Assembly: GCA_030017955.1 (NCBI GenBank) | Contig: JASEGR010000001.1 | Coordinates: 13,761-77,760 of the forward strand | Reading direction: 5' to 3' | DNA length: 64,000 nucleotides | Origin: Candidatus Eiseniibacteriota bacterium | Lineage (GTDB): Bacteria > Eisenbacteria > RBG-16-71-46 > JASEGR01 | Shown: one piece after another, positions 1-64,000 of the stretch | Position numbering within the stretch: the first letter of the stretch is position 1 | How the letters are laid out: the number at the start of each line of letters is the position of its first letter | Program-made: the position numbers and the translations under genes | The notes under the pieces: generated by a model | Database searches by the model: none | Seen by the model: only the letters and a program-made list of their open reading frames with translations | What the model was told of the DNA's origin: nothing

Positions 1-1669
1 ACCCGCCGCCGGAATTCCCGGTTCTGAACTCAAGACCATTGCGCGGCGGCCGTCCATTTTCCGCCTCCTCCCAGTTCGAAAGAATGAGCTCATGCGTCCA
101 CCGCAGATCTCCGAGGGTCTCATCAAGCGTGCCCTTCTCAAGCGAGAGCGAATTCGTTGGGCACTTATCGATGCAGTAGAAATCATTGCCCTTGCAGTTA
201 AAGCCGATGCATCTTGAGCTGAAGGGAGGCAGTGTCTGCTTGAAACCTCTGGGTCGTTTGTGGACGCCAAACGGGCAGAGGGATACGCAGTTGCCGCAGC
301 TTATGCATGAAGAACTTCTCAAGACTTTGTGGACCGGCACGTCATTTCGATAATACGCGGGGAATGGAGAACGCATAACTTCGGGCAGGGGGAAATTTCT
401 TGGGCCGAAGAACACTCGTCCGTCCGTGACGGGCCTAGAGCTTTCCCCAATAACGCCGAACGCCTCTTCCTCAAGCTCGCTGAAGAAGATCGCTCTCCCG
501 ACATCGCCCCTCAGGCGCCTGATCTCCCTCAACCCCATGGCTCCGAGGACTTCGAGCAATTGGTTTCGCCAGGCAGCGATAAGATTTACGATTCTCGAAG
601 ATCCCCAGTCACTCTCGACACTCTCAAGATTTGCCGGGCAGCTCCTTCCCTCCCGGCACTCACGGCATACGGAACATCCAAGACCTACAAGAAGGGCAAT
701 ATCAATTCCAACAACGTCAGCGCCGCAGATGATGCTCTTCGCCGCGTGTTCCGGTGCAGCCATCCCTCCGCTCACTATGAGGGTAACCTGATCCCTGATT
801 GCCTTCTCAACAAGGCCGAGGTGAACCTTCCGGAGCGGAACCGTGAGGTATTCGTTTTCATTGCCGTCGATCCTGGCATTGCAGTTGGCGTGCAGGTGAA
901 ATACTCGCGCCCCGGCCGAGAAGAAGTCGAGAACCGTGTTCAGAGTGTCCTTCGAGAAACGGACCTTGACCACTATGCGGCTGCCATTGAACTCCTTCAG
1001 CAGTTTCCGAAACTCGTCTGCTCCGACCTTGGAGTCAACCTCAATGAGCTTCGGCATGAACGGCCCTGACACGCATTTCTTTGCGGTCTCCCGCCAGCTC
1101 TCAAGTTCGTTGCCTCCGGTTCCGAAGTCCGGAACAAGGCATGGAAGGAAGCCGGCCATCTCATCTTCGATATGCCCGGTGTCTGTGAAGAAGACAGTCT
1201 CCAGTTTGGAGGCAGCCTCGACAAACGAGCAGAGAGTTCCTTTTCCCAGGACTCCGAACGGAGGCCTCAGAAAAACAAAAGGCACGGGGATCTCAAGCGG
1301 GACTTCGAGATCGCCAACCGCTGAATTCCCTGAGAACTCAAGGAAAGGGCTTGCGCCTCCGATATCCACAGACGTGCTGATATATTCTCTTCCATGAATT
1401 CCATCCCTGGTCGGCCGCACGATTTCAGACATGTCGGTCCACATGGAATCGAATCCTGGCCCGCTGAAGCTTCCTCTAAAGCCGGCGCCAAGAACCGGGA
1501 TCCTGCCGGTTTCCGCCTGGTACCAATTGGATGCGATTATCTCAGGGGTCCAATGCTCGTCACCGAGCAAGGAGTATGCCGGATTGAGTCTGGTGACAAG
1601 GACTTCCTTGGGGCATTCTTGAATACAGCGGAAGCAATTCTTGCAAAGATGGTTGGTAGGATCGCTCAT
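1..1669 (-). CDS. Glutamate synthase (GltB FMN-binding domain)-like Fe-S/FMN oxidoreductase; 3'-truncated at window start
   Basis: Hand translation of the minus strand from ATG 1669 gives an open frame with no stops in the stretches checked (1321-1669, 721-900). It begins MSDPTNHLCKNCFRCIQECP (ferredoxin-like cysteines) and contains ...LIVSGGMAAPEHAAKSIICG..., typical of the GltS FMN-binding TIM-barrel family. It is absent from the ORF track because it has no stop inside the window. Only part of the frame was checked by hand. Confidence 0.55.
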   Translation of the reverse strand, partial: MSDPTNHLCKNCFRCIQECPKEVLVTRLNPAYSLLGDEHWTPEIIASNWYQAETGRIPVLGAGFRGSFSGPGFDSMWTDMSEIVRPTRDGIHGREYISTSVDIGGASPFLEFSGNSAVGDLEVPLEIPVPFVFLRPPFGVLGKGTLCSFVEAASKLETVFFTDTGHIEDEMAGFLPCLVPDFGTGGNELESWRETAKKCVSGPFMPKLIEVDSKVGADEFRKLLKEFNGSRIVVKVRFSKDTLNTVLDFFSAGARVFHLHANCNARIDGNENEYLTVPLRKVHLGLVEKAIRDQVTLIVSGGMAAPEHAAKSIICGADVVGIDIALLVGLGCSVCRECREGRSCPANLESVESDWGSSRIVNLIAAWRNQLLEVLGAMGLREIRRLRGDVGRAIFFSELEEEAFGVIGESSRPVTDGRVFFGPRNFPLPEVMRSPFPAYYRNDVPVHKVLRSSSCISCGNCVSLCPFGVHKRPRGFKQTLPPFSSRCIGFNCKGNDFYCIDKCPTNSLSLEKGTLDETLGDLRWTHELILSNWEEAENGRPPRNGLEFRTGNSGGG

Positions 1670-1854
1670 TCTTCTCGGGTCTTCTTCCCTTCTTGAATGA
1701 GCCCCGTATATGCAGGCTGAGGCACAAATCCCGCACGCCGTACAGCCATCAAGTCTTTCAATGAGAAACTTTGCGAGAGGGGTAGTCCTCCCTGGAGCAG
1801 CCGTGGTTTCGATTGAATACTTGCTGCTCTGCCCTTTCATCCCGTTGTTGTCAC

Positions 1855-1905
1855 TTTTCACCTGTCACCACACACCTTTCACCTGACACCCAGCGCCTGA
1901 CACTT
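1855..1905. promoter_or_regulatory. Direct repeats TTTCACCTG(T/A)CACC (2.5 copies, 20-bp spacing) about 190-240 bp upstream of the GltB-like gene
   Basis: Seen directly: ttttcacctgtcacc (1855-1869), ctttcacctgacacc (1876-1890), gcctgacac (1895-1903). The location is intergenic between the FAD oxidase stop and the GltB-like start. Confidence 0.25.
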
Positions 1906-1937
1906 TCCACATCTTACCTCGCGCCGTCGCCTTTCAT

Positions 1938-3752
1938 TCATCCGAGGTTCGGCCTTTCCATTATCTTTGCCTCTTCAATTCTCTTTACAAAATCCTCAAT
2001 TTCAGCGAAAGGCCTCCCCCGTTCCTTTTCAATGGAAAGCTCAAGTTCATTCCATGCGTCCTCGAGCCGAAGTGCGCTCTGGCAAACATCCGTACAGGCT
2101 TTGCAGTGCATGCACTGAAAGAGCTCTTCCTCCATTGAGAAAGAAGAGACCATGAGTTTTCCCTTTGCGGAGACCATTTCGTCACCTGTGAGAAGATATG
2201 CAGGACAAACCGGAACACAGGAACCACATCTCGAACACAGGAGAGTTGAATATTTCAGGTCACTCCGTTCCGAGCGGGGGAATCTTCTGGCCAACTCCAG
2301 AGTTTCGCCGGGGCTTGAGGCAATACCCTTTGCATGAATGAAACCGCGGCCGATCATCGAGAACAGTCCGGCCGATGTCGTGGAGAAAAGCATTCTCCAG
2401 AAGGGTTCAAGCTTCTCAACAGTAAGAAACTTCCCAGGATTCATGATTGCGTGAGGATCAAACGAAAGCTTCAGTTTCCTGAGCCTCTCCAATTCTGCAT
2501 TCCCGATGGAGCTGGTGAGAAAAGGAGCATTCCAGAGTCCAATTCCATACGGCCTTGCCCCGAGTCTCAGCCCCAGGCCGGTGAGGTAGTAGGGAATTAC
2601 TGACGAAAGAAGAAAACCTGGAGATGAAGGTTGGCCTACCGGCAGGAATCCCATCACGTGAGCTTCATCGTTCGGGCCGAAATACGCGTCGAACCCCATT
2701 CTCACTCCTTCTAGCTTGTCTCTGAAAAGGGCGAGAAGCTCACACAGATTTCTTCTTTCGACAACCAGACTCACCGCGACTATTCCGGGGCCAAGCCGTT
2801 TAGCTTTCAACGGAGAGAACATCTCATGCCAGAGGAACTGAGCCTTGTAGCCTTCAAGCTCACTGATATTCGAAGACCCGCCGATGATTCGTCTTGTCTC
2901 ATCAAGGCCCTCACCGGTTCCCTGGACAAAGAGCACTGATGAATCTCCAAAAAGTCTATCGCCTGAGTAGAGATCAAGCTGCGCGAGCCTTATTCCATCA
3001 ATTAGTCTTGCATCTGTGACCGTACTGACATTCTTAAGAAGCTCATCAATGAGTCCCATGGCATCGGGAGGTTCCGCGAACGACGCTGCGACCATCCAGG
3101 GCTTCTCTCTTTTCATTGCTGAAACCGAAATCGTCTTTACGATTCCAAGCTGACCTTCAGAGCCAAAGAGCAGAGGGAAACTCTCGTCTCCTCTTTCCAC
3201 TTTCAATGTCTCTCCATTTGCAGTCAGAAATTCAACGAACCTCACCTGATTTGAGAAGTGCCCGTATTTGAGGCTTCCAACTCCCACACCGCCCGTGGAA
3301 AGCCAACCGCCTATTGTAGAAAACCAGCTTGTAGGGTGAGCCTTGAGCCCAAGTCCGAAATGAGCCAAAGCTGCGTCGGCTTCGAACCACTTTGCCCCTG
3401 CCTGCGCCGTGAAATACTGCTCTGCCTCGTTGACCTCTATGATGCCGGAAAGAAAAGACAGATCCACGACTGCGCCTCCGATTGGCGCGAGGCAGCCGCC
3501 AAGCCCCCAGGAGCCGGAACCTCGAGGCACCACTGGAATGCCTTCCTTTGATGCAAGTATCATGAATGTCTTGAGGGCGTTGGAAGTATGCGGTTGAAAG
3601 ACGAAATCAGGCCGGGTTCTGAGGAAGAATCTCACCAAGCCGGGGAGATCACTCTGGTCAAAGGAATAGATGTGGAGAAGAGAGTTCTTCGTGAAGATTT
3701 TGGCTTCGCTCCCGGCCTCTCTCCTGAGCATGTGAAGAAATTTGTTACTCAC
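1938..3752 (-). CDS. FAD-binding oxidase (GlcD / D-lactate dehydrogenase family) fused to a C-terminal 4Fe-4S dicluster domain
   Basis: 604 aa with a GTG start. It has the FAD_binding_4-like VVPRGSGSWGLGG, the GlcD-type C-terminal FDPHAIMNPGKF, and then CSRCGSCVPVCP ... CMHCKACTDVC (two CxxCxxC..CP motifs). Confidence 0.7.
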   Translation of the reverse strand: MSNKFLHMLRREAGSEAKIFTKNSLLHIYSFDQSDLPGLVRFFLRTRPDFVFQPHTSNALKTFMILASKEGIPVVPRGSGSWGLGGCLAPIGGAVVDLSFLSGIIEVNEAEQYFTAQAGAKWFEADAALAHFGLGLKAHPTSWFSTIGGWLSTGGVGVGSLKYGHFSNQVRFVEFLTANGETLKVERGDESFPLLFGSEGQLGIVKTISVSAMKREKPWMVAASFAEPPDAMGLIDELLKNVSTVTDARLIDGIRLAQLDLYSGDRLFGDSSVLFVQGTGEGLDETRRIIGGSSNISELEGYKAQFLWHEMFSPLKAKRLGPGIVAVSLVVERRNLCELLALFRDKLEGVRMGFDAYFGPNDEAHVMGFLPVGQPSSPGFLLSSVIPYYLTGLGLRLGARPYGIGLWNAPFLTSSIGNAELERLRKLKLSFDPHAIMNPGKFLTVEKLEPFWRMLFSTTSAGLFSMIGRGFIHAKGIASSPGETLELARRFPRSERSDLKYSTLLCSRCGSCVPVCPAYLLTGDEMVSAKGKLMVSSFSMEEELFQCMHCKACTDVCQSALRLEDAWNELELSIEKERGRPFAEIEDFVKRIEEAKIMERPNLG

Positions 3753-3960
3753 CTGACCTCTTTCTCTCGTTTGCCTTCATCTTTGATCAGGCGCAGCCTA
3801 AAGAGAATTGAATTCCCGCCCAGAAATCGGACAGGCCGCCCTCTTGCGGCCTGATCGCCATCGAGCCATCCTAAGCTTCTCCTTCGCGTCCCGCCTCCTT
3901 TGGCCTGTCTATGTCCTTCTTTCCAGCCACTCCAGAGCGGGCACCCTCCCGGCCTGCGGT

Positions 3961-5703
3961 TCATTCACTCTGGATTCTCTCCCTGAATCTATTGGTTATG
4001 GGAAGCCTTCTATCCTTACCGAACGCACGGGGACTTATCTTGATTCCAAGGGGGCCCTGCCTTCTCTTATACTCGCTTCGGTCAACCATGTCTATGACGG
4101 CCTTGACTGTCGCCTCGTCGTACCCCATTGAAGTTATTTCGGCAAGACTCATGTCCTTCTCTATGTAAAACTCAAGAATCGGGTCAAGAACTGGATACGG
4201 AGGCAGCGTGTCTTCGTCCTTCTGGTTTGGCTTAAGTTCGGCTGAAGGCACCTTGGTAAGCACTCGTTCCGGGATGGGTGAACCGTTCTTGTTGCGCATG
4301 CCGGCAAGAGAGTATACAAGCTCCTTGGGCACATCTTTTATCACTGCGAATCCGCCGACCATGTCTCCATAGAGTGTGCAATAACCCGTTGACAGCTCGC
4401 TCTTATTGCCGGTTGAAAACACCAGGTGACCGAATTTGTTTGATATTGCCATGAGGAGTGTCCCTCTTATCCGGGCCTGAAGGTTCTCCTCGGTGATATT
4501 CTCCTCATGGCCTCTGAAAACCGGATCCAGGCTCTGCTTGCACTTTTCAAGGATGTCCGTTATGGGTATTGTGATGAGCTCGATGCCTAACCTGCTGCAA
4601 AGCTCGTGTGTATCTTCAGCACTTTCGCTCGAAGTGAACTGGGAAGGAAGGAAAACTCCGAGAACATTTGCTTTGCCGAGCGCATCCACCGAGATCACTG
4701 CAGTGAGCGAGGAATCAATTCCGCCGCTCAACCCCAGCACGACTTTCCTGAAACCGTTCTTACGGACATAGTCCCTTGTTCCAAGCACAAGCCCTTTGTA
4801 GATCTCCTCGACGAGCGGCAGACTTTCGTGGATTTGCGGCGGGGTTGCAGGTTTTGGGAACTGAATCTCCTGGTCGAGCTTCACAAATGCAAGCTTCTCC
4901 TCACCGGAAGAGACTCCTGGTTTCTTTTCCCTTACTCTGGGATCATGAAGCCTGGCCCTGAAGATGTCGTCCACATCGATATCGGAAATGAGAAGCTCTT
5001 CTTCGAAGGTGAGAGCCCTGGCCTTGATATTTCCTTTTTGATCGATGATCAAACTTCTCCCGTCAAAAAGGAGCTCATCCTGTCCGCCGACAAGATTTAC
5101 ATATCCAACGCATGCCGCATTGTCCATGGCTCTTGTGACAAGCATTCTCTCTCGCATCTCACCCTTACCTGCATGATACGGGGAGGATGAAATGTTGATC
5201 ACGATTTCGGCACCTCCGGAAACGACCTCTGTCTTTGCGGGGCCATCTGGGTGCCAGATGTCTTCACAAATGTTCACTCCGACGTTTATTCCGTCTATCG
5301 AGAAAACCAGACACTCTGTGCCGGGTTCGAAATACCGCTTCTCATCAAAAACGCCGTAGTTTGGGAGATACATCTTTCTGTAGATCGCCTTCACGTCTCC
5401 ATCATGAATGACTGCAAGCGCATTGTGTATGCCAACCTGCTTATCCACAAACCCGACTATTGAGACGATGCCTTTCGTCTTCGATGCGACTACATCAAGA
5501 TACTTGAGATTCTCCTTCACAAAAGCAGGCTTGAGGAGAAGGTCTTCGGGAGGATAACCGGTAATTACGAGCTCCGGGAAGGCGACAACATCTGCCCCGG
5601 CTTTCCTTGCCATCTGCGTCCACTCGACAATCTTCTCAGAGTTTCCGGCCAGATCGCCAACCGTAACATTTATCTGGGCAAGAGCTAGTCTTAACCGTCT
5701 CAC
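3961..5703 (-). CDS. nadE: Glutamine-dependent NAD+ synthetase (N-terminal nitrilase/CN-hydrolase domain plus NAD synthase domain)
   Basis: 580 aa. N-terminus RLALAQINVTVGDLAGN (CN hydrolase); C-terminal half carries the PP-loop LGLSGGIDSS. Confidence 0.85.
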   Translation of the reverse strand: MRRLRLALAQINVTVGDLAGNSEKIVEWTQMARKAGADVVAFPELVITGYPPEDLLLKPAFVKENLKYLDVVASKTKGIVSIVGFVDKQVGIHNALAVIHDGDVKAIYRKMYLPNYGVFDEKRYFEPGTECLVFSIDGINVGVNICEDIWHPDGPAKTEVVSGGAEIVINISSSPYHAGKGEMRERMLVTRAMDNAACVGYVNLVGGQDELLFDGRSLIIDQKGNIKARALTFEEELLISDIDVDDIFRARLHDPRVREKKPGVSSGEEKLAFVKLDQEIQFPKPATPPQIHESLPLVEEIYKGLVLGTRDYVRKNGFRKVVLGLSGGIDSSLTAVISVDALGKANVLGVFLPSQFTSSESAEDTHELCSRLGIELITIPITDILEKCKQSLDPVFRGHEENITEENLQARIRGTLLMAISNKFGHLVFSTGNKSELSTGYCTLYGDMVGGFAVIKDVPKELVYSLAGMRNKNGSPIPERVLTKVPSAELKPNQKDEDTLPPYPVLDPILEFYIEKDMSLAEITSMGYDEATVKAVIDMVDRSEYKRRQGPLGIKISPRAFGKDRRLPITNRFRERIQSE

Positions 5704-5786
5704 ACCGATACCAGTCCTTTCAGCGGCCCCAACACATCACCCATCACCGACGAAAAATGCGCGTTTCCGCTCCTGTCGATTCCCTG

Positions 5787-6473
5787 TCACATCCTCCTTG
5801 TCTCTTCAACGTAGGGGATGGGGTCCCGGGCTCCCGCTTCCTTGAACGCCCTCAACCTGAGCGCGCAGCTTTCGCAGTTTCCACATGCCACATCGTTTCT
5901 CGAATAGCAGGACCAGGAGAGCTCAAATGGTGCGTCCAACTCCATGCCTTTTCTCACAATTTCACTCTTCTTCATTCCTATGAGCGGAGCGACAACCGTC
6001 ATACTCGTCCCCGGCTTCGTGCCACACTCTATCACTTTGTTGAATGAATCAACAAACTCTTTTCTGCAGTCCGGGTACCCTGAACTATCCGCCTCAACAG
6101 CTCCAAAGAATATTTTCTCCGCTTCTATCACTTCACCCCAGGAAACTGCAATTGAAAGAATGTTCGCGTTCCTGAAGGGAACGTATGAAGAGGGAATTCC
6201 AGTTCTGCTGAGGTCTGCACCGGGAATGGGAATTCTCTCGTCCGTCAGGCTCGAGCCTCCAATTTTCTTCAGATATTCAACATTCACGACGAGCTCATGC
6301 CTTGCTCTGTAGAATTTCGCCTGCTCTCTGAATGCTTTGAGCTCCCTCACTTCAGTCCTCTGCCCATAGTTGAGATGGAGAAATGCGAGCTCATGGGTCT
6401 GAGAAGCAATTGCCGCGCAGACCAGACTGTCCATACCTCCGCTTGCGAGGACTATTGCAATTTCGCTTTTCAA
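5787..6473 (-). CDS. queC: 7-cyano-7-deazaguanine synthase QueC
   Basis: 228 aa. PP-loop VLASGGMDS and C-terminal zinc motif [10 protein letters not shown]. Confidence 0.85.
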
Positions 6474-6495
6474 GAGAACTGTCTCCTCTCGACCT

Positions 6496-7134
6496 TCATT
6501 TTCGAGTTCCGCGGCCCCAAATATACTTATGCAGCTGGAGATTGAGCCTTACATCGAGGCCGTCCTCTAAGATCCAGTCTGCCAGCTTGCAAGGGTGGAG
6601 ACGTCCAAACGCACATGAAAACAGAACGTTACTCTTTTCTGTAAGCTTGTGTCTTCTTGTAACCTTCTTTGCCCACTCATAGTCAGCCCTGTCTTGGACT
6701 ACGAACTTAACCTCATCCTTATTTCCAATAAGCTTGAGATTTCTCCAGTTGACCCGCGCCGACTCTCCACTCCCGGGGCATTTTATGTCCACTATCTTCA
6801 CTGCCTTCTTGCTGAGTTTGGAAATGTCAACGGTCCCATTTGTCTCGACCAGAACTGTGAATTTCTTTTTCGTCAGAGCGCGGACGAGGTTCGGCGTTTC
6901 CTCTTGAAGAAGAGGCTCACCGCCCGTGATTTCAACAAGCTTAACGCCGCTTCTTCCGGCCTCGCGAAGGACTTCGTTGATAGTCATTTCCTGTCCACCC
7001 TCATAGGCATATCTCGAATCGCAGTAGGTGCACCGGAGATTGCATCCTGAAAGTCTTACGAATACGCATGGAAGCCCTTGAAAACTTGACTCGCCCTGAA
7101 TGCTCGTGAAGATTTCTTTGACCAGCAGGCTCAC
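6496..7134 (-). CDS. queE: 7-carboxy-7-deazaguanine synthase QueE (radical SAM)
   Basis: 212 aa. Radical SAM cluster motif [10 protein letters not shown] preceded by [20 protein letters not shown]. Confidence 0.85.
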
Positions 7135-7148
7135 TTCTCTTCCTTAGA

Positions 7149-7440
7149 CAAGGTAGCTCCCCTCTCCCCTCAAGAGAAAGCGAGGGACGAACACCAGGCA
7201 AGGTAGTCTCCCTCTCCCCCTCAAAGAAAGTGACGGACGAACACCAGACAAGGTAGCTCCCCTCTCCCCTCAAGAGAGAGCGAGGGATGAATACCAGACA
7301 AAGTAGTCTCCCTCTCTCCCCTAAAAGAAAGCGAGGGGCGAACACCAGACAAGGTAGCCTCCCTCTCCCCCTAAAAGAAAGCGAGGGGCGAATACCAGAC
7401 AAGGTAGTCTCCCTCTCCCCTTCGGGGAGAGGGTAGGGTG
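7149..7440. repeat. Tandem array of about six degenerate copies of a 50-51 bp unit (CAAGGTAGCTCCCCTCTCCCCTCAAGAGAAAGCGAGGGACGAACACCAGG)
   Basis: Unit starts at 7149, 7199, 7249, 7299, 7350 and 7400. Each unit contains a short inverted repeat (TCCCTC ... GAGGGA). The last unit runs into the palindromes at 7410-7466. The location is intergenic between queD and queE. Confidence 0.85.
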
Positions 7441-7466
7441 AGGGGGTCGGCCACGACCCCCTCATA
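7410..7466. repeat. Two adjacent GC-rich palindromes: CCCTCTCCCC-ttcg-GGGGAGAGGG-TAGGGTGAGGGG, then GGGGGTCG-gccA-CGACCCCC
   Basis: Perfect stems read directly from the sequence. The same elements recur at 12199-12218, 13519-13598 and 48781-48880. Confidence 0.8.
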
Positions 7467-7529
7467 CCCCCTGGCAGTGTGCCTTATGAAACATCCTGCA
7501 TTTCGTAAAGCTATTTCTGGGACGGCACA

Positions 7530-7895
7530 CTAGGGGGAATATGTGACCGATTGCCCCTCGGATTCCCACACTGTGACTGACGTGAGTTTTGCCTTTCCAG
7601 AGAGCTTCTGTCGGTATTTCCGGAAAATGTGCGAGGCAATATGTTCGGAAGTCGGGTTTGTCTTGGAGAATTCTTCAAGCTCATTCAGGTATTTGTGGTC
7701 GAGCTGGTCTGTTACCTCTTTGAGAAGAGACTTCAGAGTCTCAAAATCAATGCTCATCCCGATTTGATTCAGCTCGTCCACCCGCACTGCAGCGGAAACT
7801 TTCCAGTTGTGTCCATGAAGCGCAGAACATTTTCCCTGGTATCCGACGAGGCGGTGTGCGCCCGAGAATCTTGAGTCAACTGAAATTGTGAACAC
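7530..7895 (-). CDS. queD: 6-carboxy-5,6,7,8-tetrahydropterin synthase QueD
   Basis: 121 aa. PTPS-family CxxxHGH motif (CSALHGHNW). It is clustered with queE and queC. Confidence 0.8.
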   Translation of the reverse strand: MFTISVDSRFSGAHRLVGYQGKCSALHGHNWKVSAAVRVDELNQIGMSIDFETLKSLLKEVTDQLDHKYLNELEEFSKTNPTSEHIASHIFRKYRQKLSGKAKLTSVTVWESEGQSVTYSP

Positions 7896-8077
7896 AGAAC
7901 CTCCCTCATGAGAGTTCTTTTCCGGTTAGATTATCAGGAGCTACTGGCGGTGTCAAACGAGCCTGATCGTGATTCATACTGGGTATCTCTTACAAACATC
8001 TCAATTCATCTTGACGGACGCTTTTTGCGTCTGCTAGCCTCCATCCGGCCTTTTTTGCCAAGAAAGGGGGTGAGTAT

Positions 8078-8668
8078 ATGAATAGGTCAAGAATTGGTCT
8101 CGTATGCTCGGGGCTTCTCCTTGCAGTCATTCTCCTGGCGATGCTTGTCTCCACCTCTTTTGCCGGAGATATACCGGAAAAACCTGCAGCCAAGAGTTTC
8201 CCTGTCAAGACAAAGACTGCAGAGCCCAAGATTGTGGCTTGCCTCGCCTACAAGGGTTCCTATGATGCCCACGAGCGGGTAATTGGCAAGCTGACAGACT
8301 GGGTCAAGCAGAATGGGCTGCTCGTCGCCGGTCCTGTCTGTGGCGTTTACTACAACAACCCCATGGACAGTAAGCCAGAGGAGCTGAAGTGGGAGATACA
8401 GATTCCTGTTGTCGAGGGGGTCACTGCTTCTGCGAAGGAAGGCGAGCCAACCACCAAGGAACGCGGCGCGGCTCTGGTAGCTTACACTTTTTACAAGGGA
8501 CCTTACGAGCAGGTAGGCATGGCTTACGGGGCGCTTTTCGAGTGGGTTGGAAAGAACGGATATGTTCCTGCCGGACCATGCACAGAAATATTCTGGTCGG
8601 ATCCCAGTACGCCCAAGGAGTCATGTGTAACGGAAATCCAGGTTCCGATCAATCCCGTCAAGAAGTAA
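8078..8668 (+). CDS. Secreted protein with tandem GyrI-like (AraC effector-binding-like) small-molecule-binding domains
   Basis: 196 aa. N-terminal signal peptide (LVCSGLLLAVILLAMLVSTSFAG). Two repeated halves share KGSYDAHERV..L..WV.QNGL and KGPYEQVGMAYGALFEWVGKNGY. This is the only plus-strand gene in the window. Confidence 0.5.
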   Translation: MNRSRIGLVCSGLLLAVILLAMLVSTSFAGDIPEKPAAKSFPVKTKTAEPKIVACLAYKGSYDAHERVIGKLTDWVKQNGLLVAGPVCGVYYNNPMDSKPEELKWEIQIPVVEGVTASAKEGEPTTKERGAALVAYTFYKGPYEQVGMAYGALFEWVGKNGYVPAGPCTEIFWSDPSTPKESCVTEIQVPINPVKK

Positions 8669-8852
8669 CGCTTCTGGCTATCAGGCTCCCCGCCTCCGGG
8701 TGTCGTCATTCTGGGAATGAGTTTCTTGGGAGAAGGCATCAGGATCCGGGGAGTCCCTCCCGCTATTCTGGAAGAGGCTCAGGGTCAGAGGCATTGTGCC
8801 GACAAGTTAAGAGGAATCTCTCATCAAGCGGTTCAACGAAGTGGAGACACAA

Positions 8853-10460
8853 CTAGCACACCCCGCAGAGCTTGCATGTTGTGACGTCGCACTCCGGCGA
8901 TGATTGACCTTCTTTGGCCCTGGCATATTCTTTCAAGAGAAAGCTCCTCTCGATTCCTGAATCAATGATTTCCCAGGGGAACTCGCTGTTTACAGGCCTC
9001 GGTTCATGGACATGATTCTCAATGTCAATTCCTACCCTTCTTAGCGCGAAGCGGAATTGAATTCCTTCTTTCTCCCTGTGAAAGAGGCCCATGCCCAACC
9101 TGTCATCCCCCCTGGCAATGGCGGCCTGAATGATTGCCTGACGGATGCTCTTCAGAATCAACTTCACGCCCCTCTTTCGTGAAAGGGACCGCTTGAATAT
9201 ATTCATCTTCTCTTCGAGCTCATCTTCTCTTTCCATTCCTGCCCACTGGAATGGTGTCCACGGCTTCGGCACAAACGGATTTACGCTTACCGTGAGCCGC
9301 CGCTGACGGCGTGAACCCCAGTCGCCTGCAAACGCATTCTGAGCACTTGAAACCAGGTCTCCGATGGCATCAATGTCTTCCCTTTGCTCAAGCGGAAGCC
9401 CAATCAGAAAGTAAAGCTTCACCTCTCCTATTCCGGCCTCTCCGGCCGCCTGGACCGTGTCAAGGAATGCTCTCACATTCAGCCTCTTGTTTACTACGTT
9501 TCCCATTCTCTCGGTCCCGATTTCCGGAGCAAGAGCGATTGATTTTGTGCCGCTTGAGGAAATTGTGCTGAGAAGCGATTTCATCGCCGAAGCTGTCTTC
9601 GTCACCGAATCTGCGCGCATTGACGAAATGCTCACTCTTTTTCCCAGGGCGTGAATCCTTTCGGAGACCGTGTCTATTGATGGATAATCGGAAACCGAAG
9701 CACTTACTAGTCCAACTGCGCGAACGTCGCCCGTGTTCCTTTTCACGGTCCCAAGAACAGAATCCAGTTTTCTGTTCCTCGGGGGCCTGTAGATGCAGCC
9801 CGCCGCGCAAAACCTGCATCCTCTGCCGCATCCCCGTCCAAGTTCGACAAGTAACATGGAGCCAAGGGGAGACTTTGCGCCTCCAACAACTGCAAATGTT
9901 TCAAACTCATCAAGACTCCTGATCCAGTTTCTGCGCGGCCTCGCGGATTGCCCCGCTGTCCAGTATTTCGGAATGAAGAAAAATTGTGAATCGCCCAGTT
10001 CTTCAAGAAGTGCCTCTTTTCCGGGAATCGCATTTCGTACCAGAGCTTCACCCAGCTTCGCAATCTCAGACTCCCCCTCGCCAAGAAAGAAGGCATCAAC
10101 GAATGGAACAAGCGGAAGCGGATTGAGTGTCGGAGCCACTCCGCCACAAACTATTAGCGGATCTCCTTCGCCCCTTTCTTCACGAAGGGGGTTTATGCCT
10201 GAAAGAAAAAGTATTTTGAGCAGGTTGAGATAGTCATTTTCAAATGAAATGGAGAATGCCACTGTCCCGAATTTGGAGATGGGCAGGTTGCTTTCAATCG
10301 TCCTGGGCGTGGTTCTTTCCGGCTGAAGGAAAGCTCTCTCACAATTCAGGCCGGGGACGGACGAGAGCTCCCGGAAGACCGAGACGAATCCCATGTTTGA
10401 CAGGCCAATGTGGGAGAGATTTGGATAGACGAGGACGACCGACGCTTTTGCTTTTGGCAC
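8853..10460 (-). CDS. Radical SAM protein with N-terminal B12-binding-like domain (uncharacterized family)
   Basis: 535 aa. CxxxCxxC motif GCGRGCRFCAAG. The N-terminal Rossmann-like region is VVLVYPNLSHIGLSNMGF ... LIVCGGVAPTLNP. Confidence 0.6.
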   Translation of the reverse strand: MPKAKASVVLVYPNLSHIGLSNMGFVSVFRELSSVPGLNCERAFLQPERTTPRTIESNLPISKFGTVAFSISFENDYLNLLKILFLSGINPLREERGEGDPLIVCGGVAPTLNPLPLVPFVDAFFLGEGESEIAKLGEALVRNAIPGKEALLEELGDSQFFFIPKYWTAGQSARPRRNWIRSLDEFETFAVVGGAKSPLGSMLLVELGRGCGRGCRFCAAGCIYRPPRNRKLDSVLGTVKRNTGDVRAVGLVSASVSDYPSIDTVSERIHALGKRVSISSMRADSVTKTASAMKSLLSTISSSGTKSIALAPEIGTERMGNVVNKRLNVRAFLDTVQAAGEAGIGEVKLYFLIGLPLEQREDIDAIGDLVSSAQNAFAGDWGSRRQRRLTVSVNPFVPKPWTPFQWAGMEREDELEEKMNIFKRSLSRKRGVKLILKSIRQAIIQAAIARGDDRLGMGLFHREKEGIQFRFALRRVGIDIENHVHEPRPVNSEFPWEIIDSGIERSFLLKEYARAKEGQSSPECDVTTCKLCGVC

Positions 10461-10469
10461 TGGACGGGA

Positions 10470-12080
10470 CTACGTGTCGCTCATTTGCGTCTTCGCTACG
10501 ATGTTTCCGGGGTCAAGCGAGAGGGCTTCGAGGAACTGCGCTTCTGCTTCTCTGTTCTTTCTCATTTTTCTCAGGACGAGTCCAAGGGTTACTCTTGCTC
10601 TTACGAAATTCCTGTTTATATCCACAGCTCTTTCAAGATGTCTTTTCGCCTCATCGTCTCTGCCGAGTTTGAAGAGCAGCGAACCAAGCGCTTCGTGTAT
10701 GTCGGCATAACCGCCATTTTCATCGCACGCTTTCTTGAGAGACGCAAGCGCCTGTTCAAGCTTTCCGGCTCTTTCCTGACAGATTCCGAGATAGAATCTG
10801 GAAAGTGAGTACCCGGGGTTTATCTCCAGAGACCTCAGGAAATTCTCCTCGGCTTTCTGCCATCTCCCCTTCCCGAGATGGGCAGTTCCAAGCTGGAAGT
10901 AGAGATCAGCATAGTTTGGATGAATCTCCAGTGCTTTCTCAAGCTCAGAGATCGCTGCTTCAAACTCGCCCTTTTCAATATGCAGAAATGAGAGCTCGGA
11001 TGCAATCTCGGCAAGTTCTCCCCCAGTGCCCATGGAGGCCTTGAGCTCGCTGATTGCAGAAGTATCATCACCAAGAGCGTAGTAGCAGACCCCCATGAGT
11101 CTTCTCGCGACCCCGTAAGAGGGACTTATCCTCAGCGCACTCATGCACTCTTCAAGCGCGTCTCTCAGGTTTCCGCTCCTGAAATTCGAGACAGCCAGAA
11201 GCAGCCGTAAATCAGGGAAATTCGGTCTTAGAGAAACTGCCTTCGCCAGGTAACTTGATGCAGACTGGGGATCCCCGGCCTTGAGCAATGTCGCCCCGAG
11301 CGCTACGAGCGCCTCAAGATAATTCGGGTTGATCTCGAGGGCCTTGTTGAACTCAGAGAGTGCCTCGTTATTCCTCCCGATTTCCGATAAGAGAGTCCCG
11401 AGTCTGAATCTGTAATCGGCAAAGGCCGGCTCTGCGGAGACCGCCTTCTTCCACTCTTCGGCGGCATCCTCTTTCATTCCCCTCTGGTACAATTCCACCG
11501 CAGTCTCGACGTGAAGGAGCGCCTTTGATTTTCTGTCAATCTGGTCTTTCAGGCTTTCGAGCGAAACCATCGCCGCTCCGTTCTTGAGGGCGAGACTGGA
11601 CGGGAGCGGGAATCCCAGCTCCTTCACCTTTTGAAGCTCGTCCCTCGCGTCCTTTGTGTTTCCCTTCTCGAAGTAACATATTGCAAGGTATGAGCGGGCC
11701 TCTGCGTACTCTGGGTTTATGGCAATGGCGTCTTTCAAATGAGCAATGGCCTCATCAAGCCTTCCTGATCGCTCGCATGTCACTCCCAATTGGAAATGAA
11801 GATCTGGATAGTTCGGGTTTTCTGCAAGCGCTTTCTTGAAAGACTCCTCTGCCTTCTCAGGTTCGCCCTTCTTGAGGTAGGAAAGTCCGAGGTTTGCCCT
11901 GGCTTCAGCGGAATAGAATCTTCCCAGGCTGTAGTAGGGATCGCTTCTGTCCTCAATTTCAACAAGGGCCTTTTCGAACTCTTCGATCGCCTGATCGTAG
12001 AGGCCGTTGTTGAAACACACGATCCCCTTCTGGTAGTGACTGTCCTTCTTGGAACCGAACAGCTTAGTTAAAAAGGACAT
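10470..12080 (-). CDS. Tetratricopeptide-repeat (TPR) protein
   Basis: 536 aa made of roughly 34-aa repeats with the A..Y/F..A...NP pattern throughout (e.g. ALEINPNYLEA, AIAINPEYAEA). It lies immediately downstream of ftsZ. Confidence 0.8.
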   Translation of the reverse strand: MSFLTKLFGSKKDSHYQKGIVCFNNGLYDQAIEEFEKALVEIEDRSDPYYSLGRFYSAEARANLGLSYLKKGEPEKAEESFKKALAENPNYPDLHFQLGVTCERSGRLDEAIAHLKDAIAINPEYAEARSYLAICYFEKGNTKDARDELQKVKELGFPLPSSLALKNGAAMVSLESLKDQIDRKSKALLHVETAVELYQRGMKEDAAEEWKKAVSAEPAFADYRFRLGTLLSEIGRNNEALSEFNKALEINPNYLEALVALGATLLKAGDPQSASSYLAKAVSLRPNFPDLRLLLAVSNFRSGNLRDALEECMSALRISPSYGVARRLMGVCYYALGDDTSAISELKASMGTGGELAEIASELSFLHIEKGEFEAAISELEKALEIHPNYADLYFQLGTAHLGKGRWQKAEENFLRSLEINPGYSLSRFYLGICQERAGKLEQALASLKKACDENGGYADIHEALGSLLFKLGRDDEAKRHLERAVDINRNFVRARVTLGLVLRKMRKNREAEAQFLEALSLDPGNIVAKTQMSDT

Positions 12081-12132
12081 AGTCTGGCCCGCCTTCCCGG
12101 TTAAAGCACTTATCTATCCTGAGCTGCTGCTA

Positions 12133-12218
12133 GTGCACCGTAACATAAATAAGTTGACGTTGACATTGCCCCAGAACGGTGCACTGCTCGGGCTTTTAGG
12201 GGGTCGAGCCCGACCCCC
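12133..12218. other. Structured intergenic region downstream of ftsZ: a long inverted repeat (GTGCACCGT ... ACGGTGCAC, 12133-12184) plus the palindrome GGGGGTCG-agc-CGACCCCC (12199-12218)
   Basis: The stems are visible directly. The second palindrome is the same element as 7443-7466. It may act as a terminator for ftsZ, but no U-run follows it. Confidence 0.4.
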
Positions 12219-12337
12219 TAAGGGGTTACAGTTGCGAAAGTTGCCGGTGGCAAGTTTCGAAATGTCATAGGGGCGATAGCCCCTGTGAAAGTGCTGGGGC
12301 ACCGCATAATAAGTTCGCGAATTTATGTGACACAGCA

Positions 12338-13492
12338 CTAGTCGCGCCTCCTCATGAAAGTCGGGATCTCAAGCTCATCCTTTCCTGCAACCTTATTCCA
12401 TTTCTTCTCCCTGAGTCCAAGGGAATTGAGGAGTTCTTCCTTCCTCCTGGAATCAGGCCTTCTCAGGCTCTCCTGACCCAAAGGTAGCTCAAGATGCTCC
12501 TTGGTTTCAACTAATTCTATCTTGGGTTCTCCATTCTTGCCGAACCCTGTGGCAATGACCGTGATCTTGAGCATATCCTTCATCGAGTCGTCAATGACGG
12601 CACCAAAGAGCACGTTTGCATCAGTACCCGCCGCCTCCGTTATCACGTTCGCGGCATCATTGACTTCGTGCAGCGTCAGGTCGGCGCCGCCCGTGATATT
12701 CACAAGCACTGCTTCAGCACCGGCCACGGAAACCTCTTCAAGAAGCGGACTTGAAATTGCCGCCTTTGCCGCATCAATTGCCCTGGTGGGACCCTTGCCT
12801 ACTCCGGTCCCCATAAGAGCATTTCCCTTCTCCAGCATGACGGAGCGCACATCGGCAAAGTCCAGGTTCACCAGTCCGGGCGTCGTGATCAGCTCTGAGA
12901 TTCCCCTTGCCGCCTGATGAAGTACTTCATCGGCCATCCTGAAGGCCTGCGTGAGCGTCGTCTCGCGCTCCACGACCGAAATGAGCCGTTGGTTCGGAAT
13001 CACAATAAGAGTATCAACCTCTTTCCCAAGTTCGAGAAGTCCCTCATCGGCTTGTCTCATCCTGGTCTTCCCTTCGAATTCGAAAGGCTTAGTAACTATC
13101 GCAACAGTCAGTGCCCCCATTGACCTGGCCACTGCGGCGACTACGGGAGCGCCGCCGGTGCCTGTCCCCCCGCCCATACCGGCTGTCACAAAGACCATGT
13201 CTGCGCCCTGGACTGCCTCAACGATGAGATCCTCATCTTCCTCGGTTGCCCTTTTCCCAATCTCAGGATCGCCCCCGGAGCCAAGTCCCTTCGTGAGCTT
13301 CGTCCCTAACTGAATCTTTTTGCAGGCACTTGACCGTGCCAGGGCCTGGCAATCTGTGTTTGCGACCATGAAGTCAACGTTTGAGAGCCCTGCTTCAACC
13401 ATTCTGTCTACAGCATTGCCTCCTGCCCCGCCGATTCCGATCACCCTGATTGTTGCGTTCTGTATGTTCTCCTCATCAAACTCGAAAATCAT
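12338..13492 (-). CDS. ftsZ: Cell division GTPase FtsZ
   Basis: 384 aa. Tubulin signature GGGTGTGGAP and an N-terminal IRVIGIGGAGGNAV. Confidence 0.95.
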   Translation of the reverse strand: MIFEFDEENIQNATIRVIGIGGAGGNAVDRMVEAGLSNVDFMVANTDCQALARSSACKKIQLGTKLTKGLGSGGDPEIGKRATEEDEDLIVEAVQGADMVFVTAGMGGGTGTGGAPVVAAVARSMGALTVAIVTKPFEFEGKTRMRQADEGLLELGKEVDTLIVIPNQRLISVVERETTLTQAFRMADEVLHQAARGISELITTPGLVNLDFADVRSVMLEKGNALMGTGVGKGPTRAIDAAKAAISSPLLEEVSVAGAEAVLVNITGGADLTLHEVNDAANVITEAAGTDANVLFGAVIDDSMKDMLKITVIATGFGKNGEPKIELVETKEHLELPLGQESLRRPDSRRKEELLNSLGLREKKWNKVAGKDELEIPTFMRRRD

Positions 13493-13518
13493 TTCATCCT
13501 CCTTTCAGATCAGATTGC

Positions 13519-13598
13519 CCCCTCACCCTACCCTCTCCCCATGGGGGAGAGGGAAACGGGGTCGACACTCTCTCCCCATGGGGGAGAGGGAAGCGGGG
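13519..13598. repeat. Two copies of the palindromic element (C)CCTCTCCCC-atg-GGGGAGAGGG with flanking CCCTCACCCTA or A(A/G)CGGGG
   Basis: Located in the ftsA-ftsZ intergenic region. Same family as 7410-7450 and 48781-48880. Copy 1 is in the inverse orientation. Confidence 0.8.
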
Positions 13599-13624
13599 CC
13601 GGCCGACAAGCTTGGTTTTGAGAT

Positions 13625-14854
13625 CTACGAAACAAGACTCTTCACCCATCTTCCTAATCCTCCGCCCAGTTTTCCGAGGACACCTTTCCCGTCTGCGCCC
13701 GAAGGAGCGCCGCTCTCGACAGCATGAATCACAAGTCCAACTGCTGTTGAGAATCTTGGGTCGCTGACGGCATCAATCAGTCCTCCAACTCCCTTCGGAA
13801 TTCCTCTCCTAGCCGGCATCTCAAAGATACGTTCGGAGAGCTCGGGGACACCTTCCATCGAAGATGCTCCCCCGGTAACAACAACTCCTGCCCCAAGAAG
13901 GTCTGCGAAGTGCTGCTTCTTTACCTCCCTCAGGGCAAGGTTGAATATCTCCTCCATCCTTGGTTCTATCATCGAGCTCAAGACATGCCTTGATATTTCT
14001 CTGGGCGGCCTGCCCCCGACACTTGGCACGGTCACTGCCTCTCCGGCTCCGACTGCTGAACTCAGGGCGCAGCCGTGCTGAATCTTCAACTGCTCCGCCT
14101 TGTCAATCGGCGTTCTCAGGCCTATTGCGATATCGTTCGTTACATTCGAGCCTCCAAGGCCTATTACGACAGTGTGCCTTATGCTTCCATCATGGAAGAT
14201 CGCAACGTCAGTCGTACCGCCGCCTATGTCAACGAGCACAACGCCGAGGTTTATCTCATCATCTTCGAGGACGGCTTTGCTTGACGCGATTGGCTGGAGG
14301 ATCAGGTCCTCGACTTTCAGTCCCGCCCTCTGAATGCTTCTCACGACATTCTTTGCGGACGTCACCGCACCCGTGACAATGTGGACCTCAGCTTCAAGTC
14401 TCACACCCGACATGCCGACAGGGTCTTTGATCCCGTCCTGATCGTCCACAATGAACTCCTGAGGAATCACATGAATTATCTCTCTGTCCATGGGAATGGC
14501 TACGGCCTTGGCTGCTTCGATCACCCTCCTGACATCATTCTCGCCTATCTCATTGTCTTTTCTCGAGACGGCAATCACCCCTCTTGAGTTTATGCTTCTT
14601 ATGTGATCGCCCGCGATGCCCGCATAGATCGATTTGATCTCGACGCCTGCCATTCGCTCAGCCTCTTCCACGGCACGCTCAATCGAATGAACAGTCTTCT
14701 CGAGGTTGACCACAACGCCCCTTCTCAGGCCGTCAGACGGTCCAGTCCCCACGCCCACGATGTTTATCTCGTTGTTGTCGTCAACCTCGGCAATGATCAC
14801 GCCTATCTTTGTCGTGCCGATGTCAAGAGCTGAAATGGTCTTTGTCGTGCCCAC
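13625..14854 (-). CDS. ftsA: Cell division protein FtsA (actin-like ATPase)
   Basis: 409 aa. N-terminal ALDIGTTKIGVIIAEV phosphate-binding motif. It is followed by ftsZ. Confidence 0.9.
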   Translation of the reverse strand: MGTTKTISALDIGTTKIGVIIAEVDDNNEINIVGVGTGPSDGLRRGVVVNLEKTVHSIERAVEEAERMAGVEIKSIYAGIAGDHIRSINSRGVIAVSRKDNEIGENDVRRVIEAAKAVAIPMDREIIHVIPQEFIVDDQDGIKDPVGMSGVRLEAEVHIVTGAVTSAKNVVRSIQRAGLKVEDLILQPIASSKAVLEDDEINLGVVLVDIGGGTTDVAIFHDGSIRHTVVIGLGGSNVTNDIAIGLRTPIDKAEQLKIQHGCALSSAVGAGEAVTVPSVGGRPPREISRHVLSSMIEPRMEEIFNLALREVKKQHFADLLGAGVVVTGGASSMEGVPELSERIFEMPARRGIPKGVGGLIDAVSDPRFSTAVGLVIHAVESGAPSGADGKGVLGKLGGGLGRWVKSLVS

Positions 14855-14909
14855 AGTCTTTTCACCTGCCCTTTCTGATCAAGTCGGCGTTCCAAGGAAT
14901 GGAGCCGGC

Positions 14910-15776
14910 TCAATCCGGTACTGTGTTGTCAAAATGGGGACTGGCTTCCCCCCTTTTTGTAACAACAAACTGATTGCTAAACCGAAGGTCTATGGATTCA
15001 GCGTCAATGCCTTTCTTCCTCAGGTCGCTCATCACAAGCCTCAGGCCTACGAGTTTCCCTCTCTCGACATCATCCTTTGAAAGCACGGCCTTCGCGCATC
15101 CTCCCGTCATGTACAGATATACTGCGCCCGATGATGAAAACCTCACTTCGGAAATAGTCTTTGACAAGCCGACTTCGGGGGTCATGAGCTCCGAGATAAG
15201 ATGGATGGCAAACCTCAGTTGGTCGCTCTGGACCCTCTGGCCCGGCCGCATCTTCCCGACTTGTATCCCGGAGACGATGGGAAGGTCGGCTACCACCCCG
15301 GAGACAGCGGATGAGAGCACTACTCCGTCAGCATCGACTTCATTGAGTTTCCCACATTGTATTAGCGCAACCGGCCTTCGCTCTCTGACGGCGATTCTTA
15401 TGGTGCCGGGCGGCACCCTTCTTACGTTCGCGTATCTTATTCTGGGATGAGAGAGGAGTCTGTTCTCTATGAGCTTCGGGTCTATTCTCAGCAAGTTTCT
15501 ATCGCGCGGAATCCGGGCGGTCTCCAAAACGTCTTCCTTGAGAAGGTACTCATTTCCTTCAATCTGGATTGTCCTGATTCTGAAGAGAGATAGTCTCGGG
15601 ATGAAGTCCGTCTCACGAACGAAGTACCAGACCTTCCCAAGCTTCCTCACGGGGACGGCATCAGGAGAAAAGGCGAAGTATGCGAGAGAGAAAAGAATGA
15701 GGATAAGCGGAGCGGCAAGATGCCGCCTTCTTCGCGTTTTTCCCGCAGTTGCTCCTCCCAGATAGGAAGTCTTCAT
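14910..15776 (-). CDS. ftsQ: Cell division protein FtsQ (POTRA domain)
   Basis: 288 aa. An N-terminal TM helix followed by periplasmic POTRA-like sequence. It lies between murB and ftsA. Confidence 0.75.
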   Translation of the reverse strand: MKTSYLGGATAGKTRRRRHLAAPLILILFSLAYFAFSPDAVPVRKLGKVWYFVRETDFIPRLSLFRIRTIQIEGNEYLLKEDVLETARIPRDRNLLRIDPKLIENRLLSHPRIRYANVRRVPPGTIRIAVRERRPVALIQCGKLNEVDADGVVLSSAVSGVVADLPIVSGIQVGKMRPGQRVQSDQLRFAIHLISELMTPEVGLSKTISEVRFSSSGAVYLYMTGGCAKAVLSKDDVERGKLVGLRLVMSDLRKKGIDAESIDLRFSNQFVVTKRGEASPHFDNTVPD

Positions 15777-16691
15777 TCAGACAATCTCCGGGACCATTTC
15801 GATCTCAAGTTCAAGTTCGATTCCAAACCTCTTCAGGACTTCATTCCTGGCAATATCCACGAGCCGCCGAACATCCGATGCCTTTGCGCTTCCGATGTTC
15901 ACAATGAAGTTACCGTGAAGCTCCGAGATCTGAGCCCCTCCTTCGATCCTGCCCTTCAATCCACACTGCTCTATGAGTTTTCCTGCCGAGTTCCCTTGCG
16001 GATTCCTGAAAACAGAGCCTGCCGACGGAAGCTTGATCGGCTGAGTCTGCTTTCTTTTCGCTTCGAAACTCTCCATCTTGGCTTTTATTTCCGACCGGTC
16101 CCCTTCGTGGAGCTCCAGCGTTACACTCGTCAGAACAACCGGATATGGCAAAACTGCTTTTCTGTATCCAAAGTCAATCGATGCTCCGTCAAGAAGACAG
16201 ACCCTTCCTGTCTTTGTGTAGCCTTTTACCCAGCGAATCAGCTTTCCGACTTCCCCGCCGTAAGCTCCAGCATTGGTGAAAACGGCGCCACCGATAGACC
16301 CGGGAATTCCCGTTACGAATTCGAGACCCTGGAGGGATTCATCCCTGGCAAACTTTGACACGGAAAGGAGCTTTGCCGAGGCCTGGGCTTCAATTATCCT
16401 GCCTGTTGATTGAATTCGCTCGAACCCTTTGGACAGCTTTATCACTATCCCCCTCATTCCCTCATCGCTGAAAAGCACGTTCGTGCCCAACCCGATAGTC
16501 TTCCAGGGCAGTTCCCTTGAACTTATTGCCTTGAGAAGCTCCTCGATGGCCTCCTCACTGCCGGGAATGCAGAGTACATCCGCCGGTCCGCCAATCCTGA
16601 AGTATGAGTGCCTGGAAAGAGGCTCCATCTTAAGGACCTTGACGCCCGGGATCTTCCACAGGACGCTGTATTTTTCCAGACTGTCTTCCAT
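15777..16691 (-). CDS. murB: UDP-N-acetylenolpyruvoylglucosamine reductase MurB
   Basis: 304 aa. FAD-binding region FRIGGPADVL..., GLGTNVL and TGIPGSIGGAV. Confidence 0.9.
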   Translation of the reverse strand: MEDSLEKYSVLWKIPGVKVLKMEPLSRHSYFRIGGPADVLCIPGSEEAIEELLKAISSRELPWKTIGLGTNVLFSDEGMRGIVIKLSKGFERIQSTGRIIEAQASAKLLSVSKFARDESLQGLEFVTGIPGSIGGAVFTNAGAYGGEVGKLIRWVKGYTKTGRVCLLDGASIDFGYRKAVLPYPVVLTSVTLELHEGDRSEIKAKMESFEAKRKQTQPIKLPSAGSVFRNPQGNSAGKLIEQCGLKGRIEGGAQISELHGNFIVNIGSAKASDVRRLVDIARNEVLKRFGIELELEIEMVPEIV

Positions 16692-16693
16692 CT

Positions 16694-18061
16694 CTAGGCC
16701 AACCCTTTCAAGACTTCATCTCCTGTCTTCCAGATGTCTCCGGCGCCAAGCGTGACGAGGACATCTCCATCCTCAAGGAATTTCAAGAGACTCTTGGTCA
16801 ACTCTTCCAAGCTTGCGACAAGCTCTATGCCCTTCTGCCCGGTCTTCTTTACCGAATTGACTATCAGCTCTGAAGAAACGCCCGGAATAGGTTCTTCACC
16901 GGCCGCGTATATCGGAGTCACGAAGACGAAATCAGCCTGCGAGAAGCACACTCCGAAAGACTCACGGAGAGCTTTCGTTCGTGTGTAGCGGTGAGGCTGA
17001 AACGCAACAACTATCCTCTTGTTCATCGTCCGGCGGATAGTGTCGAGCACGGCAGCGATCTCGGTGGGGTGATGACCATAGTCGTCAATGACAAGGATCC
17101 CCTTCTGCCTGCCTCTGACTTCAAGCCTCCTCGATACGCCCTGAAATTCGCCCAGCGCCTCCTTCACCCTCTCAAAGTCAACGCCGAGCTCCAGGCCTAC
17201 TGAAACCGCTGCAAGCGAGTTCAGGATATTGTGCAGTCCCGGAAGCTTCAGGTCGACTTCGCCAAGCAGTTTGTCCGCCATCCACACCTGGAATCCGCAC
17301 CTTTCTCCGTTCAGCCGGAGCTCTTTGGCGAGGAGGTCGGCCCCGGTCCTGATGCCGTAGGTCAGAACTCTTTTTTCTATCCTGGGAAGAATCGACTGAA
17401 CATTGGCATCATCCAGGCAGGCAACTACGGCCCCATAGAACGGCACTCTGTTTACGAATTGAACAAACGTATCTTTTATCTCATCAATCCCGGAGTAGTG
17501 ATCAAGATGCTCGGCATCTATGTTGGTCACGACTGCAATTGTCGGCGAGAGCTTAAGGAACGAGCCGTCGCTCTCGTCTGCTTCCGCCACAAGAAACTCA
17601 CCGGTTCCGAGCCTTGCATTTGTGCCGATGGCCCGCAATCTCCCGCCCACGACTATTGTCGGGTCCAGCCCGCCCTTTGCGAGGACTTCGGCGACAAGAG
17701 AAGTTGTGGTTGTCTTGCCGTGCGCACCGGCAACTGCGACCCCATATTTCATCCGCATCAGCTCGGCGAGCATCTCGGCCCTTGGAATGGAAGGTATCTT
17801 GAGTTCCCTTGCGCCGAGAAGCTCCGGGTTGTCGCTTCCTATTGCGGAGGAAACGACGACCACGTGCGCCCCGGCTACGTTTTGCTTCGTGTGTCCAAGA
17901 AAGATATTTGCTCCGAGCAAGGAAAGCCTGTTCGTGACTTCGCTATCCCGCAGGTCTGAGCCGGAAACCGAGTAGCCCATGTTGATGAGAACCTCTGCAA
18001 TGCCGCACATCCCTGTCCCACCGATGCCTATGAAATGGATTCGTTTTATTCTGGCGTACAT
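16694..18061 (-). CDS. murC: UDP-N-acetylmuramate--L-alanine ligase MurC
   Basis: 455 aa. HFIGIGGTGMCGIAEVL and GAHGKTTTTS. Confidence 0.92.
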   Translation of the reverse strand: MYARIKRIHFIGIGGTGMCGIAEVLINMGYSVSGSDLRDSEVTNRLSLLGANIFLGHTKQNVAGAHVVVVSSAIGSDNPELLGARELKIPSIPRAEMLAELMRMKYGVAVAGAHGKTTTTSLVAEVLAKGGLDPTIVVGGRLRAIGTNARLGTGEFLVAEADESDGSFLKLSPTIAVVTNIDAEHLDHYSGIDEIKDTFVQFVNRVPFYGAVVACLDDANVQSILPRIEKRVLTYGIRTGADLLAKELRLNGERCGFQVWMADKLLGEVDLKLPGLHNILNSLAAVSVGLELGVDFERVKEALGEFQGVSRRLEVRGRQKGILVIDDYGHHPTEIAAVLDTIRRTMNKRIVVAFQPHRYTRTKALRESFGVCFSQADFVFVTPIYAAGEEPIPGVSSELIVNSVKKTGQKGIELVASLEELTKSLLKFLEDGDVLVTLGAGDIWKTGDEVLKGLA

Positions 18062-18067
18062 ACCAAA

Positions 18068-19213
18068 TCAGTTCCCTGCGTCCGGCGGATGATGCCCTCC
18101 GGCAAGCCTCTCAATGCATCTCGCAATCTTCTCGGCGGCATCGTATCTTGCCATTCCTCTTGCGCACTTTGACATCTTCCTGAGCGTGACGGAGTCATCC
18201 AGAATTGAGACAATGACGCCCGCGAGTCTTTCGCCTGTCAGTTCGCTTTCCCTTATTACCCTTGCTGCCCCGGCCTCTTTGAACGCGGCCGCATTGACCT
18301 CCTGATGGCCGTGAGTCGCATAAGGATACGGAATCAGTATCGAAGGGAGCCCGGAGGCGGCAATCTCAGCGAGGGCTGTTGCCCCCGCCCTCGCAACCAC
18401 GATGTCGGCTACCTTGTACGCAGCCTCAATCCGGTCGAGATAAGCTCTTATCCAGACTCTGTCTTTGAATTCCTTGAGAGATTCGCTTACCAGGGAAAAA
18501 TCACGCTCTCCTGTTTGTATGATGTACTGGATGTCCTCTCTGTTCTTCAGGACGGTAACGGTCCGCACAATTGCCTCGTTTATTCTCTTGGCCCCTCTGC
18601 TTCCTCCAAAGACAAAAACTGTCTTTTTCCCCTTTGAGAATCCGAACTCCTCAAGCCCCTGTCCTGACTCTCCTTCAACCACCGATCTTCTGACCGGGTT
18701 TCCGCTCAGCCTGAGTCTCGTTTTGCGCCTGAAGAACTTCCTGGACTCCGCAAAGCTGATGTGAATCTCGTCAGCAAACAGCGAGAGAAGTCTGTTTGAG
18801 AGTCCCGGAACGGTGTTCTGCTCTTGAATGAGAGTTGACTTTCTCAGGAGCTTCGCAACCATGAGCGTGGGACAGCTGACATATCCTCCCGTTCCAACCA
18901 CGCAGTCCGGCTTCCAGGAAATGATCATCTTCGCCGCTTGGAGCAGCCCCAAGAAGAAATCAATGAACGCCAACAGGAGCACGGGCGTGACCTTCCTCGG
19001 GAATCCCCTCGCATGCACGATTTTCAACTCGTAGCCCAGCTCCGGAATGATTTTCTTCTCAACACCCCTCTTGGTTCCGACGAAAAGCAATTCAACATCC
19101 GGGTTCGCACGTCTCAACTCTTCAGCTACTGCAACCCCGGGGTACACATGCCCTCCTGTACCGCCGCCAGCTATCATTATGCGCATCCCACCTCCCAGCC
19201 TCAGATGTTGCAA
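18068..19213 (-). CDS. murG: UDP-GlcNAc:lipid I GlcNAc transferase MurG
   Basis: 381 aa with GGTGGHVYPG. The real start is probably the internal Met (MRIMIAGGG..., near 19186). Confidence 0.9.
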   Translation of the reverse strand: MQHLRLGGGMRIMIAGGGTGGHVYPGVAVAEELRRANPDVELLFVGTKRGVEKKIIPELGYELKIVHARGFPRKVTPVLLLAFIDFFLGLLQAAKMIISWKPDCVVGTGGYVSCPTLMVAKLLRKSTLIQEQNTVPGLSNRLLSLFADEIHISFAESRKFFRRKTRLRLSGNPVRRSVVEGESGQGLEEFGFSKGKKTVFVFGGSRGAKRINEAIVRTVTVLKNREDIQYIIQTGERDFSLVSESLKEFKDRVWIRAYLDRIEAAYKVADIVVARAGATALAEIAASGLPSILIPYPYATHGHQEVNAAAFKEAGAARVIRESELTGERLAGVIVSILDDSVTLRKMSKCARGMARYDAAEKIARCIERLAGGHHPPDAGN

Positions 19214-19283
19214 GACTCAGGCCGCCAACTGTCACCCTCCCGGGAGTTGATCTCAAATAGACTCGGCACACCGTTCCTGCCGG

Positions 19284-20435
19284 CTATCCGAACGATTTTC
19301 CCCGCACTCTCCCGGAGGAAACTCGCGAAACGCTCAAAATCATTCCTGTCGCCGCCAGGTTCATCGTGAGAGCCGATCCCCCATAGCTTATGAACGGGAG
19401 GGGAAGTCCTGTTGTGGGAGCAAGTCCGGTGGCAACAGCGATATTCAGTACAACATAAGCCATAACGCCAAAAGTCAGCGATGAGGCGAGCAAGAATCCG
19501 AATCTGTCGGGCGCCTTTGAAGCGATGGCGAATCCTCTTACCACCCACACGAGAAAGAGCAGGAGAACGATACTGGTGCCGACAAGGCCGACCTCTTCGC
19601 CAATGATTGAGAAGATGAAATCTGTGTGGAGTTCAGGCAAGAAGTGAAACTTCTGAATTCCTTGACCCAATCCTCGTCCAATGAGCCCGCCTGACCCAAG
19701 CGAGATTAGGGACTGTTTGAGCTGCCATCCTTTTTCAAGCAGATCACTTCCACCTTGGATGAAGCTGGTCAGCCGCGCCAGCTGATAGGGTTTGATGGTC
19801 AGGGCCGCGCCCCCGACCGAAGCCACTGCGACCAGGCCCAGGTGCCACGGCTTCGATCCGGCCACAAAGAGCACGGCACCCGCGGCCAGGGCAATCGCAG
19901 CCGCGCTTCCGAGGTCCGGCTGGCGAATGATAAGGCCGACGACCACTCCAACAAGAAGGATGCAGGGAAGAAATCCTTTTTTGAACGACTCTATCCTGGT
20001 TTCGCTCTTGCACAGGATCGTGGAAAGGACCATGAGAAGGGCAACTCTTGAAATCTCCGCAGGCTGCAGCTGGAAAAAGCCGAAATGCCTCCATCCTCTT
20101 GTTCCGTGTATCTTTTCTACTCCCGCACCCGGGATCAACAGCGATGCAAGAAGAATGATTGAGATCGCAAAAGCCGGCTTACTGAAAATCCGGAGCACCC
20201 TGTAGTCAATTGAAGCGAAAAAGGCCATGGCCATTATTCCAATCAATGCCCTCATGAGCTGTTTTTTCATGAAGAAGCTGGAGCTTCCGAATTTTTCATC
20301 CGCAATCACTGCGCTGGACGAGTAAACCATTATGAGTCCCACGCCGAGGAGAATCAGCGTAACGGCGAAAAGAGTAAGGTCGGGCCTTCCGAGGCCTTCC
20401 GTGTGTCTCAACGTTCCCTGGAGAAATCTCCTCAT
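19284..20435 (-). CDS. ftsW: Peptidoglycan glycosyltransferase FtsW (SEDS family)
   Basis: 383 aa. A polytopic membrane protein at the conserved dcw position between murD and murG. Confidence 0.88.
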   Translation of the reverse strand: MRRFLQGTLRHTEGLGRPDLTLFAVTLILLGVGLIMVYSSSAVIADEKFGSSSFFMKKQLMRALIGIMAMAFFASIDYRVLRIFSKPAFAISIILLASLLIPGAGVEKIHGTRGWRHFGFFQLQPAEISRVALLMVLSTILCKSETRIESFKKGFLPCILLVGVVVGLIIRQPDLGSAAAIALAAGAVLFVAGSKPWHLGLVAVASVGGAALTIKPYQLARLTSFIQGGSDLLEKGWQLKQSLISLGSGGLIGRGLGQGIQKFHFLPELHTDFIFSIIGEEVGLVGTSIVLLLFLVWVVRGFAIASKAPDRFGFLLASSLTFGVMAYVVLNIAVATGLAPTTGLPLPFISYGGSALTMNLAATGMILSVSRVSSGRVRGKSFG

Positions 20436-21898
20436 TCTTTTTTCTCCGCCATTATCTTCTCTTTCAGAGAAAGAAAGGCTTGCGCGAACTTCGCTCCCCT
20501 GTCTTCAAAATTCTTGAACATGTCGTAGCTGGCACAGCCGGGTGAAAGGATCACGACATCGCCCTTTTGTGCCAGTTCGAAGGCGACTTCGACGGCCTCG
20601 TTCATCGAGTTCGCCTGCGTCGACCGGACTCCGGGCCATGAGCTCCTGATTTTCTGTGAGGCCTCGCCCATGAGGACAACATGTCTCACATTCTTCTCAA
20701 CGAGCCCGGATACCTCGGCAAAGTTCCCGTCCTTGTCTCTTCCTCCTGCGATCAGCACCAATGGAGTTTTGAATGAAAGAAGAGCTTGCTTCATTGCATC
20801 TATGTTCGTGGCCTTTGAGTCGTTGACAAAGCTGACGCCTTCCAGTGAACCGACGTTCTGAAGCCTGTGCGGGAGCCCCTCAAATCCCGCGAGCGCAGAT
20901 TCTATCGAATCCAGACTCACTCCCATTGCAGCTGCAGCGCAAACTGCGGCCATTGCATTGGAAAGATTGTGCGGTCCTCTTATCGCAATCTTATCGACCG
21001 GAATCACAGTCTTGGTCTCTCCGTCAAAGTTCACCTTGAGATTTCCGGCTTCAACAAATGCTCCCTCTTCTCCGGCTTTATTCATTCCAAAATATAGGAC
21101 CCTGGATCTCAGCGAGCGCGAGGGGGTCCGTTGGGTTTCATCGTCCCTGTTTATTACAGCAAAATCCTCCTGCGTCTGGTTCTCAAAAAGTCTCATCTTC
21201 AATCTTAGGTATTCTTCAAAGCTCTTGTGTCGGTCAAGGTGGTCGGGCGTGACATTAAGAAGCACTCCAACACGGGGCTTCATGAATTTCATTGTCTCGA
21301 GCTGAAAGCTGGACACCTCGATGACCGCGATGCCGTCCGGCTCCAGTGAATCTGCGATGCCGGAAAAAGCCAGACCGACATTTCCTGCGACAACCGTCTT
21401 TCTCTTCGCACGCGAAAATATCTCACCGACCAGACTCACGCATGTGCTTTTGCCGTTCGTGCCGGTGACGCATACTGCCGGACATCTCAGAACTGAGAAC
21501 GCTATCTCCAGTTCGCCCAGAATCTCCTTGCCCGCCTTCTCTGCCTCCATGAGAATCGGTGAATATAGCGGCACCCCGGGGCTGGCCACGATAAACTCGA
21601 TGTCTCGCGGAATGTGGAAGTCCGGCCGGCCGCATATGATCGCGGCGCCTGATCTCTCAAGCGAGGAAAGCTCCGGATCAAGCTCATCTCTCTTCTTGAG
21701 GTCGGTTCCGATTACTGAGCATCCGTACCTAAGAAGCAGTTTGGACACGCCAATCCCGCTTCTTTGGAGCCCGACGACCAAGACGTTTTTCCCGGCAAAG
21801 AAAGGTTTGTTCATTGGAGTTTCAGGGTACTCAGCGTGACCAGGGCCAGAAGCGCTGCGACTATCCAGAATCTCACTACCACGCGTGATTCCGGCCAT
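20432..21898 (-). CDS. murD: UDP-N-acetylmuramoylalanine--D-glutamate ligase MurD
   Basis: VLVVGLQRSGIG and GTNGKST. The ORF-track start at 21898 overlaps mraY by 88 bp. The likely true start is the internal MNKPFF... at about 21814, which overlaps the mraY stop in an ATGA arrangement. Confidence 0.9.
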   Translation of the reverse strand: MAGITRGSEILDSRSASGPGHAEYPETPMNKPFFAGKNVLVVGLQRSGIGVSKLLLRYGCSVIGTDLKKRDELDPELSSLERSGAAIICGRPDFHIPRDIEFIVASPGVPLYSPILMEAEKAGKEILGELEIAFSVLRCPAVCVTGTNGKSTCVSLVGEIFSRAKRKTVVAGNVGLAFSGIADSLEPDGIAVIEVSSFQLETMKFMKPRVGVLLNVTPDHLDRHKSFEEYLRLKMRLFENQTQEDFAVINRDDETQRTPSRSLRSRVLYFGMNKAGEEGAFVEAGNLKVNFDGETKTVIPVDKIAIRGPHNLSNAMAAVCAAAAMGVSLDSIESALAGFEGLPHRLQNVGSLEGVSFVNDSKATNIDAMKQALLSFKTPLVLIAGGRDKDGNFAEVSGLVEKNVRHVVLMGEASQKIRSSWPGVRSTQANSMNEAVEVAFELAQKGDVVILSPGCASYDMFKNFEDRGAKFAQAFLSLKEKIMAEKKE

Positions 21899-22896
21899 CC
21901 CATGAGCTCGAAATGGTGATGAAGGGGCGCCATCTTGAAAACCCGTTTCCCCCTTGTCTTGAACGCAATCACCTGGATTATCACCGAAAGCACTTCAGCC
22001 ACGAAGATTCCTCCTACTATTGCAAGCAGCAGCTCTTTCTTGATGAGAACCGCCATGACACCAATGGAACCTCCGAGGGCGAGTGATCCGGTATCCCCCA
22101 TGAACACGTCCGCAGGATGGCAGTTGAACCAGAGAAATCCGAGCGCTGCACCAACAACTGCTGCGCCGAAAACAGTCAACTCTCCGCACCCATTGAGATA
22201 AAGGATATTGAGATATCCCGAAAACTTCACATGGCCGCTCAGGTACGCAATCCCTCCAAGGGCGACTCCTACAAATGCAACGAGCCCTGAGGCGAGGCCA
22301 TCCAGGCCGTCTGCGAAGTTCACCGCATTTGAGGAGGCCGTGATAACAAGAGCGACGAATGGAATATAGAAGATGCCGAAGTCAATAATCACATCCTTCA
22401 GGAAAGGAACCGACGTTATCGATGGCTCTACGGACTGGGCCGGCCGGAAGTAGAGAATGCTGCCTATCAAGAGTCCAAGTATCACCTGTCCCAGGAACTT
22501 ATATCTCGCGGTCAAACCTTTTCTGTATTTCTTCACTACCAGAAGATAGTCGTCGAGAAACCCAAGAGCTCCGAGCCAGACAGTCGCAAGAAGAGCAAGA
22601 AGGACATACTGATTTGAAAGGTTGCCCCAGAGAAGTGTCGGCACGACAATCGAAGTGACTATCAGTATACCTCCCATCGTCGGCGTGCCTTCTTTCAGAA
22701 GGTGCGTCGATGGGCCGTCTTTTCTTATGCTCTGTCTTATCTGGAATTGCCTGAGTCTCTTGACAACGAACGGTCCAAGAAGAAAACTCAGGAGGAGAGC
22801 TGTGATGGCGGCGTATGCAGAACGAACCGTAATGTATCTGAAAACATTGAGGACAGATATATATTCATGCAGCGGATAGATTAGATGGTAGAACAT
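21811..22896 (-). CDS. mraY: Phospho-N-acetylmuramoyl-pentapeptide transferase MraY
   Basis: 361 aa polytopic membrane protein with NAVNFADGLDGLA and HHHFE motifs. Confidence 0.92.
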   Translation of the reverse strand: MFYHLIYPLHEYISVLNVFRYITVRSAYAAITALLLSFLLGPFVVKRLRQFQIRQSIRKDGPSTHLLKEGTPTMGGILIVTSIVVPTLLWGNLSNQYVLLALLATVWLGALGFLDDYLLVVKKYRKGLTARYKFLGQVILGLLIGSILYFRPAQSVEPSITSVPFLKDVIIDFGIFYIPFVALVITASSNAVNFADGLDGLASGLVAFVGVALGGIAYLSGHVKFSGYLNILYLNGCGELTVFGAAVVGAALGFLWFNCHPADVFMGDTGSLALGGSIGVMAVLIKKELLLAIVGGIFVAEVLSVIIQVIAFKTRGKRVFKMAPLHHHFELMGWPESRVVVRFWIVAALLALVTLSTLKLQ

Positions 22897-22897
22897 C

Positions 22898-24316
22898 CTA
22901 TTTCGCGACCTTCGCTTTGTTCACCATACGGTTTGCCTTCAGCCCTTTAAAGACCTCCTCGAGTTTCATTCCCCGCGAACCCTTGATAAGAAGCAGATCT
23001 CCGGACGCGAGAGCCGGCTTGAGCAAATTCAATGCCTCTTCCCTTGTCTCCACAGTCTTGATTCTTGAAGAGGGCATGCCCTTCGCCTCGGCTCCCTCCC
23101 TGATATGGAGCGAAAACTCCCCGATAGCGTAGAGCTCGTCGAGAAAAGCCGCTCTTTCTCCGATTTCTTTGTGCAAACTGCCGGATGCCTCTCCAAGCTC
23201 AAGCATGTCGCCGAGAAGAGCAACTTTCTTGCCCCTAACTTCAATCTCCCTGATTGTCTCAAGGGCGAGCGAAACCGAAACTGGATTTGCGTTGTAGGAG
23301 TCGTTGATTATCCGGATCCCGCCAACCTCCTCAAGTTCCATTCTTCCGGGCATTGGCTTCATCGACGCAATCGCCCTCGCGAATTCAGCGTCGGAGATTC
23401 CCATGAGTTTCGATACTGCGAGCGCGGCAAGCGAATTCGAGATGTTTCCCTTGCCCAAAAGAGGGACATAGTAAGCGGCGCCGTCCTCCACCTCAATCTC
23501 GTAGCCGGCCCCCTTCTGTGTGAATCTCTTCAGCCGGAATTGCGAAGGTCTGTCCAGCGAGAAAGTGATTTTCCGCAAGTTCCATTTCTCGTTCTCTTTC
23601 ACGAGCTGGGGAAAGTCTGCATTCAGCACCAGTGTGCCGCCGCTTTCCACATATTCACCGAGCTCGCTCTTTCCCTTCACAATTTCATCAACCGAACCTG
23701 CGTCTCTCAGATGCGCTGCCCCGACGTTTGTTATGACGCCGACCGAGGGCCTGGCAATTTCTGCCAGCCTCCTGATTTCCCCTCTCCTGCTCATTCCAAG
23801 CTCGAGCACCGCTGTCGAGTGCTCTAAGCTGAGCCCGAGAAGAGTCAGTGGAACCCCAATATGGTTATTGAGGTTGCCCTCGGTCTTCAGCACTTTTCCC
23901 TTTTGTCCAAGGCATGCGGCTATCATCTCTTTTGTGGTTGTCTTTCCGTTCGTGCCTGTGACTGCCACAAGCGGCAGCTTGAATTTTCTTCTGTGGAAGG
24001 ATGAGAGCTCCTGAAGACTCGCCAGCGTGTCCCCGGACGGGATGAGCAGCCGGTCTGCCAGAGAGTCTCCTTCTTTTCTGAACCATTCCAGAGAGCAGAC
24101 AGCCGCCGCTGCGCCCTTCTGAAATGCCTCCGGTATGAAGTCGTTACCGTCGAAGCTTGGGCCTTTGAGTGCAAAGAAGATTTCCCCTCTTTTCAATGTC
24201 CTCGTGTCGATTGAGAAGCCCGTAAAGACAGTCTGCCTGCCTCTCCCGGAATCCGTCACCTTCCCGCGCAGATATGCCTCAAGCCGGGTGCCGTCCAGAA
24301 CGTCTTTCAAAGTCAA
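22898..24316 (-). CDS. murF: UDP-MurNAc-tripeptide--D-alanyl-D-alanine ligase MurF
   Basis: 472 aa. VAVTGTNGKTTTKEMIA. It lies between murE and mraY. Confidence 0.9.
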   Translation of the reverse strand: MTLKDVLDGTRLEAYLRGKVTDSGRGRQTVFTGFSIDTRTLKRGEIFFALKGPSFDGNDFIPEAFQKGAAAAVCSLEWFRKEGDSLADRLLIPSGDTLASLQELSSFHRRKFKLPLVAVTGTNGKTTTKEMIAACLGQKGKVLKTEGNLNNHIGVPLTLLGLSLEHSTAVLELGMSRRGEIRRLAEIARPSVGVITNVGAAHLRDAGSVDEIVKGKSELGEYVESGGTLVLNADFPQLVKENEKWNLRKITFSLDRPSQFRLKRFTQKGAGYEIEVEDGAAYYVPLLGKGNISNSLAALAVSKLMGISDAEFARAIASMKPMPGRMELEEVGGIRIINDSYNANPVSVSLALETIREIEVRGKKVALLGDMLELGEASGSLHKEIGERAAFLDELYAIGEFSLHIREGAEAKGMPSSRIKTVETREEALNLLKPALASGDLLLIKGSRGMKLEEVFKGLKANRMVNKAKVAK

Positions 24317-25821
24317 TTTCTTTTCCCTGATCCCTTCTTCTCGAATCCGAGTTCCTTCAGAATTTCTGCAGCGGCCTCCCTATCATCGAAGCGGCGCCGC
24401 TCGGTGCCGACAATCTGGTAGTCCTCATGTCCTTTCCCTGCTATCAGAACCACGTCGCCTTTCCGGGCCATCTTGATCGCCCTCTCAATCGCGGCTTTTC
24501 TGTCCTCTATCTTCTCGAACTTCGCTTTTGAGCCGGCAAATCCCTTTTCGATTTCACTCATTATCGCAGACGGATCCTCTGTCCTGGGATTGTCGGACGT
24601 TATGACGGAGTAGTCTGCGTGCGCGGATGCCAGTCGCCCCATGATCTCCCTCTTTCCCCTGTCCCTGTCACCACCGCAGCCGAAAACGCAGATGATCTTT
24701 CCCTTCCAGATCTCTCTTGACGTCTTCAGGAGTCCTTCAAGGGCATCAGGCGTATGGGCATAATCAATGACCACGGCGAACTCCTGCCCCTTCTCGACTC
24801 TATCCATCCTTCCTTTCACGCCTTCCGCCTTCTCGATGCCATTCTTTATGCTTCCGGGTGAGAATCCAAGCAGAAGCCCGGTCCCAAATGCAGCCAGGCA
24901 GTTGTACACATTGAACATTCCAACAAGAGGAGAGCAAACGGTTTCAATTCCCTGTTGAAACTCGGCCTTGAATCTGATTCCTTTCTCGCCAAGCTCGATG
25001 TTCTTTGCCTTTACCCATGAGCCGTCTTTTGTCCCGAACGTGAAGACGGGAATCGAGCTCTGTTCGAGGAAGAACGTGCCGTACGGATCATCCTTGTTGA
25101 CAAGCCCCTTGGCACCCTCCTTGAATTTCGTGAATTCCCTCTTGAACAATCTCAGTTTTGCATCCGCATATTCTTCAAAGGACCCGTGGAAATCAAGATG
25201 ATCGCGGGTAAGATTTGTGAAAACACAGACATCAAACTCGGTCTCAAGTGTTCTTCCCAGGTAAAGACCGTGCGATGAGATCTCGGCGACGGCAGCTCTC
25301 CCGCCTGAGTCAAGGATTTCCCTCAGTGTCCTCTGAAACTCGACGGACTCTGGAGTGGTATGGAGAGCGGTTTTCTCATTCCCGGCATACTTGTATCCCA
25401 CAGTTCCTATGATTCCTGTTCTGAAGCCGTTCTCCTCAAAGATTGATGCCACAATGTGAGAGGTCGTGGTTTTCCCGTTTGTTCCGGTGATTCCCACGAC
25501 TGAAAGCTCCTTCGATGGTTCGCCAAAGAAGGTGGAAGAAAGAAGAGGAAGGGCGAGCCTCGTGTCGGGCACAATGACAAGCGTCCCGGCCAGTCCCTGC
25601 ATTTCCTCCTCGCATACAATCGCCAGGGCGCCCTTCTTGTCCGCATCGGCGGCGAAAAGATGACCGTCCGCATGGGCGCCTCTCATGCAAACGAAGACAT
25701 CGCCCGGCTGCACTGCCCTGGAGTCTATGGAGATTCCAGTGATGGTTTTCCCCAGCGCACCGATGTGTTTTTTCTGGGGAAGAACCCTGATCAGGCTTTC
25801 GAGCGATATCTGCCTTGTCAT
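24313..25821 (-). CDS. murE: UDP-MurNAc-L-Ala-D-Glu--2,6-diaminopimelate ligase MurE
   Basis: 502 aa. GITGTNGKTTTSHIV and the C-terminal DNPRTEDP. Confidence 0.9.
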   Translation of the reverse strand: MTRQISLESLIRVLPQKKHIGALGKTITGISIDSRAVQPGDVFVCMRGAHADGHLFAADADKKGALAIVCEEEMQGLAGTLVIVPDTRLALPLLSSTFFGEPSKELSVVGITGTNGKTTTSHIVASIFEENGFRTGIIGTVGYKYAGNEKTALHTTPESVEFQRTLREILDSGGRAAVAEISSHGLYLGRTLETEFDVCVFTNLTRDHLDFHGSFEEYADAKLRLFKREFTKFKEGAKGLVNKDDPYGTFFLEQSSIPVFTFGTKDGSWVKAKNIELGEKGIRFKAEFQQGIETVCSPLVGMFNVYNCLAAFGTGLLLGFSPGSIKNGIEKAEGVKGRMDRVEKGQEFAVVIDYAHTPDALEGLLKTSREIWKGKIICVFGCGGDRDRGKREIMGRLASAHADYSVITSDNPRTEDPSAIMSEIEKGFAGSKAKFEKIEDRKAAIERAIKMARKGDVVLIAGKGHEDYQIVGTERRRFDDREAAAEILKELGFEKKGSGKRN

Positions 25822-27899
25822 TCTTCACATCCCAGGCAGCAGACCGTGCCTGCCAAAGCTTCCGTCCCGGGCATGGGATCTTGTCTTACCACTATCCCGC
25901 TTCCATGTATCTCGGAAGCCAGGAGCGAATCGCTGAGGACTCTTGTTGCCTCTCTCAATGAAAGGCCTCTGACGTCGGGAATCCGGAAAAGCCTCTTTCC
26001 TTCATCAAGCAGCGTCAGTGTTATCTCCGCCTTTGGCTCCAGGACCTCGCCAGGATGAGGCGACTGAGTCCAGACTCTCCTTCCTGCGCCGGCCATTTTC
26101 ACCTTCAGCCCAAGGTCCTCAAGAATCGCTTTTCCTTCCTGCCATTCCATGAACCTCACGTCAGGGACCACGGCTCTTCCCTTCTTCTCGTCGCTGGAAT
26201 CGAGAACGAGCCGCGCATATCCGGGTTTGACCGGGGTGAGTGGAAAGCGTCCTATGACTTCAACGATGCCCTTGAAAATGGGCGCTGCAACACTGCCCCC
26301 GTAGTGAATGTCTTGCGGCTCGTCAATGATGACAAGACAAAGAAGCTCCGGCGAGTCTGCAGGAATGAATCCTATGAACGAGCTCACGTACTGGCCGCTC
26401 CCATACCCCCCGTTTGCCGGATCATATTTCTGGGCAGTCCCGGTCTTTCCTCCACAGCTGATCCAGGAAAGGCCTGCGCCGGTGCCCGTTCCGTACTCAA
26501 CGGCTGACTTCAGGCAATCTCTGAGCGTCGCCGCAACTTCTTCCGAAATGACTCTTCTTACTCTCTGAGGCCTCCACTTTTTTACTGTGTTTCCTTTTTC
26601 ATCAACGATGGCTTTCATCAGAGTCGGTTTGAGCAGCACCCCGCCGTTTGCAATGGCGCCATAAGCCATGGCAAGCTGAACTGCCGTCACCGAGATTTCC
26701 TGGCCTATCGACAGAGTACAGAGTGACCTGGCCGACCAATCCGCAAGCGGCCTCACCTTTCCGAAGGCCTCGCCCGGGAGCTGGAGTCCCGTGGGTGAGC
26801 CGAAACCAAAAGCCCTCGTGTAGCGGTAAAGTCCCTCCTTGCCGACCTTGAGCCCTATTTTGGCAAGGCAGATGTTGCTGGAGAGCGCCACGGCATCCCT
26901 GAAACTCAGCCACCCATGAGGTTTCGAATCGTGGATCGTGTATCCGCCGAAATCCTTCTCACCGCCCTCCCCATCAAATCTGGAAAACGTGTCGCACACG
27001 CCAAGCGACAATGCTGCCGAAGCTGCTACCACCTTGAATGTCGAGCCTGGTTCAAACTGGTCTGAGACCGGAATATTCCGGGAAGGCACACGGGAGCTTC
27101 CCGGGTTTGCGTCTCCATTCGGACCAGGCTCGCTTGCCATCGCAAGTATCTCTCCGGTCTTTGGAGCCAGGAGGATGACCGTGCCGCCCCTGGCGTTGTG
27201 CTTAAGAATGCCCTCGGTGAGCTTCGCCTCAACCATTGCCTGGTAGTTCGCGTCAATTGTAAGAATTACGTCGTATCCCTTGGCAGGAGGGCGCTCATAG
27301 CTCCGCGGAAGCGGGAACTTCTTTCCCGTCACGTCGGTGAACAGGGTCACCCAGCCGGGGGTTCCCTTCAGGAACCTGTCCATCTCACACTCAATACCTT
27401 CGATACCTTTCCCGTCAGTGTCGGTGGACCCAACCAGCATCACTGCAAGGTTGCCGGTCGGATAGACTCTCTTCATCTCATCCATGCAATAGACTTGTTC
27501 CAGATTCTTGGCAGCGACCTTCCTTTCCACGCTGGGCGGAAACTGCCTTGCCAGCCATGCAAATTTTCCCCCGTTCGAGAGTTTCTCAAGGAGCTCTCCT
27601 TCCGGAATCTGGAGGATCTCAGAGAGACACTTCGCCGTTCTTCGCTTGTCTTTTATCTTTGATGGATTGGCCGAGACAGATATGGTTCTCAGGTTCTCGG
27701 CGAGCGGACGGTCATTTCTGTCGAAGATTCTTCCGCGGGGAGCAGGAATTTCTACCCTTTTGATCTGCTGAATTTCGGCGAGCCTCGAAAGATATTCATG
27801 CTGAATAATCTGAATGAAGAAAAGCCTGGCAAGGAGTACTGCCCAGAGAACCAGAGTTGCGACAAGCCCTATTAAGATTCTTCTTTGACCTTTCTCCAA
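25818..27899 (-). CDS. ftsI: Division-specific transpeptidase FtsI (class B PBP) with two C-terminal PASTA domains
   Basis: 693 aa. N-terminal TM anchor; SxxK (STFK), SSN and KTGTA motifs; the C-terminus carries two VPDVRG...Q.P.PG repeats (PASTA pattern). Confidence 0.88.
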   Translation of the reverse strand: MEKGQRRILIGLVATLVLWAVLLARLFFIQIIQHEYLSRLAEIQQIKRVEIPAPRGRIFDRNDRPLAENLRTISVSANPSKIKDKRRTAKCLSEILQIPEGELLEKLSNGGKFAWLARQFPPSVERKVAAKNLEQVYCMDEMKRVYPTGNLAVMLVGSTDTDGKGIEGIECEMDRFLKGTPGWVTLFTDVTGKKFPLPRSYERPPAKGYDVILTIDANYQAMVEAKLTEGILKHNARGGTVILLAPKTGEILAMASEPGPNGDANPGSSRVPSRNIPVSDQFEPGSTFKVVAASAALSLGVCDTFSRFDGEGGEKDFGGYTIHDSKPHGWLSFRDAVALSSNICLAKIGLKVGKEGLYRYTRAFGFGSPTGLQLPGEAFGKVRPLADWSARSLCTLSIGQEISVTAVQLAMAYGAIANGGVLLKPTLMKAIVDEKGNTVKKWRPQRVRRVISEEVAATLRDCLKSAVEYGTGTGAGLSWISCGGKTGTAQKYDPANGGYGSGQYVSSFIGFIPADSPELLCLVIIDEPQDIHYGGSVAAPIFKGIVEVIGRFPLTPVKPGYARLVLDSSDEKKGRAVVPDVRFMEWQEGKAILEDLGLKVKMAGAGRRVWTQSPHPGEVLEPKAEITLTLLDEGKRLFRIPDVRGLSLREATRVLSDSLLASEIHGSGIVVRQDPMPGTEALAGTVCCLGCEE

Positions 27900-27940
27900 G
27901 GCACAACTTCCTTCTGTGTCGAAATTGCATGAAAGAATTC

Positions 27941-28381
27941 TTACTTCTGTCTTGCTCTTGCGCCAGCCGGGACAAAGAGAAACTCTGTTATCTTCCTTTG
28001 GGCAGCTGCCAGTAGGCCGGTTGCCGGATGTTCAGTGGGCCTTTCTCTATCAATGATGTCACCCGGCAGGTCAACTATCTGAGTAAGCTCAGGCTCGCTG
28101 AGACCAAACATGGAAAAGGCAAGAGGCTCAACAGAAACCCTGGATAGTTTTTCGCCAAGAGAAATCTCGAGAAGGTTTGCCGCAGATTGAAGTTTCTCAA
28201 CTTCGTTCCGGGACTTATACACCTCCCTTGTGAGTTCGCTCACATGAAGGTTCTCCCAGACATACGAGAAAACAAAGGAAAATACCAAGAGGCCGATGAC
28301 AACCCACCCCCTGGTAGTCTCAGGCGGGAAGCGAAACCGTCTTTTCCCGATGCCGGGGATTGGCCTCATGAAACGTTCCAA
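27941..28381 (-). CDS. ftsL: Cell division protein FtsL-like (single TM plus coiled coil)
   Basis: 146 aa. TM helix WVVIGLLVFSFVFSYV followed by the leucine-zipper-like LTREVYKSRNEVEKLQSAANLLEISLGEKL. It lies between rsmH and ftsI. Confidence 0.7.
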   Translation of the reverse strand: MERFMRPIPGIGKRRFRFPPETTRGWVVIGLLVFSFVFSYVWENLHVSELTREVYKSRNEVEKLQSAANLLEISLGEKLSRVSVEPLAFSMFGLSEPELTQIVDLPGDIIDRERPTEHPATGLLAAAQRKITEFLFVPAGARARQK

Positions 28382-28383
28382 GA

Positions 28384-29331
28384 CTATTTCCTCCTTGCCG
28401 CCCTGAGTCTCGCGCTCCTGGCCCTCGGGTTCGCCGCGACCTCCCGAGCATCAGGTTTCACTGCCCTTGGAGTAAGCACTGTGAAGGTGGCATCTACGGG
28501 AACCGTACCAAGAAGAAGAGCTCGCCTTTCTGGAAGGATGCCTCTCACGAATTCCTTTACCATCCTGTCCTCAAGTGAATGATAAGAGATGACGACCAGC
28601 ATTCCTCCGCTTCGGAGAAGTTTCCCGGCCGCCTCCAGCCCGGCCTTGAGTGAGATCAATTCCTGGTTCACTTCAATCCTCAGTGCCTGAAAGACTCTTC
28701 CAAGAAACGATCTTGTGGCCCCCGGTCCGAATCTTCTCTTGAGAATCTGAACCAGTTCCAGAGTCGTATCAATCCCGGCTCGCTTCCTTGCCTCCTCGAT
28801 TGTTTTTGCGATGATCCGCGATTCCTTAAGTTCCCCGTAATTCCTCAGAGTCGCGGCCAGTTCGTCCACACTGTACTCATTCACTATTTGGGAGGCAGTC
28901 ACGCTTCGCTTCCGCGAGAAGCGCATGTCAAGCGGACCGTCTTTCTCATAACTGAAACCCCTTTCGCCGGTGTCAACGTGATATGAAGACAGGCCGAGAT
29001 CGAACAGAATTCCGGCCACATTTTCAGCGCCAACAAGCGGAGCGAGGTCAAGAAGGTCACCAAAGTTCTTCTCAAGAAGCTTTACCCTGTCCCCAAATCG
29101 CAGCAGTCTCAGTGATGCCCTCTCTATGGCCTCGGAATCAGCATCAAGTCCGTAGAGACTGCCCTCAGGCCCAAGTTCCTCAAGCAGTCTCTCCGCATGT
29201 CCACCGTCTCCCACCGTACAATCAACATAAATTCCACTTGGGTCGGTGAGCAAGAAGCCGAGAGCCTCACCGACCATCACTGGCCTGTGAAAGCCAGAAC
29301 CGGGCGGGCTACCCTGATCTGTCGTTTTCAA
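28384..29331 (-). CDS. rsmH: 16S rRNA (cytosine1402-N4)-methyltransferase RsmH (MraW)
   Basis: 315 aa. YVDCTVGDGGHAERLLE and the SAM-binding region. Confidence 0.92.
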   Translation of the reverse strand: MKTTDQGSPPGSGFHRPVMVGEALGFLLTDPSGIYVDCTVGDGGHAERLLEELGPEGSLYGLDADSEAIERASLRLLRFGDRVKLLEKNFGDLLDLAPLVGAENVAGILFDLGLSSYHVDTGERGFSYEKDGPLDMRFSRKRSVTASQIVNEYSVDELAATLRNYGELKESRIIAKTIEEARKRAGIDTTLELVQILKRRFGPGATRSFLGRVFQALRIEVNQELISLKAGLEAAGKLLRSGGMLVVISYHSLEDRMVKEFVRGILPERRALLLGTVPVDATFTVLTPRAVKPDAREVAANPRARSARLRAARRK

Positions 29332-29391
29332 ACCTGGCGAGACCTCAAACGAAAAGGCCTTTCCAGAGTTCTTCTGCCGTGATCGTCCAAG

Positions 29392-29757
29392 CTAACTGGC
29401 CTGCTTGCGAACCGGGCTCCACGACTCTTGATTCCGGCTCTTGCCTCCGGATTCAACAACCGCGTGGCCGCCATTCGGATCGATCAGGCTCAGCAGATCC
29501 TTTGAGTACTGGTTGAGGCCGGAGAAGCGAAAGAATGTATCCCCATTCGAGAGCCCTTTGAGCCCCCGTACAAGATGCGAAAGCCCCTTGTAGTCGGGAG
29601 AGACGACCTTCTCAAGGTCAACGACGAACGACTTTTTTCCACCAAGTGAGAGATTCCTGATTGCGAGAAGAATCGCTTCAGCTTCTTCCGTATCAACGGA
29701 CCCCGAAGGCCCAATCACGTATGTCCCGTTCCTCTGTTTCAGCCGAATCACTCCCAC
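29392..29757 (-). CDS. Small STAS-domain-like protein (anti-sigma-factor-antagonist fold) with the phospho-Ser position substituted
   Basis: 121 aa. By eye, VVDLEKVVSPDYKGLSHLVRGLKGL aligns to SpoIIAA [25 protein letters not shown], with DSSG replaced by SPDY. It is inserted between mraZ and rsmH. Confidence 0.4.
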   Translation of the reverse strand: MGVIRLKQRNGTYVIGPSGSVDTEEAEAILLAIRNLSLGGKKSFVVDLEKVVSPDYKGLSHLVRGLKGLSNGDTFFRFSGLNQYSKDLLSLIDPNGGHAVVESGGKSRNQESWSPVRKQAS

Positions 29758-29819
29758 TTTCTACCTCGCATTCGCTCAATAGTTAACGAAGGCGCGCAGG
29801 AAAATCACGTCTTCATTTC

Positions 29820-30260
29820 TCAGAAAAGCAAATCCTCCGCAGTCTCCTCGTAGCTCTGCCCGGATCGTGCGAAGTATTGCTCAAACAGTTTTGGATTCCA
29901 GAGCTCAATCCTGTCGAGAATGCCAAAGACCACAACGTCCTTCGAAATCTTCGCCTGCTTGACGAGCGCCGGCGGAAGAGCTATCCTTCCCTGCGAATCC
30001 AGTGTGGCATCGGCAGAGTCAAGGTGCATGATTCTCTGGAATTTCCTCGAATTCTCCTTTGAGACTGGAAGAGATCTGAGCTTGGCTTCAATCTTCACCC
30101 ACTCATCGAGCGGATAGAGTGAGATGCATCCGTCCAGACCTCTTATGATCACGAATGTATTCTGGGCATCAGGCGAGAGTGCCCTTCGAAACTTACTGGG
30201 AATGTTGAGTCTTCCCTTGTGGTCAAGAACGTTGAGATATCTTCCGCGAAACGTCGCCAT
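29820..30260 (-). CDS. mraZ: Transcriptional regulator MraZ
   Basis: 146 aa. Duplicated MraZ halves (LDHKGRLNIPSKFR... and LDSQGRIALPPALVKQA...). Confidence 0.92.
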   Translation of the reverse strand: MATFRGRYLNVLDHKGRLNIPSKFRRALSPDAQNTFVIIRGLDGCISLYPLDEWVKIEAKLRSLPVSKENSRKFQRIMHLDSADATLDSQGRIALPPALVKQAKISKDVVVFGILDRIELWNPKLFEQYFARSGQSYEETAEDLLF

Positions 30261-30282
30261 AGGTTATCGGCCTCACGTATTC

Positions 30283-30308
30283 CACCACCTTGACCCACTA
30301 CGCACCAC
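30283..30308 (-). promoter_or_regulatory. Candidate MraZ operator: three GTGGN direct repeats with 10-bp periodicity just upstream of mraZ
   Basis: On the minus strand the sequence reads GTGGTgcgtaGTGGGtcaagGTGGTGG, 23-48 bp upstream of the mraZ start. E. coli MraZ is known to bind GTGGG repeats separated by 5-nt spacers. Confidence 0.45.
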
Positions 30309-30451
30309 ATCGGTATACTATTAATCACCTGTATCCCTGTCAAGAGAAAAGTTCGTGTGTGGATAAAAAATCTGAGCTGCTACGGAGTTTGACTACAGGT
30401 TGTGGTTAATGGCAGGAAATCGGCTTCATAAGGGGGAGCAAGAAGGAGAGC

Positions 30452-32422
30452 TTAATCGCCTGCTGGAAGTTCTGCCACGGCAACCGATTCTTCTCTCTCA
30501 CGGAATGCCTGTTCCATGAGCACCGACACTTCGGAAAGGCGGAATGGCTTCGGCAGCACAAAATCAATGCCTCTGCCTTTGAGGCCGGCATTCTCGATCT
30601 CAACACCCCACCCGGTCATTAAACAGACTACAACGTTCCTGGAGATCTCTTTTGCCTTCTTTGCGACATCCCAACCGTTCATGGGAGACATCCCCAGGTC
30701 GGTGAATACCATGTCGAACTGTTGGCTGGCGAGAAGCGAGATCGCTTCTTCCCCGGAAGATACTTCAGCCACCGTGCATCCCGCCTCCACAAGCATCTCC
30801 CCCAGGACCTTCTGAACGTTCTCTTCATCGTCAACCACAAGCACTTTCAAGTTTGACGGAATTGCCGTGTCGCTGCAGGAGGCCTTCGGCGTCGCGATTT
30901 CCTCACTGGCAACCGGAATTCTGACCGTCACCGTGGTGCCGACCCCCAGTTCGCTGGCGACCAGAATCTCTCCTCCGTGCCTTCCGACTATTCCGTAGGC
31001 CACGCTCATCCCCAGACCTGTTCCCCTGACGCCTTTTGTCGTGAAGAATGGATCGAAGATTCTTCGTTTTTCCTCGGGGCTCATTCCCAATCCTGTGTCT
31101 CTGAGGAAAACGTGCACCCAGTTTGCCTTGGGCTCAGTGCCAATTTCAATTTCTCCACCCTCCGGCATCGCATCAAGGGAATTGACCAGCATATTGGTGA
31201 GAACTTCCCTCAGCTCGGATGCGTCACCCATGACGGGACTCACTCTGCCAAACGATCTGGTTATTCTGTATGTCACGCCCTTCAATTCGGCTTCGTTTTG
31301 CCACCTCGGCCTTGTGAATGAGAGCACGTCCTCGGCGATCTCATTCATGTCGATCCTCTCGAAATTTCTGTCGGTCCTGGTTCGTGTGAAGTCCTGGAGT
31401 CTTCTCACCACGGCTGCGCCGTCTGTGGCGGCTTTCTCTATCACATCCAGGTTTTTGAGCGTCTTCTCATCCTTCGCATTCCTCTTCATTAGCTGTGCTC
31501 TTCCCAGAATGGCCGTAAGAATGTTGTTGAAGTCATGGGCAACTCCGGAAGCCATCTCACCCAGTGCCCTCAGTTTCTCCATGTTCACGAGCTTCTCCTG
31601 GGTCTCCTGAAGATTGCTGTACGAGCTCTTGAGTTCCTGCTCCCTATTTCCCAGCGTTTCCGCCATCTGTCTGAAACTCCGGGAGAGGACACCTATTTCA
31701 TCGGTCTGTGACTCAAGGGGCTCGTGCTGTGACTCTCCATTCTCAAGTGCCTTGACAGCGCGAACAAGCCTGCCTACTGGCTTCGTTACAGTCGAAGACA
31801 GAACAAGAAAACAGACCAGACTTGTGATGAAGGCGACTATCAGCATTTGAACAGAAAACCTGATGGCATCGAGTCCGGCTTCCCGGTGAATGGCGCTGGT
31901 TGAAAGTGACAGTAGGAGTTTTGCTTTGGAACCCTTGGAGCTGCTCTTTCCAATGTCTATTGTTGATCCAACCCAGTAGCGTGAGAATCCGACAGAGACT
32001 CCCTGCTTCATTTGAGCATGCCCGGTTACGACCTCTTGAGCCCTTACAATTCCGTCATTCTCCCATCCCCTGGCAACGATTTCCGGAATTGTCCTCCCGA
32101 TGTACTTCGTCCTTCCGGCAAGAAGAACTTCTCCTGCATCGTTGACCACTACTATTCCCCTTACCATCCTGACTGCACAGAGATTGCCCACTATCCTCTG
32201 TGCGACTGCCCGATCTCCCTTTGACAGAAGTCTTTCCAGGCTGGCTGAAAGACTTTCGACTATTGAAGCTCCCTGTATGTGCAGACTCTCCATTGCCTGC
32301 CGGTGGTGGTTCTTGTACTCCATGTATGAAGTCACGATCGCCCCGGCAAAAACAATGGAAAAGACTGCGACGGCAATCTTCAGAGGGAGAGGTCTTCTTA
32401 TTTTGTCAGGCTCTCTACCCAA
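30452..32422 (-). CDS. Hybrid sensor histidine kinase (TM sensor, HAMP, HisKA, HATPase, C-terminal receiver)
   Basis: 656 aa. H-box VAHDFNNILTAILG; G-boxes GTGLGMS; C-terminal receiver domain KVLVVDDEENV...FDMVFTDLGMSPMNGW. Confidence 0.88.
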   Translation of the reverse strand: MGREPDKIRRPLPLKIAVAVFSIVFAGAIVTSYMEYKNHHRQAMESLHIQGASIVESLSASLERLLSKGDRAVAQRIVGNLCAVRMVRGIVVVNDAGEVLLAGRTKYIGRTIPEIVARGWENDGIVRAQEVVTGHAQMKQGVSVGFSRYWVGSTIDIGKSSSKGSKAKLLLSLSTSAIHREAGLDAIRFSVQMLIVAFITSLVCFLVLSSTVTKPVGRLVRAVKALENGESQHEPLESQTDEIGVLSRSFRQMAETLGNREQELKSSYSNLQETQEKLVNMEKLRALGEMASGVAHDFNNILTAILGRAQLMKRNAKDEKTLKNLDVIEKAATDGAAVVRRLQDFTRTRTDRNFERIDMNEIAEDVLSFTRPRWQNEAELKGVTYRITRSFGRVSPVMGDASELREVLTNMLVNSLDAMPEGGEIEIGTEPKANWVHVFLRDTGLGMSPEEKRRIFDPFFTTKGVRGTGLGMSVAYGIVGRHGGEILVASELGVGTTVTVRIPVASEEIATPKASCSDTAIPSNLKVLVVDDEENVQKVLGEMLVEAGCTVAEVSSGEEAISLLASQQFDMVFTDLGMSPMNGWDVAKKAKEISRNVVVCLMTGWGVEIENAGLKGRGIDFVLPKPFRLSEVSVLMEQAFREREESVAVAELPAGD

Positions 32423-33396
32423 AGAACTCCCTTCGTAAGAAGATCCAGAAGCGGTTTTCTGTCAAGAATCATGTTTGAACTGACTCGCTTGTCGGTCATC
32501 CCGATTGAATAGAGAGTCTGTGACACGTGATCGGCAGTCTCGTAGAGCGGGCCGGGCATGTTTTCCATTCCGAACGCCGCAAGATTCAATCTCAAATCAA
32601 GAACATTCACTCCGTTCAATCCGACCGAAAATTCCTCCGGTTTCACATTCATGCACTCTGCCATTATCAGAGACGCTTCTGCAGGATGTTTCCTCCAATA
32701 TGAGAGCGCCCTCAGCCATGCTTTGAGAATGGCAGGCACAACGTTCGGATTCTTTTCAGTCACATCTTGTCTAAAGCAGATGACGTCAACGATTTCCCAG
32801 GGAATTTCCCGTGATGTGAACAGGAGAGTTCCTCGTCCTTTGGCCATCCTCGAAAGAAATGGCTCCCACGTTACCGCAGCATCGAGAGTGCCGTCGTTGA
32901 ACATTTTCTCAGCTTCCGGAGGAGAAATATCAACGAGTTCAAGCTCGCTCGCCTGCACCCCGCTCTTCTCAAGCGCTCTGGTCAGTGTAAAGTGCCCGAG
33001 AGAAGCGTTCTCCAGTCCCACTCTCTTTCCCCTGAGGTCTTTCAAGGAAGTGATGCCGCTCCGGGCCACAATTCCGGCCCCCCCGTAAGAATAGTCAATG
33101 ACAAACGGAATACTCACTCTCGTTCCGCGGGAGGCAAGTATTTCTGCATCGACCATGGTGGTGAGGGAAACATCTACGTTCCCTTTTTCAAGCGCAACAC
33201 GCGAATCGTGGGGCGACAAGAACTCTATGATCTCAACATCTATTCCCTCATCCTTGAAGAACCCCTTTTCTTCTACCAGAAAGAGGAGGGAATACGCGGG
33301 CCTGATATCCAGCCCTATCCTGATAGGCTCTCTCAGGGCAGGCTGACATGAAAAAGCAGATAACAACAGAGAAAGGATAACCAGTGTTTTGCGCAC
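32398..33396 (-). CDS. Periplasmic substrate-binding lipoprotein (NMT1/SsuA/TauA-like ABC SBP fold)
   Basis: 332 aa. Lipoprotein signal LLLSAFSC. Its 3' end overlaps the HK start by 25 bp. No cognate permease or ATPase is nearby. Confidence 0.6.
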   Translation of the reverse strand: MRKTLVILSLLLSAFSCQPALREPIRIGLDIRPAYSLLFLVEEKGFFKDEGIDVEIIEFLSPHDSRVALEKGNVDVSLTTMVDAEILASRGTRVSIPFVIDYSYGGAGIVARSGITSLKDLRGKRVGLENASLGHFTLTRALEKSGVQASELELVDISPPEAEKMFNDGTLDAAVTWEPFLSRMAKGRGTLLFTSREIPWEIVDVICFRQDVTEKNPNVVPAILKAWLRALSYWRKHPAEASLIMAECMNVKPEEFSVGLNGVNVLDLRLNLAAFGMENMPGPLYETADHVSQTLYSIGMTDKRVSSNMILDRKPLLDLLTKGVLWVESLTK

Positions 33397-33469
33397 AGAA
33401 ATCCCTTTCTAAGGCATTATAGCCTTCTGGGATATTAGTATCGGCGATTCCGGGGGATTCTTGACCCTT

Positions 33470-34981
33470 CTATTCGTCCTTGAGCGTTTTCCAGTCTATC
33501 GAATAGAGGGTGTAGAAAACAGGAGTTGGCCTCGTTATTCCAAGTCCGGAAATTGAGCCTGTCATAACGGGCCGGAGGGACGCGCGCAGTCTTTCATCAT
33601 TCATCAGGCGTTCCTTTATCTGTGATCTGTCAACAAGATAGTCGGTTCTCTCGTATCTTCCGAAGCTCAGGTCCGACGCAACTTTTTCGACATCGAACTC
33701 TCTCTCTCTCAGAAGGTCCATCAGATGAGGTGAAACCAATGCTCCCAAATCAAGCACTCTTCTGTCGGAATAGTAGCCAATTGCGCCAACGTCAGTCACG
33801 GCAACGGTGGCAAGAGGAGGCGAATTCGATTTGAGCCACTTCCCAATCGGGATCAGGGATTCATTCATCCCTTTGGAGAAGTTCTTTGTATGGGGATAGG
33901 CCTCGAATCTCAGGATATAAAGGTTCACGGAGATTGCGAAAACCGCAAGGAGCGTTGCCCACAAGGCGGCTTTGCCGGCTTTTCCCCGAAACGAGTCATA
34001 GATGGATTCAAGTGAGAGAAATCCCAGAAGGGTCACCGCCGGCAGAACCGGGGCAAGATATCTGGAGAGCACTTCGACCCCCCGCAGAATGTAAAACGAA
34101 GGTAGAAGCGCAAGCCACAGTATGAGGATGAATCTCTCGTTGAGAAGCCGGGGCAACTTCTTCAGTCCTCCGGACGAGACGACCATGATGATGAACAAGA
34201 CGATTGCCAGGATCTCCGGCCCCTGAGTCGCAAGGATTATCTTGCCTGATCTCAGCGCGGCACCAAGTACCTCCGCACCGCTATGTGCGAATCTTCCTGC
34301 TTTGACAAGGGCCGTTGTCGGGATCACAGTGCCGAATGTTCTTTCCGCATAGATCAGCCAGGGCGAGAGAACAACAACATTCAAGACCAACGAAAACACA
34401 AAGCTCCTGAGCCTTCTTCCCTTCCAAGTGAGCCTGCCGGCCAGCATGAGAACAGCGAGGAGAGCCCCTTCCGGCCGGGAAAGAGCAGAGAGTGCGGAGA
34501 AGATAGGAGAGACTCCGAAACTTGTTCCTCTCAGCTTTTCCCTCTCGTGCAAGAAAATGGAAAGAAGGACAGTAAACACGACAAGCGAGGTTTCCATTCC
34601 CGAGAGGGACCACCTCACGACCCACGCGTCGAACGTGAAAGCGAATACTGCGCCGATGACGAATTCTTTTCTCTTCAATGACAGCGATGCAAGGCGGAAG
34701 AAGACAAAAATCGAGCCAAGGGAGAAGATGAAACCGAGAATCTTGCTCACCGCGGGAAGGTCCTGGGTCGCGCTGCCAAACAAGGCAACCAGAAAGACCC
34801 AGAGGGGGCTGGTGGCGCCAAGAACGGCCTCGCCCGTGTTGAAGCACAATCCGTAGCCGTTCTTCAGATTCTTCGCATACTGAAGGTGTATGAACGTGTC
34901 GTCTGTGATATAGCCGAGGAACGGAATCTCCACCAGAACGAAAAGGAGCAAGATTGACAGCCACAGCGTTCTATTCTTCAT
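33470..34981 (-). CDS. GT-C-fold membrane glycosyltransferase-like protein (ArnT/PMT-like)
   Basis: 503 aa with about 11 TM helices, an N-terminal loop DDTFIHLQYA, and a C-terminal soluble domain. Confidence 0.45.
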   Translation of the reverse strand: MKNRTLWLSILLLFVLVEIPFLGYITDDTFIHLQYAKNLKNGYGLCFNTGEAVLGATSPLWVFLVALFGSATQDLPAVSKILGFIFSLGSIFVFFRLASLSLKRKEFVIGAVFAFTFDAWVVRWSLSGMETSLVVFTVLLSIFLHEREKLRGTSFGVSPIFSALSALSRPEGALLAVLMLAGRLTWKGRRLRSFVFSLVLNVVVLSPWLIYAERTFGTVIPTTALVKAGRFAHSGAEVLGAALRSGKIILATQGPEILAIVLFIIMVVSSGGLKKLPRLLNERFILILWLALLPSFYILRGVEVLSRYLAPVLPAVTLLGFLSLESIYDSFRGKAGKAALWATLLAVFAISVNLYILRFEAYPHTKNFSKGMNESLIPIGKWLKSNSPPLATVAVTDVGAIGYYSDRRVLDLGALVSPHLMDLLREREFDVEKVASDLSFGRYERTDYLVDRSQIKERLMNDERLRASLRPVMTGSISGLGITRPTPVFYTLYSIDWKTLKDE

Positions 34982-35214
34982 TGTCGCTTACCTCTGTTGA
35001 GCCGCCGCTCTTCGAGATGTCCTTTCCCTCCTGCCGAGAATGTCGATCCTTCTCGGACTCGCTCACTCGAATTTGTGAACTCGGCCTACGGCCTCAGACA
35101 GCACAAATTCGCCCCTTCGGGTCACTCCCTCGTCCAAGAAGGGACTCCAGAGATTCTCGGAAAGTCGGTTCAAGGACATCTTTCCAACGTCGCGACCGGA
35201 CCAGAGTCTGGCTG

Positions 35215-36147
35215 CTATCGTTTCCACTTCAGGCCCCCTGCGTAGCAGTAGAACACCAGGAAGTCTATTAGCTTGAACGTGACCGGGCTTGCAGGCGTGC
35301 GTTCGGCAATGAAGCGCCCAGTCCGGAAGAAGGGCTTTCTCAGGAAGACTGAGAGCAGCAGCTTCCTCGCAATGTCGCCCCAACTATCCTCTCCTACTGC
35401 CGGGCACTCAAGAAGATTCAGTCTCAGCACCTTCCTGAGCTCGGGATGTTTGTCAATGAGGATTCTCAGGGACGATTTTCCGCACAGCACTTTTTTCTCA
35501 AGGAACTCATCAAGTGAGTGCCTGTGGATGTGGAAGGACTTGGCATTCTCCGCATAGACAAACTCTCCTCCCACCTTTCCCATCCGGTGCCCCAGGTCGA
35601 CGTCCTCAAAGCCATAGGTGACAAACTCCGGGTCAAAGAGTCCGACCGAAATGAGGAATTCCCTCTTCACAGACGAGTTGTTTGTCAGGAAATACCGTGG
35701 CGGGATGTTCTTCTTGTCCTTCACCTTCTTGACACCTCTGGTATCCAGGTATCTCGAAACCGAAGAGCCATTTGCCTCCGGCGCGGTTGACACATTTCCT
35801 ATTACGACCCTTTTCCGCGCGTCGCCCTGGGCAGTGACGTGAGCCTGAATGAAATCGGGTCCGACGATCATGTCATCGTCAAGAAATACGACTATCTCTC
35901 CAGTTGCACGGAGAATCCCGGTATTCCTCGATGGTGCCCTTCCTCTTGTCTCGGCATGTCTCTCAAATACCAGCGGAACCGGATGCGGACTCGCAAGAAT
36001 TTCGGAAGTGCCGTCCCGTGAACCGTCATCAACGACAACGATCTCAAACCGGGAGCCATCGAACCTCTGAGAGAAGAGTGCACCGAGTGTCCTGGAAAGA
36101 AGGTGCTTCTTATTGCACGTTGGAATGACGACGCTCACCTTTTTCAA
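35215..36147 (-). CDS. Glycosyltransferase family 2
   Basis: 310 aa. VSVVIPTCNKKHLL...EIVVVDDGSRDGT. Confidence 0.85.
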   Translation of the reverse strand: MKKVSVVIPTCNKKHLLSRTLGALFSQRFDGSRFEIVVVDDGSRDGTSEILASPHPVPLVFERHAETRGRAPSRNTGILRATGEIVVFLDDDMIVGPDFIQAHVTAQGDARKRVVIGNVSTAPEANGSSVSRYLDTRGVKKVKDKKNIPPRYFLTNNSSVKREFLISVGLFDPEFVTYGFEDVDLGHRMGKVGGEFVYAENAKSFHIHRHSLDEFLEKKVLCGKSSLRILIDKHPELRKVLRLNLLECPAVGEDSWGDIARKLLLSVFLRKPFFRTGRFIAERTPASPVTFKLIDFLVFYCYAGGLKWKR

Positions 36148-36153
36148 AGAGAT

Positions 36154-37242
36154 TCACCTTCCCGCTGCAAATCGTTTGTAGATCTGGTCCATCTTCTCCA
36201 TGTTCTTCCTGTGATCTGCACGGCTGGACACAATCTCACGGGATACTTTGCCAAACTCTTTTCTCTTATCCGGATTCTTGAGGAGATAGAGAAGCGCGCC
36301 GACCAACTCCTCCCTGCTCCCGGGTTCCACGACCATCCCGTTTTTCCCGTTTTCTATCCACTCAAGACTTGATTTCAGGCTGCTCACAACGATTGCGGCA
36401 CCACAGGCCATCGCCTCAAGAAGCGAGACTGCAGTTGCATCCACCGAAGGGACAGTGACGAAGACATCCGAGGCCCTGACGAGGCCTGGAAGTTTCTCAT
36501 GAGCCACCCTTCCCAGAAAAATCGTGGAAGAGGAAATACCAAGTTTTCTCGCTTTGTCAACAAATCGTGAATCATCGCCTTCATAGCCGGTGAAAATATA
36601 CTTTGCATTCGGAAAGCTCTTCAAGATATCCGGGATGGAATCAACGATGACATCAATGTTGTAGTAGTCTTTCGTGAAGCTCCTCGTACTGAGAATGACC
36701 GGCTCATCCTCTTTGATCCCGAGTTCCCGTCGCGTATCTGTCGCAACAGTCGGATCGAACCTGCTCAGGTCAACACCCCACTGGATAACTGTCGCGTTAT
36801 CTCGTTTCGCACCCATGCGGATGGCTTCCTCAACTATGTCTGCCGAGTCGCCAGTCACGAAATCTGCCTTCCCGAGAGCATATCTGGCCAGAAACCCTTT
36901 CAGAGCAGACTCCCTCGGAGTCAGGTAAACGTCATCGCCCCAGACCGTCAGAATGAACGGATGGAAGTTCGAAAACGCCCCCCAGTATCCGTAGCCGGTA
37001 AGGAAATGAGTATGCAATATGTCGGGGTTAAGCTTCGAGAGAATCTTCTTGATTCTTATGAGGCCGAAAGCGTATTTGATGGGTTTCGGGAGTGAGGAAA
37101 AACCTATCTGATGGACAGGAATTCCGTCCATCTTGCAGGGTTGTGAAGTTATCAGATGAACTTCATACCCTTTGTCCCGGAAAAAACAAAGCCATCGTTC
37201 GGTGTGTATATGATTCCCAATTGAGAGGTAAGCTATTTTCAC
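36154..37242 (-). CDS. Glycosyltransferase family 4 (GT-B)
   Basis: 362 aa. C-terminal EGFGLSLLEAMACGAAIVVS-type motif. Confidence 0.8.
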   Translation of the reverse strand: MKIAYLSIGNHIHTERWLCFFRDKGYEVHLITSQPCKMDGIPVHQIGFSSLPKPIKYAFGLIRIKKILSKLNPDILHTHFLTGYGYWGAFSNFHPFILTVWGDDVYLTPRESALKGFLARYALGKADFVTGDSADIVEEAIRMGAKRDNATVIQWGVDLSRFDPTVATDTRRELGIKEDEPVILSTRSFTKDYYNIDVIVDSIPDILKSFPNAKYIFTGYEGDDSRFVDKARKLGISSSTIFLGRVAHEKLPGLVRASDVFVTVPSVDATAVSLLEAMACGAAIVVSSLKSSLEWIENGKNGMVVEPGSREELVGALLYLLKNPDKRKEFGKVSREIVSSRADHRKNMEKMDQIYKRFAAGR

Positions 37243-37266
37243 GCTGTCTCCGCTCTGCCCCTTCCC

Positions 37267-38796
37267 TTATCTTCTCAGAACTCTCTTCGGCCAGTCGAGC
37301 AAAAACCTGATTGTTCCAACCAGTTTCCTGTTCGTCAGAAGCTCCTCAATCCTTCCTCTTTCCGCCTCGTCGAATATCCCGCCGAAGGCAACTCCCAGAT
37401 TGAAGATTATGAGAACCGGAAGCGTCACAGCAAACAAAACGAGAATGTTTGAAGGATGAAAGATTTCCGCAAGAACGGCTGAGCAAAGGAAAGCCGGCGC
37501 TGCAGACAGAACCAGCCGTCCAGGGCAAATATCGGCAAAACTGAACTCCAGGTAGACTCTCGCAAAACGGATATTGAGAAACAGGATACAGATGGATGCG
37601 AAAGCCTGCGAAATCATCATGCCCCACAATCCCAGTCTTCCGATCAGGAGAACTCCCGAGAAAAGGTATATCACGTACCAGGCAAGATCCGATCCTACGG
37701 AAAGGCCGATCCTGCCGGTGGCCCTCAGGGTGGTAGTCACCGAGGAATAGAGACAGGCAAGAGGCACGAGGAATGCCATGAACAGTAGAAGGGGCTCACT
37801 TCCCTGAAACTCTTTGCTGGTCACAAGGAGAACAAGAGCCCTGTTGCCCAGGACGACAAAGCAGAGGACCAGAAATCCCAGGAGAAACTCAATCTTCATC
37901 AGAAGCGTGAGGTCGGCCCTTATCTCACGGTTTCCCTTCTCCCATTTCCTTGTGATCTCTGGTGAGACCGCAAGGAGCGGAAGGAACAGAAGCTTCTTGA
38001 AGAAATACATTATCCTCGATGCCACGTGAAGAAGTGACACTGCCTGAAAGCTCATGAAGCCGCCGACCACCAGCCGGTCCGAGTTCTCCAAGCCGAGTCC
38101 GATGAAAGTCATGAGGCACGCACCTTTCCAGAAGCTGGAAACCTCTGACGCGGCGCCCAACATTGTTAGCTTTCTCTCGCCTTTCCGCCGGAAGAACAGG
38201 AGCCAGAGAGTTGCAAGTGAAACTATGACTACAATCGCCCCTATGGTGATGAAGACTTTGAAGAGAGCCATGACATCGAGCCGATTTCTGATCACAAAGA
38301 TCCACAGGGTGACAAGTCCTTGAAAAAGTATTTCGAAGACAAAAGGAAAGGTCATTCTCGATAGACCGTTGAATGCACCGTAGATGATGGCCCTCAAGAC
38401 TCCGAAAGCCACGTACGTTGAGGCGAGGAGTATTATCTTCAGACCGAGCGGGGACTCGTGGAAGAGCGAAGATAATCTTCCTCCGAAGGCAATCAATGGA
38501 ATGATCAGAACGACTGCCATGAAACTGGAGAGAATCAGGGAGAATCTGACAAGGTCTCTGGATTTCTCTCTCTCGCCTCTCGCCTCAAACAGAGGAATGA
38601 ATCTGAGTAGAACGAAAGGCAGCCCCAGCTCCATCAGGGCGCCGAAAATTGCGCCCGCCGCGACGCTGGAGGCATAGATGCCGAAACCTATCGGTCCGAG
38701 CCAGACGGCAATTATTTTCGCTTGAATGAGTGTGAAAAAGAGGGTTGAAAAGTGGGATGCAAAAAGGGCGAGAGTGTTTCCCGCAACTCTTTTCAT
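37267..38796 (-). CDS. Polysaccharide flippase (Wzx-like, MOP superfamily)
   Basis: 509 aa with about 12-14 TM helices; typical polysaccharide biosynthesis protein architecture. Confidence 0.65.
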   Translation of the reverse strand: MKRVAGNTLALFASHFSTLFFTLIQAKIIAVWLGPIGFGIYASSVAAGAIFGALMELGLPFVLLRFIPLFEARGEREKSRDLVRFSLILSSFMAVVLIIPLIAFGGRLSSLFHESPLGLKIILLASTYVAFGVLRAIIYGAFNGLSRMTFPFVFEILFQGLVTLWIFVIRNRLDVMALFKVFITIGAIVVIVSLATLWLLFFRRKGERKLTMLGAASEVSSFWKGACLMTFIGLGLENSDRLVVGGFMSFQAVSLLHVASRIMYFFKKLLFLPLLAVSPEITRKWEKGNREIRADLTLLMKIEFLLGFLVLCFVVLGNRALVLLVTSKEFQGSEPLLLFMAFLVPLACLYSSVTTTLRATGRIGLSVGSDLAWYVIYLFSGVLLIGRLGLWGMMISQAFASICILFLNIRFARVYLEFSFADICPGRLVLSAAPAFLCSAVLAEIFHPSNILVLFAVTLPVLIIFNLGVAFGGIFDEAERGRIEELLTNRKLVGTIRFLLDWPKRVLRR

Positions 38797-40214
38797 CTCT
38801 TGCCCAGCGGAGGAACCAGCTCCTTGAGCTTGTCCAGAACTCTCTGATCATCAAGGGTGGCGCAGAGTCTCTCTATCTCCGTTATCTCCTTGTCCAGGTC
38901 AAACGGAAGCTCTCCTTTCTTCGTCACAACCAGTATCTTCTGATGCTCGGTTCTCCGGATAGTCTCCGTCTTTTCCCAAAGTGCTTCAGTCAATTTTTCT
39001 CCCGGTCTCAGCCCGGAAAAAGTTATCTGGATCTCGACCTCGGGAACGAAGCCTGAGAAGGTGATGAGTTCCCTTGCAAGGTCGAGAATCCTGACCGGTT
39101 CACCCATATCGAGCACGAACACTTCGCCGCCTGTCCCGATCGCTCCGGCCTGAAGAACCAGCAGAACCGCTTCTTTCACGGTCATGAAGTATCTCGTTGC
39201 ACTTGCATCCGAGACGGTCACAGGCCCACCTTGGGATATTTGTTTCTTGAAGACCGGGACAACACTGCCGCGCGTCCCAAGCACATTTCCGAATCTTACG
39301 GCCATGAGTTTGGTGGAGTGAGTACCCTTAGCCCGTTCTCCAAGAAAGAACTCTGCCAGCTTCTTGGTTGCGCCCATGACACATGCGGGAGAGACCGCCT
39401 TGTCGGTTGAGAGCATCACAAACCTCTCGGTCCCGGTTCCGATGCAGCTGTCTATCAGGAACTTCGTGCCGAGAAGATTGTTCTTCACCGCCTCAACAGG
39501 ATGAAGCTCCATCAGGTGCACATGTTTGTGTGCGGCAGCATGAAATACAACATCCGGTTTGTGGCGTGAGACCGTCTTTTCGACGACCCGCCTTTCCTTC
39601 AGATCGGCAATCACCGGCAGAAGGCGGGTTTTCCCGGAGGCCAAGCGGACATCGGCCTCAGCTTCAAAGATGCTGTTTTCTCCTCGTCCGAAGAGAACGA
39701 CTTCCTCCGGCTCGAAAGAAAGGACGCGCTTCAGTATTTCTGACCCTATCGAACCTCCGGCGCCCGTGATAAGAATCTTCTTGCCCAGAAGGTAGTTCCT
39801 GAGACTCGATTGATCCACTTCTACAGTCTCTCTGCCGAGGAGGTCATCGCTTTCGACGGTTCTTATCTGATTGATGGTGAAGTCGCCGCGGATGATCTCC
39901 CTGATTCCCGGGACGATCTTGAATCTGACCTTCGCTTTCTCGCAGTACCTGGCGAGCGTCCTTATGTCCTTCCCGGTCGCCGACGGGATGGCAATGAGAA
40001 TCTCATCGATTGAGAGTTTGCCGGCAAGCCCTGCGATCTCTTCCCTGCCGCCCAGCACGGGAATCCCCTTCACCTTCTTTCCCTGTTTCTGTGGATCGTC
40101 GTCCACGAAGGCGATAGGGACCAGCAGAAGCTCCGGGTGCGAGAACATCTCGGAGACTGCCATTTCTCCAGCCTCGCCTGCTCCGATTATCAGAACCCTT
40201 GTTTCCTTATTCAC
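38793..40214 (-). CDS. CapD/PglF/WbpM-family nucleotide-sugar 4,6-dehydratase (soluble form)
   Basis: 473 aa. N-terminal CoA-binding-like VLIIGAGEAG and SDR domain KILITGAGGSIGSEI ... STDKAVSPACVMGATKKLAE. Confidence 0.8.
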   Translation of the reverse strand: MNKETRVLIIGAGEAGEMAVSEMFSHPELLLVPIAFVDDDPQKQGKKVKGIPVLGGREEIAGLAGKLSIDEILIAIPSATGKDIRTLARYCEKAKVRFKIVPGIREIIRGDFTINQIRTVESDDLLGRETVEVDQSSLRNYLLGKKILITGAGGSIGSEILKRVLSFEPEEVVLFGRGENSIFEAEADVRLASGKTRLLPVIADLKERRVVEKTVSRHKPDVVFHAAAHKHVHLMELHPVEAVKNNLLGTKFLIDSCIGTGTERFVMLSTDKAVSPACVMGATKKLAEFFLGERAKGTHSTKLMAVRFGNVLGTRGSVVPVFKKQISQGGPVTVSDASATRYFMTVKEAVLLVLQAGAIGTGGEVFVLDMGEPVRILDLARELITFSGFVPEVEIQITFSGLRPGEKLTEALWEKTETIRRTEHQKILVVTKKGELPFDLDKEITEIERLCATLDDQRVLDKLKELVPPLGKR

Positions 40215-40318
40215 GAGATCTCCACAATGCCTGCAGACTGGACAACGTGATCATTCGTTCAAATATGACGTATCTCAATGGAAGTCGCCTGAAGTCCAAG
40301 TTTCAACCACTGCCTTGT

Positions 40319-43300
40319 CTAACGCAGAACAGCTACCTTGCGCAGCACAGTCTCACCGCCGGCATGGAGTCTGACCACATAGACACCGCTTGCGACCGGT
40401 CTTCCTTCAGTGTTCTTGCCGTCCCAGATTGGCTCTCCCTCACCCTTGTCGCCGAAAGTCCAGACCACTTCCCCTGCGATGGTCAGAATTTTGCCGCTGA
40501 TCAGTCCTTGGAAACCCCGGGCCCTCAGGCTCTTCGTCCCGGATGCCAGATCCAACGGATTTGGATAAACGTATGCCCCCCCGACGCCGGGGCGCGGCTC
40601 CCAGGCCTGATAGCGGCTTATCCCGTCTTCGGTTCCAAACCACACTTCGCCGGTCTCGTCGTTGACAGCAACACATTTCACGTTTGAGTTCACAATCCAC
40701 TGAGACGTGAAGCTTCTGGCAACAGTCCCGTCCGCCATTATTTTTGCAGGACCACGATCAGTGGCCACCCATTTGTTTCCGAACTTGTCGACTGCGATGT
40801 CCGTTACATTAGAGGACGGAAGGCCATCGGTCTCCTTGGTGTAAACTCTGAACTTGGTAAGGTCCCTGATCACCGTTATTCCGGAGGCCGTGCCTACCCA
40901 GACTTCGTCACCATAGCTGACGATGCTCGTCACAGAGTTTTCCGAAAGTCCTCCGTTTTCATATGTGAGGCGCGTCCATGATCCTACCGCGAAAGGATTT
41001 GCAAGATCGCTAATACTCCAAACATCAACCCCGTTTGCATAATGACCAATCCATCTCTCTTTTCCCCCATCCCTGAAGGCAATCGCCTTTATTTTGTTTG
41101 AGGAGATTGGATAGATTCCAATCATGAGATGACTCCAGGCTCCATCCGAGGAGCGTATGACGATGGGTTCCGTGAGCGGCTCATCTCTTGAATCTTCACC
41201 AAACCAGACGTTCCCCGAAGGATCCTCCTCGATGGACATGATATTCTCGTTGGTCACCGTCTGCGAGGCGGGCGTATAGTGATCGATAGTTCCATCAGCG
41301 AGAATTCTATCCAGTCCGATACCGTATGCGCCAAGCCATTTGTTCTTTCTTGAATCCACAAACACGCTGAAGAAATAATTATCATTGGAAAGGCCTTCGT
41401 TTTTGCCGAAATGCCTCCAGGTCTTTCCATCAAACGAATCGACACCGCCCAGGAAAGCAGCAGTCCAGATTGTCCCGTCTTCGAGTGCAAGCCCGTTAAT
41501 GTTAGTGCCAACCGGCCCCTCCGAGATAAACTTGGTCCACGCACTTCCATCGTAGAATGAAAGCCCCTTGGCAGTACCTGCCCAGACCGTCAGTCCATCA
41601 GAGGTATATAGCGAAAGCACCTCGGTAGACGGCAGACCTGAGCTGATATCGGTAAATGTGCCGGCATAAAGCCTATAGACTCCCTTGTCTCTCGATCCGA
41701 TCAGAAGCGAAGAGGTGCCCCGCACAAGGCTCGTAACATTTCCCCAGAATCCGATGGCCTGCCATCCGGAGCCGGACAGTTTGTAAACCCCGCCGCTGAC
41801 AAATCCAACGGTGCCGCAGCCGACCCACACAGTCTCAGGGCTTGCGGCAAAGGAGGTAGCATTCTTGTTTCCGAGCCCTGTGTTCATCAAGTTCCAGGAG
41901 CTTCCGTCGAAGAAAGAAACTCCGGCGGATGTTCCGCAATAGATGCCGTTTCTCGCCTTGAAAAGAGTGTTTATTTGATTCGAGGGGATCTTGCCGGAAG
42001 TGTTGACGAAATCATGGATAGCTGGATTCTGAAAACCTATGAGAAGAACAACGCCTTTGTCCGCGGTGCCCACCCAAAGGCTGTCGTGAGAAGTGAGAAG
42101 GCAAGTAATCTTGTTCGAAGGAAGTCCATCAACATCTTCTATGAGACGCCAGGTGCCATTCTGGCTGTACATTGAGATTCCGGATGCTTCGGTCCCGAAA
42201 TACTTGTTCCCGTCATCGTCGATAGCAACTGCAGTGAGTTTCTCGCTTGCAAGACCATCAACGACATTGATCTTCGCAAAGGTTGAATCCAGAATCGAGA
42301 ACCTGGATACGCCGCCTGTCGTCGCACACCATAGATACAGTCCCTCACTGGCAACCGATTTTATGCAGTTGGAATTAACGTAGGAACTCCATGGCACGGC
42401 CTCGCTCTTCTGTGAAAACAAGAAAAGAAGGGGAATAATTGACAGCGGAACGATCCTTCTTCTCGCGACAGCCCTGACCAGCGTTTTCAAATCCTCGAAG
42501 AAACTCCACCTTCGGACATAAGACATGTCAAGCTCGAGCCGTTCTCCTTTGAGAAAACTCCTGCCGATGCTTCCCCGCCACGCTGGGAATGCCCCAGGCC
42601 TGACGCGTGAGAGTATCTCTCTTGCTTCAGATCCAAGCTCGTCCCACTCTTCCCTTGAAAGCGCCGAAGGACCTATAAGGCTGAGCTCTCCCCTTACGAC
42701 GTTCACGAGATAGAATGGGAGTCTCAAGCTTCCACCGGCTGGATCATAGTGCGTGAACAGGACACCTCCCTTGCCGACCTTCTGTACCCCGTTGAATCCC
42801 TTCTTGCCGGTGATGAAAGCCGAGAGAAGCCTGAAAAGAAAAAGCGGTGAGAACAGGATCAATCCGATGGTTCCGACGATAAAGTCAAAAATTCTCTTGG
42901 AGGCGCTCTTTCCGTTCCAGAATGTTGCTCCGTCTATGGTCAAAAGAGGTATGCCCGCAAGCGGTTCAACCCTGGTTCTGGACGTCAAGATGTGGAAAGG
43001 TTCGCTCAGAATCCTCACCTTGACTCCCCGACGGGCAAGCGCCGAATAGAAATCGGTCGGGTCATCTGTCCACTCCTGAGGGAATACAACTTCCTGAATT
43101 CTCTCATCGAGTACGAGTGAGATGAGGTCGTTAGGGCTTCCGTCAGGGCCCACGTAAAACTCCTTCGCCTTCGGCGGCCTCAAGAACTCGTAACCCTCAG
43201 CCTTTGCAGCTTCTCTCCTTTCCCACATCTCATCAATAGACTTTGTTTTCCCGATAAGGAGAATTCGCTTCCCGGCGAAGTACGGGCCGAATCCCCTTTG

Positions 43301-44482
43301 CCCTGCCTTTCTTAGAGCGGCCCTTCCGAGAGTCAGAAGAATAGTCATGAGGGGCCAGAGGAGGGCCACAACGAATCTTGAATATGACTTCGTGTAGAGG
43401 AGATATGTGCTTGCCATAAGCACAAGGCAGGCTGCGAGCGCAGACTTCCCCATCCCGAAGAGCTCATCAACCCAGTCGCCTCTCTCGGCTTTACCGTATA
43501 GTCCGGATATCCGGAGGGATGCAAGCGTTACAACATTGGTGACAACCAGGAATGTTCCGTACATATAAAGCGGAAAATGTGGCTTCGCAAACGCAAAACC
43601 CAGCGCCGCTCTGAGCAAGTAGGCGACAAAAAACGAAGCGTTGATCGCCAGGATATCCACGAGAAAAAGCATTCCCTTTCCCATGGCTTCCCTGTTCTTC
43701 TTAAGGAGATAGAGAAACAAACTCCACTTCTCGTAGAACAGGAGGAGACTCCTCACGTGGTAGGCAATGCCTTTTCCGAACAGCTTTGCGCTTTCTCTCC
43801 TGTGATGGTGAACCATCACGGAATCGGAAACATACGTTATCTTCCAGCCCCGCTTGTTCATTCTGTAACACCAGTCAACATCCTCAAAATAGAGAAAGAA
43901 CCTCTCATCGACAGGCCCTACATCTCCTATGGCCTCTCTCCTTACCAGGAGGCACGCACCCATGAGCCAGTCCACAGCCCTTGTGCCCGAGTGGTCCCAG
44001 TCCATCATAAGGTGCTGTCGTACTGCCTTACTATCCGGAAAGATCCTCCCGAGGAAAGTTCTGCGAAGGAGAATCGTTTTCAGAGTGTAGAAAGTTCGCG
44101 CGGAATACTGAAGTGTGCCGTCGGGATTGAGCAGCTTTGCGCTGCAGATCCCGATTCTCTTGTCCAGTTTCATCTGTGAGACAAGCCCGTCTATTGCGCC
44201 GCCGGTCACGGTTATGTCGGGATTGAGCACTAGCAGGTAAGAGGAATCTGTGAGCCCTATGGCTTGGTTTATGGCTCTTCCATAACCTATGTTGGCCGGG
44301 TTCGAGATGAGCTTTGCAGATGGGAACTCTTTCCTGACGAGTGCTGCCGAACCGTGCGTTCTCGAATTGTCTATTACAAGAAGCTCATACTCGGAGGATG
44401 GCGGGTAATCCAGGATTGAGGCGAGACAATTCCTGAGCAGTTCTGGAGTCTCATAGTTGACGACGACAATGCTGAGTTCCAT
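40319..44482 (-). CDS. Multidomain fusion: GT2, WbaP-like polyprenyl-phosphate glycosylphosphotransferase (degenerate motifs), multiple beta-propeller repeats, T9SS/FlgD-Ig-like C-terminal domain
   Basis: 1387 aa single ORF. Residues 1-240 form a GT2 domain (SIVVVNYETPELL...VIDNSR). Residues 260-690 have the TM helices, RILLIGKT region and C-terminal block of a large PGT, but KFRTM and GDMS.VGPRP are replaced by THYDPAG and GELSLIGPSA. Residues 700-1300 are repeated WVGT/WFGT...G..propeller blades. The last 80 residues are YVYPNPLDLASG...GVYVVRLHAGGETVLRKVAVLR (Por-secretion-tail-like). Confidence 0.6.
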   Translation of the reverse strand: MELSIVVVNYETPELLRNCLASILDYPPSSEYELLVIDNSRTHGSAALVRKEFPSAKLISNPANIGYGRAINQAIGLTDSSYLLVLNPDITVTGGAIDGLVSQMKLDKRIGICSAKLLNPDGTLQYSARTFYTLKTILLRRTFLGRIFPDSKAVRQHLMMDWDHSGTRAVDWLMGACLLVRREAIGDVGPVDERFFLYFEDVDWCYRMNKRGWKITYVSDSVMVHHHRRESAKLFGKGIAYHVRSLLLFYEKWSLFLYLLKKNREAMGKGMLFLVDILAINASFFVAYLLRAALGFAFAKPHFPLYMYGTFLVVTNVVTLASLRISGLYGKAERGDWVDELFGMGKSALAACLVLMASTYLLYTKSYSRFVVALLWPLMTILLTLGRAALRKAGQRGFGPYFAGKRILLIGKTKSIDEMWERREAAKAEGYEFLRPPKAKEFYVGPDGSPNDLISLVLDERIQEVVFPQEWTDDPTDFYSALARRGVKVRILSEPFHILTSRTRVEPLAGIPLLTIDGATFWNGKSASKRIFDFIVGTIGLILFSPLFLFRLLSAFITGKKGFNGVQKVGKGGVLFTHYDPAGGSLRLPFYLVNVVRGELSLIGPSALSREEWDELGSEAREILSRVRPGAFPAWRGSIGRSFLKGERLELDMSYVRRWSFFEDLKTLVRAVARRRIVPLSIIPLLFLFSQKSEAVPWSSYVNSNCIKSVASEGLYLWCATTGGVSRFSILDSTFAKINVVDGLASEKLTAVAIDDDGNKYFGTEASGISMYSQNGTWRLIEDVDGLPSNKITCLLTSHDSLWVGTADKGVVLLIGFQNPAIHDFVNTSGKIPSNQINTLFKARNGIYCGTSAGVSFFDGSSWNLMNTGLGNKNATSFAASPETVWVGCGTVGFVSGGVYKLSGSGWQAIGFWGNVTSLVRGTSSLLIGSRDKGVYRLYAGTFTDISSGLPSTEVLSLYTSDGLTVWAGTAKGLSFYDGSAWTKFISEGPVGTNINGLALEDGTIWTAAFLGGVDSFDGKTWRHFGKNEGLSNDNYFFSVFVDSRKNKWLGAYGIGLDRILADGTIDHYTPASQTVTNENIMSIEEDPSGNVWFGEDSRDEPLTEPIVIRSSDGAWSHLMIGIYPISSNKIKAIAFRDGGKERWIGHYANGVDVWSISDLANPFAVGSWTRLTYENGGLSENSVTSIVSYGDEVWVGTASGITVIRDLTKFRVYTKETDGLPSSNVTDIAVDKFGNKWVATDRGPAKIMADGTVARSFTSQWIVNSNVKCVAVNDETGEVWFGTEDGISRYQAWEPRPGVGGAYVYPNPLDLASGTKSLRARGFQGLISGKILTIAGEVVWTFGDKGEGEPIWDGKNTEGRPVASGVYVVRLHAGGETVLRKVAVLR

Positions 44483-44489
44483 AACGCGG

Positions 44490-45203
44490 TCATGCCCTGC
44501 CGAAGAGTTCCTGAAGCCTGAGTCTCCACACCAGCCAGACGGCTTCCCAAATTATTCTCTTCGACATTTTAGAGATTCCGACTCTCCTGTCCACAAAAGT
44601 TATCGGAATCTCTTTTATCTTGAATCCGTTCCTCCATGCCAGATAGCTCATTTCTATCTGGAAAGAGTATCCGTCAGAGTGGATCCTTGAGAGGTCTATG
44701 CTTTCCAGAACTTTCCTTCTGAATGCCTTGAAACCGCCGGTTGCGTCGCGGACCGGGAGTCCGGTGATAACCCTTGTGTAGACATTCGCCATGTAGCTCA
44801 GGATCAGCCTTCCCAAGGGCCAGTTCACGACCGTGACTCCATGAATGTATCTTGATCCCAGGACCAGATCGCAGTCGTCCATCGCCCCGATGAGCTTGGA
44901 AATCTCTGAGGGGTCGTGGGAGAAGTCTGCATCCATCTCCATCACGACATCCGCCCCGTCATTGAGGGCCTGGCGGAACCCCGCCACGTAGGCAGAGCCC
45001 AAACCCATCTTACGCTCCCTATGGAGAACACGTATCCTGCCGTCAGCCTTTCCCAACTCTTCGCCGATCTCGCCTGTCCCGTCAGGTGAATTGTCGTCGA
45101 CAATTAGCACGTTGATTTCATGCGGAAGCTGGAGAATTCTCGAGAGGAGACTACGGATGTTTTCTTTTTCGTTATAGGTAGGGATGACGACAGTTATCTT
45201 CAT
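44490..45203 (-). CDS. Polyprenol-monophosphate hexose synthase (Dpm1/Ppm1-like GT2)
   Basis: 237 aa. MKITVVIPTYNEKENI...VDDNSPDGT...DADFSHDP. Confidence 0.85.
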   Translation of the reverse strand: MKITVVIPTYNEKENIRSLLSRILQLPHEINVLIVDDNSPDGTGEIGEELGKADGRIRVLHRERKMGLGSAYVAGFRQALNDGADVVMEMDADFSHDPSEISKLIGAMDDCDLVLGSRYIHGVTVVNWPLGRLILSYMANVYTRVITGLPVRDATGGFKAFRRKVLESIDLSRIHSDGYSFQIEMSYLAWRNGFKIKEIPITFVDRRVGISKMSKRIIWEAVWLVWRLRLQELFGRA

Positions 45204-47600
45204 TTATGCCTGTTTCTCCCTTCTGGCCTTCATCAATTGAAGAACAAGAGAGAATGCGAGAAGGATGATTATGACGGCGCCGGAAGCAAGACTGGCAAAG
45301 ATGCCCAATCTCAACGAAGGTGACTCGTATCTCATGACAAGGGCGTGTTTCCCGGGCCCGACCTGAATTCCCCGAAACATGCCGTTTGTTCTGTAGACCG
45401 GCACCTCACGATTGTCAAGGTACGCCTTCCAGTCAGGATAAAACAGATCCGACAGAACCAAGAATGAATTTCCGCTCGTATCCAGGTCTATCCGGAGCTC
45501 ATTAAATCCGTATTTCGTGAAAAGCGCCGTGCCGGTCGCGTCAACCCTGAAATCCGAGGTTCCGGCTACAATTGCCTCTCTCCACGGATTGAAGTCCGCT
45601 CTCTTTACCCTGTCCCAGACTTCCAGTTCATTAGGAACATAGACAGCGTTCTCCACGAAATAAGCCCGCGGCAGACAAGCTTCGTTAAGATAAACCTTCT
45701 TCGATCCGTCGAAAACCAGAGAAAGCCCCGGGACCTGCCCCCCGAGTGGTTCATCGGCCACAAAGTACTTCACATTCATCATCGACAACGTCCTCAGGTC
45801 ATTGAGGCCGACTTTCTCAAGGAAATCCTGGTAGAGTTTCGGCTTTGCAGCATGATACCCGCCCACACTCTGGATCTTGAATGCCGTGTATCTGTTTGTC
45901 TGGAACTCGGTCTGACTAAGCGGGAGAATCCGGTAAATGGTCTTGTCCTTCTCAAGAAACTCCACGACATCGTCTCTTCCGATCTTCGGGTCGATCGATT
46001 TCACATCGCCTACTCTTTGCTGCATTATCCTGTAGTCAATCGACCAGAGGTCAATGGCAAGGACGATAAGAAGAAATAGAACCAGCGTACGCTGACCTAT
46101 CCACCTTTTGAAGAAAAAGAATATTCCTGCGAGACCGAATGCAGCTATGACTGAAACCTTGATGAGGTCAGACGAGGCCATGTCGAAGGCGCTGTCGACC
46201 AGCTGCTGCGGAAAATCGCTCCTTACCGACCTTGCCAGATTGTCATAGCTCACGAGGAATGAGCTCTTCGCCACACCGAAAATAAATGCGACCGCAATCA
46301 GCGCTATTGCGCCGTAGAGAGCAAGCTTCCTGATCCCGTTCTGCTCCTTCTGCCTGGAGATTATGAGATTGAGACCCATCCCGGAAAGACAGGCAACCGA
46401 GAACTGAACCAGGACGAGGATCATCACGGGAACTCTGAACTTGTTGAAATAAGGAAGGTGGTCATAGAGCAGGGAATAGAGACTTTCGAAATGTTTTCCG
46501 AAAGAAACAAGGAGAGAAAAAAATGAAAGAAGCAGGAAGAAAACCGTCCATCTTGTCCTGATAAAGATCAGGGCGGCCGCTGCCAGAAGAAGGGGAAGGA
46601 GTCCCATGTAGTTCGGATAGTCGGTGAAGGGCATTGTTCCCCAGTAGGTCTGTCCGCCGAATCCCATGAACGAGGGCACAATGAAAGTGAGCATTTCGAG
46701 CGGACTGAACGACCAGGACGTCGCATACTTGAGCCCGACTCCGCCGCCTTCGGCACCGCCTCTTATCGAGTACTTGCTGTAGTCATTAACCGGAAGGTAC
46801 AGGAAAGCAGAAAGAGCCATGCCCAAGAGAAGTGCCAGGAAAACCATGGAGAAACCCACGAGGGCCCTGCCTTTCGGATTTGAAGTCCTGAGTTCAGCGA
46901 TGAGTTCTACGACCGCATAAAGCCCGATCATGAGCCAGGTGTAATAGACAATCTGGACATGGCCTCTCAGAAGCTGAAATCCTGAAACCATTCCCAGAAG
47001 CGCAAGATAGAGAATCTTTCTTGTCTTGATCAGTCTTGCGGCCAGGAAAAGCAGAAGAGGTATGAAGGACGCAGTAATCAATTGACTGCCGTGTCCAAAC
47101 GCGCCGACAGCAATCAGGTTCGGCGTGAAAAGAAATACTGAAGCACCGTAAAGGGAGGCCAACGGATGGACATTTCTATCTCTCAGGAAAAGGAATAGGA
47201 AAATCCCGCCAAGCAAGTAGTACATGAGAAGCCATGTCATCTCCGGAAGAGGGATGAGGAAAGCGACCGCGTCAAGAATGAGATTTGGAAAGTAGACATA
47301 AGGATTATAGGTCAGGCTTCCATAGGAAGGCATCCCGCAGAAAACATAGGGATTCCAGAACGGATAGGTGTGATCCTTCTTGATTGATTCCTCTCCAAGG
47401 GCGCTGAAGCCCGCCGGCGCCTGAGCATCAGGAGAGGTCCAGATTTTATTGAAGAAAATGAATTGATAGAAGAAGACCAGAAACAGGATAAAGAGTGCGA
47501 GCAGCGAGAAAAGCACAAGATGCTTTTCAAACATATCGGGTTTCCTCGCCTTTATGCCGTGCTCCTGGTGCTTCTTTTCTTTTAGCTTCTTCTTGGCCAT
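45204..47600 (-). CDS. Large polytopic membrane protein, YfhO-like (putative GT-C glycosyltransferase)
   Basis: 798 aa. More than 12 TM helices, a roughly 250-aa periplasmic C-terminal domain and a terminal TM. YPFWNPYVFCGMPSYG N-terminal loop. Its start abuts the Dpm1-like gene stop. Confidence 0.5.
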   Translation of the reverse strand: MAKKKLKEKKHQEHGIKARKPDMFEKHLVLFSLLALFILFLVFFYQFIFFNKIWTSPDAQAPAGFSALGEESIKKDHTYPFWNPYVFCGMPSYGSLTYNPYVYFPNLILDAVAFLIPLPEMTWLLMYYLLGGIFLFLFLRDRNVHPLASLYGASVFLFTPNLIAVGAFGHGSQLITASFIPLLLFLAARLIKTRKILYLALLGMVSGFQLLRGHVQIVYYTWLMIGLYAVVELIAELRTSNPKGRALVGFSMVFLALLLGMALSAFLYLPVNDYSKYSIRGGAEGGGVGLKYATSWSFSPLEMLTFIVPSFMGFGGQTYWGTMPFTDYPNYMGLLPLLLAAAALIFIRTRWTVFFLLLSFFSLLVSFGKHFESLYSLLYDHLPYFNKFRVPVMILVLVQFSVACLSGMGLNLIISRQKEQNGIRKLALYGAIALIAVAFIFGVAKSSFLVSYDNLARSVRSDFPQQLVDSAFDMASSDLIKVSVIAAFGLAGIFFFFKRWIGQRTLVLFLLIVLAIDLWSIDYRIMQQRVGDVKSIDPKIGRDDVVEFLEKDKTIYRILPLSQTEFQTNRYTAFKIQSVGGYHAAKPKLYQDFLEKVGLNDLRTLSMMNVKYFVADEPLGGQVPGLSLVFDGSKKVYLNEACLPRAYFVENAVYVPNELEVWDRVKRADFNPWREAIVAGTSDFRVDATGTALFTKYGFNELRIDLDTSGNSFLVLSDLFYPDWKAYLDNREVPVYRTNGMFRGIQVGPGKHALVMRYESPSLRLGIFASLASGAVIIILLAFSLVLQLMKARREKQA

Positions 47601-47601
47601 T

Positions 47602-48765
47602 TCAAGCGCTCACCTGTGATCTGCCTGCTCCTTTTCTTCCGAAGAACTCATCGATGGCTCCAAGCATCTGAGCCGCCTTCCTGTCCCAGCTATTCTCCTC
47701 CGCCTTTTTCCTGAGGAGCTCCGGATCCCTGGGAGAGGAAAGGGCGAGTTTGACGAGCTCTATGAACTCGTCCTCATCCTCCGCGAGGTAGATGAAGTCC
47801 TTCAGCAGTTCAAGATCTTCCGAGTAGTTCAGGCTGACAGTCGTCTTCCCGGAAGCCATGTACTCATAGACCTTGTTTGGATTGAGCGATCGTGTGAATT
47901 CGTTCTTTGTGAAAGGAATGAGGCAGACATCCATCGGCCCGAGATACCTGGACAACTCTCCTGCCTTCCTTTCCCCTAGAAAATAGACATTCCGCGTTGA
48001 TTCTTCAAGCCTTTTTCGCTGCTCCCTCATTCCCAGCGCCACGGGGCCGACAATGATCAATGAACATTGAGGGAAATTTCGCGAGAGTTCTTCCAGAAGA
48101 TGCGTATCGAACCATTCGGAAAATGTGCCAACATAACCGAGAATCGGCTTCTTCTTGGACCCGATATCTCCGGGGATGTCGTCAGGTCCGACTCTTCCCG
48201 CAAAGAGTTCAAGATCAACGCCGTTTCCAACCATGACTGGATTCTTCGCCCCCATGCTCTTCGCCAGCACCATGAGACCCTTCGAGCACACAAAGACCAT
48301 GTCCGAAATGGCTATGAGCTCCCTGAAACAGCCGGCGACCCATTTCCTTGAGGAAGGAAAGTGAACGGGGTCATCGTTGCAGTCGTAGAACACCGGGAGA
48401 GGCTTGAGTGATTTTGCCACTGGCAGGAAGAGCACGTTGGAGACGAGACAGAATGCCGGTCTCCTGACCCGGAGAACCGCCATCCAGAATCTCACGCAGG
48501 CGAGCGTAAGAAAAGAGACGGCTCCCCTCACAACCTTGCGTTCAACCGCTGCATTGTAGAGACGGAGCCGTGTGCCTGATTTCAGCACCGGCACGGTGAC
48601 GAAGGTCACGTTGCCGTCTCTCCCCGGAAAGAGCGAGCTCTTCCTTCCCTTTGCGAACGGCTCAAAGAAGAAGATGCGCCAGTCCTTCGGGAATCTCGAG
48701 AGGAGATAGTGCTTCCTCGTCCTCATGTAACTCCACTTGATCTCAGAAAGGACTATTACGTCCAA
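47602..48765 (-). CDS. Glycosyltransferase (GT-B, GT4-like)
   Basis: 387 aa. C-terminal NPNKVYEYMASGKTTVS (E..E motif region). Confidence 0.65.
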   Translation of the reverse strand: MDVIVLSEIKWSYMRTRKHYLLSRFPKDWRIFFFEPFAKGRKSSLFPGRDGNVTFVTVPVLKSGTRLRLYNAAVERKVVRGAVSFLTLACVRFWMAVLRVRRPAFCLVSNVLFLPVAKSLKPLPVFYDCNDDPVHFPSSRKWVAGCFRELIAISDMVFVCSKGLMVLAKSMGAKNPVMVGNGVDLELFAGRVGPDDIPGDIGSKKKPILGYVGTFSEWFDTHLLEELSRNFPQCSLIIVGPVALGMREQRKRLEESTRNVYFLGERKAGELSRYLGPMDVCLIPFTKNEFTRSLNPNKVYEYMASGKTTVSLNYSEDLELLKDFIYLAEDEDEFIELVKLALSSPRDPELLRKKAEENSWDRKAAQMLGAIDEFFGRKGAGRSQVSA

Positions 48766-48780
48766 AGCTTCACCTCATGC

Positions 48781-48880
48781 CCCTCACCAGCCTCTCCCCA
48801 TTGGGGAGAGGGTCAGGGTGAGGGGAACCTCAAGCCCTCTATCACCCTCTCCCCTCTGGGGAGAGGGTTAGGGTGAGGGG
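48781..48880. repeat. Two copies of the palindromic element CCCTCTCCCC-N3/4-GGGGAGAGGG-T(C/T)AGGGTGAGGGG
   Basis: The two copies are ccctcaccagcctctccccattggggagagggtcagggtgagggg and caccctctcccctctggggagagggttagggtgagggg. Same family as 7410-7450 and 13519-13598. Confidence 0.8.
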
Positions 48881-50040
48881 CGCCCCACCAGTCCCTCGTA
48901 CAGCCCCTCCATCTTCAGCATCCACTGTGCATGATCGGCTTTCTCCCTGACGAGCGAGTAGTTTGCCTCCCGGCTACTGTTTCTCGTTGGCTCGTTTTTC
49001 AGCACAGTCAGTATCGAATCAGCCAGGGATTCCGGCGACTTGTCTCGCGGAAAGATAGCATTCACGCCCGGGGTAAACCATTCACGCACCGAAGGAAGGT
49101 CACTTAGTACCGGGACTGCACCGCAGGCAATCCCTTCGAGAACACTTATTGGCATGCTGTCACTATCCGGTATGGACACCACAACATCGGCAGCCGAATA
49201 ATAGAGTGGCATTTTGTCGTAAGGAACTTCTTCCTGGAAAACAATAGAGCCGCCTATCTTGAGCTCCCCAGCAATTCTCTCCATCTCAAGGCAGAATGAA
49301 TCCTTGGATTCCTGAGAGCGCGGGCCTTTCAAGACAAGTTTTGCCGAGGGGAACTCTTTCAGAACTCTTGGGAATGCACGAAGAATGGTCTCAACGTTGA
49401 AAAGTGCTTTCATCGCTCTTGGACTGAACACTACTGGGCCATCGCCAAGTCCTAACTCCTGCCGAAGCGAGCGTGCATCGATTCCCGGCCGGAAAAGTTC
49501 GAGGTCAACACCCCAGTGAATCAGTTCGATCTTATCCTTCGGAACACCTGCCGCCTGAAATGCACTTCTTCCCCTTTCTGTCTCGGTCGTTATGAGATCG
49601 GCCTTTCTCGCGGTGTAGCCGAATAGAAACTTGTTCAGCCGTCTTCTGTACGGCTCAAGAAACATATCTGAGCCCCAGCCCGTGAGCACAAAAGGATGGA
49701 AATTCGCGAGCGCCCCGGCCCAGCCGTACTGAGTCACGTAATGTGAGTGGAGAATGTCCGGCGATATCTCCTTCAAGATTCTCTTTATCTTTGGCAGGTT
49801 TTTGTAGGCGCTTGTCCTCGGGAAGGGACGAAGCGAAATGTCGATTTCAGTTATTCCCCCGATATTCCCTGGGACGGATGTCATGAGATAGACGTCGTGG
49901 CCTCTTTTCTTGAAAAACGAGAGCCACCGTTTTGTGTGGATACTGTCCCCTACTGCAAGGTAGCAGAGTTTCAAGTAGTCCCTGTCTCCCACACTAGCAT
50001 CGTGTTTTTCATCAAGACCGGGGCTTGAGTCTTCGCGCAC
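48868..50040 (-). CDS. Glycosyltransferase family 4
   Basis: 390 aa. GT-B C-terminal domain with EGIACGAVPVLSDL. Confidence 0.8.
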   Translation of the reverse strand: MREDSSPGLDEKHDASVGDRDYLKLCYLAVGDSIHTKRWLSFFKKRGHDVYLMTSVPGNIGGITEIDISLRPFPRTSAYKNLPKIKRILKEISPDILHSHYVTQYGWAGALANFHPFVLTGWGSDMFLEPYRRRLNKFLFGYTARKADLITTETERGRSAFQAAGVPKDKIELIHWGVDLELFRPGIDARSLRQELGLGDGPVVFSPRAMKALFNVETILRAFPRVLKEFPSAKLVLKGPRSQESKDSFCLEMERIAGELKIGGSIVFQEEVPYDKMPLYYSAADVVVSIPDSDSMPISVLEGIACGAVPVLSDLPSVREWFTPGVNAIFPRDKSPESLADSILTVLKNEPTRNSSREANYSLVREKADHAQWMLKMEGLYEGLVGRPSP

Positions 50041-51433
50041 TCACATAAGAAAGGAACTTTTTGAAGAGCTTCCCATATCCTGACGGAGGCGTTGTCCAGA
50101 AGCGCATGGCTACCCGACCCAGAAAATCAGTCACAGAAAACTTGAGCATTCTCCGGTAGGGCTCAAGCTCTCTTACGAACCGGATGTGTTCTTCCTCCAA
50201 TTCTTCTCTGGTCAGATACCGGGTGGGCATAACGACAGTTTGATGAAGGTCGATTGCTGACCAGTCCATGTTGTCGCTGACAAACTGTTTCTGCTTCGCG
50301 TAATCATATACTTCGCATCCCGGGTAGGGCGTGAAGACTGTGACGGCTGCAAAATCGGGCTCAAGCCTGGCAAGAAGTTTCTTTGTCTCAACGATGCTTT
50401 CCCTGCTCTCGCCGGGAGCGCCGACCATGAGATATGCGTGCCTCTTCATTGTGAGACCTTTTGACGCTCTGAATGCCTCCGCAATCTGCTCGATCGTGCT
50501 TCCCTTCTTCAGCTCCTTGAGTATTTCGGGTGAGCCGCTCTCAACTCCCATCCAGATTTCACTGCAACCGGCAGTGGCCATCTCCACAAACGTTTCTCTA
50601 TCAACCGTGTTCACGTGGACATTGCAGCCCCAAGTAATCTTGAGTCCTGATTCCTTCAGTTTCCTCGAAAACTCAATAGTTCTTTCCTTTGTCACTGTGA
50701 ACGTATCGTCGGAGAAATTCACATGCTCAATTCCGTAATCACGCACAAGCTCTTCTATTTCTTTGATGACATTTTCGGGAGACCGCGGTCGCCACATTCG
50801 CGTCCAGACCGTATGCGACGCACAGTATGTACAGCGGTAGGGACAGCCTCTACTGGACAACACCCAGATCGTTCTCTTTCCGGCCTGGGATGATGTCCGG
50901 ATGAATTTCTCCTGGTCGAAGAGCTTTCTGTCCGGGGGCGGAAGCTCGTCAGTATTCTTGACAAGAGGTCTTGGTGGATTCGACCGTATTCCCGAACCGT
51001 CCCTGTATGAAATCCCCAGCACGTTCTTCACATCTCCGTTCCCTTCAAGTGTTCGAACAAGGTCAAGAAGCGTGAGTTCGCCTTCGTTTCTTACCACAAA
51101 ATCGACTTCATCATTGAGGAGAACGGATTCAGTGCACGCCGTGGCGTGAGTGCCGCCAAACACAATCTTCAGATTGGGATTATGTCTCTTTGCCTTCCTA
51201 GCAATGTTCATGCCGTCGGAAAACATGGGGGACGTCCCGGTAATCCCTGCAATGTCCGATTCGGCACAGGCCATTGCAATCGCATCCGCATCCTCGAAGG
51301 CCGAGATTCTGATGGAGACGTCTGAAAAGCCGTTGGCCTTGAGAAAAGACGCGAGGTAGCCGAGGTTCAGGGGTTCCCAGACAAACGATGGGTTATGCCG
51401 GTAAGCTTTGGGTTGAACCAGAGTTATCTTCAC
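50012..51433 (-). CDS. Cobalamin-binding (class B) radical SAM enzyme
   Basis: 473 aa. N-terminal B12-binding Rossmann domain (IAGITGTSPMF...IVFGGTHAT) followed by a radical SAM core with CPYRCTYCAS. Confidence 0.8.
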   Translation of the reverse strand: MKITLVQPKAYRHNPSFVWEPLNLGYLASFLKANGFSDVSIRISAFEDADAIAMACAESDIAGITGTSPMFSDGMNIARKAKRHNPNLKIVFGGTHATACTESVLLNDEVDFVVRNEGELTLLDLVRTLEGNGDVKNVLGISYRDGSGIRSNPPRPLVKNTDELPPPDRKLFDQEKFIRTSSQAGKRTIWVLSSRGCPYRCTYCASHTVWTRMWRPRSPENVIKEIEELVRDYGIEHVNFSDDTFTVTKERTIEFSRKLKESGLKITWGCNVHVNTVDRETFVEMATAGCSEIWMGVESGSPEILKELKKGSTIEQIAEAFRASKGLTMKRHAYLMVGAPGESRESIVETKKLLARLEPDFAAVTVFTPYPGCEVYDYAKQKQFVSDNMDWSAIDLHQTVVMPTRYLTREELEEEHIRFVRELEPYRRMLKFSVTDFLGRVAMRFWTTPPSGYGKLFKKFLSYVSARRLKPRS

Positions 51434-51515
51434 TGCCGAAAGTATAACACAAGGTCAAAAATCGTTCACCCAGGAAAAAAGGTGACCTCAGAGTCTGGAC
51501 AATAGTGTTGCGGAG

Positions 51516-52415
51516 TCATCTCCTGCAGATTACTTGAAGTATTCCTTCGATAACACCAACTGTTCCTCTCGGGCTTCCGGCGAGGATCTGGTCCAGTATT
51601 AGGCCAAGAATCGATATCGAATGCGCCAACTTGCTTACAGAGTCCTGAGGGAAATTCTTCTTGAACAGGTAGTGGTGATTGATGACAAGGGTCTTTTTTG
51701 CCTCGCGATTGTCCGGCCTTTCCCTCTTTGAAGGAAGATGGGCAAGTCTTGCGTAGGGCTCATATACGAGTTTGTACTTTCTCGAGATTCTGTACGAGAG
51801 GTCATCGTCTTCCATGTAGCTCCCCCTGGCAAGATCCTCGTCGGGTCTGATTTCATCGAGAACTTTTCTTCTGTATGCAGTGAGTCCGCCGGAAAGGCAT
51901 TCGACTTCTTGCCTGACTTTTCTGTCGTGAACGAATGTCGGGAAGCCTGACCTCTTGAACTTGCCGCTGCCGAAATCAGGGAGAAAGAATGCTTTCCTCA
52001 AAAGGCTCCTGAGTCCTCTTCTTCTCGGAGGAAGGTTTGTTATTGTCCCCATTCCCCCCGCTATCTCGCCTCTTTCATCCTGCTCAAAGACGCCGAGCAG
52101 ACTCAAAATGAAGCCGTCTTCGAGGACTACATCATCATCGAAGAAGAAAATCACATCTCCAGTGGCTTTTTCTATCCCGACCCTCTTCTGAAGGGAAAGC
52201 CCGGGCTTGCTTCTCAGGAACACGAGGCGGAATCCAGGATCTGGAAAGTCTGTCTTGAGCTCCTGCTCGAATGGCGCGCCATCCGACGAGTCAACAACGA
52301 TTGCCTCGTCGGGCAGCCTGGTCTGCTTCGCAATCGACGCCAAGCACCTTTTGAGTTCTTCGGGCCTGTTCCTGGTAGGTATAACGACCGATGTCCTAAG
52401 TGGAACACTTTTCAT
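51516..52415 (-). CDS. Glycosyltransferase family 2
   Basis: 299 aa. TSVVIPTRNRPEEL...IVVDSSDG. Confidence 0.8.
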   Translation of the reverse strand: MKSVPLRTSVVIPTRNRPEELKRCLASIAKQTRLPDEAIVVDSSDGAPFEQELKTDFPDPGFRLVFLRSKPGLSLQKRVGIEKATGDVIFFFDDDVVLEDGFILSLLGVFEQDERGEIAGGMGTITNLPPRRRGLRSLLRKAFFLPDFGSGKFKRSGFPTFVHDRKVRQEVECLSGGLTAYRRKVLDEIRPDEDLARGSYMEDDDLSYRISRKYKLVYEPYARLAHLPSKRERPDNREAKKTLVINHHYLFKKNFPQDSVSKLAHSISILGLILDQILAGSPRGTVGVIEGILQVICRR

Positions 52416-52589
52416 GGGAAGGAGCCTCGGGCAAAAAGGTTATTTCTTCGTGATGCTGACAGCGGTGTCCGTCGGCGGTCGAGGCGGATCCCGGAGTCAG
52501 CTGGGGCGAGGAACTCATCTCTTGGATTCCAAAAGCATTACTTCTATCGGTGGTCAAGGTGGACGCCCGAATTGGCCGGAGCATGGAAA

Positions 52590-53819
52590 TCATCTCTTGC
52601 TTTTCCAGAGCGCCTCGACGCTGGATACAATGAATTCGAGATCTTCTCTTTTCAGCGAAGGATGACATGGAAGCGACAATATCTTCGCAGCGAGTCCTTC
52701 TGTTATCGGCAGAGAGTCGGGCCCGTATCCGAGATATCTCAGTGCAGGCTGAAGGTGGACCGGAGGAAAGTAGACTTTTGAAGAGATGCCTTTTTTCCCA
52801 AGCCATTCCGCCAGCTCCGTGCGCGAGAAACCGGTCAGAGCTTCTTCGATCTTCAAGGTATAGAGCGTGAAGGGATGCGTCCTGTCATTCTTGATTGCGG
52901 GCGGCACGATTCCGCTAAACTTTGACAGCTTCTCACTGAGATACCTGGCGTTTACATTCTTCTTCTTGTTGATTGAATCAAGCTTCTTAAGCTGCTCGAT
53001 TCCTACCGCTGCCTGGAGCTCGGTCATCCTGTAGTTGTAACCGACAACGACATGATGGTACTGCTTCTCCTGTCCGTGATTTCTCAGAAGTCTGAGCTTG
53101 GCTGCAAGCGAGCCATCGCCGGTAGTGACCATACCGCCTTCACCTGCCGTGATGTTCTTTGTCGGAGTGAAACTGAACATCGCCGCATCTCCAAAAGAAC
53201 CGGCCTTCTTCCCTTTATAGGAAGCTCCATGCGCCTGGGCTGCATCCTCAATGACAAGAAGATTTCGCAATCCGGCTATTTCGAGTATCTCCTTCATATC
53301 AGCCGGTTGTCCCCCATAGTGTACCGGCATCACGGCCTTTGTTTTCTTGGTGATCTTCCTCTCGACATCCGATGGGTCCAGGTTGAAGCTCTCCGGATCG
53401 ACTTCAGCGAAGACGGGCGTCCCGCCTGCATGGATAACGGAAGTGGCAGTCGAGAAAAATGTGAGCGATGGGACGATTACTTCATCTCCGCGGCCGATCC
53501 CGAGCGCAAGAAGGATTGAGTGAAGGGCGACTGTGCCGTTCATGAAGGCAACAGCGTGTTCAACCCCCACGTAAGCGGCAAACTTCCTCTCGAACTTCTC
53601 CACCTGCTCGCCCTGGCTCAACCATCCGGAAGCAATGACGTTCTTGAGGGCTTCCACCTCTTCCTTCCCAACGGAAGGGCAGGCAAGAGGAATTGGGTTG
53701 GCGGGGCCTCGACTGTGTGGCCGCCGGCGCGGGTGAATTGGGTCACGGGAACCTGGGCTACGGCGCCGCGGTTTCTGAGTCGATCTAGAAGAAGAGGTGT
53801 TTGAGTTTTTCAAACTCAT
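52590..53819 (-). CDS. DegT/DnrJ/EryC1/StrS-family PLP-dependent sugar aminotransferase
   Basis: 409 aa with GWLSQGEQVEKFERKFAAYVG. The first roughly 40 aa are an R/P/S-rich extension that overlaps the upstream gene by 35 bp, so the true start is probably downstream (about 53690-53700). Confidence 0.8.
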   Translation of the reverse strand: MSLKNSNTSSSRSTQKPRRRSPGSRDPIHPRRRPHSRGPANPIPLACPSVGKEEVEALKNVIASGWLSQGEQVEKFERKFAAYVGVEHAVAFMNGTVALHSILLALGIGRGDEVIVPSLTFFSTATSVIHAGGTPVFAEVDPESFNLDPSDVERKITKKTKAVMPVHYGGQPADMKEILEIAGLRNLLVIEDAAQAHGASYKGKKAGSFGDAAMFSFTPTKNITAGEGGMVTTGDGSLAAKLRLLRNHGQEKQYHHVVVGYNYRMTELQAAVGIEQLKKLDSINKKKNVNARYLSEKLSKFSGIVPPAIKNDRTHPFTLYTLKIEEALTGFSRTELAEWLGKKGISSKVYFPPVHLQPALRYLGYGPDSLPITEGLAAKILSLPCHPSLKREDLEFIVSSVEALWKSKR

Positions 53820-54486
53820 TCTGGGCCTTCTCGTATTCTTCGTGTCTTCCTATGTCCAGCCAGAAATCGCTGCACGGGTAGCCAACCACCTTCTTGCCAT
53901 CTCCGATCAATCTCAAGACAAGCTCAGGGAAATCAGCCTTCTCCCCCTTCTTGATATAGCTCAGGGCCTCGGGCTCAAAAACGTAGATACCCATGCCAAC
54001 CTCGTAGCGATGAACTGGTTTCTCAATGTATCCTGTAATGTTGTACTTCCCGTCGCGCTCAACATATCCGAGGTTGATTTGATGAGACCTCTCCTGAAGG
54101 GCAATTGTAAGAACAGCATCTTTCTTCTTGTGATACTCGACGACCCTGTTGAAATCGAGCGTTGTGAGAAGGTCCCCATTCATCACAAGAAATGTTGAAC
54201 TGAGGTCCTTGACAAGCAAAATTGGACCGGCTGTCCCAAGGGACTCTCTCTCAACTGAATACTCAAGCTCAACACCCCACTTGCTTCCATCCCCGAAGTA
54301 AGCTTCAAAGAGATGGGACAGATAGCCGACCGCAAGAGTGATTTTGGTGAATCCCTGCTTCTTGAGCTGCCTTATGACTATTTCCAGGATCGGATAGTCA
54401 CCAACCGGGAGAAGCGGCTTGGGAAGAACCGTTGTGAGTGGAAGAAGCCTGGTTCCCTTGCCCCCTGCAAGCACAATAGTTTTCAC
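53785..54486 (-). CDS. Sugar-1-phosphate nucleotidylyltransferase
   Basis: 233 aa. MKTIVLAGGKGTRLLPLT...PKPLLPV. Confidence 0.8.
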   Translation of the reverse strand: MKTIVLAGGKGTRLLPLTTVLPKPLLPVGDYPILEIVIRQLKKQGFTKITLAVGYLSHLFEAYFGDGSKWGVELEYSVERESLGTAGPILLVKDLSSTFLVMNGDLLTTLDFNRVVEYHKKKDAVLTIALQERSHQINLGYVERDGKYNITGYIEKPVHRYEVGMGIYVFEPEALSYIKKGEKADFPELVLRLIGDGKKVVGYPCSDFWLDIGRHEEYEKAQNEFEKLKHLFF

Positions 54487-54527
54487 GAATCACCTCGCTC
54501 GATCTCGGTCAACTCGCCAAAGCTCCC

Positions 54528-55511
54528 TTACACAACGTATTCCCAGGGTCTGAACCGGCCCATGTTCTCGGAAAACCATTTGATGGTTTCCTTGAGACCT
54601 TTATCCAGCGAGACTTTCGGTTCCCAACCAAGCAATTCCCTTGCCTTGCTTGAATCGGCGACGAGCCGCTGGACCTCACTTCTCTCGGGCCTGACCCTTT
54701 CCTTCGCCTCCGTGACGACAAGCTCCTTTCCGACGAGTTCCCCTATCTTCTTCACCAGTTCTCCGACCGAGATTCCAGTCCCAGTCCCAATGTTCATTAC
54801 CTCTCCGACGGACCTCTCATCCTCTGCGATTCTAAGAAAGGCATCAACAGTGTCCGCGACAAAGGTGAAGTCTCTCGTAGGATGAAGGGAGCCGGCCTTC
54901 ACCTCGATTCCTTTCAAGGCCTGGGTGATGATGGTAGGCACGACTGCGCGCATCGATTGTCTTGGTCCATAGCAGTTGAAAGGCCTTATTGTCGCGACCG
55001 GAAGGCCAAACGAAAGATGGAAGCTCTCGGCAAGCTTGTCGGCTCCTATCTTGCTGGCCGAATAGGGCGATTGGCCTTGGAGCGGGTGTTTCTCGTCAAT
55101 TGGAACATAGAGGGCCGAGCCATAGACTTCACTTGTCGAAGTGTGAACAATCTTTTCGACTCCGACTTCTTTTGCGGCATTAAGCACGTTGAGAGTCCCG
55201 ACCACATTGGTCTCGACGACATCCAGGGGATGCTTGTACGAGTAAGGAATTGCGATGAGCGCGGCCAGGTGAAAAACAACATCCGTCTTGTCCATGGCTT
55301 TCTTGACTGCGTCACTGTCCTTGAGATCTCCATGGATAATCTCAACCCTGTCTTCGAGCCCGGAATCCGACAGAAAACCCCTCTCGCCTCTTGAAGTGTA
55401 TCTCAGGAAGACTCTGACTTTGGCTCCTTCTTTGACAAGTTTCTCAGCAAGATGGCTTCCAATGAAGCCGCCGCCGCCAGTGAGAAGTATTCTCTTTCCT
55501 GAGAGTTTCAT
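54528..55511 (-). CDS. NAD-dependent epimerase/dehydratase (nucleotide-sugar 4,6-dehydratase or decarboxylase-like SDR)
   Basis: 327 aa. ILLTGGGGFIGSHL and the catalytic YSASK. Confidence 0.8.
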   Translation of the reverse strand: MKLSGKRILLTGGGGFIGSHLAEKLVKEGAKVRVFLRYTSRGERGFLSDSGLEDRVEIIHGDLKDSDAVKKAMDKTDVVFHLAALIAIPYSYKHPLDVVETNVVGTLNVLNAAKEVGVEKIVHTSTSEVYGSALYVPIDEKHPLQGQSPYSASKIGADKLAESFHLSFGLPVATIRPFNCYGPRQSMRAVVPTIITQALKGIEVKAGSLHPTRDFTFVADTVDAFLRIAEDERSVGEVMNIGTGTGISVGELVKKIGELVGKELVVTEAKERVRPERSEVQRLVADSSKARELLGWEPKVSLDKGLKETIKWFSENMGRFRPWEYVV

Positions 55512-55568
55512 GAAAGCTCCTCCTCTTCTTTCCTTCGGAAGATTGGAGTCGAGGAAGAAACCCCGTTC

Positions 55569-56681
55569 CTATCCTAGGAACTCACCGATAATCTTGACTA
55601 TTCTCCCTGTTGCGCTCCCAACTCCGAAAAGCTCGGGTCTTCTCGGAGTCCCGGGGAGACCCCTCCTTACAGTATCGACAATCTCTTCCTCATCAACATC
55701 GCAGAGCGTGTTCCATCCACCCTCGAGCGTCTCAACCCATTCAGTCCTGTTTCTCAGTGTAACTACCGGCACTTCAAAAAAGTAAGCCTCTTTCTGTACA
55801 CCACCTGAATCTGTCAGGACCACAGCAGCATTTTTCTCAAGGACCAGCATGTCCAGATAAGACACCGGATCAATCATCCTGAGCTGCGGGCTTGCCGAAA
55901 AGGAAATCCCGCTGATAACCTTTCTTGTCCTCGGGTGAACCGGAAAAACGACCGGTCGCCCGAGTTTTCCGGCCATATTGAGAATCTTGAGCACCCTCTC
56001 CGGATCATCCGTATTTTCCGCCCTGTGCACTGTCAGCAAGAAGTATCCTTTTTTTGAGAGACTTAGTGAAGAGAGAATTTCACTTCTCTTTTCGGCCTCA
56101 ACGATCCTCTCCCCGAGAGTTTCAAGCATTACGTCTCCGGTGAAGTGGACTCCACTCCAGATTCCTTCCTTGTGCAGGTTTTGAACCGCCGTTTCAGTGG
56201 GACAGAACAAGAGCGCCGATACATGGTCCGTCAGGCAGCGGTTTATCTCTTCAGGCATCTTCTTCTCGTAACTTCTGAGGCCTGCCTCAACGTGGGCCAC
56301 GTCTATTCCCATCTTGGATGAAGCGAGTGCGCCCGCAAGAGTCGAGTTGGTGTCTCCGTAGACAATCGAGAGCGCCGGAGATTCGTCAATGAGCACCTGC
56401 TCAATTCTTTTCAGCATTTCGCCGGTCTGGAAACCATGTGAACCGGACCCGACCTCGAGATTGTACGCAGGTTCCGGTATCTCCAGCTCTTCGAAGAAGA
56501 CTCTCGACATCGCGTCATCATAGTGCTGACCGGTGTGAACGAGCACTTCCTCAAAATGTTCCCGAAGGAGTCTCCAGAGCTGAGCGCACTTTATGAATTG
56601 AGGCCTCGCGCCTACAATCGAGACTACTTTCTTTTTCCCTTTCAGCTGTACACCCTCCCCTGCGGACTTCCCGAAACTCAT
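55569..56681 (-). CDS. wecB: UDP-N-acetylglucosamine 2-epimerase (non-hydrolysing)
   Basis: 370 aa. IVGARPQFIKCAQL ... VHTGQHYD. Confidence 0.85.
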   Translation of the reverse strand: MSFGKSAGEGVQLKGKKKVVSIVGARPQFIKCAQLWRLLREHFEEVLVHTGQHYDDAMSRVFFEELEIPEPAYNLEVGSGSHGFQTGEMLKRIEQVLIDESPALSIVYGDTNSTLAGALASSKMGIDVAHVEAGLRSYEKKMPEEINRCLTDHVSALLFCPTETAVQNLHKEGIWSGVHFTGDVMLETLGERIVEAEKRSEILSSLSLSKKGYFLLTVHRAENTDDPERVLKILNMAGKLGRPVVFPVHPRTRKVISGISFSASPQLRMIDPVSYLDMLVLEKNAAVVLTDSGGVQKEAYFFEVPVVTLRNRTEWVETLEGGWNTLCDVDEEEIVDTVRRGLPGTPRRPELFGVGSATGRIVKIIGEFLG

Positions 56682-56717
56682 CTAACGTTGCGGCGATTTA
56701 TTCCCGGCATAGTTCAG

Positions 56718-57530
56718 TCAGAGTTTGAGATTCTCCACTTTACAAAACGGGCAAATCCAGATTTTGTCTTTTGCTTCTTCCGTGATGTGCCTGCCGCATG
56801 ACCTGCACACATGAAAGACAAGACGTAGCCCGCTCCCGCCTGTCTTCTGGAAAAACATTAGATAGTTGCTTCTGCTCACAAGGTCTATCCCTGCCCGTTT
56901 CAGGATCGAAAGAGTGCTGATGAAACCCTTCTGAAACCGCACGATCCTGGGATCATTCATCCAACTGAAACCCGACGGCGCCTCGGCAAATGAAATAAGC
57001 CTGAGCCCTCTCCTATAGAACTCTCTCACGACTCCTTGAAAGTCAAGCTTCTGCACATGCTCTAGTCTCTTCCTGAATTTGAACATTCCATATTTCGCGA
57101 AGAATCCTGCGAAGCGGTAGAACCTGTCGTCAAAAGACGCGGAGTTTGGAAACGAAAGATAGAGCCTCCCGCCCGGTTTGATTGATGAGACGAGATTGTC
57201 GATCGTTCCGGAGAAATCACCGATGTGCTCAAGCACATACTGGCAAACGACAAAATCGAAGACAGAATCCTTGAGCGGGAAAGAAACCAGGTCCGATAGA
57301 ACAAAGCTGACATTTGAGGACGCTCCCGGATTCCAGTTTTTCCTTCGTATGTCCACGCCGACTATCCTGAGATGCGGGAAGAGCCCATAGTTGAAACTCC
57401 CGCCGCCGCATCCGGCGTCAAGCACAAGACTTCCTGCCGGAAGGTCATTCAGCACTTCGTCAACGAACAAATGTTCATCCATGTGCAGGTTTCCGAGACG
57501 TCCAAGTGAACTCTCCCTTGCGGGATACAC
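56718..57530 (-). CDS. Class I SAM-dependent methyltransferase with C-terminal zinc ribbon
   Basis: 270 aa. VLDAGCGGGSF motif and a C-terminal CRSCG...CPFC. Confidence 0.7.
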   Translation of the reverse strand: MYPARESSLGRLGNLHMDEHLFVDEVLNDLPAGSLVLDAGCGGGSFNYGLFPHLRIVGVDIRRKNWNPGASSNVSFVLSDLVSFPLKDSVFDFVVCQYVLEHIGDFSGTIDNLVSSIKPGGRLYLSFPNSASFDDRFYRFAGFFAKYGMFKFRKRLEHVQKLDFQGVVREFYRRGLRLISFAEAPSGFSWMNDPRIVRFQKGFISTLSILKRAGIDLVSRSNYLMFFQKTGGSGLRLVFHVCRSCGRHITEEAKDKIWICPFCKVENLKL

Positions 57531-57550
57531 CCGGAGAATGCAGGCAAGGG

Positions 57551-58507
57551 TCAGAACCTATTTCGGCTGCTCCACCAGTGGCAGGTTTCATGATCTTCTT
57601 TCAAGCCATGGCCGGGTTTCAGGGCAGCACGGATTCCAGAAAAGACCCCTTTCCATAGAGCATGCACATTTCTGGCATTTCCCGGAGTAAGATTTTTCAA
57701 TGAGAAGGCAACAAGTCCCAGAAGCCCAAAGACAGGCGCTGTTAGGAAGTGGTACCACTTCGCGTATTTTCTGAAAAGGAAAATCCCGCTCTTTCCCCTA
57801 TTGTATGCTTTGAATGGGGTTAGACCGCCGCCCGAGCTCGATGAGACTTTGTGCCATGCGATTGCTTCCGGAACGAAGAGGAGCGTGTATCCGGCTTCTC
57901 TTGCCCTGAGTGAAAAATCAGCATCCTCTCCATAAATAGAATACCTGTCGTCGAGCATTCCGACCTTCCCGATGACTTCCCTCCTGATCATAAGCGCGCA
58001 TGCCGTCAGGTAATCAACGAAAGCCTTCCGGGAGTACTTTTGGGAGTCCGCCTGCCTTATCCCGATATGTGAAGTCATCCCTGCCCAAAGCCTAACTCTC
58101 CCGCCTGCCGACCATATCGTTCTCGTTCCGGCGTAGAATATCTTCGGGCCGGAGAGCCCGGTGTCATGTTCGCGCTCCAGTGAATCGACAAGATTTGGCA
58201 CACAATCCGTATGAACCGTCGCGTCGCTGTTGATGAGGAAAAAATAATCGCCGCCCATCTCGCAGCCGCAGGAAAGCCCGATATTGACCCCCTTGCTGAA
58301 AAGGAGGTTTTCATTGTTCTTGATTACGATGGTCTCCGGGTAGGATTCTCTGGCCGCATCCGGCGTGCCGTCCGTCGAGCCATTGTCGACAAGTATAACC
58401 TGGAGTCTCGGATAGTTCGACTGCCGGAGGGATTCGAGACATTCGAGCGTGTCTCTCCTCCCGTTCCAGGTCACAACAATCGCAATCACACTCGGTTTTG
58501 GCACCAT
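57551..58507 (-). CDS. Glycosyltransferase family 2
   Basis: 318 aa. IAIVVTWNGRRDTL...VILVDNGSTDGT. Confidence 0.8.
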   Translation of the reverse strand: MVPKPSVIAIVVTWNGRRDTLECLESLRQSNYPRLQVILVDNGSTDGTPDAARESYPETIVIKNNENLLFSKGVNIGLSCGCEMGGDYFFLINSDATVHTDCVPNLVDSLEREHDTGLSGPKIFYAGTRTIWSAGGRVRLWAGMTSHIGIRQADSQKYSRKAFVDYLTACALMIRREVIGKVGMLDDRYSIYGEDADFSLRAREAGYTLLFVPEAIAWHKVSSSSGGGLTPFKAYNRGKSGIFLFRKYAKWYHFLTAPVFGLLGLVAFSLKNLTPGNARNVHALWKGVFSGIRAALKPGHGLKEDHETCHWWSSRNRF

Positions 58508-58845
58508 TAGGTCCTATTCGCTCGATATCTTCGGCCCAGCTAGCGGCCCACGGGGACCGGTTGCTCGGCACGGAAGAGCGTGGTGGCGATGAGCCGTGAG
58601 CTGGCTTACGCGGGAGGGATGGGGAATCCATCTTGGCAAGCAAGGTGGGGATACCCAGCCCTTTAGAGGCTGGGAGGGGTAAGGATTCCCCGCCTGGCGA
58701 GCCATAGATGGGTCATCCCGGAGCGGAGCCAGCAAAGGCTCATTCGCCATCACGATTCCACGCGCCATCTATGCGGCCACCTCCGACACTGCCACGCAGC
58801 CGACCCCGTGCCGAGGAGCCGACTCAGTTCGGCTCCCCCGAATTC

Positions 58846-59550
58846 TCAGTTGACGAACCTGTATTTGAGAAGGGTGTAGAGTGCGATCACGCCGTCGATC
58901 CACCTTACTTTTTTCCCTTCGTTCGTTGTCCTGGGATGGTAACCGATGGGCACTTCGAATATCCTGTGCCCTCTCTTTCTGAGTTTTGCAGTCACCTCGG
59001 GACAGAATTCGAATCTCCTGCACTTGAGTTCTATGCTTTTTATGACATCAGTCCTGAAAACCTTATAAGCAGTCGCTTCATCCGTTATATTGCACCTGTA
59101 GAGCAGGTTTGCAGCGGTCGTGAGCACGATATTTGCAATCTTGCTCCTAAATGGAAGTCCCTCCACCTTCCGCAAGAATCTTGAACCATAGACAACTTCT
59201 TCTTTTCCCGAAATGATGGGTTCAAGAAGCTTTTCGTACTCCTCCGGGTCAAGCTCAAGATCTGCGTCCTGGATTATCACGATGTCTCCGGTGACATAAG
59301 AGAGTCCGACTCTGATAGCCGCCCCCTTGCCGAAATTGACTCTTGAGGCATGGACAAGAAGAACGCCGCCAAGCTTTTCCTTTTCCCTGGCCAGCACTTC
59401 CTGGGTCCTGTCAGTTGAGCCGTCATCAATGACTATCATCTCCTTTTCAAGCGGGACCCTGGAGACTCTCTCGACCACTTCCCCAATGGTGCTCTCTTCG
59501 TTGTAAACCGGTATGATTACCGAGAGTTTCAGACTCCTTCTCCTTCCCGT
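58846..59550 (-). CDS. Dpm1-like GT2 glycosyltransferase; conserved N-terminus lies upstream of the ORF-track GTG start
   Basis: The ORF track begins at GTG 59478 ([23 protein letters not shown]). The in-frame upstream codons up to the TAA at 59551-59553 encode [24 protein letters not shown], the canonical GT2 N-terminus. That stretch contains no ATG, GTG or TTG. Confidence 0.6.
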
Positions 59551-61050
59551 TTAGCCGAGGCCCCTCCGGGCAAAATAGAAAGCCGATATCGTGAGAAGAG
59601 AAATGACGACGAACAGAGCAAGATTGAGACTTCCGGGAACACCAAATCTCGTCGAGTAGTAGAACCAGTAGTCTATTCCTCCCATCAGACTTTCTTTCTC
59701 TTCATCACCAAGCGGGATTCTTCCGCCCTCCTGGCTCAAAGCGCTCAGAGACAGTTCCTTCTCCGTCCCATTCAGGATTGAACCGGCGTTCTTCCTGAGC
59801 ATCTCCCAATGCCCGGCTACTGGGGAAAATCTTGGGTTGAAGTGCGAATCGGCAAGAAACCTTGGGTCCGTGAACTCCCTGGTGTACGGATATTCACCGA
59901 TTTCCCTGAGGTACGAGCCATAGTAGATTGTCGCGCCGCCTATCTGGACAAAGATGCCGATGACAAAAAGCGTTTTGTAGAGGACTCTGGTTAAAGAAGG
60001 CGATTTTCCAGGAAGACCTTCTTCGAGAACCATGAGAAGCGGAAGCAACATCGGCCCGAGGAGAGGAAGAAGGTATCTTGGTCCCCAGCTGCCGTCCCCT
60101 GCCCACGCCCTGAACTTCGCGTAGAGAAGAAGATTGAGCACAAAGGTCACAGTAAGAAGAATCGCGAGTGATCTCTCTCTTCTCAGGAAAAGTCCGAGTC
60201 CACAAACAGAAAGAATGAGTATTGGCGCATAGAGAAAAACGCTTTTCCCGGAGCTCAAAAGGAGACCGTACAATCCGACAAGGATAGGGGTCGAGAAGCC
60301 GGCGGGCGTCCCCTCATTCATGTAGCCGCTCTGGAACGGCGAGCCGAACCTTGCATAGTTGTAGAGAAGCATTGCTCCAAATCCGGCTGCGACCGGAATG
60401 AAAAAGCTTGCCGATTTCTTTCGCAACTCAGGCCCAAGCATAAATATTGACGCAGGCACCAGGAGAACGACCGTAGCGGATTTCACCAGGATGAGAAAGA
60501 AACCCGAAATGCCGGCAAGAAAAACAAAGAGCGATCTCCTCTCATTTCTTCCGCGGTAGAGAAAGTAGAAGAGGCTCAGGAAGAAGAAACTCAGAATTGA
60601 TTCTGCCGTGTAGTACTTTGCGTAGGGCCATGCAAAAGTCGAAATTCCGTATCCACAGGCCACGATGAATGACGTTCGCCCATTGAATCCCAGAGCCCTG
60701 CCAAAGAGAAACAGAATCAAGCACGCCCCGGCCGTGAAGAAAGCCGCAAGAAGCGAGACGAAGAATTTTTGCACAAACTCAGCGGCTCCCGGAGGTGCAA
60801 AAGCAGAGGCCAGCTTACCAACCAGGAAGAGAGGAATGGAAAGGATTGCCTGCCCTATGCCGGCCTTCGTATAGAGTCTTCCGTCCTTTCCGGGAAAAGC
60901 ATTCCCGTACGGAACGGATACGGTTCCGTGCTCGACAATGCTCTTCGTAAGAAGAAACATCGTGTTCCCGTCGCTGCTTACGATGTGACCGCCGGATGTG
61001 AGTACGTAGAAGAAGAGAAAGAAGAGGAATATGAAGACCAGGTTTTTCAA
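59551..61050 (-). CDS. Polytopic membrane protein, putative GT-C-fold glycosyltransferase
   Basis: 499 aa with about 12 TM helices; the N-terminal loop contains SSDGNTMFLLTKSIVEHG. Confidence 0.4.
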   Translation of the reverse strand: MKNLVFIFLFFLFFYVLTSGGHIVSSDGNTMFLLTKSIVEHGTVSVPYGNAFPGKDGRLYTKAGIGQAILSIPLFLVGKLASAFAPPGAAEFVQKFFVSLLAAFFTAGACLILFLFGRALGFNGRTSFIVACGYGISTFAWPYAKYYTAESILSFFFLSLFYFLYRGRNERRSLFVFLAGISGFFLILVKSATVVLLVPASIFMLGPELRKKSASFFIPVAAGFGAMLLYNYARFGSPFQSGYMNEGTPAGFSTPILVGLYGLLLSSGKSVFLYAPILILSVCGLGLFLRRERSLAILLTVTFVLNLLLYAKFRAWAGDGSWGPRYLLPLLGPMLLPLLMVLEEGLPGKSPSLTRVLYKTLFVIGIFVQIGGATIYYGSYLREIGEYPYTREFTDPRFLADSHFNPRFSPVAGHWEMLRKNAGSILNGTEKELSLSALSQEGGRIPLGDEEKESLMGGIDYWFYYSTRFGVPGSLNLALFVVISLLTISAFYFARRGLG

Positions 61051-62156
61051 TTCTCTATTGCCTCCACTACCTTCGCCCAGGAGAACTTTTCCCTGTGTGC
61101 ACGAATATTCTCTCTCATTGAAGGGCCAAGATCATCCTTGAAGAACCTGATGACAGCCTCTGCAATTGCGTTACTGTCGCCTGGCGGAACCAAGAGGCCT
61201 GTTTCTCCGTCACTGATCGCCTCCGGAACTCCCCCGACCTTCGTGCTTACGGCAGGCACCTCAAACGCATAGGCAACCTGGACCACGCCGCTCTGGGTCC
61301 CCGACGTATAGGGAAGAACAACCACATCCGCGGCGCTGAAATACCGCCCAACCTTGTCGTCAGGGATGTAGCCTGACATTATCTTCACTTTCTCCCCAAT
61401 TCCAAGCTTCTTCACAATCGACGTGTACTTCTCGACGGGCTCATAGAAGTCGCCGACGACAAGCAGCGTGGCGTCAATCTCTCTGAGTATGAGCGGCATG
61501 GCCTCAATGAGAAACTCAAGCCCCTTGTACGGCCTCACGTAGCCAAAGAAGAGGATCACGTTTCCGGAAACCTGAACTTCACGCCTCGCAGCCACTCTGT
61601 CAACCGCCTCGGCTGCGAAGAACGAATAGTCAGGATGGAAGACTTCTCTTACTTCTGCGCGTGGTTTCAACTTGAGCAGTTCATTCTTTACGAAACCGGA
61701 CATCACAAGGAAACGGTCCACCTGCGAAAATGCAAATCTTGTGAGAATTTTATCCCCGGGCCTTCTTTCGTGAGGCATGGCGTTATCGCAGATGAAGATG
61801 ACTCTCGAGCCCGTGAATCGTCTGGACAAGAGAGAGATAGTCCCGAAGCAGAGCCCAAAAAACGGAGTCCACCATTTGAAAATAAGGAGGTCCGCCTTTT
61901 CCCGATGGACAATCCTGAAAGCTCTGATCCATGTGAAGGGATTAAGAGAATCTATGATCCGGCAGGAATCCACTTTTATCTTGGGCTTCCCCGGCTCAAG
62001 CTGGCTCGTCCCGGGAAAGAGGAACCGCGGATATTGCCTCCTGAATGAAATGAACACGACGGCGTGATTCTTTGCAAGCTCCCTGTGGAGAACGGCAAGA
62101 TACTGCGCTATGCCGCCCCTCAAAGGAAAAGCCGGACCGATGATGGCTATTTTCAA
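61047..62156 (-). CDS. Glycosyltransferase family 4
   Basis: 369 aa. EVPAVSTKVGGVPEAISDGETGLLVPPGD. Confidence 0.8.
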   Translation of the reverse strand: MKIAIIGPAFPLRGGIAQYLAVLHRELAKNHAVVFISFRRQYPRFLFPGTSQLEPGKPKIKVDSCRIIDSLNPFTWIRAFRIVHREKADLLIFKWWTPFFGLCFGTISLLSRRFTGSRVIFICDNAMPHERRPGDKILTRFAFSQVDRFLVMSGFVKNELLKLKPRAEVREVFHPDYSFFAAEAVDRVAARREVQVSGNVILFFGYVRPYKGLEFLIEAMPLILREIDATLLVVGDFYEPVEKYTSIVKKLGIGEKVKIMSGYIPDDKVGRYFSAADVVVLPYTSGTQSGVVQVAYAFEVPAVSTKVGGVPEAISDGETGLLVPPGDSNAIAEAVIRFFKDDLGPSMRENIRAHREKFSWAKVVEAIEN

Positions 62157-62159
62157 TTG

Positions 62160-63098
62160 TTACTCTCTCACTCCCAGGAGAAAGACTCTGTCACCCCACA
62201 TTCCGGTCAGTCGCGTAAGAGAAGAGTTCAATGTCTCAAGCAAGGTAAACAATACTTTTTCAGGACCGGAGAATTTTCTTGGATTGGCAGGCATCTTCGT
62301 GACGATTGTTCGCCTGACTTTGAATCCGGCTGCTTCAACGAAGAGGGCAAGTGTCCGTGGCGTGAATTCAATCAGGTGGTACGGGGGCGAGAAGAGAGTC
62401 TTCTTTCTCCTGGATATTGAGTAGCCAAGCATCCCCAGTCTTCTCGAGAGCGTATCCAACGACGTGGGGACAGCGACCGCCAATATGCCGCCAGGTCTTA
62501 GAATTCGCCTCACTTCGCGGAGATCGTCGAGCGGGAATTCAACGTGTTCGATGACATCCCCCAGGAAAGCAGCATCAAAGCTTTCATCGGGAAGGCCGGC
62601 GCTCGAAAGAGTTCCTTTGTGGACGGGCAGTCCAAGCTCCTCGCACGCGAATCTGGATGCTTCGGGAGAAGGCTCAACTCCGAAGACTTCCCATCCCTCG
62701 CCCATTGCAGTCTTGAGGAAGTAGCCTCCGGCGCAGCCGATCTCAATTATCTTTCCCTTCTTCCCGAGAGAAGCCTCTATCTTGCCGAGCGTATCAAGGT
62801 TCCCCGCTCTCATGTGAATCTCACTTCCAAAGTACTCTCCGGAATGTCCACATCTGAAGTCGCCGTCAAAATAAGACTTTCCGTACATGATCTCGAGCTC
62901 TGCTTCCTTCGGCTTCCGGGAGAGAAACGCGACGCCGCAGCGTCTGCACTTGACGGCGGGAAACCTCTTAGAAAGATAGAGGTATTCAAAGGGAAGATTC
63001 TTCAGGATTTCGGAGCTGCAAAGGGGACAAAGAGAAGTTCTCTCGGGCAAGGGCTCACCCAACCTCCCATGTATCAAGTCCTCTGAACTCGAATCCAA
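62160..63098 (-). CDS. Class I SAM-dependent methyltransferase with N-terminal zinc ribbon
   Basis: 312 aa. CPLCSS...CRRCG followed by IIEIGCAGGYF. Confidence 0.7.
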   Translation of the reverse strand: MDSSSEDLIHGRLGEPLPERTSLCPLCSSEILKNLPFEYLYLSKRFPAVKCRRCGVAFLSRKPKEAELEIMYGKSYFDGDFRCGHSGEYFGSEIHMRAGNLDTLGKIEASLGKKGKIIEIGCAGGYFLKTAMGEGWEVFGVEPSPEASRFACEELGLPVHKGTLSSAGLPDESFDAAFLGDVIEHVEFPLDDLREVRRILRPGGILAVAVPTSLDTLSRRLGMLGYSISRRKKTLFSPPYHLIEFTPRTLALFVEAAGFKVRRTIVTKMPANPRKFSGPEKVLFTLLETLNSSLTRLTGMWGDRVFLLGVRE

Positions 63099-64000
63099 AC
63101 TCGACTATCTGTCCGCCCAGTTCCTCCAGCCTTTCTGCAACAATGTGCTTCTTGCCGAAGTCACAGAAAAGGAGCAGATATCCGCCTCCACCGGCGCCAA
63201 GGATCTTGCCGCCGATCGCACCGTTCTTTCTTGCCACATCGTAGAGCTCGTCTATGCTTTCGTCAGTAATGGCCTTGTCGAGTTTCTTCTTGTTGCCCCA
63301 AGAGAGATGCAGAAGCTCGCCAAACTCAGAGAGCTTTCCGAGGAGAAGCAAGTCCTTCATGACGATCGCATCCTGTTTTATCGCATCAAGCGCACGGACT
63401 ACTTCCTCTTTCCGTTCGATGTAGGACCTGGTCTGCCTGGCAACAATGTTTGCCGACAGCCGCGTCTTGCCGGTGTAGCAGAGCAATAGACCATACTCTA
63501 GCTCGTTAATGACCGACGGCTTCATCCTGAGCGAATTCACAACGGTCTTGCCGTTTCCAAACTCAATGAAGTTGAATCCTCCGAAAGTTGCCGCGTACTG
63601 ATCCTGTCTCCCTCCGGCAATCCCAAGACCAACTCTCTCAATCTCGTACGCAAGCTCTGCAATCCCGTAATCGGTAAGAGGAGTTTTCAACCAGTTCACA
63701 AATGTCCCGATGAGAGAAACGACCATTGTTGAAGAAGAGCCGAGTCCCGAGCCGGGTGGAGCATCAGTATGGATGAAGAGATCAAATCCGGATTCCGCAC
63801 TCATCCTTTCTGCGACTGCTCTCACCAGACCGAGTTCTGAATCGACAGCCATGCTTTTGCCTTTTGAATACTTTGCGACAACGTCATAATCGAGAGACGT
63901 GATGGTGAGCTTCTCATCCTTTCTTTCAACAAGAGACGAGAAGGCATACTTGTTGATCGTCGCACTGATAACCGCCCCTCCCCTTTCCTCCGGATAAGGG
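63055..64000 (-). CDS. GHMP-family sugar kinase (HddA-like heptose-7-phosphate kinase); 5'-truncated at window end
   Basis: The ORF track gives 63055..63852, but the frame stays open to 64000. The encoded upstream sequence is ...GGAVISATINKYAFSSLVERKDEKLTI.... The GHMP motif PPGSGLGSSS is present. Confidence 0.7.
   Translation of the reverse strand, partial: PYPEERGGAVISATINKYAFSSLVERKDEKLTITSLDYDVVAKYSKGKSMAVDSELGLVRAVAERMSAESGFDLFIHTDAPPGSGLGSSSTMVVSLIGTFVNWLKTPLTDYGIAELAYEIERVGLGIAGGRQDQYAATFGGFNFIEFGNGKTVVNSLRMKPSVINELEYGLLLCYTGKTRLSANIVARQTRSYIERKEEVVRALDAIKQDAIVMKDLLLLGKLSEFGELLHLSWGNKKKLDKAITDESIDELYDVARKNGAIGGKILGAGGGGYLLLFCDFGKKHIVAERLEELGGQIVEFGFEFRGLDTWEVG

Follow-up and report, generated by a model that had tools for sequence, protein, structure and literature searches.

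Tandemly duplicated Box C/TM_ECO-type repeats in a Candidatus Eisenbacteria genome and a possible link of the family to DUF559 endonuclease genes

Five copies of a GC-rich hairpin element lie in a 64-kb window (the whole stretch of DNA that was analysed) of a Candidatus Eisenbacteria metagenome-assembled genome (MAG) and, judging by their sequence, they almost certainly belong to the repeat family that has been described as Box C, PIT and TM_ECO. The family itself is already known; what is new is a host beyond the Proteobacteria and an unusual tandem form. Elsewhere, repeats of this family are found at fixed distances from, and in inverted orientation around, genes for DUF559 endonucleases. 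On balance we favour an explanation that combines these observations, namely that the window copies are Box C repeats, that they represent solo ends of a DUF559 element and that they were amplified locally by tandem duplication.

A preliminary description of this DNA had reported a recurring GC-rich palindrome at three loci, and this is borne out by five hairpins of the form CCCTCTCCCC-N3-GGGGAGAGGG, two of them with one mismatch, at three intergenic loci. Exact matches to CCCTCTCCCC-N3-5-GGGGAGAGGG lie at 7411-7433, 13531-13553 and 48845-48867, with none expected by chance in 100 shuffles, and the one-mismatch hairpins lie at 13568-13590 (CTCTCTCCCC...) and 48790-48812 (GCCTCTCCCC...). Four of the five hairpins carry a tail, (T/TC/TT)AGGGTGAGGGG, whose AGGGTGAGGGG part is located at 7435-7445 (plus strand), 13519-13529 (minus strand), 48815-48825 (plus strand) and 48870-48880 (plus strand). 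Copy A (7411-7445, plus strand) consists of the hairpin CCCTCTCCCC-TTC-GGGGAGAGGG (7411-7433) and the tail T-AGGGTGAGGGG (7434-7445). Copy B1 (13519-13553) is a full element, CCCTCTCCCC-CAT-GGGGAGAGGG-T-AGGGTGAGGGG, on the minus strand, which is the mRNA strand, and it ends 26 nt 5' of the ftsZ ATG and 12 nt 5' of the Shine-Dalgarno sequence. Its neighbour B2 (13568-13590, minus strand) is the tailless copy, a hairpin only, with the right arm GGGGAGAGAG on the mRNA strand. The statement that one of these two copies is inverted holds in the sense that B1 has the opposite orientation to the copies at loci A and C, but not for the pair itself: B1 and B2 form a direct repeat with a 37-bp period and 91% identity. 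Copy C1 (48780-48825, plus strand) reads CCCCTCACC-AG-CCTCTCCCC-ATT-GGGGAGAGG-GTCA-GGGTGAGGGG, with tails on both sides that turn it into a single long palindrome. Copy C2 (48845-48880, plus strand; CCCTCTCCCC-TCT-GGGGAGAGGG-TT-AGGGTGAGGGG) contains the TAA stop (48868-48870) and the last four codons (RPSP) of the upstream glycosyltransferase gene 48868-50040.

Nearly all genes of the window, including every gene that flanks a repeat copy, are on the minus strand, which agrees with the earlier claim that the copies lie between co-directional genes. Seven proteins encoded in the window match entries in the NCBI range MDI6807364-MDI6807397, from the Candidatus Eisenbacteria MAG, exactly. Locus A is the spacer between queD (7530-7895) and queE (6496-7134), locus B that between ftsA (13625-14854) and ftsZ (12338-13492), and locus C that between two glycosyltransferase genes, one of them being the gene that ends inside C2. 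An alignment of the five copies shows hairpin and tail in common between unrelated flanks, with loops that vary; no target-site duplication was seen at the copies in this alignment. Because loops and flanks differ, the dispersed copies are not assembly duplicates, which had been named as a possible objection. More broadly, the idea that the repeats are a chance similarity or an assembly artefact has in its favour that the source is a MAG and nothing else; given this heterogeneity, the absence of matches in shuffled sequence and the presence of the element in thousands of finished genomes, we consider it virtually negligible.

The assignment to a known family is based on a detailed match to a single element which has received several names: Box C (Bergler 1992; Bachellier et al.), PIT (Hoyne and Maher 2000, 2002) and TM_ECO (Holder et al. 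2015, PMC4666352). TM_ECO follows the pattern CCCTCNCCC-N3-6-GGGNGAGGG-N3-GGGNGAGGG (Holder et al. 2015, PMC4666352) and occurs 23 times between genes of E. coli K-12 and 3610 times in 262 proteobacterial genomes (PMC4666352). The window copies resemble the E. coli sequences in Table 1 of Holder et al., and C2 fits the pattern exactly, being one base off E. coli copy #9. The C-rich arm CCCTCNCCC is exact in A, B1 and C2 and has one mismatch in C1 (GCCTCTCCC) and B2 (CTCTCTCCC); the first loop and the complementary G arm GGGNGAGGG are present in all five copies, forming a 10-bp stem with a 3-nt loop (equivalent to 9 bp with 5 nt); and the second G arm GGGNGAGGG is found in four copies and is missing from B2. 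The second loop has 3 nt in C1 (TCA) and C2 (TTA). In common with TM_ECO, the window element has this three-block layout (C arm, G arm, second G arm), variable loops between invariant arms, and an intergenic, multicopy occurrence with unrelated flanks, seen at all three loci and qualified by the overlap of the C2 tail with four codons and a stop. On the other hand, the host lies outside the published survey of proteobacterial genomes, the window stems are perfect over 10 bp whereas those of E. coli often contain a G/A mismatch, and the second loop of A and B1 has 2 nt (TA) rather than 3 nt, a variant that is common in viral contigs and beside DUF559 genes. Furthermore, the window copies are arranged in direct tandem (periods of 37-55 bp), unlike in E. 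coli, where a type A and a type B copy form inverted pairs, and they are dense, with 5 copies in 64 kb compared to 23 in the 4.6 Mb of E. coli K-12.

The same sequence is distributed widely. Enterobacter hormaechei and Azospirillum brasilense have copies that match C2 with 100% identity over 36-37 nt; a plasmid collection contained 914 records with a match, overwhelmingly from Alpha- and Gammaproteobacteria; and a scan of viral contigs with the pattern GGGAGAGGG-N1-2-AGGGTGAGGG returned at least 120 contigs with the G-rich part, in which the complementary C-rich arm is nearly always located 5' and the flanks are unrelated. Patchy is the right word for the distribution across bacteria: 1.27 Mb at 80 ftsZ loci of other phyla contained one full copy, in a Thermodesulfobacteriota MAG, as part of an inverted pair like those of E. 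coli. These comparisons bear on the suggestion in the preliminary description that the repeats are of the REP/BIME type, a family spread by RAYT (an IS200-like Y1 transposase). That suggestion captured a dispersed family of short, GC-rich extragenic palindromes, with many copies per genome and sometimes clustered, but it named the wrong family, and we now regard it as highly improbable. Apart from the match to Box C, the sequence is common to several phyla, as the identical Enterobacter and Azospirillum copies illustrate, rather than lineage-specific; the element has a third, G-rich arm which REPs do not possess; the clustered copies follow each other in direct tandem and do not alternate in orientation as in BIMEs; and a Pfam scan of about 40 of the 51 long ORFs of the window found no transposase, RAYT or other Y1. 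Where a repeat-bracketed gene exists elsewhere, it encodes a DUF559 endonuclease and not a RAYT, that is, a PD-(D/E)XK endonuclease in place of a Y1 transposase. The expectation of an enzyme partner may thus have been right in spirit, with the DUF559 endonuclease taking the place of RAYT. If the DUF559 link holds, the two systems would also be alike in combining many orphan repeats with a rare gene flanked by inverted copies.

A first example comes from a viral contig with four repeat copies in a phage terminase-portal-capsid module, two of which bracket a small gene between terminase and portal that matches Pfam DUF559 with E = 2e-37; among the 120 repeat-bearing viral loci listed, it is the only one with DUF559, the other 119 being without. 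In E. coli K-12, which served as an independent check, the examined DUF559 gene, ycjD, adjoins fabI, where Box C was first described; it ends (...RRSPSP and stop) in a decayed repeat copy whose loop contains the stop codon, and TM_ECO #9 lies 168 nt downstream of it. C-terminal peptides such as PLTLPSPQRGEG or RPSP before the stop occur in most of 30 DUF559 relatives of the phage protein because their ORFs read into a repeat, tail-first, and the glycosyltransferase of the window ends in RPSP because its ORF likewise reads into C2.

A systematic count points in the same direction. For 91 DUF559 genes at 88 loci, which represent one subfamily and mostly soil metagenomes, 97 repeats lie at most 300 nt from a DUF559 gene (1.21 per kb), whereas the remainder of these loci contains 24 (0.067 per kb). 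This is an 18-fold enrichment, with an approximate control for intergenic versus coding sequence; an even distribution would have put 22 repeats near the genes. Positions are also constrained: in 32 of 81 genes, a hairpin-then-tail copy ends a median of 14.5 nt ahead of the protein start, and in 28 of 82 genes a tail-first copy starts a median of 11 nt past the conserved core. When considering the 72 genes with both flanks available, 21 have copies on both sides and 30 (42%) have at least one. Intergenic bias can explain a few-fold of the enrichment, but not the fixed distances and orientations.

Additional cases extend the pattern to longer inverted repeats. On pSymB of Sinorhizobium meliloti, 114-nt inverted repeats (96% complementary), each made of two repeat units, flank a gene annotated as "endonuclease domain-containing protein", and in Deinococcus proteolyticus 56-nt inverted repeats (95% complementary), of variant sequence and the same hairpin-plus-G-tail design, flank a DUF559 gene. 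Related arrangements of DUF559 and repeats were found in Synechocystis, Azospirillum and Neisseria, and in the plasmid collection the genera with DUF559 matches overlap those with repeat matches. In E. coli, each of four tails-inward inverted pairs unites a type A with a type B copy, with spacers of 16, 26, 27 and 27 nt; since about 25 nt (14.5 + 11) would be expected to remain after removal of the ORF, these pairs look like gene-less derivatives. Our literature search found no paper linking DUF559 with Box C repeats.

How far such a unit resembles known mobile elements can be stated on several counts. The single small gene between inverted repeats in S. meliloti and Deinococcus recalls MITEs and small insertion sequences, and so do the gene-less E. 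coli pairs, which resemble internally deleted copies; unlike these systems, the unit has no known transposase family, no target-site duplication was seen and its mobility is putative, and the window has solo and tandem repeats only. DUF559 has been grouped with Vsr and with a group I intron homing endonuclease (PDB 3r3p) (PMC3424549), and the repeat-flanked gene between terminase and portal is reminiscent of free-standing Vsr-like homing endonuclease genes. However, DUF559 was not found in connection with a homing site, intron or intein, and homing endonuclease genes normally have no terminal inverted repeats, in contrast to the DUF559 unit.

Taken together, these observations suggest a unit of about 36 nt, in which a second G-rich arm comes after a C-rich/G-rich hairpin of 9-10 bp, that would serve as the terminal inverted repeat of a tiny selfish element with a DUF559 (Vsr-like, PD-(D/E)XK) endonuclease as its sole gene. 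In the window, the copies would most likely be non-autonomous solo ends of this element which were then amplified locally by tandem duplication, with the stable hairpin possibly promoting the replication slippage or template switching that gave rise to arrays. Three steps in this account are inferences: the spread of the repeats by DUF559, the descent of the window copies from a DUF559 element and the origin of the arrays by slippage. Our confidence differs between versions of this proposal. That the repeats are ends of a DUF559 element and the window copies its orphans appears to us about an even bet at best. A fuller version, in which a selfish DUF559 element of roughly 450-700 bp accounts for Box C repeats at large, either as its terminal inverted repeats or as derivatives of an orphan or MITE-like kind, its endonuclease recognises the hairpin or triplex, and the Eisenbacteria copies result from inter-phylum spread followed by tandem amplification, is put forward tentatively, with chances somewhat short of even. 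The association is compatible with several causal directions, in which DUF559 disperses the repeats, homes into paired copies or serves the host by acting on them. Solo copies make up the majority of the repeats, and the link of DUF559 to the window copies is by family membership only, because the 64-kb window contains no DUF559 gene or remnant.

An important competitor to the DUF559 proposal is the view of Holder et al., according to which the element is a purely structural, non-B-DNA repeat without a protein partner that persists and spreads by recombination and replication errors and causes local instability. The structural potential itself is documented for the E. coli sequences: the TM_ECO triplex is stable in vitro with none detectable in vivo, sequence variability is raised around the copies (PMC4666352), the same sequence acts as a switch between G-quadruplex, hairpin and duplex (Kaplan et al. 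2016, PMC5100583), and CD and NMR show formation of both triplex and G-quadruplex (PMC4666352, PMC5100583). The window copies have matching features. Every hairpin is predicted to be stable and, as RNA, very stable, which answers the folding check proposed earlier; the G-rich part contains four G3 tracts, a canonical G-quadruplex motif, and the tails score 2.2-2.4 in G4Hunter. As in the Kaplan switch, the G-rich part is a GGGAGAGGGTTAGGGTGAGGG motif whose 5' C-rich partner competes for the first two G tracts. On sequence grounds, the second G arm can, as single-stranded DNA, fold back as the third strand of a purine-motif triplex, in which third arm and purine arm would be in a register of G·G, A·A and T·A triads, or both G-rich arms together can alternatively form a G-quadruplex. 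Methanomicrobiaceae repeats (PMC8044849) are analogous, but have their C tract 3' and a different sequence.

Instability around the repeats is also visible between E. coli strains, in which both tauD-hemB and fabI-ycjD are rearranged: the tauD-hemB alleles differ over the entire spacer, a further allele having a 51-bp insertion, and at fabI-ycjD a larger segment is replaced in O157:H7. Neither of these two loci offered a clean filled/empty site or a target-site duplication. These rearrangements, the raised variability reported for E. coli and the tandem duplications at all three window loci are what one would expect of a structural repeat. Yet such a repeat would leave unexplained why one 36-nt sequence is identical across phyla and why copies take up a fixed position and inverted orientation around DUF559 genes, and beyond the window the repeats are only weakly associated with tandem arrays. 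We therefore see the purely structural reading as unlikely, with roughly one chance in five of being correct, and continue to prefer the DUF559 proposal.

The tandem duplications have periods of 50 bp (5.4 copies), 37 bp (two copies) and 55 bp (two copies) at the three loci. The 50-bp array (7146-7421, plus strand, 5.4 units) lies in the queD-queE spacer and ends in copy A, as had been noted; the 55-bp tandem repeat (48772-48880) consists of C1 and C2; and these two arrays are the only tandem repeats of the window with a period of at least 22 bp. In each 50-bp unit, the left arm and the 10 bases that precede it (AAGGTAG(T)CTCCCTCTCCCC) are combined with a right half, AAGCGAGGG, of weak complementarity. 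As only the left arm and the preceding 10 bases are common to the unit and copy A, the boundary of the duplication coincides with the hairpin apex of copy A. Structure-promoted slippage is a reasonable inferred explanation for the arrays in this genome, and the copy number of the 50-bp array alone could reflect an assembly effect. A reading of the 50-bp units as decayed full copies was rejected, their 3' halves being about as similar to the right arm and tail as shuffled sequences are (p about 0.5). By eye, the unit resembles the decayed hairpin at the ycjD stop in E. coli (CCCTCTCCC-TGAAA-GAGCGAGGG).

Arrays of the element exist elsewhere, namely at two metagenome loci with a 42-nt period (six copies) and a 49-nt period (three copies). 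A general link between repeats and tandem arrays was nonetheless rejected: 4 of 137 copies in viral contigs (3%) touch an array against a background of 1%, and one of these four is not a true copy but low-complexity sequence. Duplication driven by structure is thus not a general property of the family.

A different possibility is that the host has selected the repeats as RNA elements, which would protect or process the polycistronic mRNA or, in the case of B1 in the ftsZ 5' UTR, tune ftsZ translation through a hairpin/G-quadruplex switch. All copies are located within apparent operons of co-directional genes, their RNA hairpins are predicted to be very stable, B1 ends close to the ftsZ start, and RNA G-quadruplexes in 5' UTRs are able to enhance translation in E. 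coli (PMC11087576). However, with the genes on the minus strand, the mRNA has a C-rich tail for A, C1 and C2, which makes three of the four tailed copies, and B1 is the only one to place the G-rich tail in mRNA. Moreover, E. coli copies have no promoter or terminator activity and show no bias in orientation, distance or gene class (PMC4666352), and in hundreds of occurrences the repeats sit in unrelated flanks and beside unrelated host genes. A role as terminator, which the preliminary description had considered, likewise finds no support in the window: no T-run follows the copies on either strand and a scan with a terminator consensus gave 0 matches at them, and so the window copies are not terminators. 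Rfam gave no match at the gathering score, and a scan by E-value returned only sub-threshold models of eukaryotic miRNA hairpins.

Comparison with other Eisenbacteria leads to the same assessment. The closest FtsZ proteins elsewhere, several of them labelled Eisenbacteria, are only 59-66% identical, so that no close relatives were found for an orthologous comparison, and at one further locus the upstream region was unrelated to the window. In three other Eisenbacteria contigs, from these more distant relatives (FtsZ 59-66% identical), the ftsA-ftsZ spacer measures 34-82 bp and lacks the element, compared to 132 bp in the window. Because these spacers are without them, the elements are best viewed as additions in this lineage and not as conserved regulators. 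The proposed influence on the ftsA:ftsZ expression ratio is hence unsupported, an effect of B1 on ftsZ translation is possible but unsupported as well, and host selection for an RNA function strikes us as improbable. We return to the DUF559 proposal for what follows.

Our analysis widens the range of Box C/TM_ECO past the Proteobacteria and documents its tandem amplification inside essential operons (queD-queE and ftsA-ftsZ). Since the 1990s, neither a function nor a means of spreading has been known for the family. If the DUF559 proposal is true, a 30-year-old orphan repeat of E. coli would gain a candidate enzyme, YcjD, the very common "endonuclease domain-containing protein" would gain a role, and the reported instability around the repeats would gain a testable cause. 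It would also serve as a warning for annotation, since C-termini such as PLTLPSPQRGEG or RPSP would represent read-through into the repeat.

Finally, a second palindrome had been described in the window with a loop of 3 nt; both of its sites are present, but the loop has 4 nt. It reads GGGGGTCG-N4-CGACCCCC at 7442-7461 and 12199-12218, with 0 occurrences expected by chance, and its arms extend to 11 nt. The possibility that it forms a widespread family was rejected: only 7 viral contigs carry matches, and it is therefore regarded as a two-copy local feature. The first copy (7439-7464, no strand assigned; TGAGGGGGTCG-GCCA-CGACCCCCTCA) overlaps with its left arm the G-rich tail of copy A. The second (12196-12221, no strand assigned; TTAGGGGGTCG-AGCC-CGACCCCCTAA) lies in the spacer between ftsZ and a TPR gene, which measures 257 bp in the window compared to 52 bp in one syntenic Eisenbacteria contig.

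Genes for DUF559 proteins, which carry a Vsr-like endonuclease domain, are flanked on both sides at the comparison loci by repeats of the Box C/TM type, in inverted orientation and at fixed distances. This arrangement is found on a viral contig with phage genes (L054:1190-1830), at L311:226-938 and L313:295-767, around ycjD of E. coli (L218:1700-2270), and among the loci collected for DUF559 genes (L221-L308); within the same loci, the repeat is enriched 18-fold beside these genes. The gene lies between inverted repeats of 114 nt in S. meliloti and of 56 nt in Deinococcus. Among the matches listed in our DUF559 protein search, many proteins came from contigs of only 0.5-2 kb, the sizes that one would expect if the repeats on either side of the gene interrupt assembly.

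DUF559 reading frames run on into the repeat, giving the proteins C-termini of the PLTLPSPQRGEG or RPSP type. Within the window, the repeat at 48868-48880 likewise supplies the final four codons (RPSP) and the TAA stop of the glycosyltransferase gene at 48868-50040, this stop being the opposite-strand reading of the repeat's TTA second loop.

Full-repeat tandem arrays were found at two metagenome loci. The one at L247:2-232 has six copies with a 42-nt period, and a DUF559 match lies at that locus too; the one at L304:1265-1383 has three copies with a 49-nt period and comes directly after the DUF559 core. A Thermodesulfobacteriota MAG carries, 6 kb from ftsZ, an inverted pair (L199:17009-17125) built like those of E. 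coli, with a type A copy, then a palindromic spacer and then a type-B-like copy. The tauD-hemB spacer of E. coli (L214/L215/L216) exists as three alleles, namely the 106-bp spacer of K-12 with the repeat, a 39-bp spacer of unrelated sequence that contains another hairpin, and a form resembling that of K-12 but with 51 bp extra inserted immediately before the repeat.

In the window, the tandem array between queD and queE (7146-7421) consists of 5.4 units of 50 bp, which have only the left hairpin arm and a weakly complementary purine tract; folding is strong across the whole array region (z = -4.5). The array is spanned by a 154-codon ORF on the minus strand (7001-7465), which looks spurious; judging from consecutive protein accessions, the NCBI record has no annotation for it. 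A second palindrome with 11-bp arms, T(G/T)AGGGGGTCG-N4-CGACCCCCT(C/A)A, occurs at 7439-7464, where it overlaps the tail of copy A of the repeat, and at 12196-12221. It is rare outside the window (7 viral contigs), and the ftsA-ftsZ hairpins are followed by GGGGTCGAC, which is related to it.

Finally, the G+C content of the window is 50-54%, compared with 69-72% in three other contigs labelled as or related to Candidatus Eisenbacteria (L209-L211), with which its FtsZ shares only 59-66% identity. Either sampling of the source lineage is sparse, or the phylum name attached to it is used loosely.

Follow-up and report, generated by a model that had tools for sequence, protein, structure and literature searches.

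A 30-kb glycan locus occupies positions 33470-64000 of the window (the whole stretch of DNA analysed, 64,000 nt), which comes from a Candidatus Eisenbacteria (Eiseniibacteriota) MAG contig. Here 23 consecutive ORFs for glycan synthesis run in the same direction on the minus strand up to the window edge, with intergenic gaps of -44 to +338 nt, and the dcw cell-division cluster lies directly downstream. The GC content is level across the window (0.50-0.55) and thus gives no sign of a foreign island. Families were assigned by Pfam and NCBIfam profile searches, with PDB matching for selected proteins (Table 1). These searches bore out nearly all gene families proposed in an earlier note on this DNA and confirmed a genuine, mostly ordinary surface-sugar biosynthesis locus. 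The co-directional run, which had been put at about 25 genes, comprises 23; the count of four GT4 was correct (36154, 47602, 48868 and 61047), and the GT2 domains number six rather than five (35215, 40319 at the N terminus of a 1387-aa protein, 44490, 51516, 57551 and 58846). The 5' half (about 48.9-64 kb) consists of strain-variable nucleotide-sugar and tailoring genes. The 3' half includes a conserved cassette, after which come a PglF-like dehydratase, Wzx, GT4, GT2 and an AftB-like GT-C. Our best explanation, held with moderate confidence, is that the region forms a composite locus for a cell-envelope glycan, operating by the mechanism proposed below.

Table 1. Features of the glycan locus in order of transcription. 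L-numbers denote related metagenomic loci.
Feature	Position	Strand	Evidence
HddA-like GHMP sugar kinase, 5' end beyond window edge	63055..64000	-	GHMP_kinases_N and GHMP_kinases_C domains
SAM methyltransferase, N-terminal CxxC...CxxC zinc ribbon	62160..63098	-	Methyltransf_23, Methyltransf_11; CPLC at residue 24, CRRC at 51
GT4 glycosyltransferase	61047..62156	-	Glyco_trans_1_4 5.9e-31
GT-C-like membrane glycosyltransferase, about 8 or more TM	59551..61050	-	LA_3751/LA_3752 putative-GT family 1.7e-22; weak PMT_2 match
DPMS/AglJ-type GT2, probable polyprenyl-phosphate-sugar synthase	58846..59532	-	PF00535 4.1e-26; AglJ 5.7e-26
GT2 glycosyltransferase	57551..58507	-	PF00535 6e-21
SAM methyltransferase, C-terminal zinc ribbon	56718..57530	-	Methyltransf_23, Methyltransf_11; CRSC at residue 242, CPFC at 260
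WecB, non-hydrolysing UDP-GlcNAc 2-epimerase	55569..56681	-	TIGR00236 300.8 bits, cutoff 210
LegB-like NAD-dependent NDP-hexose 4,6-dehydratase (SDR)	54528..55511	-	TIGR04180 7.3e-129, 429 bits, cutoff 475
Sugar-1-phosphate nucleotidyltransferase (ManC-, PtmE- or HddC-like)	53785..54486	-	PF00483 1.3e-46
DegT/PseC/LegC-type sugar aminotransferase	52590..53819	-	PF01041 2.5e-128; PseC 313 bits
GT2 glycosyltransferase	51516..52415	-	PF00535 1.8e-24
B12-binding (class B) radical SAM enzyme	50012..51433	-	PF02310, PF04055; HpnJ/BchE-like, below cutoffs
GT4 glycosyltransferase	48868..50040	-	Glyco_trans_4_2 3.5e-29
GT4 (TuaH-like), opens conserved cassette	47602..48765	-	TuaH-like 1.3e-20; 30-33% identical orthologues in L005-L007
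YfhO-type GT-C membrane glycosyltransferase, 798 aa, about 13 TM	45204..47600	-	PF09586 27.2 bits, cutoff 28.5
DPMS-type soluble GT2, 237 aa, probable polyprenyl-phosphate-sugar synthase	44490..45203	-	5MLZ E 2.4e-37
1387-aa protein, residues 1-260: GT2 (GT-A fold)	43703..44482	-	PF00535, PF13641
1387-aa protein, residues about 265-525: four-TM bundle and CoA_binding_3-like DUF of large PGTs	42908..43690	-	TIGR03025 1.6e-41, profile positions 1-288
1387-aa protein, residues 526-673: degenerate monotopic PGT domain	42464..42907	-	Alignment A1, HMM column read-out
1387-aa protein, residues 674-695: fusion junction	42398..42463	-	Signal-peptide-like n/h/c segment
1387-aa protein, residues 696-1295: two Reg_prop beta-propellers (PorZ-like)	40598..42397	-	Reg_prop 7.1e-20
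1387-aa protein, residues 1296-1387 and stop: C-terminal beta-sandwich, T9SS type-A-like	40319..40597	-	YVYPNP...GVYVV...AVLR
PglF/CapD-like UDP-HexNAc 4,6-dehydratase	38793..40214	-	PF02719 9.5e-105; CoA_binding_3 at residues 7-102
Wzx-like MOP-family flippase	37267..38796	-	PF01943 32.3 bits, cutoff 28.2; 12 or more hydrophobic segments
GT4 glycosyltransferase	36154..37242	-	Glycos_transf_1 4e-31; L001 orthologue 54% identical
GT2 glycosyltransferase (EpsD-like)	35215..36147	-	PF00535 2.3e-27; EpsD 5.6e-51, below cutoff
AftB-like GT-C membrane glycosyltransferase, 503 aa, about 9 TM; final locus gene	33470..34981	-	NF041481 1.7e-6

The LegB-like dehydratase, the PseC/LegC-like aminotransferase and the nucleotidyltransferase would together yield an NDP-4-amino-4,6-dideoxy-HexNAc, and WecB would supply UDP-ManNAc; judging by profile matches, the enzymes for the amino-deoxy sugar and the ManNAc residues that had been predicted are thus all present. 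A heptose, predicted as well, is unproven. Its sole pointer, the HddA-like kinase, aligns with NF049969 over profile positions 23-338 of 338 (1.7e-80), but at 271 bits falls far below the cutoff of 600. Neither GmhA nor GmhB was found in the window, and the nucleotidyltransferase is nearer to ManC (166 bits) than to HddC (96.6 bits), with all its scores below cutoffs. Methylated sugars may also occur, the presence of methyltransferases being the sole basis for this proposal. The PglF/CapD-like dehydratase, whose L001 orthologue is 53% identical, retains the DUF and lacks the TM bundle.

Profile, PDB and orthologue evidence agreed that three large membrane proteins (33470, 45204 and 59551) are GT-C-like, as the earlier note had read them. 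The protein at 33470 matched the solved AftB structure (9dlf, E 1.1e-5) and carries a DD motif after TM1, with ITDDTFI aligned to IADDGLI. The protein at 45204 stays below the PF09586 cutoff, yet can be regarded as YfhO-like because its syntenic orthologues, 33-41% identical over the full length, carry PF09586 and score clearly as YfhO. Two of the GT-C genes lie side by side with a DPMS-type GT2 (59551 with 58846, and 45204 with 44490). For the GT2 at 44490 the best PDB match was P. furiosus dolichol-P-mannose synthase (5MLZ), followed by ArnC and GtrB, and this enzyme probably feeds a sugar donor to the YfhO-type protein. Sequence inspection placed the GT2 at 58846 in frame with the upstream GT-C gene, a single TAA between them, and found no canonical start codon ahead of its first beta-strand. 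The pairing of a GT-C with a polyprenyl-phosphate-sugar synthase is well known from periplasmic glycosylation (Gtr, ArnC/ArnT, CsbB/YfhO, Ppm/Pmt and the mycobacterial Aft/Emb enzymes), and in that respect the route is therefore not the non-canonical one that had been suggested. As a DPMS-type GT2 beside a GT-C is also the Ppm/Pmt arrangement, the locus might instead serve protein O-glycosylation of the Ppm/Pmt or PgfS/PgfM type, in which the YfhO-type and other GT-C enzymes would put single sugars from polyprenyl-phosphate donors on secreted or surface proteins, possibly the propeller described below or CTD cargo, with no glycolipid involved. PgfS and AglJ models are among the NCBIfam matches in the locus, and a polymerase or ligase was not found. 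We nevertheless consider this improbable, since ten further GT2/GT4 domains, Wzx and dedicated amino-sugar pathways favour a lipid-linked oligosaccharide, and the PorZ-fold protein binds glycan in the one characterised case (PMC8545088).

The locus is at its most informative in the domain make-up of the 1387-aa protein. Its T9SS-type tail had been recognised correctly, but the protein is not a GT-C or YfhO-like fusion; it comprises a GT2 domain, a four-TM bundle, a DUF, a dead WbaP-type PGT domain and a PorZ-like double propeller. The catalytic motifs of the GT2 domain are intact, with D38, N87-P88-D89 and E200-D201-x-D203 invariant in alignments A1 and A3. WbaP (8T53) was the top Foldseek match of the N-terminal part, in a model of low confidence (pLDDT 64.8). 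For large PGTs, an Asp-Glu catalytic dyad and the domain plan have been described (PMC10942596). In the 1387-aa protein the re-entrant helix with its Ser-Pro is retained, while KFRTM and the Asp-Glu dyad have disappeared (residues 585-591 read SLRLPFY in place of SLDELPQ) and the alignment skips WbaP residues 327-386. Lacking the dyad, the PGT domain is predicted to be catalytically dead. Beyond this degenerate domain, no monotopic PGT was found in the window, nor was one found in the flanks of about 85 related loci.

Judged by sequence, the former signal peptide of the propeller joins it in frame to the dead-PGT protein, here and at one other known locus (L062). Separate-gene orthologues of the propeller open with real signal peptides. 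An assembly or sequencing artefact merging two normally separate genes has to be weighed, as the source is a MAG contig, a single exact copy is known and 50 or more relatives have two genes. We regard it as very improbable, since joining the usual NTGA overlap in frame takes an indel as well as loss of the stop codon, and a coherent signal-like segment is kept at the junction. The fusion thus appears real: inspection found no in-frame start codon before the junction RRRIVPLSIIPLLFLFSQKSEA, and L062, an independent fused ORF with an analogous junction on an unrelated soil metagenome contig, aligns continuously across it (residues 1-1006) at only 31% identity.

The comparison of synteny proposed in the earlier note showed that the cassette (GT4, YfhO-type GT-C, DPMS-type GT2, dead-PGT GT2 and PorZ-like propeller with a T9SS type-A CTD) recurs as a conserved unit in dozens of metagenomic loci, often adjoining mraZ. 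Orthologues share 60-64% identity with the GT2, 33-41% with YfhO, 33-38% with the dead-PGT protein and 27-30% with the propeller. The 237-aa GT2 lies directly upstream in 60 of 62 related loci, and YfhO upstream in 31 of 37. The two halves of the 1387-aa protein are separate, translationally coupled genes in about 50 loci, the propeller start codon overlapping the preceding stop as NTGA in 28 of 60. KFRSM and DELPQ are absent from the window protein and 78 related loci, and retained in seven relatives. A propeller-family gene follows directly in 50 of the 52 dead-dyad loci that have 1.5 kb or more of downstream sequence, compared with none of the seven intact-dyad loci (Fisher p about 1e-7, although many of these loci are related to each other and the counts are not independent events).

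Profile searches of the sizeable window ORFs found no Wzy, Wzz, OPX or ABC-transporter families, which agrees with the earlier note. As the 78-kb contig exceeds the window by about 14 kb, we do not claim absence of Wzy or of the initiating enzyme for the whole locus. These 14 kb leave room for an ordinary Wzx/Wzy O-antigen or exopolysaccharide locus with its PGT, Wzy and Wzz outside the window, in which the GT-C/DPMS pairs would add Gtr-like side branches and the propeller would be an unrelated neighbour. A Wzx-type flippase is present, Wzy is notoriously hard to recognise, and the 5' half varies among relatives, as is usual for O-antigen loci. We find this account doubtful. A propeller that follows the dead-PGT gene so regularly, with overlapping stops and two fusions, is no casual neighbour, and all four non-flippase polytopic proteins carry GT-C or PGT-scaffold assignments. 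In the compact cassettes L005-L007, moreover, the GT genes lead straight into mraZ with no called gene of a Wzy-, Wzz- or flippase-type Pfam family.

For the composite glycan locus that we favour, the propeller provides a possible link to the cell surface. An AF2 model of it (pLDDT 85.9) gave PorZ (5M11) as the top Foldseek PDB match (E 2.1e-26, TM 0.64), and the PorZ profile NF052228 matched at 2.4e-32, its 112 bits being far below the cutoff of 260. PorZ binds A-LPS and passes it to the PorU sortase (PMC8545088). By analogy, we infer that the propeller may act in T9SS cargo anchoring. Against this reading, no other CTD-bearing ORF was found in the DNA examined, and no T9SS machinery gene was among the genes seen.

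We propose that GT2 and GT4 enzymes build a lipid-linked oligosaccharide in the cytoplasm on a carrier whose priming enzyme is encoded elsewhere, the dead-PGT scaffold still holding the polyprenyl-linked acceptor on which its fused GT2 domain would act. Wzx would flip the product to the periplasmic face, where the three GT-C enzymes would add residues from polyprenyl-phosphate-sugar donors that the two DPMS-like GT2 supply, additions that may stand in for Wzy-type block polymerisation. The propeller would be exported beside its membrane partner and then bind the finished glycan. Being tied in frame to a protein of the inner membrane sits poorly with T9SS secretion to the surface unless the propeller is cut free, and signal peptidase probably releases the fused form after SEA at residue 695 (predicted cleavage). 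By analogy with PorZ, the propeller might finally carry or present the glycan at the surface via a T9SS-type pathway. This conserved core, in which a dead-PGT membrane glycosyltransferase and a secreted PorZ-like sugar-binding protein are joined, offers a hint of how a cell-surface anchor glycan might be produced and delivered in such bacteria.

The same propeller fold serves in Bacteroides hybrid two-component sensors (HTCS). By sequence, the best PDB matches of the propeller are glycan-sensing HTCS domains (BT4663, 1.4e-25), not PorZ. It might thus be a periplasmic glycan sensor or scaffold of an inner-membrane assembly complex, exerting feedback or chain-length control on the GT2, with a C-terminal beta-sandwich that plays a structural part and does not direct secretion. 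Fusion to an inner-membrane protein in two lineages and common translational coupling are consistent with such a role, as are the lack of a T9SS machinery gene (porU, porV, sov, gldKLMN) among the genes seen and a window tail just under the TIGR04183 cutoff (20.8-20.9 bits against 23). We think it unlikely, because the separate propellers have a short signal peptide of cleavable type and lack a membrane anchor, a cytoplasmic signalling output domain is absent, and the three-domain arrangement of the AF2 model is far nearer to PorZ than to HTCS sensors (TM about 0.40). A secreted, PorZ-like role is further supported by the tails. That of the window protein, borderline alone, matches the end of the PorZ profile at 1.2e-14 to 1.2e-15, and the T9SS-type assignment gains family-level backing from the top structural match and from 37 of 43 orthologue tails that match TIGR04183, the T9SS type-A domain, 14 of which match the PorU sortase tail as well.

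The glycan locus consists of 23 consecutive minus-strand ORFs identified by ORF calling, most of which overlap or are separated by spacers of a few bases; the largest intergenic gaps measure 338, 233 and 174 nt. GC content is even across the window (0.50-0.55) and, as skew is uniform too, the possibility of a horizontal-transfer island was dropped. Pfam and NCBIfam profiles agreed with nearly every family that an earlier note on this DNA had named: we found four GT4 enzymes, a MOP-family Wzx flippase (PF01943, 32.3 bits against a cutoff of 28.2), a PglF/CapD-like dehydratase, a WecB scoring over its equivalog cutoff, a DegT/PseC/LegC-type aminotransferase, a sugar-1-phosphate nucleotidyltransferase, a LegB-like SDR 4,6-dehydratase, a class B (B12-binding) radical SAM enzyme, two SAM methyltransferases that each carry two CxxC pairs, in keeping with the zinc ribbons ascribed to them, and an HddA-like GHMP kinase reading through the window edge. 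Only the number of GT2 domains had to be revised, from five to six. Most of the locus is an ordinary though rich surface-glycan gene set, and the locus overall is of a known kind; what is new is the pairing of a glycosyltransferase carrying a dead phosphoglycosyl transferase (PGT) domain with a PorZ-like protein, fused into a single 1387-aa polypeptide. An Rfam scan of the entire window returned no RNA family at gathering score. The 338-nt gap, which contains no convincing ORF or Rfam match, breaks the otherwise tight gene packing and may hold an internal promoter, in which case the locus would be transcribed as two or more units.

Positions of the features discussed, in the window and in related loci (L numbers; mostly metagenomic)
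Feature	Sequence	Positions	Remarks
FtsI-type PBP with PASTA domains	window	25818-27899	PF03793 in two stretches
STAS-domain ORF	window	29392-29757	mraZ-rsmH interval
STAS-domain ORF	L005	15197-15604	mraZ-rsmH interval
STAS-domain ORF	L006	15171-15638	mraZ-rsmH interval
STAS-domain ORF	L007	15245-15682	mraZ-rsmH interval
dcw cluster	window		mraZ, STAS-domain ORF, rsmH, ftsI (PASTA), murE, murF, mraY, murD, ftsW, murG, murC, murB, ftsQ, ftsA, ftsZ
NMT1-type binding protein and HAMP-HisKA-HATPase-receiver hybrid kinase	window	30452-33396	between glycan locus and mraZ
Glycan locus	window	33470-64000	minus strand
AftB-like GT-C	window	33470-34981	503 aa
Wzx flippase	window	37267-38796	MOP family
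PglF/CapD-like dehydratase	window	38793-40214
1387-aa fusion protein	window	40319-44482	GT2, dead PGT, PorZ-like propellers
DPMS-type GT2	window	44490-45203	237 aa
YfhO-like GT-C	window	45204-47600
Largest intergenic gap	window	58508-58845	338 nt
AglJ/DPMS-like GT2	window	58846-59532
Frame shared by GT-C and next GT2	window	59478-59553	one TAA between
First canonical start codon of that GT2	window	59478	GTG
Shine-Dalgarno-like motif	window	59534-59539	AAGGAG
Leptospira-type GT-C	window	59551-61050
GT9 heptosyltransferase and two phosphodiesterase/sulfatase-family proteins	L001	2868-3977	just upstream of Wzx-YfhO cassette
FemAB-family gene	L001	16285-17253	two genes further past propeller
FemAB-family gene	L005	11190-12164	directly after propeller
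FemAB-family gene	L006	11109-12083	directly after propeller
FemAB-family gene	L007	11208-12182	directly after propeller
Surroundings of intact-dyad relative	L002	8001-14741	UDP-glucose/GDP-mannose dehydrogenase and two SDR epimerases downstream
Surroundings of intact-dyad relative	L003	3208-9948	UDP-glucose/GDP-mannose dehydrogenase and two SDR epimerases downstream

The ORF of the 1387-aa protein is 100% identical to an NCBI entry labelled 'MAG: glycosyltransferase [Candidatus Eisenbacteria bacterium]', on a 78,338-nt contig; the phylum is Candidatus Eiseniibacteriota. The protein opens with a GT2 domain (residues 1-260) whose catalytic motifs are intact. Residues ~265-673 follow the plan of a large, WbaP-type PGT (TIGR03025, 1.6e-41): a bundle of four TM segments leads to a PF13727-like DUF, after which come a re-entrant helix and the C-terminal half of the PGT fold. 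The re-entrant membrane helix retains its Ser-Pro kink (KRIFDFIVGTIGLILFSPLFLF, residues 529-550) and aligns to that of WbaP. WbaP (8T53) was also the top Foldseek match of this half; the underlying AF2 model is of low confidence (pLDDT 64.8, pTM 0.37) and was used for this match only, not for residue-level claims. In these respects the protein resembles large PGTs and the GT-fused Bi-PGTs, and GT2-PGT relatives with an intact site exist (P0003, P0005, P0006, P0007 and P0009). Unlike them, it lacks KFRTM and the Asp-Glu dyad: some 45-60 residues are deleted or replaced, the HMMER alignment passes straight from residue 327 of WbaP to its residue 386, and the SLDELPQ of PGTs reads SLRLPFY. The dyad is a conserved catalytic feature of the monotopic PGT superfamily (PMC10942596), so the domain is probably a non-catalytic remnant and the protein cannot be filed as a PGT. 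Its clade, in which the active site is gone and the membrane scaffold retained, would be the first described of PGT pseudo-enzymes; our literature searches found no description of one.

We then compared 85 loci, gathered by exact-protein look-ups and one metagenome scan and analysed by script. Relatives of the N-terminal half are of two kinds, those that keep KFRSM and DELPQ (seven loci: L002-L004, L014, L016, L018 and L023) and those that have lost them (78 loci). Dyad loss is common to a whole clade, which further sets it apart from large PGTs and Bi-PGTs, and it correlates with the gain of a propeller partner. A propeller-family gene lies immediately downstream in 50 of the 52 dead-dyad loci with at least 1.5 kb of downstream sequence, and slightly further away in the other two; the 237-aa GT2 lies immediately upstream in 60/62, with YfhO before it in 31/37. 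Intact-dyad loci have neither propeller (0/7) nor YfhO (0/7). The association between dead dyad and propeller neighbour gave a Fisher p of ~1e-7, a value that is overstated, as the loci are not phylogenetically independent. In two intact-dyad loci, L002 and L003, a sugar dehydrogenase and two epimerases stand downstream instead, with no adjacent co-directional YfhO, DPMS-like GT2 or propeller; L002 does have a YfhO gene on the other strand, ~6 kb further downstream. The propeller start codon overlaps the upstream stop codon as NTGA in 28 of 60 loci. Loss of the PGT site goes together with a PorZ-like partner that is translationally coupled to the dead-PGT gene and, in two lineages, fused to it.

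Where the propeller has a gene of its own, the protein starts with an ordinary signal peptide. The window instead has both genes in a single frame, and residues 674-695 (RRRIVPLSIIPLLFLFSQKSEA) show signal-peptide-like n, h and c regions with no canonical start codon before the hydrophobic segment. An internal start for the propeller half was considered and rejected: the only canonical in-frame start near the junction sits within the hydrophobic segment, and the export signal would be lost. Release by signal peptidase would be in keeping with the short, 13-residue hydrophobic core and the SEA motif found there. That two genes which are separate in most relatives appear as one in this metagenome-derived entry might reflect an assembly artefact. 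However, a second fusion on the soil-metagenome contig L062, with the analogous junction FLRAT-ALVLLFVAAFTAVPSPRAAKAA-TKLF, is 31% identical to the window protein and aligns with it unbroken across the junction, which makes an artefact very unlikely. The fusion also sets the topology, with the dead-PGT C terminus in the cytoplasm and the propeller in the periplasm. It argues well for a tie, physical or functional, between inner-membrane glycan assembly and a PorZ-type glycan-binding protein.

The likeness to PorZ is one of fold. Residues 696-1387 comprise two Reg_prop propellers and a C-terminal beta-sandwich, and the AlphaFold model of this half (23-sequence alignment, mean pLDDT 85.9) found PorZ (5M11) as its best full-length PDB match in Foldseek (E 2.1e-26, TM 0.64). 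Porphyromonas gingivalis PorZ, an A-LPS-binding member of the T9SS attachment complex, likewise has two seven-bladed propellers and a beta-sandwich C-terminal domain (CTD). The NCBIfam PorZ profile NF052228 covers residues 955-1386, tail included (2.4e-32), and the propeller is 27% identical to a protein bearing PF21544 (PorZ_N); unlike PorZ itself, the window protein scores well under the equivalog cutoff (112 against 260 bits). The T9SS-type tail that the earlier note had seen on a large fusion stands at family level, and the protein is more than the note had described, namely a GT2/dead-PGT scaffold joined to PorZ-like propellers. Against the type-A CTD model TIGR04183 the window tail scores 20.8-20.9 bits (cutoff 23) and its L001 orthologue 27.2 bits. 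Of 43 orthologue tails, 37 reach E<=0.01 with this model (best 2.6e-11), and 42 match the end of the PorZ profile. A search of the window and ~1 Mb of related loci for other CTD-bearing proteins, as indirect evidence for a T9SS, found none besides the propeller family. A reading of the propeller as a periplasmic sensor or scaffold with a purely structural tail draws on the sub-cutoff score of the window tail. We regard it as rather improbable: glycan-sensing HTCS domains matched the propeller model with a TM of only ~0.40. As for PorZ-like function, our literature searches found no papers on T9SS in Eisenbacteria. In L093, from another genome, a PF21544-bearing homologue stands alone among housekeeping genes, unlike the window gene, which lies inside a glycan cassette and is coupled or fused to a membrane glycosyltransferase; with L093 as the sole context compared, placement of the propeller within such a cassette looks specific to this lineage.

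The locus resembles Wzx/Wzy-dependent O-antigen and EPS loci in its co-directional nucleotide-sugar genes, GT2 and GT4 enzymes and MOP-family flippase, and differs from them in the components that profile searches did not recognise. The earlier note had recognised no Wzy, Wzz or ABC exporter, and an HMM check of the window ORFs likewise found no Wzy, Wzz/PCP, OPX or ABC exporter (no ABC_tran or ABC2_membrane matches of the Wzm/Wzt type), nor did Pfam and NCBIfam recognise a WaaL-type ligase among them. The window also lacks an initiating PGT with an intact active site; its sole PGT-like domain is the dead one, and PF00953 matches only MraY of the dcw cluster. That this is an ordinary Wzx/Wzy locus, with its remaining parts beyond the window, is a real, if rather doubtful, possibility. 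The polytopic proteins of the glycan locus all fall to GT-C, MOP or the PGT scaffold; divergent Wzy proteins can escape HMMs. No stand-alone monotopic PGT occurs near the cassette in any related locus examined, and the priming enzyme would be encoded elsewhere.

The three large membrane proteins of the locus are all GT-C-like by sequence comparison, in agreement with the note. The 503-aa protein aligns with the solved AftB arabinofuranosyltransferase 9dlf, including the DD motif after TM1, where GT-C enzymes have an acidic motif in their first outer loop; it had been considered as a homologue of the GT87 protein at the same place in L001, to which it shows no similarity. The YfhO-like protein gives a marginal Pfam match itself and a clear one in its syntenic orthologues (33-41% identical), and the third is a member of the putative-GT family LA_3751/LA_3752 of Leptospira that also shows a weak PMT_2 signal; PDB sequence searches with these two gave no matches. 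Both of their genes lie directly upstream of a small soluble GT2 gene. The 237-aa GT2 matched Pyrococcus dolichol-phosphate-mannose synthase (5MLZ, E 2.4e-37), followed by ArnC and GtrB, and the other is AglJ/DPMS-like (AglJ, 5.7e-26); judged by these similarities, both are predicted polyprenyl-phosphate-sugar synthases. Such a synthase beside a GT-C enzyme is the established arrangement of multi-component transmembrane glycosylation, as in Gtr, ArnC/ArnT, CsbB/YfhO and Ppm/Pmt (PMC8035078, PMC7389260). The two window pairs thus resemble CsbB/YfhO, GtlA/GtlB of LTA, GtrB/GtrV, ArnC/ArnT, Ppm1/Pmt and mycobacterial Aft/Emb, also in the fold of the donor synthase, and a third, AftB-like GT-C enzyme accompanies them. 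They differ in belonging to a candidate phylum (presumably diderm, given the T9SS-type CTD) rather than a Firmicute, Actinobacterium or enteric host, in the lack of a TM anchor on the DPMS-like GT2, in the lack of a small GtrA/GtcA/ArnEF-type flippase among the window ORFs (systematically scanned from 100 aa), and in that the YfhO pair is locked into a cassette with the dead-PGT glycosyltransferase and the PorZ-like protein. The kinship with Ppm/Pmt could be taken to indicate a protein O-glycosylation system, which we consider decidedly unlikely. The 'non-canonical route' of the earlier note is accordingly better described as GT-C-driven periplasmic elaboration, a system of a known kind that occurs here in an unusual host and at unusual density.

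At the second pair, the GT-C gene and the next GT2 share a reading frame with a single TAA between them. The essential first strand of this GT2 lies upstream of its first canonical start codon, and a Shine-Dalgarno-like motif is present (see table). Translation may begin at CTG or ATC instead of a canonical codon, the stop codon may be read through, or the two genes may stem from a GT-C-GT2 fusion that split recently.

The nucleotide-sugar genes recall the bacillosamine, legionaminic and pseudaminic acid pathways (PglF/E/D, LegB/C, PseB/C), with PglF/CapD-like and LegB-like dehydratases and a PseC/LegC-like aminotransferase adjoining the nucleotidyltransferase, although all of these enzymes fall below the cutoffs of the corresponding equivalogs (LegB-like, 429 against 475 bits). 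Unlike those pathways, the window has no NeuB-type synthase, hydrolysing NeuC-type epimerase or CMP-transferase, suggesting that a nonulosonic acid is not the product. For heptose, the HddA-like kinase scores 271 bits (cutoff 600) and the nucleotidyltransferase 96.6 bits against HddC (cutoff 300), and a profile scan of the window found no SIS-domain GmhA or HAD-family GmhB; the GT9 gene of L001, an Eisenbacteria relative, would agree loosely with heptose being used in this lineage. The PglF/CapD-like dehydratase keeps a CoA_binding_3-type DUF common to large PGTs and lacks the four-TM bundle, and is therefore a soluble form of an enzyme that is usually anchored in the membrane. Synteny comparison, as the note had proposed, gave orthologues of the cassette genes in related loci (GT2 60-64% identity, YfhO 33-41%, dead-PGT protein 33-38%, propeller 27-30%; PglF-like dehydratase 53% in some loci). 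From the 5' half, the radical SAM enzyme, Leptospira-type GT-C, HddA-like kinase, nucleotidyltransferase and both methyltransferases were not found in the relatives' flanks. Conserved machinery with a strain-specific sugar repertoire is the typical pattern of surface-glycan loci.

P. gingivalis PorZ binds A-LPS and passes it to the PorU sortase, and A-LPS builds up in the periplasm without it (PMC8545088). In the window, the most likely course is that a lipid-linked oligosaccharide, probably with 4-amino-4,6-dideoxy-HexNAc and ManNAc, would be built in the cytoplasm once an enzyme with its gene elsewhere has primed the carrier, with the dead-PGT scaffold presenting the lipid-linked acceptor to the fused GT2 domain. 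Wzx would flip the product, the GT-C enzymes would extend or decorate it from polyprenyl-phosphate-sugar donors, and the PorZ-like protein would bind it. A shuttle model fits a PorZ-type protein that is produced next to the enzyme finishing its putative ligand, or in one chain with it. In its fullest form, the cassette would be a biosynthesis and delivery module for the anchor glycolipid of T9SS cargo outside Bacteroidota, its shuttle made with the ligand-finishing glycosyltransferase. The shuttle would take up its load at the inner membrane, be freed by signal peptidase and leave through the T9SS, to present the glycan to a sortase; we put this forward tentatively, as a scheme that is unlikely to be right. 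If true, it would open to genetic study the route, as yet unexplained, from periplasm to surface that has been proposed for anchor LPS with P. gingivalis PorZ. Should the PorZ analogy hold, the cassette supplies candidate genes for a T9SS anchor glycan outside Bacteroidota and a testable model of how PorZ acquires its cargo.

FemAB-family genes, absent from the window, follow the propeller gene in four related loci (see table) and match the PEP-CTERM-associated FemAB model TIGR03019 weakly (3.6e-22 to 4.9e-27). In P. gingivalis, the linking sugar of the T9SS carries an aminoacyl group, and the acyltransferase-like VimA belongs to its pathway, so FemAB could be a lead.

On its lower-coordinate side the glycan locus is followed by an NMT1-type binding protein and a hybrid kinase and, beyond these, by a complete dcw cluster. 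The two intervening genes look inserted in this lineage, as the cassette meets mraZ directly in L005-L007; mraZ lies within the flank in 16 of 33 dead-dyad loci. Environmental metagenomes contain the cassette widely, often right beside dcw, as might be expected if it served a core part of the envelope in this little-known phylum. At the head of dcw, a small STAS-domain ORF kept in related loci is an unusual insertion in an otherwise canonical gene order. The FtsI-type PBP carries PASTA domains, as it does in L005 and L006, an unexpected feature alongside T9SS-type sorting domains in one organism.

Follow-up and report, generated by a model that had tools for sequence, protein, structure and literature searches.

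In monoPGTs, the Asp of an Asp-Glu dyad acts as the catalytic nucleophile. The architecture of Lg-PGTs, their Asp-Glu dyad and nucleotide binding by their DUF have been described (PMC10942596), and fusions of a GT with a PGT are known as BiPGTs (PMC11626204). PorZ is a protein of solved structure that binds A-LPS (PMC5121618, PMC8545088).

The 64-kb stretch of DNA analyzed here (the window) contains, in one ORF on the minus strand, parts that resemble both. The reading frame is open across all 1387 codons, with no interruption over 4.2 kb, as a sequence-only reading had stated without naming the strand. The inventory given there (GT2, PGT, propeller and tail) was also right, each part being detected within the one frame. 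From the N- to the C-terminus, the ORF is made up of a GT2 domain, a WbaP-type Lg-PGT scaffold, two seven-bladed Reg_prop beta-propellers and a beta-sandwich (Table 1). GC content is about 0.50-0.56 along the ORF and continuous through the junction between the two halves. The N-terminal half and the PorZ-like half were modelled separately with AF2 and compared with the PDB using Foldseek. The 64-kb window gave no match to another monoPGT.

Table 1. Features of the fused ORF and its neighbors (window coordinates; aa numbering of the fused protein)
Feature	Position	Strand	Basis
Fused ORF, 1387 aa + stop, ATG start	40319..44482	(-)	NCBI protein MDI6807394.1, annotated 'glycosyltransferase', Candidatus Eisenbacteria MAG
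GT2 (GT-A fold) glycosyltransferase domain, aa 1-~235	43778..44482	(-)	PF00535, PF13641, invariant alignment columns, GT-A PDB matches
Four Lg-PGT transmembrane helices, aa 272-290, 305-325, 344-362, 370-388	43319..43669	(-)	Kyte-Doolittle peaks; TIGR03025 and WbaP/WcaJ model alignment from profile position 1; AF2 helices
Cytoplasmic alpha/beta domain resembling Lg-PGT DUF (PF13727, CoA_binding_3-like), aa ~395-520	42923..43300	(-)	Inside TIGR03025 alignment 274-559; AF2 beta-alpha pattern, low confidence
Re-entrant membrane helix of PGT core, aa ~528-556, KRIFD...LFSPLFLF, Ser-Pro motif kept	42815..42901	(-)	Hydropathy peak 531-549; aligned to WbaP 274-327
Degenerate PGT catalytic core, aa 557-672	42467..42814	(-)	Split Bac_transf match, WbaP alignment gap, alignments A1 and A2
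Fusion junction, former signal peptide of downstream gene, aa 674-695, RRR / IVPLSIIPLLFLF / SQKSEA	42398..42463	(-)	Stand-alone homologue N-termini, L002 gene 2 start, hydropathy peak 671-689
Beta-propeller 1, seven blades, Reg_prop type, aa ~698-977, predicted periplasmic	41552..42391	(-)	AF2, Foldseek, Reg_prop
Beta-propeller 2, seven blades, aa ~982-1292	40607..41539	(-)	AF2, Foldseek, PorZ model NF052228, L001 alignment
C-terminal seven-strand beta-sandwich, T9SS-CTD / FlgD-Ig-like, aa ~1304-1387, YPNP... to ...VAVLR	40322..40573	(-)	AF2 strands 615-697 of model, PorZ 5M11 alignment to end
Upstream cassette gene, 237-aa GT2, polyprenyl-phosphate-sugar synthase type	44490..45203	(-)	Best NCBIfam matches AglJ, ArnC, PpgS, PgfS, dolichyl-P hexose transferase, all under cut-offs
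Upstream cassette gene, 798-aa YfhO-like polytopic membrane protein, putative GT-C glycosyltransferase	45204..47600	(-)	Pfam YfhO 27.2 bits vs cut-off 28.5
Downstream neighbor, PglF/CapD-type UDP-sugar 4,6-dehydratase, CoA_binding_3 domain without 4-TM bundle	38793..40214	(-)	Polysacc_synt_2 E 9.5e-105; PseB and FnlA models

The GT2 catalytic domain proposed earlier was recovered by Pfam Glycos_transf_2 at aa 4-136, far above the cut-off (E 2.9e-15, 57 bits versus 23). Its motifs NPD (aa 87-89) and EDVD (aa 200-203) are invariant across homologues (alignments A1 and A2), so that this domain, predicted to be cytoplasmic, is presumably active. AF2 modelled it with a pLDDT of ~88, and the PDB search returned GT-A folds; the model of the whole N-terminal half was poor (pLDDT 66, pTM 0.41). 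TIGR03025 matches aa 274-559 (profile positions 1-288 of 445, E 1.6e-41). In the Pfam search, PF13727 stayed below threshold in the fused protein itself and was found in homologues P0003-P0009 and in the proteins of loci L002, L004 and L006. K529 and D533 of the re-entrant helix are invariant in the homologue alignments.

The PGT core that follows has decayed. Pfam Bac_transf matches it with 53.6 bits (cut-off 27), in two pieces, and only profile positions 94-174 match well. Compared with solved WbaP, aa 522-576 correspond to WbaP 274-327 and aa 591-672 to WbaP 386-466; 14 residues of the fused protein replace 58 of WbaP (residues 328-385), leaving about 44 missing. The segment KFRTM...DPR...LDELPQ is deleted, the Asp-Glu dyad is gone, GPRP has become GPSA, and no acidic pair is present between aa 577 and 597; the PGT fold keeps its C-terminal half. 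Degenerate PGT signatures had been noted before, and the WbaP alignment shows that the change exceeds substitution. In alignment A1, five homologues (P0003, P0005-7, P0009) retain KFRSM, LDELPQ and GEMSLVGPRP, and the segment deletion is common to the fused protein, P0004 and P0008. Comparable decay was found in all relatives that adjoin a PorZ-like gene, and the core is eroded even further in the L002 and L004 orthologues. Judging from these alignments, the PGT core is catalytically dead, and its 12 invariant remnant columns (alignment A2) point to a retained fold.

It is therefore very improbable that the protein is an active bifunctional priming enzyme, in which the PGT-like domain still loads polyprenyl phosphate with a sugar phosphate and the protein links initiation with a surface lectin. 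The Bac_transf score does exceed the gathering threshold, the five homologues with all motifs are GT-PGT fusions of the kind described as BiPGTs (PMC11626204), and the window lacks another monoPGT. Nevertheless, the dyad (PMC10942596) lost with the KFRTM segment includes the Asp nucleophile, the GPRP motif is altered, nothing acidic takes the place of the dyad, and orthologues have lost still more. The sequence-only reading had offered both a priming enzyme hard-wired to a surface lectin and an inactive PGT scaffold; deletion of the catalytic segment speaks against the former, and together with the GPRP to GPSA change it supports the latter.

The propeller region recognized earlier resolves into two seven-bladed Reg_prop propellers (Pfam Reg_prop, 69 bits versus a cut-off of 20.4), and no Y_Y_Y domain was found by Pfam in the fused protein. 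The AF2 model of the C-terminal 690 aa has a pLDDT of 90.3 and a pTM of 0.82, with 28 strands in propeller 1. The best PDB match by Foldseek was PorZ (5M11, E 1.3e-30, TMq 0.70), aligned through the C-terminal end, followed by the sensor domains of BT3049, BT4663 and BT4673 (HTCS). Propeller 2 aligns with the single propeller of the 438-aa L001 orthologue. Among the relatives, 41/41 match the PorZ NCBIfam model NF052228 and 26/41 match TIGR04183 at E<=0.01. By its predicted structure, the C-terminal 690-aa part is a PorZ-like protein, even though its PorZ HMM score is under the curated cut-off. Likewise, TIGR04183 (aa 1305-1384, 15.6-17.9 bits) and FlgD_ig (13.9 bits) remain under their cut-offs of 23 and 27, respectively. 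The T9SS/FlgD-Ig-like tail of the sequence-only reading thus stands as a CTD-type domain by predicted fold and relatives, not by HMM threshold.

Four related loci (L001, L002, L004 and L006, at least three of them from Ca. Eisenbacteria) encode the two halves in separate genes that lie next to each other and overlap by 4 bp. The cassette order there is YfhO-like GT-C, 237-aa GT2, GT2/dead-PGT gene (gene 1) and PorZ-like gene (gene 2). All four have the 237-aa GT2 gene, L001, L004, L006 and L007 carry a YfhO call at the syntenic position, and the 4,6-dehydratase holds the equivalent position in L001. The P0008 contig, a candidate fifth locus, has an equal 4-bp overlap, with the downstream gene cut by the contig end. 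The downstream protein of L001 carries a signal peptide of its own, and its alignment with the fused protein covers aa 994-1387 (29% identity, E 8e-33). No second fused copy was found among 1.84 billion representative proteins, none of which spans both halves; the earlier statement that there is no obvious precedent is borne out as far as the fusion is concerned. The fused protein forms a singleton cluster whose only source is one MAG contig, and no independent contig was found to carry the junction.

By comparison with the relatives, the fusion point falls exactly at the signal peptide of gene 2. Stand-alone homologues align, from their own residues 3-13, to aa 671-679 of the fused protein onward. 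Gene 2 of L002 begins V-R-I-V-P ('VRIVPG') where the window has R-R-I-V-P, and the distance between the conserved 'ED' and 'RIVP' is smaller by 8 nt in the window than in L002, so that the two frames merge. The final conserved motif in gene 1, WSFFEDLKTLVRAV, is contiguous and in frame with the n-, h- and c-regions of the gene 2 signal peptide; the h-region is short (13 residues), and an S-x-A site as in cleavable signal peptides places a possible signal peptidase I cut after A695 (RRR-IVPLSIIPLLFLF-SQKSEA/VP). The other two frames contain neither an ATG, GTG or TTG just upstream of the junction nor a signal-peptide-like reading.

An assembly or sequencing artefact, with two genes in the true genome and a MAG consensus error at the junction, would agree with the 4-bp overlap in all examined relatives carrying both halves and with the origin of the only copy from one contig. 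We consider it unlikely, since WSFFEDLKTLVRAV and the signal-peptide regions share one frame and the others lack a start or signal peptide, so that a single indel cannot restore both stop and start; a net change of ~8 nt would be needed relative to an L002-like arrangement. Continuous GC and two-sided synteny as in relatives argue against a chimeric join.

We favor, as the probable explanation, an in-frame lineage-specific fusion of two adjacent Ca. Eisenbacteria envelope-glycan cassette genes that are translationally coupled in relatives, GT2/dead-PGT and PorZ-like, joined at the signal peptide. The position of the join marks the ORF as a gene fusion of derived origin, not as an architecture designed as a unit, and it is consistent with a cytoplasmic first half and periplasmic propellers; hydropathy and charge agree with the N-in/C-out topology proposed for the junction. 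We infer that the N-terminal 672 aa would stay on the cytoplasmic face, while RRR-IVPLSIIPLLFLF-SQKSEA would insert N-in/C-out and move the PorZ-like half into the periplasm. The GT2 domain may extend a polyprenyl-linked glycan primed by a PGT encoded elsewhere, with the dead PGT core as a membrane-interface or carrier-lipid-binding scaffold, and outside the cytoplasm the PorZ-like half may bind that glycan, or a form of it modified by YfhO, as PorZ does with A-LPS. At the junction, signal peptidase I would either cleave after A695 or leave the segment in place as an anchor. The product is probably a two-protein module in the form of a polyprotein, or one tethered to the membrane: cleavage would yield, in a 1:1 ratio, the two proteins that relatives make from separate genes, and an uncut junction would tether the propellers to the inner membrane and leave the CTD unusable as an outer-membrane export signal.

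That uselessness of the CTD, and the uniqueness of the fusion among 1.84e9 representative proteins, would also fit a non-functional accident, in which a neutral or mildly harmful mutation arose recently in one population and one or both halves no longer work. This appears quite unlikely, as the 4.2 kb contain no additional stop or frameshift, the invariant GT2 and scaffold residues are kept, the propeller fold is predicted with high confidence, and the signal-peptide features of the junction are intact.

Alternatively, the protein could be a transmembrane regulator whose periplasmic double propeller senses glycan and, by way of the membrane-spanning junction and the dead PGT/DUF module, modulates the cytoplasmic GT2. 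The propellers resemble the periplasmic sensor domains of the Bacteroides hybrid two-component sensors BT4663, BT3049 and BT4673 in sequence and fold, one membrane segment connects them with the cytoplasmic domains, and the DUF of WbaP is a nucleotide-sensing regulatory domain (PMC10942596). However, in all relatives the propeller protein is separate and secreted, with its own signal peptide and CTD-type tail, so the ancestral function cannot have been sensing across a covalent link. The 13-residue h-region and S-x-A site are those of a cleavable signal peptide, unlike a signalling TM helix, PorZ outranks the HTCS sensors structurally, and the Y_Y_Y domain is absent. We regard such a sensor as improbable.

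At L007, the PorZ-like gene directly follows YfhO and GT2 and the GT2/dead-PGT gene is absent; it may therefore be the YfhO pair, and not gene 1, with which the PorZ-like protein works. The same arrangement would suit a PorZ-like half that, instead of binding glycan, serves as protein substrate for the adjacent YfhO-like GT-C and polyprenyl-P-sugar synthase, as in periplasmic protein O-glycosylation by Streptococcus mutans Pgf, with the fusion to gene 1 incidental. PgfS is among the best model matches of the 237-aa GT2, and the Pgf machinery, as outlined in bioRxiv 10.1101/2022.10.10.511621, glycosylates surface adhesins. On the other hand, PorZ is a proven glycan binder (PMC8545088), the nearest folds are carbohydrate sensors, and the YfhO family members characterized to date act on teichoic acids (PMC5836110). 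A substrate role thus seems a poor prospect.

The ORF is a lineage-specific fusion known from one MAG only; it is a curiosity and does not amount to a new type of system. Of wider interest are the clade of dead PGTs and the linkage of this clade with PorZ-like genes. The scaffold is of the WbaP type, built from four TM helices, a DUF, a re-entrant helix and a PGT core, and in the core 14 residues stand where WbaP has residues 328-385. The HTCS sensors BT4663, BT3049 and BT4673 share the propeller fold and rank below PorZ as structural matches. PorZ itself is like the C-terminal half of the fused protein in fold, A-LPS binding being a feature of PorZ (PMC8545088).

The sequence-only reading had placed one open reading frame at window positions 40319-44482, and both the frame and its coordinates hold on the minus strand. 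Read on the plus strand, the same interval translates into a sequence full of stops, so the ORF was assigned to the minus strand. The ATG of the fused ORF lies 8 nt beyond the upstream gene's stop, and the frame extends uninterrupted over 1387 codons to a TAA/TGA-type stop. GC content stays at 0.50-0.56 along its whole length and does not shift at domain junctions. The length of this open frame is not due to chance, and each part matches a protein family in frame. NCBI lists the protein as MDI6807394.1 ('MAG: glycosyltransferase [Candidatus Eisenbacteria bacterium]'), a singleton cluster on one 78-kb contig. The domain searches and structure model suggested in the sequence-only reading recovered the GT2 domain, the PGT-like region, the Reg_prop propellers and a CTD-type fold.

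Features of the fused ORF (aa, residues of its protein) and of neighbouring genes (window positions)
Feature	Position	Strand	Basis or content
GT2 / GT-A domain	aa 1-~235		PF00535, 57.1 bits vs 23.3; PF13641, 45.3 vs 27 (above gathering thresholds)
Four hydrophobic helices (Lg-PGT four-TM bundle)	aa 272-388		Hydropathy peaks; TIGR03025/TIGR03022/TIGR03023 aligned from profile position 1
Alpha/beta region at DUF position	aa ~395-520		Inside TIGR03025 alignment
Hydrophobic helix, KRIFD...LFSPLF	aa 528-556		Hydropathy peak 531-549; K529, R530, D533, S-P motif; aligned to WbaP 274-327
PGT catalytic-core remnant	aa 557-672		Pfam and WbaP alignment
Junction segment RRR-IVPLSIIPLLFLF-SQKSEA	aa 674-695		Hydropathy and comparison with L002
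Two seven-bladed Reg_prop propellers	aa 698-1292		Pfam and AF2
Seven-strand beta-sandwich	aa 1304-1387		AF2 strands at model residues 615-697
Second GT2, LA_3751/LA_3752-family GT and 503-aa protein (set)	58846-59478, 59551-61050, 33470-34981	all (-)	
dcw cluster genes	12338-29331	(-)	rsmH, ftsI (PASTA), murE, murF, mraY, murD, ftsW, murG, murC, murB, ftsQ, ftsA, ftsZ

The acidic motifs N87-P88-D89 and E200-D201-V202-D203 of the N-terminal domain are invariant in two alignments of homologues of this half (A1 and A2). The DxD-type motif for metal and nucleotide-sugar binding and the downstream acidic catalytic motif of a GT2 are thus both kept. The Lg-PGT models TIGR03025, TIGR03022 and TIGR03023 match the region of aa ~272-520 with an E-value of 1.6e-41, yet the score of 143 bits lies below the TIGR03025 subfamily cut-off of 295.55. 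The Pfam family PF13727 (CoA_binding_3) was not reported in the fused protein, even though the region falls within the TIGR03025 alignment and PF13727 is present in homologues. The helix at aa 528-556 is predicted to be the re-entrant membrane helix of the PGT core. AF2 modelling of the N-terminal 721 aa from an 8-sequence alignment gave low confidence (pLDDT 66, pTM 0.41), and the model was used for secondary structure and Foldseek matches only, not for geometry. Its best PDB match was WbaP (8T53, E 1.4e-12, 430 columns), which is also a sequence match, followed by GT-A enzymes.

The PGT core appears to be catalytically dead, because the segment with the KFRTM, DPR and Asp-Glu motifs is missing. 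In the alignment, aa 522-576 correspond to WbaP 274-327 and aa 591-672 to WbaP 386-466, so that 14 residues stand for the 58 of WbaP 328-385. The stretch thus absent contains KFRTM, the DPR region and the LDELPQ segment with the Asp-Glu dyad, a conserved catalytic feature of monoPGTs (PMC10942596); the net loss is about 44 residues. No acidic pair occurs in aa 577-597, and GPRP is changed to GPSA. Two roles had been considered for this half from the sequence alone. That of a priming enzyme is not supported, given the absence of the catalytic segment, while that of an inactive PGT scaffold is supported by the deletion of the KFRTM/Asp-Glu segment and the change of GPRP to GPSA.

Loss of the catalytic segment is common to a small group of proteins. 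The nearest relatives are GT2-LgPGT proteins of 765-795 aa with 35-38% identity. In alignment A1, KFRSM, LDELPQ and GEMSLVGPRP are kept in five of them (P0003, P0005, P0006, P0007 and P0009), and the deletion is shared by the query, P0004 (Ca. Eisenbacteria GCA_014728125.1) and P0008. The 647-aa orthologues at the related loci L002 and L004 have lost further sequence in the alignment, including part of the re-entrant helix; they retain G-x-L-S-x-V-G, RPG and Y..FS...D. The 647-aa protein of a third related locus, L006, gave no Bac_transf match. Since 12 columns of the remnant are invariant across six aligned sequences, we infer that its fold has been kept for a non-catalytic role. The catalytically intact P0006 and P0007 lack a PorZ-like neighbour; in the small sample of relatives examined, the dead core and a PorZ-like partner co-occur.

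No active monotopic PGT was found in the 64-kb window, where a profile of the intact PGT core, run against six-frame ORFs, matched the fused ORF only. The only PGT of the other kind in the window is the polytopic MraY of the dcw cluster (21811-22896). The glycan cluster spans about 30 kb without an intact monotopic PGT.

The C-terminal half is best described, from the model, as a PorZ-like fold with two propellers and a CTD sandwich. PF07494 (Reg_prop) scored 69 bits (threshold 20.4), with three stretches passing independently. An AF2 model of aa 690-1387, built from a 41-sequence alignment, has a pLDDT of 90.3 and a pTM of 0.82, and contains 7+7 blades followed by a 7-strand sandwich. Foldseek against the PDB ranked PorZ (5M11) first over its full length (E 1.3e-30, TMq 0.70, TMt 0.66). 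Ranks 2-16 were HTCS sensor domains (BT3049, BT4663, BT4673), which are also the best PDB sequence matches (E 5e-25). The PorZ equivalog model NF052228 covers aa 955-1386 to its last position, with 112.3-118.7 bits, below the cut-off of 260. All 41 relatives in the alignment match the PorZ model (best E 1.2e-93), and 26 of the 41 match TIGR04183 at E<=0.01. PorZ itself has two beta-propellers and a canonical CTD, is secreted by the T9SS with the CTD intact, and binds A-LPS mannan (PMC5121618, PMC8545088). Propeller number varies in the clade: the L001 orthologue (12295-13611, GCA_014728125.1) has 438 aa and one propeller, while the proteins of the window, L002, L004 and L006 have two.

The T9SS-type tail proposed from the sequence alone has a CTD-type fold in the AF2 model and a profile score below the cut-off. 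Against TIGR04183 (cut-off 23), the tail reached 15.6 bits with the whole protein and 17.9 with the C-terminal half, with positions 1-70 of the 72 in the model covered, and PF18962 was not reported in the Pfam search of the fused protein. The sandwich of about 80 aa lies at the extreme C-terminus, and a signal-peptide-derived segment precedes the half that would be exported. The tail would thus have a CTD-type fold as modelled, which is distinct from a demonstrated sorting signal. No T9SS genes were seen within the 64-kb window, and our literature search found nothing on a T9SS in Eisenbacteria.

The two halves are encoded by separate neighbouring genes in related bacteria. Stand-alone proteins of 726-798 aa, several of them from Ca. 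Eisenbacteria, are the nearest full-length matches to the C-terminal half; none of them carries a GT2 or PGT domain. In the loci L001, L002, L004 and L006, the gene order is GT4, YfhO-like (777-819 aa), GT2 (237 aa), GT2/Lg-PGT-like (647-768 aa), PorZ-like (438-737 aa) and more sugar genes, ending near mraZ and the dcw cluster; the window follows it exactly. In these four loci the GT2/Lg-PGT-like and PorZ-like genes are distinct, with a 4-bp overlap (ATGA or GTGA), and the downstream PorZ-like protein carries its own signal peptide. The contig of P0008 agrees with the order, as its downstream gene opens with the same 4-bp overlap before being truncated by the contig end. In L002, L006 and L007, the PorZ-like cassette stops directly before mraZ. 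A further protein of more than 785 aa, at L005:1-2282, has matches to Glycos_transf_4 (polytopic PGT), CoA_binding_3 and Bac_transf (monotopic PGT) together and may be a fusion of both PGT superfamilies; a few genes downstream of it lies another PorZ-like gene, which comes after an Lnt-like gene.

The fused ORF most plausibly arose from two such neighbours, joined at the signal peptide of the downstream one. The upstream gene's last conserved motif (WSFFEDLKTLVRAV) passes directly to RRR-IVPLS... in the window, and the downstream gene of L002 begins V-R-I-V-P-G. Between the conserved 'ED' and 'RIVP', the window is 8 nt shorter than L002, a difference that would have removed the stop and the start and merged the frames. 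In an exhaustive search, the alignments of stand-alone homologues begin at their residues 3-13 and at query aa 671-679. This alignment start and the comparison with L002 point to a former signal peptide as the source of the membrane segment at the junction. Two candidate start codons lie in frame, a TTG (L in EDLK) and an ATG (M in LDMSY), with Shine-Dalgarno-like motifs 1 nt and ~17 nt away. An internal start for a separate PorZ-like half is unsupported, as this spacing is unconvincing and neither of the two other frames contains a start or a signal peptide.

A fused protein was not found elsewhere. The query was the only sequence with both halves in a phmmer search of aa 520-1387 against 1.84e9 representatives, in word-indexed searches with the full protein and with the C-terminal half, and in an hmmsearch of a GT2-PGT profile against all 309 fetched proteins. 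The junction peptide (aa 600-800) had no close relative in genome or metagenome contig collections. The view that the architecture has no obvious precedent holds in so far as no other protein among the 1.84e9 representatives spans both halves. The fusion is a single instance, and it joins two familiar protein types whose genes lie side by side in other genomes.

This single occurrence would also be expected if the junction were an assembly or sequencing artefact, to which we give a slim chance. The two conserved blocks follow each other directly in a single reading frame. Close to the junction, neither a start codon nor a signal peptide is present in the remaining two frames, and a one-base indel could not bring back both a stop and a start. 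GC composition is continuous across the junction and synteny on either side is that of the relatives, for which reasons a chimeric assembly was rejected as well. A trivial artefact is unlikely.

Directly upstream are encoded a YfhO-like polytopic protein and a short polyprenyl-P-sugar-synthase-type GT2, a pair whose order is kept in every related locus. The YfhO Pfam score of the window protein is 27.2, just under the threshold of 28.5; the best matches of the 237-aa GT2 are AglJ, ArnC, PpgS and PgfS. No GtrA/GtcA-type flippase was identified here. On a 4.16-Mb contig, L007 (3743-9268) encodes a YfhO-like protein, a GT2 (205 aa) and a PorZ-like protein without a GT2/pseudo-PGT gene. The conserved core linkage would then be that of the YfhO pair with the PorZ-like gene, and this pair, not the GT2/Lg-PGT-like protein, may be the primary partner of the PorZ-like protein.

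The glycan cluster contains a second short GT2 of the polyprenyl-P-sugar-synthase type (AglJ/ArnC-like), which adjoins a 499-aa putative glycosyltransferase of the LA_3751/LA_3752 family, and a 503-aa membrane protein with a weak match to terminal beta-arabinofuranosyltransferase. Because these occur besides the YfhO/GT2 pair, several extracytoplasmic GT-C-type steps seem to act on one polymer. Among the glycosyltransferases, a B12-binding radical SAM enzyme (50012-51433, minus strand) might serve sugar methylation or another modification. A PglF/CapD-type 4,6-dehydratase (38793-40214, minus strand) keeps CoA_binding_3, the Lg-PGT-like DUF, without the four-TM bundle that is common to full-length PglF and WbaP (PMC10942596). 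A complete dcw cluster adjoins the glycan cluster. Between the two (30452-33396, minus strand), a hybrid histidine kinase gene (HAMP-HisKA-HATPase-receiver) overlaps that of an NMT1/THI5-like periplasmic binding protein.

We propose that the N-terminus lies inside and that aa 1-672 are kept at the cytoplasmic face by four TM helices and the re-entrant helix. A hydrophobic stretch of 13 residues, flanked by RRR, would insert N-in/C-out and export the PorZ-like half, apparently the sole arrangement that would put both halves where their stand-alone homologues reside. The three parts of a signal peptide are still recognisable at the junction, where the h-region is short and S693-E694-A695 agrees with the -3/-1 rule. 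If signal peptidase I cut here, the same two products as in the relatives would arise at a fixed 1:1 ratio, which would explain why the fusion is tolerated. In an uncleaved form, the propellers would stay anchored in the inner membrane, and the CTD could not serve export.

The GT2 would elongate a polyprenyl-linked glycan. Its priming PGT would be encoded elsewhere, as the 64 kb hold no active monoPGT and MraY as the only polyPGT. The dead core and the DUF may form a scaffold at the membrane interface or one that binds carrier lipid or nucleotide. Like CsbB/YfhO systems (PMC5836110), the 237-aa GT2 and the YfhO-like protein would add a sugar on the extracytoplasmic side, and the PorZ-like half would bind the glycan product. 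The boldest version has three parts: a functional uncleaved polypeptide that couples a cytoplasmic elongating GT2 on a dead-PGT carrier-lipid scaffold to a periplasmic PorZ-type receptor; a cassette (YfhO-like GT-C, 237-aa GT2, GT2/dead-PGT and PorZ-like gene) that is a dedicated A-LPS-like anchor-glycan pathway; and a pseudo-PGT that is the first recognised conserved dead monoPGT. We regard it as rather improbable.

To our knowledge, PorZ has been described from Bacteroidota alone, as a surface component of the T9SS. If the fusion does act uncleaved, members of the PorZ family outside Bacteroidota would work at the glycan biosynthetic machinery, instead of or before the surface T9SS complex. 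Proteins that are neighbours in other Eisenbacteria form one polypeptide here, which argues for joint action in the Rosetta-stone sense. For T9SS research, the fusion links a PorZ-type protein to a specific glycan-synthesis cassette and suggests a source of ligands for PorZ homologues in other phyla. For PGT research, the small GT2-LgPGT clade with an inactivated yet retained phosphotransferase core is a natural test of a non-catalytic role of the Lg-PGT scaffold; such a pseudo-enzyme was not found described in the PGT literature examined. The Bac_transf scores of these proteins lie above the threshold, so that annotation would class them as initiating enzymes. The fusion comes from one MAG, and cleavage of the junction might leave it with little physiological consequence. 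Of more lasting value are the conserved pseudo-PGT clade and the genetic coupling between PorZ-like proteins and the YfhO-type cassette in Ca. Eisenbacteria, for which the fusion is Rosetta-stone evidence.

Among known systems, Bradyrhizobium FbcH, the cytochrome b-c1 precursor, reportedly is a polyprotein split at an internal signal peptide (Thony-Meyer et al., 1991). FbcH likewise combines a polytopic membrane protein, a signal-peptide-like segment and a periplasmic domain in one ORF; the protein families are unrelated, and cleavage of the fused ORF is hypothetical. The propellers of the periplasmic sensor domains of Bacteroides HTCS bind oligosaccharides. These sensors (BT4663, BT3049, BT4673; 4A2L, 3V9F, 3OTT) share the double seven-bladed Reg_prop propellers with the fused ORF, which however has no Y_Y_Y, histidine kinase or response regulator and carries a CTD-type tail in place of the TM-kinase. 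Their whole-model TM-scores (0.36-0.38) are lower than that of PorZ. Systems of a CsbB/GtrB-type synthase with a YfhO/GT-C protein, both of which have counterparts directly upstream of the fused ORF, have been characterised in Gram-positive teichoic-acid glycosylation (PMC5836110, PMC8035078). They differ in their Gram-positive hosts, and here the YfhO match falls just short of its threshold and the GtrA/GtcA flippase is missing from the genes identified.

With Lg-PGTs of the WbaP type (8T53; TIGR03025, TIGR03022, TIGR03023), the fused ORF shares the four-TM bundle, a putative DUF region, the predicted re-entrant helix with Ser-Pro, and the C-terminal half of the catalytic core (G-x-L/M-S-x-I/V-G, RPG, Y..WS...D). 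In contrast to them, it is about 44 residues short, including KFRTM and the Asp-Glu dyad, has GPSA for GPRP, scores 143 against 295 bits, and adds an N-terminal GT2 and a 715-aa C-terminal extension. In BiPGTs, a glycosyltransferase or acetyltransferase domain is fused to a monoPGT core (PMC11626204, PMC10942596). The placement of a GT domain N-terminal to a monoPGT-family module is the same here, and the intact GT2-LgPGT relatives (769-795 aa, 35-38% identity) have it as well. The PGT half is, however, apparently dead in the query, P0004, P0008 and the L002, L004 and L006 proteins, which would make these at most monofunctional, and in this clade a PorZ-like protein occurs as a separate partner or as a fused part. 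As the defining catalytic feature is absent, the N-terminal half should not be filed as a PGT.

The closest counterpart of the C-terminal half is PorZ of the P. gingivalis T9SS attachment complex (5M11; NF052228), with which it has two propellers and a CTD sandwich in common at a similar length (692 aa past the junction versus ~750). It differs in its score (112-119 versus 260 bits) and in sequence (17% identity to 5M11). It also differs in its host, which is a member of Ca. Eisenbacteria and not of Bacteroidota, in the location of its gene within a glycan-synthesis cassette by the dcw cluster, and in its covalent fusion to an inner-membrane protein. PorZ binds a glycan, A-LPS (PMC8545088); the C-terminal half folds like PorZ in the model and may also work like it.
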